Shown here: positions 1 through 16,220 of the stretch, in pieces | Layout of the letters: each line of letters opens with the position of its first letter | Position numbering within the stretch: position 1 is the first letter of the stretch | The notes under the pieces: generated by a model | Database searches by the model: none | What the model saw: only the letters and a program-made list of their open reading frames with translations | Told to the model about the DNA's origin: nothing | Program-made: the position numbers and the translations under genes | From: an uncultured Deinococcales bacterium | GTDB taxonomy: Bacteria; Deinococcota; Deinococci; Deinococcales; JAAFIG01 | Length of the DNA: 16,220 nt | Direction of reading: 5' to 3' | NCBI GenBank assembly: GCA_964247135.1 | Contig: CAXTTL010000104.1 | Span: forward strand, 1 to 16,220

Positions 1-24
1 TTTTTAGATTGCGGTTATCGTTTG

Positions 25-54
25 GCGCGTCAACCATTATGAAAACCGCTGTAA
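25..54 (-). mobile_element. Terminal fragment of the MITE-like element family seen at 7285-7385 (opposite orientation; the rest is diverged or lies outside the window)
   Basis: 25-54 GCGCGTCAACcatTATGAAAACCGCTGTAA matches the reverse complement of 7284-7313 (GCGCGTCAACggaTATGAAAACCGCTGTAA) at 27/30 positions, including the whole 15-bp TIR and the terminal TA. Confidence 0.65.
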
Positions 55-136
55 GCCGCTGTGAAGTTGCGCTTCAGCTTGACGCCAGCTTTGATATGTA
101 ACCTGGATTAAATTCAGATGAGACATCGGAGGTTGT

Positions 137-364
137 ATGGTTTACTTGGAACTGGCGCGACAAGAATTTCTGGAAGGTACGACTTCCAACATACCCGCCG
201 AAGCCGTCGAGAGCGGCGAGCGGTTGATTGAGCAGTGGTGTGACTGCGTCGAGTCGCACCGCCGAGAATATTTTGACCTGACCGACAAGCGCGGGGCGAA
301 TAAACTTTCTGGACGCTCTGGCAGAAGTGTGCTCACCGTCAAGCAATCTCGAGGCACAAGGTGA
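137..364 (+). CDS. Small hypothetical protein (75 aa)
   Basis: GGAGG at 128-132 before ATG 137. No recognisable family. The stop TGA lies inside the first copy of the 17-bp direct repeat. Confidence 0.5.
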   Translation: MVYLELARQEFLEGTTSNIPAEAVESGERLIEQWCDCVESHRREYFDLTDKRGANKLSGRSGRSVLTVKQSRGTR

Positions 365-388
365 GGCTAACCTCGAGGCACAAGGTGA
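348..388. repeat. 17-bp perfect direct repeat, 24-bp period, starting with CTCGAG
   Basis: CTCGAGGCACAAGGTGA at 348-364 and 372-388. Confidence 0.9.
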
Positions 389-471
389 ATGCGTGTTCTG
401 ACTTGGGTTTACCGTCAGCCTGGCATCAGGATGCAAGCCTAAACTACAGTCTATGAAGGTCTTTCAAACCC

Positions 472-861
472 ATGTCTGAGTTCAATATCCTGGTCGCCGA
501 TGACGACCCAGGCATCCGTCACTTTTTGCGGCGAGGTTTGCAACTCGAGGGGTATGACGTCCTGGAAGCCGAGTCTGGCGCGGTGGCGGTCAAAATGGCG
601 AATGAATCCCACCCCAATCTGGTGATTCTGGATTGGATGATGCCAGGTCTTGACGGTCCTGAAACCTTGCGCCAAATTCGGGCGGCGGGCGAAACCATGC
701 CGATCATTTTCTTGACCGGTCGAGATGGTTCAAACCTGGACGGTTTGGCGCTCGGCGCGGCAGATTATTTTTCAAAACCCGTGTCGTTTGCACAGCTTGC
801 CGCACGGCTTCATGCCTTGCTGCCGTCGGTGAATTTGACGCACCAAAACAATTTGATTTAA
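472..861 (+). CDS. Single-domain response regulator (REC only, OmpR-type receiver)
   Basis: ILVADDD acidic pocket, LVILDWMMPGLDG phospho-acceptor Asp, FLTG, DYFSKP. No output domain. The stop overlaps the stop of the convergent kinase gene in TTAA 858-861. Confidence 0.9.
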   Translation: MSEFNILVADDDPGIRHFLRRGLQLEGYDVLEAESGAVAVKMANESHPNLVILDWMMPGLDGPETLRQIRAAGETMPIIFLTGRDGSNLDGLALGAADYFSKPVSFAQLAARLHALLPSVNLTHQNNLI

Positions 862-3800
862 ACCAAGTTGTACTTCAAATCTTGCACCATTGGCAGGCGT
901 ACAATCGCGGTGGTGGTCGCGCCCAGTTCGCTTTCCAGTTCGACCGTGCCGCCGTGTTGTTCGGCAATCCAGCGGGCAATCGACAAGCCCAGCCCAGTGC
1001 CGCCCGTCTGTCTCGAGCGTGAGGTGTCGGTGCGGTAAAAACGCTCGAACACCCTTTTCAGGTCGTCGGGACTGATGCCCTGACCCGTGTTCGAGATTCT
1101 GATTTCGGCATCGCTGTCCGAGCGCTTCAACTCGAGCCAGACCCGTCCGCCCTCGGGGGCATACTTCAGGGCATTGTCGAGCAAAATCAGGGTCAGTTGT
1201 TTGAGTTTGTCCGCGTCGCCCAGGATCGCGCACGGCTCGAGCAACAAATGCTCCAAGCTGCGCCCAGCCGCCAAATGCGCCGCCTCGCGCAGGGTTTCCT
1301 CGAGAATCGGCACGAGTTCCAGACGCTCGAGACGCAAGCCGTCGCCCGCGTCGCCCCGAGCCAGCGCCAGCAGGTCGTTCGCCAGCCGTCCGAGCCGAAT
1401 GGCTTCACGGGCGCTTTCGTTGATCGCGTCCTTGCGTTCCTCAATCGTCATGTTCGGGAAACGCTCGAGCACTTCAAGGTTGCCCTGAATCACCGCGAGC
1501 GGGGCGCGAAGTTCGTGGGCGGCATCTGCCAGAAAACGGCGTTGACTTTCGACCAGCACACCCATTTTTGTTTGGGTTTGGGCAACCACCAGTTCGCTGT
1601 TGTGGCGTTCGGTCACATCGCGGAAAAAGATCGTGATTCCGGCTTGAACTGACACAACAGAAATCTCGAATTGTGCCTCGAGCAACGAAGAATAGGCTTC
1701 AAATTCGAGGGTGACCCGCTCCAGCATCGCTTTGTTGTAATTGGTTTCAAAGATCGAATCTTTTGCGTCTGGGAACAACTCCCAAAGATTGCGTCCAAGC
1801 ATTTCCTCTCGGGTAAATTGGGTTAAACGTGCGCCAGCCGTGTTGACATAGGTCACGACCCAATCACGATTGACCGCGATCAATCCGTCTTTAAGACTCT
1901 CAAAAATCAACTCGGTTTCGTGCTGCAATCGTCCACGCTCGAATTCCGCGTGTTTGAACGCATCAATCCCAAATAAAACCAGCACCGCGCCGTCGGTTTG
2001 ATCCTCGAGCGTGCGGTACGGACGAATCCGCAGCAAAAACCAACAATCGTTGTGGTCTTGCACTTCAAGGTCGCTCGGGGTGTCGGACTCAATCACAGCC
2101 ATGATTAACGCCTGCAAGTTGACCGTCTCGAGCGAATGACGAACCTGCCAGATCGGTTGCCCAATATCGCCAGCCCGCAGCCCCAGGGTTTTTTCGGCTT
2201 GCGGGGTAAAGCGCCGCACGGTCAAATCTGCGCCGACGGTCACAATGCCCAGTTCGACACTCGATTGAAAATTGAGGTGGTCTTCGTTTAACAGCCGCAA
2301 ATCCGTGTTGCGTTCGTTCAATTCGTCATTGATGGTTCGCATCTCTTCGTTGCTCGACTCGAGTTCTTCCTTGGCGGTCTCGAGTTCCTCGTTGAGGCTC
2401 TGCATTTCCTCGTTGGCAGATTGCGCCTCTTCGTTGGTGGACTGCAATTCCTCGTTGCTGGCTTCGCCCTGCTCCTGAATAAATTGCAGGTATTCGCGCG
2501 TCTCGAGCAATTCGCGTTTGAGGTCAGCAATCTGTTGCGTCATGTCCTGAAGCGCCTCGCGGCTGTCTTCGCGGGTCTTGAGGCTGTGAGACTTGGGCTT
2601 GGCTGTTTTCAGGATTGCATCGGCGGCACCCGGCGGCGTCTCAAACAACACCAGCAAACAACCGCGTTGCCGCAGCGGCACCACCTCGAGGTTGAGGGTT
2701 TCAGGCACGCCCTCATGGACAAAACGCACACCTTCGGTTCGCATGGCGCGGTTTTCGGCTTTAACCCGTTCGATCAATGACCGCAACGGCAGCATCAAAC
2801 CCTCTCGCGCCATTCTGAGCAATTGAAAACTTGCCTTGCCGCTCGGCATCTCGAGGAAATGACCCGTGACCCCACGAAATTGCACGATCTCGAGCTGTTC
2901 GTTGACCAACACGCCCGCCGGAGCGTAACGGGCGAGCATGATCCGGTCAGCCTCGCTTTGCAAATCTGGTTTGGGAATGCTGACCGAACTCGCCTGTTCA
3001 GGTTCGGTTTTTGCCGCATTGCTCGCCGTCAGTGGCAGGGTCGGTTTTGGAATTCGGGCGCTGGCGGGCAGCTTGACGTAAACCCGACAGCGGTTGTCCA
3101 ATGGAGCAAACAATTCCGTATGACGCCCCACCGTTTCCGAAGCCCCCAAGAACAATATGCCCTCGGGCTTTAAGGCGTAATGAAAGGTCGGAATCACCCG
3201 CGCCTGCAAGACCGGCTCGAGGTAAATCAGTAAATTGCGGCAAGAGATCAAATCCATGCGCGAAAATGGCGGGTCGGCAAAAACATTGTGGTGCGCGAAG
3301 ACCACCAGCTCACGGACCGCCTTGCTGATGCGGTAAGAGCCGTTCTCTTCGGTAAAAAAACGTTTCAGGCGCTCCTTGGAAACGTCGTGCGTTAAACTTT
3401 TGGCAAAAAATCCCGCCCTGGCTTTCTCGAGGTGGGCTTGGTTTAAATCCGTGGCAAACACCTTGAGCGGAATGCGGAGCTTTTCTTTGTCCATAAACTC
3501 GAGGTACGCCATGGCGAGCGAGTACGCCTCTTGCCCAGTCGAGCAACCACTGATCCAGATTCGCACCTCTTGGTCGGCAGCCCGATTTTTGACCAGGCTG
3601 GGAAAAACCTTGCGTTGCAAAAATTCAAACGCTTGCGGGTCACGAAAAAAACGGGTCACGCCAATCAGCAAATCCTGGTACAACACCTCGAGTTCTGACG
3701 GGTGGGTGCTGAGGCGTTTGGCGTAAATAGCCAGCGAGGCAATATTGTCCAGCAACAAACGCCGATCAATGCGCCGCCGAATGGTGGTCGAACGGTACAA

Positions 3801-4646
3801 GGAGAAATCCACGCCCCGGGCATCGTGCAGCAACCGCAAAATACGCCTGAAACTTTCGTCCTCTGGCGTCAAAGCCGCCTCAGATTTGGCGCTCGAGTCT
3901 GCAAGCTTCTTGCCTTTTACAACGGCTCGAGGTTCGGCAACGTTCTCGAGCAGGTAAGCTTTGTGCGACAAACGCACCAGTTCGGCGGCGATCCCCTCGG
4001 GTGGCAACACAAAATCGACCACGCCAGCCGCCACGGCGCTGTGCGGCATCGAATCAAACTTCGCCGATGCCTCATCCTGGGCAAAGGTGATGCCGCCCTC
4101 GCCCTTGATCGCCTCGAGTCCAAGGGTTCCGTCCGAGGCGGTTCCAGACAGAATCACACCGATGGCGCGGTGCGCTCGGTCCCCAGCCAACGAAATTAAA
4201 AAATCGTCTATCGGTCGGTGCTGCCCGCGTCCCGCCGTGCGGCTCGAGAGTTGCAAAACCCCGTGACTGATTGCCAAATTGGTGTTGGGCGGAATCACGT
4301 AGACGCTGTTGGCTTTGACGCTTGTGCCGTCTTTGATTTCCAAAACTGGCAATTGGGTGGTGCGCGACAGCAAATCCCGCAGCACGCTTTCATGGTTTGG
4401 GTCGAGGTGTTGCACCAGCACAAACGCCATGCCCGTGTCGTTCGGCAGCGCCGCCAGCAACCTCGAGAATGCCTCCAAACCGCCCGCCGATGCGCCAATC
4501 CCCACGACCACCGGAATTGCATCGGGCTTGGCAGGTCGTTTTAAGGCTCGAGCCGCCACTTTTGGTTTGACCACCCGAGCGGCTTTGGTGCCTTTGAGCG
4601 CCTTTGAATCCAGCGAAGATTCCAACACGGGCAGTTTTTGTTTCAC
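858..4646 (-). CDS. CheB methylesterase - CheR methyltransferase - coiled coil - PAS - histidine kinase fusion (CheB/CheR fusion protein, 1262 aa)
   Basis: CheB: GIGASAGG, VQHL, ILSGTASDG (Ser/His/Asp triad). CheR: WISGCSTGQEAYS, FATDL, ISCRNLLIYL, LFLGASE. NEELQSTNEE heptads, then PAS-like segments. H-box DAAHELRAPL, N-box LLDNALKY, F-box FERFYR, G2 GGTGLGLSIA. GTG start at 4646 is tentative. Confidence 0.95.
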   Translation of the reverse strand: MKQKLPVLESSLDSKALKGTKAARVVKPKVAARALKRPAKPDAIPVVVGIGASAGGLEAFSRLLAALPNDTGMAFVLVQHLDPNHESVLRDLLSRTTQLPVLEIKDGTSVKANSVYVIPPNTNLAISHGVLQLSSRTAGRGQHRPIDDFLISLAGDRAHRAIGVILSGTASDGTLGLEAIKGEGGITFAQDEASAKFDSMPHSAVAAGVVDFVLPPEGIAAELVRLSHKAYLLENVAEPRAVVKGKKLADSSAKSEAALTPEDESFRRILRLLHDARGVDFSLYRSTTIRRRIDRRLLLDNIASLAIYAKRLSTHPSELEVLYQDLLIGVTRFFRDPQAFEFLQRKVFPSLVKNRAADQEVRIWISGCSTGQEAYSLAMAYLEFMDKEKLRIPLKVFATDLNQAHLEKARAGFFAKSLTHDVSKERLKRFFTEENGSYRISKAVRELVVFAHHNVFADPPFSRMDLISCRNLLIYLEPVLQARVIPTFHYALKPEGILFLGASETVGRHTELFAPLDNRCRVYVKLPASARIPKPTLPLTASNAAKTEPEQASSVSIPKPDLQSEADRIMLARYAPAGVLVNEQLEIVQFRGVTGHFLEMPSGKASFQLLRMAREGLMLPLRSLIERVKAENRAMRTEGVRFVHEGVPETLNLEVVPLRQRGCLLVLFETPPGAADAILKTAKPKSHSLKTREDSREALQDMTQQIADLKRELLETREYLQFIQEQGEASNEELQSTNEEAQSANEEMQSLNEELETAKEELESSNEEMRTINDELNERNTDLRLLNEDHLNFQSSVELGIVTVGADLTVRRFTPQAEKTLGLRAGDIGQPIWQVRHSLETVNLQALIMAVIESDTPSDLEVQDHNDCWFLLRIRPYRTLEDQTDGAVLVLFGIDAFKHAEFERGRLQHETELIFESLKDGLIAVNRDWVVTYVNTAGARLTQFTREEMLGRNLWELFPDAKDSIFETNYNKAMLERVTLEFEAYSSLLEAQFEISVVSVQAGITIFFRDVTERHNSELVVAQTQTKMGVLVESQRRFLADAAHELRAPLAVIQGNLEVLERFPNMTIEERKDAINESAREAIRLGRLANDLLALARGDAGDGLRLERLELVPILEETLREAAHLAAGRSLEHLLLEPCAILGDADKLKQLTLILLDNALKYAPEGGRVWLELKRSDSDAEIRISNTGQGISPDDLKRVFERFYRTDTSRSRQTGGTGLGLSIARWIAEQHGGTVELESELGATTTAIVRLPMVQDLKYNLV

Positions 4647-4668
4647 GTTTGACCCTTTGGTTGGCTTG

Positions 4669-5043
4669 TTAAGTGCTCAAAGTCACATGAATCAACTCGA
4701 GCAAGGAATCGAACGAAATGGGTTTCACCAAAAAACCGTTGGCTTGCGCCGCCCGCGCACGGTCTTCGGGTTCGTCCCTGCCGGAGAGCACAATCACTTT
4801 CGGACGCGGCTCGAGCAAACTCAATCGCGCCAGCGTCTCAAAACCGTCCAAGCCAGGCATCATCAGGTCCAAGAGCACCAAATCTGGCAGGTAAGTTTGG
4901 AAAGTCTCGAGTCCCAATTCGCCGTCCTCAGCCGTTTGAACTTCAAAACCAGCCAAACCCAAACCGCGCCGCATCAAACTGCGCATTCCAGGTTCATCAT
5001 CAATCACCAACACACGGTGCTTAACCGTGAAGCTTGAAATCAT
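4669..5043 (-). CDS. Single-domain response regulator (REC only, CheY-like), probably co-transcribed with the CheB/CheR kinase
   Basis: VLVIDDE, LVLLDLMMPGLDG, LSGRD, FLVKP. ATG at 5043 preferred over the TTG at 5103 because it sits just before the domain. Ends 22 bp before the kinase start. Confidence 0.88.
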   Translation of the reverse strand: MISSFTVKHRVLVIDDEPGMRSLMRRGLGLAGFEVQTAEDGELGLETFQTYLPDLVLLDLMMPGLDGFETLARLSLLEPRPKVIVLSGRDEPEDRARAAQANGFLVKPISFDSLLELIHVTLST

Positions 5044-5370
5044 GGCGCTCGTGTCAAAGTCACGATTCAATGTTACTCTTTTTGGCAGATTAAAGTAAGG
5101 CAAAATGTTGCAATCAATTTCGTGTGGGTCAAATAATTTACATGCTCTAAGCGGCGCTACTCATGAGAGCAACAACACCTCTCGAGACACCCGAAGGTGC
5201 GTCTTGGGATCAAGAAGAAGCTTGCAGCGCCTTGCAACGGGAGAACTGTCCTAAAATCCAATCAACCCGAAATTCCTTATGCCAATCAAAATGGTTTTGT
5301 AAAATAACCGCAAAACAAACGTCAGACACAGAATCCAATACCAAAATACCCTTTTATGAGTCGCTCGAGT

Positions 5371-5376
5371 TAAAAT
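5371..5376 (+). promoter_or_regulatory. Putative -10 element (TAAAAT) for a leaderless M42 peptidase mRNA
   Basis: TANNNT hexamer 5 nt before ATG 5382, with no convincing Shine-Dalgarno between them. Confidence 0.5.
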
Positions 5377-5381
5377 GAGTC

Positions 5382-6434
5382 ATGACCCCAGACCGTTTGG
5401 ATTTCCTGAAAACCTTGCTGACCACCCCAGGACCGAGCGGTTTTGAAACCCGAGTGGCGAAAGTGTACGGCGATGAAGCCAGCAAGTTCGCAAGTGTCGA
5501 AAAAGACCATGCCGGCAATGTGTATGCCAGCATCAACCCGGGTGCAAAATTGCGCATCATGCTGTCTGGGCATTTGGACGAAATCGGTCTGATCGTGACG
5601 CACATCGACAAGGACGGCTTTATCTGGCTGTCCGGCATCGGCGGTTGGCAAGCCAGCATTTTGCTCGGGCAGCGCCTGCGCCTGCTGGCAAAGGACGGCG
5701 ATCTGATCGGCGTGATCGGTACAAAACCCACGCATTTGATCGAACCCGATGACCGCAACAAAGCCACCAAACTCGAGGACATCTGGCTTGACGTGGGTTT
5801 GAGCGCCGAAGAGGTCAAACAAAAAGTGCGCGTCGGCGATGTCGCGGTGATCGAACAACCCGTGATCGAATTCGGCAACGGTCGTATTGCCTCCAAAGCC
5901 TTGGACAACCGAATCGGCGCGTTTGTGGTGCTCGAGGTGCTGCGGGGTTTAAAAGAAAAAGGTTGCCAACACCACGTTATTGCGGTGGGCAGCACCCAGG
6001 AGGAAATTGGTTTGCACGGCGCAAAAATGGCGGCGTTTAAACTCGAGCCTGATGCCGCCATCGCGGTCGATGTGACCTTTGAAACCTCGCAACCTGGGTC
6101 GAACGTCAAAAAAACGGGCGAGTGCGCCTTTGGTTCCGGCGCGAACCTGACCATTTCGCCCATGACCAGCCCAGTCATAAACGACGGCATTCAAGAGATT
6201 GCCCAAAAAGAGCATCTGGGACTGACCACGGCTGCCAGCGCCAACTGGAGCGGCACCGACGCCGACGAGATTATTCTGGCTCGAGCTGGCATTCCGACGG
6301 CGGTGCTCAGCGTTCCGGTGCGACACATGCACTCGCCCTCGGAAATGGCGGACACCGCCGACATTCAGAGGGTGATTGATGTCATGGTGGCATACATCCT
6401 CAGCCTGCCCGAAAATGCCAGCTTTCAGCGTTGA
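5382..6434 (+). CDS. M42 family metallo-aminopeptidase (FrvX/YsdC/TET-like)
   Basis: Metal-ligand motifs SGHLDEIG, SKALDNRIG, TQEEIGLHGA, AIAVDVT, GTDA, RHMHSPSE. Confidence 0.93.
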   Translation: MTPDRLDFLKTLLTTPGPSGFETRVAKVYGDEASKFASVEKDHAGNVYASINPGAKLRIMLSGHLDEIGLIVTHIDKDGFIWLSGIGGWQASILLGQRLRLLAKDGDLIGVIGTKPTHLIEPDDRNKATKLEDIWLDVGLSAEEVKQKVRVGDVAVIEQPVIEFGNGRIASKALDNRIGAFVVLEVLRGLKEKGCQHHVIAVGSTQEEIGLHGAKMAAFKLEPDAAIAVDVTFETSQPGSNVKKTGECAFGSGANLTISPMTSPVINDGIQEIAQKEHLGLTTAASANWSGTDADEIILARAGIPTAVLSVPVRHMHSPSEMADTADIQRVIDVMVAYILSLPENASFQR

Positions 6435-6572
6435 GCAAAGGATTTTCTGATTTTCGAGCTTGAACCCTCGAGAATGAGGCTTCAAGTCTAAACTCAAGTT
6501 TAAAAGTGCTTAAAAATGCTTGGGTGAGCAAAGTTACCCAAAAGGGGACAACTGTGAATGCAGGATTTTCAC

Positions 6573-6600
6573 TTGCGTTCCGCCCCAACACCCATATACT
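6573..6600 (+). promoter_or_regulatory. Sigma-70-type promoter for a leaderless LysM-NlpC/P60 mRNA
   Basis: TTGCGT (6573-6578), 16-nt spacer, TATACT (6595-6600), then 6 nt to ATG 6607. No SD. Confidence 0.65.
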
Positions 6601-6606
6601 CCTGCA

Positions 6607-7236
6607 ATGCTTCGATTCGTCCTGACCATCCTTGCCATTGCGACATTATTCAGTGCTGCACAGGCGAAGTCTTACGTGGTTCAATCGGGTGACACCCTGT
6701 ATTCGGTCGCCAGATCAAACGGCATCAGCCTGGCGCAACTGATGGTTTTCAACAAGGGGATTAACACCAACCTCAAACCTGGACAGCGTTTAAACCTGCC
6801 AGAATCGGCTCGCGCAACCACGACAAGCAGCAAAACCAAAGCCCCACAAAACACCTTCAGCCGCGCCAGCAGCTCGAGCGTGGTTCAAGCCGCCTACCGA
6901 AACCTTGGGGCGCGTTACGTCTGGGGCGCAAGCCGTCCTGGCGCGTTTGACTGCTCGGGCTTCACGATGTACGTCATGCGCCAATTTGGGGTCAGCCTGC
7001 CGCACTCCTCGAGCGCCCAATTTCGCATGGGTCGCAGCGTTTCACGCGGCAACCTGCAAGCCGGCGACCTGGTGTTTTTCAGCAGCGGAACTCGCGGCGT
7101 GGTGGGACACGTCGGCGTGTACATCGGCAACGGACGCATGATTCACGCCAGCACCCCCAGCACGGGCGTGATCGTCTCGAGCATCAACGAATCGTATTTC
7201 GCCGCCCGTTACCTCGGTGCGCGGCGCGTCAAGTAA
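6607..7236 (+). CDS. Secreted LysM + NlpC/P60 (C40) peptidoglycan endopeptidase (209 aa)
   Basis: Signal peptide MLRFVLTILAIATLFSAAQA; LysM YVVQSGDTLYSVAR...LKPGQRLNLP; catalytic FDCSGF, GHVGVY, MIHAS. Start moved from the track's 6520 to ATG 6607. Confidence 0.93.
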   Translation: MLRFVLTILAIATLFSAAQAKSYVVQSGDTLYSVARSNGISLAQLMVFNKGINTNLKPGQRLNLPESARATTTSSKTKAPQNTFSRASSSSVVQAAYRNLGARYVWGASRPGAFDCSGFTMYVMRQFGVSLPHSSSAQFRMGRSVSRGNLQAGDLVFFSSGTRGVVGHVGVYIGNGRMIHASTPSTGVIVSSINESYFAARYLGARRVK

Positions 7237-7254
7237 AACAAACTTGAAATTTTG

Positions 7255-7285
7255 AGGCTCGAGCGGGAAACGCTCGGGCTTTTTT
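7255..7285 (+). terminator. Rho-independent terminator of the NlpC/P60 gene
   Basis: Stem AGGCTCGAGCG / CGCTCGGGCTT (two G-U pairs), loop GGAAA, T-run 7280-7285. The left arm contains CTCGAG. Confidence 0.8.
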
Positions 7286-7385
7286 ACAGCGGTTTTCATA
7301 TCCGTTGACGCGCTTCTTGACCCTGAAAGCAGCACCTGACGGGCTTGGGTCGCTCCGCGCTTTCACTCCTATGAAAACCGCTGTC
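7285..7385. mobile_element. MITE-like non-autonomous element (~100 bp) with 15-bp perfect terminal inverted repeats
   Basis: ACAGCGGTTTTCATA (7286-7300) and TATGAAAACCGCTGT (7370-7384) around 69 nt of non-coding sequence. Left end reads TA, right end reads TC. A homologous end is present at 25-54. Confidence 0.72.
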
Positions 7386-7426
7386 TGTTGCTACTCCCGC
7401 TGGTCGCCAACGTTCGACGCTTCGCG

Positions 7427-8575
7427 TCAAACATTGTGCAAGGCGCTGTAATCCAAACTCGAGCGTTCCAACGCCTTCCCAAACGCCATCCCTGCAAACC
7501 CGAGTTGCTCGAGCGTCGTCTCCCGCCCCAAACTGAAGCGAATGCTGGCTCGAGCCTCATCTGGGCTGCGTCCAAGGGCAATCAGCACATGGCTCGGCTC
7601 GAGCGTTCCAGCGCTGCACGCGCTGCCCGAACTGGCGGCGACGCCTTCCAGGTCAAGGTTCATCAGCAAAGCTTCGCCGTCCACCCCCAGCGCGGTCACA
7701 TTGACATGGCGCGGACTGCGGTTGCTTGGGTGTCCGTTCAAACTGACGTTTTGATGCTCGAGCAGCATGGTTTGAAAGGCATTGCGTAAACCCTCGAGCC
7801 GCACGGATTCTTCTGGTTGAAGCCCCACAGCTTTTTCGGCGGCAAAACCCATGCCAACCGCACCAGGAACATTGTGCGTGCCGCCGCGCAAACCGCTCTC
7901 CTGATGCCCGCCGTAAAGCAACGGTGGAAGCTCGAGTCCACGCCGAATGAACAACGCGCCAACGCCTTTTGGACCGTAAAATTTGTGCGCCGAAATGGTC
8001 AGTAAATCACAACCCAACTCGAGCACATTTAACGGAACGTAACCCAAACTTTGCACGGCATCGACATGAAACACAATTCCCTTGGCGCGACAGACTTCAG
8101 AAATTTTACGCACATCTTGCAGGCTGCCAATTTCGTTGTTGACGTGCATGATGCTGACCAACGTGGTTTTTGCTGTAATCGCCTCGAGCACTTGCTCGGG
8201 ATCAATCACGCCAAATTCATCAGGCTTCAGGTAGGTGACTTCGCAACGTTTTGAAAGCTCGAGCGCTCTGGCAGGCGCAAGCACCGCGCTGTGCTCAATC
8301 GCGCTCGTGACGATCTGTCCACCCTTCGCCAAACCCAAGCCAAACAAAACTTGATTGTTGGCTTCGGTGCCGCCAGAGGTAAAAATCAGTTCTCGACTCG
8401 AGCAACCCAAAGCCCGTCCCAAACGTTCGCGGGCTTCCTCGAGCGCCTCCTTGGCGATGCTGCCCTCACGGTGAACGCTTGAGGCATTGCCTTGCAAAAA
8501 TTGGTATGGACGCATGAGCGCTTCGATGTCTAAATCGAGCGGTGTGGTCGCGGCATAATCGAGGTAAACACGCAT
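7427..8575 (-). CDS. iscS: Group I cysteine desulfurase (IscS/NifS family, 382 aa)
   Basis: YLDYAATTP, FTSGGTEANN, SAIEHSAV, HVDAVQ, PLP-lysine motif SAHKFYGPKG, catalytic SSGSAC. Start at ATG 8575 rather than 8698. Confidence 0.94.
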   Translation of the reverse strand: MRVYLDYAATTPLDLDIEALMRPYQFLQGNASSVHREGSIAKEALEEARERLGRALGCSSRELIFTSGGTEANNQVLFGLGLAKGGQIVTSAIEHSAVLAPARALELSKRCEVTYLKPDEFGVIDPEQVLEAITAKTTLVSIMHVNNEIGSLQDVRKISEVCRAKGIVFHVDAVQSLGYVPLNVLELGCDLLTISAHKFYGPKGVGALFIRRGLELPPLLYGGHQESGLRGGTHNVPGAVGMGFAAEKAVGLQPEESVRLEGLRNAFQTMLLEHQNVSLNGHPSNRSPRHVNVTALGVDGEALLMNLDLEGVAASSGSACSAGTLEPSHVLIALGRSPDEARASIRFSLGRETTLEQLGFAGMAFGKALERSSLDYSALHNV

Positions 8576-8598
8576 CAGAGGTATTGGAGGTATTGGTA

Positions 8599-8619
8599 GT
8601 AGGGTGCGCCCCGCGCACC
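8599..8619 (+). repeat. GTAG-type REP-like palindrome between the Rrf2 and desulfurase genes
   Basis: GTAG + GGTGCGC-CCC-GCGCACC (7-bp perfect stem). Single copy in this window. Confidence 0.55.
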
Positions 8620-8657
8620 AGTTTGTGCCAGACAGTGTCTTGGCTCGAGTTTTTGCT

Positions 8658-9125
8658 TTATGCCATCGGTAAGGCTTGCCCCGCCGCCACGTGTTCACGC
8701 ATTTGCAGCACCGCGTTGCCCAGTTCGGCTTCTTTCATCAGGTCGGCAAGGCTGGTGTTGCCCAGAACGTCCCGAATCGCGCCGTCCACCCGTCGCCACA
8801 GGCTCTCGGTGCCGCAGGCGGAGATGTGCGAGCAACTGCCAGGGTCTTCGATACAACTGACGGGCGCAAGGCTGCCCTCGAGCGCCTCAACGACTTGCAG
8901 CGCACTGATTTCTTCGGGCGCTCGAGAGAGTTTGTAACCACCGAACGCTCCGCGAACGCTGCGAATAAACCCTGCACGGCGCAGGTTGGCGGCGATTTGC
9001 TCGAGGTAATGCTGAGAAATGTCTTGCTTTTCGGCAACGTGTTTTAACGCCATCGCCTCGCCGCCTGCGGCAGCAATTTCGACCAGGGCGCGTAAACCGT
9101 ATTGGGCTTTGGTTGAAATCCACAT
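8658..9125 (-). CDS. iscR: Rrf2 family transcriptional regulator, IscR-like with three Cys
   Basis: ISTKAQYGLRAL, ISQHYLEQI, SVRGAFGGYKL, C-X6-C-X5-C (CIEDPGSCSHISAC). GGAGG RBS on the minus strand (9135-9139). Lies directly upstream of the cysteine desulfurase. Confidence 0.9.
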   Translation of the reverse strand: MWISTKAQYGLRALVEIAAAGGEAMALKHVAEKQDISQHYLEQIAANLRRAGFIRSVRGAFGGYKLSRAPEEISALQVVEALEGSLAPVSCIEDPGSCSHISACGTESLWRRVDGAIRDVLGNTSLADLMKEAELGNAVLQMREHVAAGQALPMA

Positions 9126-9149
9126 CGCTAAAAACCTCCAGGGTCAAAC

Positions 9150-9164
9150 TGAGAATGGTTCTCA
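9150..9164. promoter_or_regulatory. Fur-family-like 7-1-7 operator at the predicted transcription start of the Rrf2-iscS operon
   Basis: Minus strand TGAGAACCATTCTCA, one mismatch from the TGAGAATnATTCTCA Fur-box variant. Flanking AAA/TTT extend the dyad (9146-9168). Confidence 0.6.
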
Positions 9165-9202
9165 ATTTAATCCCGTAAAAACCTTACGTCAAGTACGGGA
9201 TT
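9164..9202 (-). promoter_or_regulatory. Sigma-70 promoter of the Rrf2-iscS operon, straddled by a 9-bp inverted repeat (candidate Rrf2 operator)
   Basis: Minus strand TTGACG (9192-9187), 17 nt, TAAATT (9169-9164). Inverted repeat AATCCCGTA (9169-9177) -N16- TACGGGATT (9194-9202). Confidence 0.75.
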
Positions 9203-9292
9203 CACCTTGTCTCGAACTGAACAAAAAATATGGCTTAGGTCTTGTCCAAGAATCAAATCTCGAGCTTGCTTTGCGTTTAAAACAGTTGAAGT

Positions 9293-9607
9293 TCAAGCCC
9301 TTAAGAACGCCACACCGACCAAAACCAGCAGTGCGCCAGCCAACTTGGTGAGCGGATAACCTTCCTGAAAAAACACCACGCCAAAACCAAATGCCAAGAG
9401 CGCCTCGAGTCCAAGCACGGCAATGTAGGTCACGCTCATCTGTTGTTGTTTCATGGCGATGGTTTGAATCCCTGCGCCCAGCACAAACAACAGCATGGCA
9501 ACAAGGCTTGGCGCAAATTTTGAGAGTCCGTCGGCGTATTTCATGGCGATACCACCGGTGGCGAAGGCGGCAGCCGCAATAAAAATCAGGATCATGTTGA
9601 AGTTCAT
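9293..9607 (-). CDS. SMR/DMT superfamily small membrane protein (104 aa, four predicted TM helices)
   Basis: GGAGGAAAG before ATG 9607. MKYADG resembles EmrE MKFSEG; FFQEG...KLAGALLVLVGV is the typical SMR C-terminus. Four hydrophobic stretches. Confidence 0.85.
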   Translation of the reverse strand: MNFNMILIFIAAAAFATGGIAMKYADGLSKFAPSLVAMLLFVLGAGIQTIAMKQQQMSVTYIAVLGLEALLAFGFGVVFFQEGYPLTKLAGALLVLVGVAFLRA

Positions 9608-9661
9608 CTTTCCTCCGTTGTGACCCGAGTTTGCAACAACCACCGTCACCCGAGCGTTACC

Positions 9662-9692
9662 AAGAAAAAGAACCTGTCATGAACAGGTTCTT
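9662..9692 (-). terminator. Rho-independent terminator downstream of the malic enzyme gene
   Basis: Perfect 10-bp inverted repeat AAGAACCTGT (9668-9677) / ACAGGTTCTT (9683-9692), 5-nt loop, followed by TTTCTT on the minus strand. Confidence 0.8.
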
Positions 9693-9708
9693 ATTGCTTT
9701 CGGAGGTT

Positions 9709-11442
9709 TTAAGTGTGCTTGCGAAACGGCAAATATTTCGGATGCCAAAACCGTGTTCGCGCAAACGCCTCGAGCGCCGCCAAATCCAAACCCCTGATGC
9801 GGTACTCGGCAGCCACCCCGTCTTGAAGGGCTTTTTGCATGACCCGAGCCGCCACTTTGATGCTGACCTCGCGCAATCCAGCAATCCGTGGGTAAACGCG
9901 CCCAGCATCCAAGGAGGCTTGCGGGGTTTCTTCTGCCAAAGTGTACGATGCCTCGAGCACCATGCCGTCGGTGATTTCTCGGGCGCGTGCCAGCACCGCA
10001 CCAAAGCCCAAACCTGGGAAAATGAAGGCGTTGTTGCCCTGCCCAATTGGATACGTCTTGCCGTTCAAGACCACATCTTCAAACGGGCTGCCCGTGGCGA
10101 CGATGGCTGCGCCGTTCGTCCAACGCAGCGCGTCTTCGGGCAGGACTTCGGTGTTGGCGGTCGGATTTGACAGCGGGAAAACAATCGGGCGGCTGGTGTT
10201 CTCGAGCAGCGCCCTGACCACCGGTTCGGTGAACACGCCACCTTGCCCTGAAAGCCCCAGCAAGACCGTGGCTTTCGCATTCTGGATTGTCTCGAGCAAA
10301 CTTGGCGCCGCGCCCGTTACCGTCCATCCTGCGACGCGTGCCAGGGTCTGACGATAACCGTGCTTGTACTCCTCCATGCTGCGATCCTCGAGCAATAAGC
10401 CTTTGGAATCCAAGACCAGCACACGGTCATGCGCCTGTTGTTCGCTCAACCCCGCCCGCACCATGCCCTGACGCATTGCCCACGCCACACCGATGCCACC
10501 CGCGCCAGCCCCGTGAATCACCACGGTTTGATCCTCGAGTTTCTCGTTTTTCAGTTTTAAAGCGTTCACCACCCCCGCCAGCGTGACCGCGCCCGTGCCT
10601 TGAATGTCGTCGTTAAAACTCGGCACAAGTTTGCGGTAACGCTCGAGCACCCTGAAGGCGGTGTCTTTGGAGAAATCTTCCCATTGAATGATGGCTTTTG
10701 GATACCGTGCCGTGACCGATTCGACGAAGGTGTCAATAAATTTATCGTAAGCCTCGCCCGTCAAACGCTTGTGCCTGACCCCCAAATAAAGCGGGTCGTT
10801 GATTAAATCCTGACGGTCCGTGCCGACGTCCAAACCGACGGGCAACGTCTTGTCTGGACCGACGCCGCCAGCCACCGTGTAAATCGAAAGTTTGCCGATG
10901 CTGATCGCCATGCCGCCAAAACCCTGATCGCCAATGCCCAAAATCGCGCTCGAGTCGGTGGCGACAATCATGCGCACATCCTCGAGTGGCACGTTTGCCA
11001 GGGCTTGATCCGAATGCTCGAGGTTGTCGGTGGAAATGCTCAAACCGCGCGGGAAACGGTAGATGTGGCTGAACAATTTAACGGCATCGCCCACGGTGGG
11101 CGTGTACAGAATCGGCAGCATCTCCTCGAGATGATCTTCGACCAGCGCGAAAAACAAAACCTCGTTGCGGTCTTGAAGATTGCGCAAGTAAATATGTTTC
11201 TCGAGGGCGTTGTTTTGCAAGCGGTAACGTTGATACGAACGCTCTTTTTGTTCCTCGACCGTGCTGACGTGTGGCGGCAATAGACCATCAAGCTCGAGCA
11301 ACTCACGCTCGGATCGGGTGAAAGCCGTGGATTTGTTCATTAAGGGCAGGCGCAGCAGCGGAAACCCAGTGACCGCCACCTCGAGGAATCTCTCGCCGTG
11401 TTCGTCGCGCAGAACGTCGTAATACTTGGAAACCCGTGCCAT
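9709..11442 (-). CDS. maeA: NAD-dependent malic enzyme (MaeA/SfcA large-subunit type, 577 aa)
   Basis: [86 protein letters not shown]. Start ATG 11442 with GAGGT SD. Confidence 0.95.
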
Positions 11443-11503
11443 AAAAACCTCGAGCTTTCTTCCTCGAGACTGGCTCGAGAATTGAACGTTTGTTTGGAAG
11501 ATG

Positions 11504-11512
11504 AGCATAACA
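11504..11512 (-). promoter_or_regulatory. Putative extended -10 promoter of the malic enzyme gene
   Basis: Minus strand TGtTATGCT (TGnTANNNT), about 60 nt upstream of ATG 11442. Confidence 0.45.
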
Positions 11513-11609
11513 AACTTGGGGTGCCGAATGCCAAAGCGTGCCGACTAAGTTCTGGCTAAGTGCCACTTGCGATACTCGAGGCAAGAAAGATTTTCAAAGG
11601 AGAACAAAC

Positions 11610-12263
11610 ATGAAAAACACGATCAGCAAGAATCAAAAGACCATCATCTGGGTTTCGGTCGCACTTGTCTTGGCGGCATCGGCAGCCTCGAACATGCTCG
11701 AGCATCAACGGCAACCCAGCGCAGGGTACGGCAATCAAGCCAACTCGAACAACTGGCAAATGCAAAATAACTCGGGCAACTGGCAAATGCCGAACAACTC
11801 GGGGAATAACTTTAACAACAATGCAGACATGAATTCAGATTCAATCGGTTCATACACCCAACAAAATCAAGACAACATGCCAATCGTCTCGAGTGGCGGT
11901 TTCGCTGGAAATCAAGGCGCGGCGATGGGTTCAAACTCGAGCAATTCTGACATGGGTTCGAGCGCCGTGACCGACGGTTATTGGGATCGTCAAGCGATTC
12001 AAGACGGCATTGCGCACGACCAGAGCAACCAAATTCTCGATCAGGCAACTGTACAAAATCAGGATACGGGCGAAACCTTCCAAGTCCAATCTGGCAGCGA
12101 TTCGTACTATCAATCGCCAAGTGCCGACGCGGCAGTGGGAGGCAATGGCATTGTCGGCGTGGACGCCGGCGGGGTTGCCCCGAGCGACGGCACGCAACTT
12201 TCGGTGGTGACGGGCAGCGATTCAAGCTCGAGCAGCAGCTCAAGCTCGAGCGGAGGTGAGTGA
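11610..12263 (+). CDS. Exported or membrane-anchored low-complexity (N/Q/S/G-rich) hypothetical protein (217 aa)
   Basis: AAGGAG RBS at 11597-11602; basic N-terminus then hydrophobic IIWVSVALVLAASAA; NWQMxNNSG repeats; poly-Ser tail. Confidence 0.8.
   Translation: MKNTISKNQKTIIWVSVALVLAASAASNMLEHQRQPSAGYGNQANSNNWQMQNNSGNWQMPNNSGNNFNNNADMNSDSIGSYTQQNQDNMPIVSSGGFAGNQGAAMGSNSSNSDMGSSAVTDGYWDRQAIQDGIAHDQSNQILDQATVQNQDTGETFQVQSGSDSYYQSPSADAAVGGNGIVGVDAGGVAPSDGTQLSVVTGSDSSSSSSSSSSGGE
11751..11804 (+). repeat. 27-bp coding tandem repeat (two copies, NWQM[QP]NNSG)
   Basis: AACTGGCAAATGCAAAATAACTCGGGC / AACTGGCAAATGCCGAACAACTCGGGG. Confidence 0.85.
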
Positions 12264-12354
12264 GGCTTGGGCGGACTTCAGCCTGATTGATTATTTCCCG
12301 TTCTTCAGACCGCTCGGCATTGTGATTGGGTTCAGATTCACAGGGGGAACAAAG

Positions 12355-15300
12355 ATGCAAACACGACTCGAGGGCTTGCAAAAATCATGTTTGGTGCTCT
12401 TTCTAAGTTGTTTGGTGGCTTGCGGTGACCCTGGGGTGCAACCGCCGCCACCGACACCTGGTCCAACCTTGAGCACGCAAACGGTTGGCATCAAAGTCCA
12501 ATTCCCGAGCGGCGTAACCATTCCGACAAACGGCTTGAAGCTCGAGACGGCACTTGGAAGCTTGCCTGTTGCGGCGGACGGAAGCACCCAAGCCGAAATC
12601 TTCGAGCAAGGACCGCAATTCGCCCAAGTCTTAAACGCCAACGACAACCCAGTCCTCATGGGTTGGGCGCGTCCTGGTAACGTCAGTTTTACGGTGAACA
12701 CTACGGCTCAAGTGCTGATGTACTTTGATTTGGGAAGCTACCTCAGCACGCCAGACCTTCGGGCGGCGATCATGGATGCGCTGTCCAAAAGCACGGAATT
12801 AAAGCCGCTCGAGGATGCGATTGCGCTGGCGCTGTCAACCGACCCGAACAGCATGGGGGCGGACAATCCCAGCATTTCGGCGGCAATCAACGCGGTGCAC
12901 GCCAAATTGCTCCAGAATCCAGTTTTGCAGCAGGTCAAACCCAGGTCCATTCAGATCAACCCGCTCGCGCCCAAAAGTGGTCTCGAGATTCTGCAAGGCG
13001 ACGGTCAGCACGTCAAGGTTCGCAACACCTACCGCCGCCGCGCCAAAGTGTTCGTGGACCGGGTGGCAACGATTGACGAGAACGGCGTGCGTCAAAATTT
13101 GGTGCTCGCCGCTCGAGGTTCGGCGACCGATATTTCACCGACCCTGACCACGACTTCGGTGTACGGCAGCATTGCCGATTTTATTCTGGCGGGCATTCCT
13201 GGAACGGACGCGACGGGCAAGTACGCCTGGCAACCTGTCGATAGCGACCCGATCCTGATGCAGATTGTGCCCGATACCGCGCTCGGCAGCGTGTACTCGC
13301 TTCGCGCGGTGGGCGCGGGTGGCAGCCTTGGGGAATACAGCGACCTGACCGATTTGCAAAAAAAGACCCAACGGGATTTGACCCAAAAAACCATGATCGT
13401 GGATTTTCTGCTGCCCTTTATCACCGGAGTCGCCATGCCGACCGCAGGCGATCTGGTCAAGACACTTCAAGACAATGCCCTGGCTTACGGTGTGCTGGCT
13501 GACGCGATCAACCTTGTGCCGCAAGCCATTTGGGACAAAGCCTTCGCGGGTGACTTCAAGGGTGCGGTCAAGGATTTGATTGGGGCTTTTATGAATCCGG
13601 CAGCTTACGGCGCCAGCAACATCATGAAAACCCGCATGATCGAACTCGCGGCGGTCTTGGTCGCAAAGGGTCGAGCGGCGGCGGTGGTGGACCGGGTTGC
13701 CAGAATGTTCACCGACAAATTTGGCAGAATCATTGACAAGATTGACAAGGTTCTGGCAGTTTTCGATGCCTCGGCGCAGGTGCATGATGTTCTCAGCTCG
13801 AGCCAGTCCGCAATCTGGGAAATCACGGTCAAAAAAGGCAAGTTGCGCTTGACACCACCCGAGCAAACCGTCAGCAAGTACGGCATTGCACGGGTTCACG
13901 AAAAAATCGACAGTCCCGAAAGTTACACGGGTTTGCAATATCAGGTTTCGACCAGTGGCAAGTTTGGTCATTTGTACAAAGACGGCGTCCGACAAACGGG
14001 GTCGTTTACGGTCAATCTCGACCTTCTGGGCGTCATTTACGTGCCGGACATCCCGCTGCCACCTGCCGACGCGGGTGGCAAACGTCAGGACACCATCACG
14101 ATTGAGGCGACTGGCTTTGATGGCAATCTGAAAACCTCAATCGGCGTTGGCACGGTTGTGATCAACAGCGAAGGTGCGACGCTGGATGCCGCGCCGCGTT
14201 CGGTGTCTGGCGGCGCCGGTCCCGGTCAAAAGGCAGTCACCTCTTTTAATGTCATCAGCACCGAGGGCAAGAACAGTTATTCCGTCTCGAGCGCTGGACC
14301 TTTTGGGGTGGTGTTAAACGGTTCGGGCAAACTCAACAGCGGTGAATCTCGAGCGGTGCGTCTGGAAGCCATTTGTCCAGATGTTGAAACCCAAGATGGC
14401 AGCTCGTACACCATTCAAGGTTCGCTGACCGTGTACGGACTGAGCGAATCTGGTCAGAACCTGCCGCCAATCGGTGTTGCCGCCAGCCTGACTTGCGGCA
14501 CGCGCAAAGCCAAAAGCTGGGGCGATCCGCACCTTCAAACCTTCGACGGTCGGGCGTACAATTTCCAGGCGACGGGCGATTTTGTGCTGACCCATTCGCT
14601 GACCGATCAATTTCAGGTGCAGGTGAGGTACAGAAGCGGTGGCGGCAACATTTCTTACAATCAAGCCATCGCCGCCAAAGTTGGTCTCAGTGTGGTCGAA
14701 GTCTACGCCACCGCCAGCGGCAATCCCAAAGTGCTGATCGACCACACACTGCTGGACACCTCGAGTCCCGTCAACCGTGACCTGATCGGCGGCGGAGCCA
14801 TCAGTGTGAACGGCACGCAGGTCAGCATCGCCTGGGCAGACGGCAGCAACCTCAGCCTGACGGGCGGCAACGACTGGTTTTACAACATCGATTTGAGTGT
14901 CCCCGCCGGACGCTCCGGGCAACTCGAGGGACTGCTGGGCAATGCCGACGGCGATGCCACCAACGACATTCGGATCAAGGGCGGTGCCGTGATTGCCAAC
15001 CCCAGCGAGAAAGACCTGTACCTGCAATACCGTCAATCGTGGCACGTTCCGCTGACCAGTCCAGCCTCGTTGTTCAGCCAGGGACCCGATTTGTACGACC
15101 CGTTCTATCCGGTCAACGTGGTCTCGCTCGAGGACCTTGACCCGACCGCCATTGCCAATGCCCAACAAATCTGTCTCGAGCGCGGCGTGCTTGACCCAGA
15201 ACTCTTCAAGCTGTGCGTGTTCGATGTCGCCGTTTCCGGCGATCCAAAATTTGCCGATTACGCCCTGGGACTCGACCCGAACGTGCTGCGCGTGCTGGTC

Positions 15301-16220
15301 AACCCGCGCTTTGCCTTTGTGCCGTTGGGTCAAGCCGACCGCACCCTCAAATTGGGCGCAGTCGTGACCGGCACCGAAAACCGTGCGGTCACCTGGGCGA
15401 CCACCGGCGGCACACTGCAAACCACGGGCAACATCACGACCCTGACCGCCCCAGACACCCAGGGCACCTACACCGTGACCGCCAGCCTGACCGAGAACTC
15501 GAGCATCCTCGGCACGGCAAAAGTCTTTGTTGCCCCCTCGAGTTACGTCGTCTGGACGGGCAAAGCCAACACTGACAACTGGGCTGATGCCAAAAACTGG
15601 ACGGGTGGGGTGGTGCCAAACGCCAACAACACCGTGGTGATCGATACCATCAATCAAAACGTGAATTACTCCGGCGGCGATACGACCATTGCCGGATTGA
15701 TCACCAACAGCAAATTGACCATCTCGAGCGGCAGCCTTCACATTACGGGGAGCGCCAGCCTGACGGCTGGGTTGAACATCGCTGGAGGCAACGTGATCGC
15801 CGATGGTGTGGTGACCTTGGCTGGTCAGAACACCTGGTCCGGCGGTAACTTGGCTGGCAGCGGTAAGTATGTGAACCAGGGCGAACTCGACCTGATCCCT
15901 GGCAATGGCAAATTTCTCTCGTCAACGCTCGAGAACCTGGGGACGATCAAAGTCAGTCAAACGTTCTATCCCGTGACCAATTCCGTATTGAAAAATGTTG
16001 GAACACTCGAGTTTATCAATGACGCCGATATTGCTTCGGCAAACGGACTCTTAAACCTCGAGAATACAGGTTTAATCCTCAAATCTGCTGGCACCGATGC
16101 TTCAGACTTGAATGTCAACCTCATCAATACAGGAACGCTCGAGTCTCGAGTTGGAACGTTGGGTGTGTTTTATGGCACGTTAAACAGCGGAACCTACAAT
16201 GCCAGCGCTGACGCGACCCT
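12355..16220 (+). CDS. Large surface lipoprotein with VWD (von Willebrand factor D, GDPH) domain, Ig-like domain and beta-helix-like repeats; 3' end outside the window (>1288 aa)
   Basis: Translated by hand in frame +1 with no stop to the window end. AGGGGG RBS, MQTRLEGLQKSCLVLFLSCLVA-C lipobox (Cys codon 12421), Pro linker, SWGDPHLQTFDG (GDPH at 14521-14532), GLLGNADG, ICLERGV...LCVFDVAVSGD, NRAVTW...APDTQGTYTVTA, WTG...NWADAKNWTGGVVP, then NxGTL repeats. Confidence 0.9.
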   Translation, partial: MQTRLEGLQKSCLVLFLSCLVACGDPGVQPPPPTPGPTLSTQTVGIKVQFPSGVTIPTNGLKLETALGSLPVAADGSTQAEIFEQGPQFAQVLNANDNPVLMGWARPGNVSFTVNTTAQVLMYFDLGSYLSTPDLRAAIMDALSKSTELKPLEDAIALALSTDPNSMGADNPSISAAINAVHAKLLQNPVLQQVKPRSIQINPLAPKSGLEILQGDGQHVKVRNTYRRRAKVFVDRVATIDENGVRQNLVLAARGSATDISPTLTTTSVYGSIADFILAGIPGTDATGKYAWQPVDSDPILMQIVPDTALGSVYSLRAVGAGGSLGEYSDLTDLQKKTQRDLTQKTMIVDFLLPFITGVAMPTAGDLVKTLQDNALAYGVLADAINLVPQAIWDKAFAGDFKGAVKDLIGAFMNPAAYGASNIMKTRMIELAAVLVAKGRAAAVVDRVARMFTDKFGRIIDKIDKVLAVFDASAQVHDVLSSSQSAIWEITVKKGKLRLTPPEQTVSKYGIARVHEKIDSPESYTGLQYQVSTSGKFGHLYKDGVRQTGSFTVNLDLLGVIYVPDIPLPPADAGGKRQDTITIEATGFDGNLKTSIGVGTVVINSEGATLDAAPRSVSGGAGPGQKAVTSFNVISTEGKNSYSVSSAGPFGVVLNGSGKLNSGESRAVRLEAICPDVETQDGSSYTIQGSLTVYGLSESGQNLPPIGVAASLTCGTRKAKSWGDPHLQTFDGRAYNFQATGDFVLTHSLTDQFQVQVRYRSGGGNISYNQAIAAKVGLSVVEVYATASGNPKVLIDHTLLDTSSPVNRDLIGGGAISVNGTQVSIAWADGSNLSLTGGNDWFYNIDLSVPAGRSGQLEGLLGNADGDATNDIRIKGGAVIANPSEKDLYLQYRQSWHVPLTSPASLFSQGPDLYDPFYPVNVVSLEDLDPTAIANAQQICLERGVLDPELFKLCVFDVAVSGDPKFADYALGLDPNVLRVLVNPRFAFVPLGQADRTLKLGAVVTGTENRAVTWATTGGTLQTTGNITTLTAPDTQGTYTVTASLTENSSILGTAKVFVAPSSYVVWTGKANTDNWADAKNWTGGVVPNANNTVVIDTINQNVNYSGGDTTIAGLITNSKLTISSGSLHITGSASLTAGLNIAGGNVIADGVVTLAGQNTWSGGNLAGSGKYVNQGELDLIPGNGKFLSSTLENLGTIKVSQTFYPVTNSVLKNVGTLEFINDADIASANGLLNLENTGLILKSAGTDASDLNVNLINTGTLESRVGTLGVFYGTLNSGTYNASADAT

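Follow-up and report, generated by a model that had tools for sequence, protein, structure and literature searches.

CTCGAG as a hyper-abundant palindrome very probably maintained at the DNA level in an uncultured family of Deinococcales

CTCGAG sites in the locus

The window, by which is meant the whole stretch of 16,220 bases analysed here, comes from an uncultured Deinococcales bacterium whose genome is labelled G000. It carries 104 exact copies of CTCGAG (positions 348 to 16150), a word that is its own reverse complement and hence has no strand. This equals 6.4 sites/kb, whereas 200 dinucleotide-preserving shuffles of the window gave a mean of 3.4 copies (sd 1.8, maximum 9) and in no case reached 104. 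A preliminary description made from the sequence had given about 103 copies and a 20-fold enrichment, of which the copy number is borne out and the enrichment proves to be larger, about 30-fold.

According to the codon phase, the genic copies can be grouped into 51 of the form CTC GAG, 26 of the form xCT CGA Gxx and 16 of the form xxC TCG AGx. Gene annotation and phase counts confirm the examples given earlier for each phase. The M42 peptidase gene (5382-6434) holds both a phase-0 site encoding Leu-Glu (5772-5777, plus strand) and a phase-1 site, GCT CGA GCT, encoding Ala-Arg-Ala (6280-6285, plus strand), and the LysM-NlpC/P60 gene (6520-7236) holds a phase-2 site, AGC TCG AGC, encoding Ser-Ser-Ser (6873-6878, plus strand). 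Sites are also carried by a CheB-CheR-PAS-histidine-kinase gene (858-4646, minus strand; 24 sites), assigned by Pfam and used for pairwise conservation counts, and a malic-enzyme gene (9709-11508, minus strand; 17 sites), assigned by Pfam and aligned with its orthologues to follow conservation, turnover and gain through amino-acid replacement.

A further 11 sites lie outside called genes, in 1,388 non-coding bases (7.9/kb). Two of them (5181 and 5364, spanning 5181-5369) separate the response-regulator gene (4669-5103, minus strand) from the peptidase gene, as judged from site positions and gene calls, and another (7258-7263), just 3' of the NlpC/P60 gene, lies in an inverted repeat rich in G+C, which together with the run of T behind it reads as terminator-like. 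Of the intergenic examples listed earlier, 5181, 5364, 6467, 7258 and 9259 are correct, whereas the class of the others depends on gene starts. Site 8644 is inside the longest aminotransferase open reading frame (7427-8698) and upstream of its Pfam match, which leaves its class ambiguous. The three sites within 31 bases at 11449-11479, together with 11575, are intergenic only if translation of the malic enzyme begins with the ATG at 11443 and that of the next gene with the ATG at 11611. These starts are likely, judging from the sequence and from poor conservation over the ~20 initial codons of the longest malic-enzyme reading frame, a segment that is gapped in most orthologues.

Abundance and independence from coding

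At the genome level, CTCGAG is the most frequent hexamer, with 33,925 copies (6.7/kb; 6,663 per Mb), 27 times the uniform expectation. Each of the 297 contigs that measure 5 kb or more carries it, and one copy falls in roughly every 150 bases. The occurrence in all three codon phases and in intergenic DNA claimed for the window holds genome-wide as well. Shuffling synonymous codons within the genes of the window leaves 12.4 +/- 3.0 sites (maximum 24 in 200 shuffles) against 93 observed, and across the genome the 29,570 genic sites compare with 4,080 under a shuffle that preserves amino acids and codon usage, a 7.2-fold excess (5.8-, 14.2- and 11.3-fold in phases 0, 1 and 2). Intergenic DNA is the densest class (7.7/kb): base composition predicts 117 sites there, and 4,361 are observed. 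Even the 66 predicted tRNA genes contain 10 sites (1.95/kb).

The effect on coding is large in every phase. Leu-Glu is written CTCGAG in 18,422 of 24,063 dipeptides (77%), the phase-1 opportunities [SPTA]-Arg-[VADEG] are realised in 4,386 of 10,347 cases (42%) and the phase-2 opportunities X-Ser-[Ser/Arg] in 6,762 of 14,038 (48%). The dipeptide Leu-Glu is itself over-represented (observed/expected 2.34), while the reverse dipeptide Glu-Leu is at 1.01. Outside the motif, CTC and GAG make up 15% and 32% of their own codon families.

The word is also sharply delimited. Variants with one mismatch are about as frequent as the average hexamer, the flanks show no extended motif and no signal other than an A at -3, and the spacing between copies is near geometric (CV 0.96), which indicates no spacing rule. 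Other palindromes behave in the opposite way, as the preliminary description had remarked of six-base palindromes in general: GAGCTC (0 copies versus 1,721 expected), GGCC (380 versus 25,109) and CCGCGG (11 versus 1,893) are avoided, each with a matching restriction gene in the genome. In total, eight palindromes other than CTCGAG are depleted, in the pattern left by restriction-modification.

These data bear on the explanation that no feature of the DNA itself is involved and that the excess stems from codon usage or Leu-Glu richness, from the avoidance of other restriction words, from a dispersed repeat or from an assembly or adapter artefact. Half of the sites do lie in the Leu-Glu frame, and GC-rich relatives show a codon-driven share. 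Against this stand the codon-preserving shuffle, the low use of CTC and GAG elsewhere, the density of intergenic DNA, the non-conserved flanks and the presence of the motif in 19 independent family assemblies and in named isolates. The spread over phases, the codon-preserving shuffle and the intergenic excess refute this reading, to which we assign next to no probability. The preliminary description had proposed to abandon its view of a palindrome maintained at the DNA level, beyond codon or dipeptide bias, if the excess vanished in a codon-usage shuffle, were restricted to the Leu-Glu frame or were a local or assembly artefact. The excess persists in the shuffle, the other phases are enriched too and the motif is not local, so that the view stands, supported by the shuffle and intergenic tests and by those on conservation and imported genes given below.

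Distribution across the order

In each of the 18 other genomes of this uncultured family, CTCGAG occurs at 4.3-6.8/kb. Most of the genomes compared are metagenome-assembled, and binning by k-mer content could conceal motif-poor DNA; an 800-kb sample of the family genome G011, a single contig of 5.09 Mb, shows none, with 3.15-5.55/kb in every one of 40 stretches. Other genera of the order, including the cultured Calidithermus, present a weaker enrichment, part of which is codon-driven in GC-rich relatives, since CTC and GAG are common codons there (in Calidithermus roseus, 206.6 of 479 phase-0 sites are expected from codon use). In Deinococcus or a Deinococcus-like genus the word is avoided.

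Conservation, turnover and imported DNA

CTCGAG sites are better conserved than the sequence around them. Within the genus, 73-82% are retained, compared with 41-42% of all hexamers, and between genera 47-64%, compared with a background of 14-16%. Pairwise counts give 57 of 78 sites shared with G005 (41% of hexamers) and 17 of 29 with G008 (16%), and over 150 kb the conservation is 54% and 28.5% versus 15.9%, with 246 shared sites. A lost site is not offset by a compensating gain nearby (0.289 versus 0.257 within 30 bp). Sites are also created at the expense of the protein: in the malic enzyme, many Leu-Glu sites occupy positions where outgroups or other family members have LG, ME, KA/PA, LA or RE. 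CTCGAG thus arises through amino-acid replacements that override the protein sequence.

One alternative that accommodates this pattern holds that an abundant nucleoid-organising protein binds CTCGAG and that selection for chromosome structure maintains the sites. A function of this kind has reportedly been proposed for HIP1 by Xu et al. The uniform density along G011 agrees with it, and the conservation of both genic and intergenic sites parallels that described for HIP1 (PMC5861425). Such proteins, however, usually read degenerate words, while one-off variants of CTCGAG are not above average; selection at the level of the organism on ~34,000 sites, altering even dispensable imported proteins, would be hard to sustain; and no candidate protein is known. 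We regard this explanation as very unlikely.

Imported genes acquire the motif as well. A beta-class methylase gene has seven sites, whereas none of nine viral homologues (64-70% identical) has any, and at most of the seven positions the homologues encode another dipeptide; a C5 methylase gene has four sites, and none of five homologues has any. Restriction-modification genes with a GC content of 0.42-0.48 carry 3-8 sites/kb, so patchily distributed accessory genes stand at genome density. Only a BcnI-like pair (GC 0.38-0.40) is as low as 0-1.3 sites/kb among such genes, a conjugative element has 2.3 sites/kb, and the motif-poorest DNA consists of conjugative and defence islands. Horizontally acquired genes therefore gain CTCGAG faster than their base composition ameliorates.

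The poverty of these islands is also what would be expected if CTCGAG were a self-DNA watermark, preferred by an uptake or recombination machinery and spread by molecular drive or by selection for exchange among kin. Thermus and Deinococcus are naturally competent. The sites are conserved between genera, and the word is common to the family and weaker in other genera, like the dialects of uptake sequences. In Synechococcus 7002, HIP1 makes transformation more efficient (10.1101/2024.09.10.611283), and a role as an uptake sequence has been suggested for it (PMC13756078). A density of 6.7/kb, close to saturation with 77% of Leu-Glu written as CTCGAG, and with neither a spacing rule nor compensation, fits poorly with a benefit per fragment, because the gain should plateau once every fragment carries a site. 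Known uptake sequences are 9-12 bases long and occur about once per kb. Moreover, no variants are tolerated, there is almost no flank preference, patchy accessory restriction-modification genes already reach genome density and a receptor has not been identified. A watermark is thus possible but doubtful.

Methylase, nuclease and repair genes

A solitary methyltransferase was among the agents suggested in the preliminary description. In the corresponding HIP1-type explanation (Elhai's model), CTCGAG is modified by an orphan methyltransferase, and the sites become advantageous or self-propagating through methyl-dependent repair or replication. Each cyanobacterial HIP or alternate HIP is described as having a methylase for its own word (PMC4390886). 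CTCGAG methylases do occur in nature, as indicated by the XhoI-linked gene of the relative G021 and by m5C at CTCGAG in Halorubrum (PMC8112702), and the present genome is rich in methylases.

The survey, which covered five Pfam classes and one proteome-wide catalytic-motif scan, found no methyltransferase orthologue common to the 18 family genomes and lends this option no support. The best candidates reach 3-6 genomes of 18: a beta-class C36-type methylase three, a C5 C14-type methylase three at 70% identity or more, a D12b methylase six, and a 466-aa-type methylase six, in two of which it has stop codons. PF01555 has no match in the single-contig G011, nor PF00145 in G008 (91% complete). Clustering the 34 methylase reading frames of six genomes joined the five fuller genomes only through HsdM-like proteins of 24-41% identity, the motif scan of the proteome added no candidate, and most methylases adjoin nucleases whose words are avoided rather than enriched. 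Orthologues of the XhoI-linked methylase are present in none of the 18 family genomes, where only partial matches of 33-47% identity were seen; 63%-identical orthologues occur only in G022 and G027. A methylation-linked origin is accordingly improbable.

Among nucleases, the XhoI family (PF04555) is absent from the 19 family genomes and present in one of 31 relatives, G021, the only genome found in the order with such a nuclease and an adjacent beta-class methylase. The distribution of helicase-nucleases with a PDDEXK_1 domain does not match that of the motif: they are present in 10 of 18 family genomes and in every other family. Vsr (PF03852) has no match in G000 (84% complete) at E <= 0.1.

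A proposed site-autonomous fixation bias

The excess of CTCGAG, its independence from coding, its conservation and its continual creation are established by these results, and their cause is very probably a bias that acts on DNA, site by site. This fixation bias would act on all resident DNA, including coding sequence in all three phases, the DNA between genes, tRNA and restriction-modification genes and conjugative elements. Its agent may be one protein that reads exactly CTCGAG, with the sharpness of a type II restriction-fold enzyme, and is presumably distinct from the recognisable methyltransferases and restriction systems of these genomes. Such a protein would most plausibly tilt mismatch repair or gene conversion towards CTCGAG, as in very-short-patch repair, a mode of action to which we give a little less than an even chance; no candidate for it was found in the genomes surveyed.

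Some points weigh against this account. Selection or an uptake drive would predict conservation and rewriting just as well. Among Leu-Glu codon pairs other than CTCGAG, the one-transition neighbours CTT-GAG and CTC-GAA are ~3.3 and ~2.2 times as common as codon use elsewhere would predict, which would count against classical very-short-patch repair, expected to deplete its substrate words, although the test is not clean, because the decay of so many sites would feed the same neighbours. For HIP1, the closest precedent, experiments favour natural transformation over repair (10.1101/2024.09.10.611283). The account as a whole, a lineage-wide iterated palindrome fixed by a DNA-level bias through one hexamer-reading protein, most plausibly by biased repair or conversion, is therefore offered tentatively. 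We found no publication on hyper-abundant CTCGAG in these bacteria; the lack of a family-wide methylase in the survey, the gain of sites by imported genes, the gradation of the motif over the order and a cultured model organism (Calidithermus) are new.

Comparison with known systems

XhoI/PaeR7I restriction-modification shares the recognition word, but its nuclease and methylase orthologues are missing from the family genomes as detailed above, and such systems normally deplete their own word, as happens to CTCGAG in the Deinococcus-like genus, whereas it is enriched here. Chi (RecBCD/AddAB) is similar as a self-marking word over-represented in its host genome; it differs in being asymmetric, replication-oriented and found every few kb, and the helicase-nucleases do not follow CTCGAG.

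In the very-short-patch repair of enterobacteria (Vsr/Dcm), a restriction-fold endonuclease corrects mismatches to one word and raises the frequency of CCWGG. To our knowledge, no other mechanism has been established that yields a site-autonomous, word-specific drive. Its effect in E. coli is modest, and it needs a C5 methylase and Vsr, whereas here Vsr was not found in G000 and C5 methylases are not family-wide.

The uptake words of Neisseriaceae (DUS) and Pasteurellaceae (USS) are likewise lineage-specific, occur in genes and spacers, bias peptides and are conserved among relatives, and their accumulation is ascribed to molecular drive. They are non-palindromic words of 9-12 bases that occur at ~1/kb, tolerate variants to a graded extent and, in Neisseria, have a known pilin receptor; CTCGAG is a strict palindromic hexamer, found 6.7 times per kb, whose one-off variants are about as frequent as an average hexamer and which has no known receptor.

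The hallmarks of HIP1 include a 10-90 kb periodicity and a methylation-dependent enhancement of natural transformation. HIP1 (GCGATCGC) and the alternate HIPs of cyanobacteria (GGCGCC, GCsGC, rCCGGy and GGGATCCC) are short G+C-rich palindromes, hyper-abundant lineage-wide in genes and spacers of genomes in which palindromes are otherwise avoided (PMC4390886), and HIP1 sites are conserved between genomes (PMC5861425). When tested against the features that define a HIP, CTCGAG proved to be the top word, in excess of composition, conserved and lineage-wide, and the survey of five Pfam classes and one motif scan found no cognate methyltransferase shared by its lineage, in contrast to each cyanobacterial HIP. 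It also differs in belonging to another phylum, in having six bases instead of eight, in distorting the proteome strongly (Leu-Glu 2.3-fold) and in its density, 6,663 per Mb versus the 300-2,700 for HIP1 and 1,000-2,000 for the alternate HIPs (PMC4390886).

Abundance of CTCGAG in the window and in the genome

The window contains 104 exact copies of the palindrome CTCGAG, against 3.4 ± 1.8 (maximum 9) in 200 dinucleotide-preserving shuffles, and its GC content lies at 53-58% along the entire length. According to a gene set built from ORF and Pfam calls, with two start codons shifted on sequence grounds, the copies can be grouped into 51 in the CTC-GAG (Leu-Glu) phase, 26 in xCT-CGA-Gxx, 16 in xxC-TCG-AGx and 11 outside genes. 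The 93 genic copies compare with 12.4 ± 3.0 (maximum 24) in 200 within-gene synonymous-codon shuffles. The coordinates and the three codon-phase examples given in the preliminary description were correct on re-check; the coordinates of its intergenic sites are also right, the site at 8644 alone being of doubtful class.

Across the genome to which the window belongs as contig C104 (G000; 5.09 Mb in 386 contigs, 84% complete), CTCGAG occurs 33,925 times (6.66/kb) and is by far the commonest hexamer. The hexamers ranked next are all ones that overlap it, and GGTTTT/AAAACC, the first that is unrelated, reaches less than one-fifth of its count. The motif is present on each of the 297 contigs of 5 kb or longer, at 2.6-10.5/kb (median 6.8), and about 4% of all bases fall within its copies. 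Its one-mismatch variants are found at about the average hexamer count, and its flanks are only weakly informative (position -1 is G in 39% of sites, and position -3 is A in 46% of the intergenic ones). Spacing is near geometric (CV 0.96), intervals under 25 bases are under-represented and the longest gap is 2.6 kb; no extended motif, hairpin pairing or regular spacing was seen around the sites of this genome.

Coding, non-coding and structural RNA sequences

Coding DNA was delimited by a custom, simple dicodon-based gene caller (4,774 genes, 88.9% coding), and the density on this division is 7.73/kb in an intergenic class that may contain some miscalled starts and small genes, versus 6.53/kb in genes. 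Intergenic copies number 4,361, against 117 expected from base composition, and genic copies 29,570, against 4,080 expected (maximum 4,157) in ten within-gene synonymous shuffles. By phase, in the order used for the window, the genic counts are 18,427, 4,379 and 6,744, and the excess over the shuffle is 7.2-fold overall and 5.8-, 14.2- and 11.3-fold, respectively. The earlier contention that codon or dipeptide bias alone cannot explain the motif is borne out, since the excess survives an amino-acid- and codon-preserving shuffle in all three phases and extends to intergenic DNA. This null is a conservative one, because CTCGAG itself inflates the codon frequencies used.

CTCGAG spells 18,422 of the 24,063 Leu-Glu dipeptides encoded by the genome (76.6%); elsewhere, Leu is encoded by CTC in only 15% of cases and Glu by GAG in 32%. 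Of the synonymous opportunities offered by the two remaining phases, 42.4% (4,386/10,347) and 48.2% (6,762/14,038) are realised. The observed/expected ratio (O/E) of the Leu-Glu dipeptide is 2.34, versus 1.01 for Glu-Leu, and the approximately 13,800 surplus Leu-Glu pairs indicate that the motif has altered proteins. The 66 predicted tRNA genes, of which a few are doubtful, have 10 copies in 5.1 kb. Two tRNA-Glu genes have the motif where the T stem meets the acceptor stem, tRNA-Leu(GAG) has it twice, once spanning the anticodon loop, and tRNA-Asp, tRNA-Val and tRNA-Thr have it once each.

Conservation and turnover of sites

Aligned CTCGAG sites are conserved well above the level of all hexamers, both with genomes of the same genus (57/78 versus 41% for G005 and 36/44 versus 42% for G004) and with those of other genera (17/29 versus 16% for G008, 14/22 versus 14% for G010 and 8/17 versus 15% for G006). 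Two short regions of the single-contig relative G011 show conservation at about background (2/13 and 3/13). In a G011 sample of 149.5 kb aligned to G000 at 70.7% identity, the 246 common sites represent 54% of the 457 in G011 and 28.5% of the 864 in G000, versus 15.9% of hexamers. Local compensation of lost sites was not seen in this pair, either within 30 bp (rate 0.289 versus 0.257) or within 15 bp (0.104 versus 0.143).

Turnover can be followed in the malic-enzyme gene, for which a codon alignment was made of the window sequence and 29 of 72 loci (11 from family metagenome-assembled genomes and 18 hand-picked outgroup loci, leaving out L003 and L007, which are cut by contig ends). The 12 family sequences present 38 distinct CTCGAG columns, some common to 9-11 of them and many private. 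At several Leu-Glu columns, the outgroups and other family members have LG, ME, KA/PA, LA/LR or RE, and 12 Deinococcus orthologues have no CTCGAG at all, even where Leu-Glu is encoded. The nearest records to the window enzyme are metagenome-assembled genomes labelled 'Deinococcales bacterium'. Judging from the sequence, its ORF (9709-11508) probably starts at the ATG at 11443 and not at 11508, because most orthologues show gaps over the first 20 or so codons and a GAGG stands a few bases before that ATG.

Distribution across the order

From a survey of 201 sampled genomes, the density of CTCGAG is continuous over the approximately 200 sequenced Deinococcales genomes, ranging from strong avoidance up to 6.8/kb. 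The 18 other family genomes all lie at 4.3-6.8/kb (genome sizes rounded) and have almost no GAGCTC, the mirror word. At the other end, a large genus (g7, family f3) avoids the motif at about 0.01-0.3/kb, which is consistent with Deinococcus. Deinococcus yunweiensis has 592 copies in 4.7 Mb; about 70 of the first 100 sites listed on its chromosome (G204:C1) fall within about 80 kb (about 597,000-676,000), possibly an island imported from a motif-rich lineage. Genus g9, with 2-Mb genomes, is neutral, CTCGAG being about as frequent as GAGCTC, several genera of family f5 (g13, g22 and g24) reach 1.4-3.4/kb, and parts of family f2 have 1.5-2.6/kb with little GAGCTC.

Samples of four genomes of the f2/f5 type present the same DNA-level signature as the family, in weaker form. 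Their codon-shuffle O/E is 2.5-4.5, with an excess in all three phases; CTCGAG spells 47-72% of Leu-Glu, whose own O/E is 1.2-1.5; their non-ORF DNA has 2.1-3.1/kb against 0.32-0.34 expected; and in three of the four no hexamer is commoner than CTCGAG. Among the four is the cultured Calidithermus roseus NBRC 110900 (11,307 copies in 3.7 Mb), in which a 190-kb sample gives an O/E of 2.5 and CTCGAG spells 63% of Leu-Glu, versus 21.5% expected; Calidithermus chliarophilus DSM 9957 has 16,086 copies in 4.7 Mb, which puts the two strains at 3.1-3.4/kb. A coupling of CTCGAG excess to GAGCTC absence was rejected, the two being separable: C. roseus combines the excess with a GAGCTC count not far from expectation (O/E 0.72).

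The single-contig G011 has 3.15-5.55/kb over 40 evenly spaced 20-kb stretches and 2.0/kb in its poorest 5-kb piece, with GAGCTC absent from the sample. This uniformity within a single contig indicates that the even spread of the motif is no effect of binning. The palindromes avoided by G011 differ from those avoided by G000 and, more generally, restriction repertoires vary across genomes while the CTCGAG excess is constant.

Restriction systems and the search for a cognate methylase

Other palindromes of G000 were compared as whole-genome observed totals, with expected counts and O/E taken from genes under the codon shuffle. On this basis, GAGCTC is absent (0 observed, 1,721 expected, O/E 0), GGCC (380, 25,109, 0.014), CCGCGG (11, 1,893, 0.005) and CCSGG (856, 8,119, 0.10) are scarce, and CCWGG is at its expected level (13,311, 12,787, 0.98). 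CTGCAG, GGATCC, CAGCTG and GTCGAC are likewise strongly depleted, and no cognate systems for these four were found in the assembly. Nucleases adjoining methylases include SacI-like, NgoPII-family, Eco29kI-family, MvaI/BcnI-family and NotI-like proteins, and further enzymes comprise two MmeI-like proteins, one HsdM-like protein and a 1,500-residue methylase-helicase. The NgoPII-family nuclease pairs with GGCC and the Eco29kI-family nuclease with CCGCGG, whereas the MvaI/BcnI-family nuclease behaves as BcnI-like, since CCSGG is depleted and CCWGG is not. Systems that can be paired with depleted words lie on contigs C14, C178, C189 and C207. The SacI-like nuclease is encoded with a D12-class methylase at C320:1061-2985; GAGCTC is nearly absent from most family genomes, and its avoidance is not fully explained in this way, because orthologues of that methylase are present in only 6/18 of them. 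Under such heavy restriction pressure on other palindromes, CTCGAG is the exception.

HIP1 models take a cognate methylase as their one molecular clue (PMC4390886). Methylases were surveyed with PF00145, PF01555, PF02384, PF07669 and PF02086 in G000 and with four of these profiles in five further genomes; PF01555 was run across 30 relatives, as were four G000 methylases and a XhoI-linked methylase. G000 encodes at least two C5 methylases, four or five of the beta class, one D12, two of MmeI type, one HsdM-like and one giant enzyme, and a regular-expression scan of its proteome for methylase catalytic motifs returned only enzymes already listed. The solitary methyltransferase put forward in the preliminary description found no backing, since no G000 methylase has orthologues throughout the family: Pfam survey, profiling, clustering and motif scan yielded no family-wide orthologue. 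The beta-class methylase on contig C36 is found in 3/18 family genomes, once as a fragment, with a 54%-identical copy containing a stop codon in f2; the C5 methylase on C14 in 3/18 at 70% identity or more; the SacI-linked type in 6/18; and a 466-residue type in 6/18, with stop codons in two. PF01555 had no match in G011 or G015, nor PF00145 in G008. When 34 methylase ORFs of G000, G005, G008, G009, G011 and G015 were clustered, no orthologous group covered all six genomes, and the sole cluster touching the five fuller ones joined HsdM-like proteins at 24-41% identity only, genuine orthologues between these genomes being 62-84% identical. A methylase-linked system whose methylase went unrecognised is regarded as improbable.

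A XhoI-family nuclease was detected in 1/31 relatives (G021) and in 0/19 family genomes. In G021, locus L337 (C1:73699-77256) has the nuclease (312 residues, + strand) convergent with a beta-class methylase (340 residues, - strand), and this 2.3-Mb genome keeps 1.7 CTCGAG/kb despite the nuclease. The methylase has 63%-identical orthologues in G022 and G027 only, and no close relative of it was found in G000 or the family. A Chi-type reader, in the form of PDDEXK_1 helicase-nucleases, was also considered and rejected, as these proteins do not track the motif: every family of the order has them, as do 10/18 family genomes at the threshold used.

Imported genes, motif-poor islands and viruses

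The beta-class methylase gene on C36 has seven CTCGAG sites, and the motif is absent from all nine viral-contig homologues compared (64-70% identity; 9 of 10 homologous loci found). In most homologues, six of the seven sites correspond to another dipeptide (LA/LS, LP, ID, IE, LS/MS or LD). The C5 methylase gene on C14 has four sites and its five homologues none (8 of 16 loci entered, three dropped for stop codons in the frame used). These viral contigs served as the outgroup for the imported genes; the DNA around the homologues has 0-0.28 CTCGAG/kb in 26/26 loci. Restriction-modification genes of G000 that are still of foreign GC (0.42-0.48 versus 0.53 for the genome) already have 3.1-8.3/kb, with only a BcnI-like pair (GC 0.38-0.40) being low, at 0 and 1.3/kb (P = 0.006 for the methylase under the genic rate). 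It follows that the site-making process works on whatever DNA is retained in the lineage, and that CTCGAG builds up faster than composition ameliorates.

The motif-poorest 6-kb stretches of G000 still have at least 1.7/kb. One motif-poor region, with 2.3/kb, encodes conjugative transfer functions (VirD4/TraG, VirB4-like and TrbC pilin genes), and others are islands of unknown or defence-like genes. The viral contigs with relatives of the two methylases were rejected as motif-bearing viruses, as their CTCGAG is only at background. A scan of viral contigs for triple CTCGAG returned at least 120 stretches; among the matches listed, these were mostly GC-rich DNA in which GAGCTC was common too. No HK97-type capsid gene was found in the 84% complete G000 assembly.

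Other features of the window

An intergenic repeat of about 170 bases (7283-7466), bounded by the inverted pair ACAGCGGTTTTCAT ... ATGAAAACCGCTGT, is found by local BLAST 22 more times in G000, in full or in part, and many times in G001-G007. It looks like a REP/MITE-like element, and its core lacks CTCGAG. Pfam identifies a CheB methylesterase-CheR methyltransferase-PAS-histidine kinase fusion of 1,262 residues (858-4646, - strand), with a single-domain response regulator on either side (472-861 and 4669-5103). The sole Pfam match of an open-ended ORF of more than 1,321 residues (12256-16218) is a von Willebrand factor type D domain; the 241-residue ORF before it has no Pfam match.

Possible origins of the motif and comparison with known palindromes

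Any explanation has to account for strict hexamer specificity, occurrence in all sequence classes, near saturation, site independence and conservation, together with amino-acid rewriting, rapid conversion of imported genes, a graded order-wide spread and no shared methylase. Organism-level selection for every one of the roughly 34,000 sites seems too weak, and a fixation bias, or drive, toward CTCGAG fits these facts better. Such a drive could consist of word-directed repair or gene conversion biased toward CTCGAG, for which very-short-patch repair is a model. This bias is tentatively favoured, somewhat short of an even prospect; it would be the best fit to saturation and site independence, being site-autonomous and not saturating. 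It is weakened by the codon-pair counts of G000, in which one-transition neighbours of the CTT-GAG/CTC-GAA type are not depleted, and by the fact that no enzyme for it was found; Vsr was looked for in G000 and was not found.

Alternatively, the drive could act through a preference for CTCGAG-bearing DNA in uptake or recombination, as modelled by DUS/USS, although the density then expected would plateau far lower. This is an unlikely but reasoned alternative, with experimental precedent in the current HIP1 hypothesis (PMC13756078; 10.1101/2024.09.10.611283). A nucleoid role is improbable, and what probability remains falls to some other cause. More broadly, CTCGAG could be a methylation-independent, genome-wide 'house style' set by a new hexamer-specific DNA enzyme or reader, acting as a drive or a self-DNA watermark, which is possible but on the doubtful side. 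If so, it would have rewritten about 14,000 dipeptides and converted imported genes while their GC was still foreign, and an agent found in this order, with its graded versions and cultured Calidithermus, could by analogy explain the 30-year-old HIP1 puzzle.

Full-text searches, with subscription journals outside their scope, turned up no report of this hyper-abundance, and the papers pairing the word with Meiothermus are, judging by titles and the openings of their abstracts, apparently enzyme-cloning work. In practice, the motif supplies binning and host assignment with a strong k-mer signature, and studies of codon usage, dN/dS and HGT in this clade need to take it into account. The density gradient and the cultured Calidithermus strains make the question of its origin directly testable.

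For three decades, highly iterated palindromes were a curiosity of cyanobacteria, and only now is a link between their function and DNA exchange being drawn. CTCGAG shares their descriptive characters and differs in the one mechanistic character tested, a cognate methylase, whose apparent lack sets the phenomenon apart from methylation and requires a mechanism of a more general kind. Highly iterated palindromes in Elhai's survey occur at 300-2,700 per Mb, so that CTCGAG, at 6,663 per Mb, is denser than any of them and two to twenty times as dense as HIP1 (PMC4390886). It represents an independent case, in another phylum and with a different word, whose strength suffices to remodel the proteome and to re-edit genes gained by horizontal transfer.
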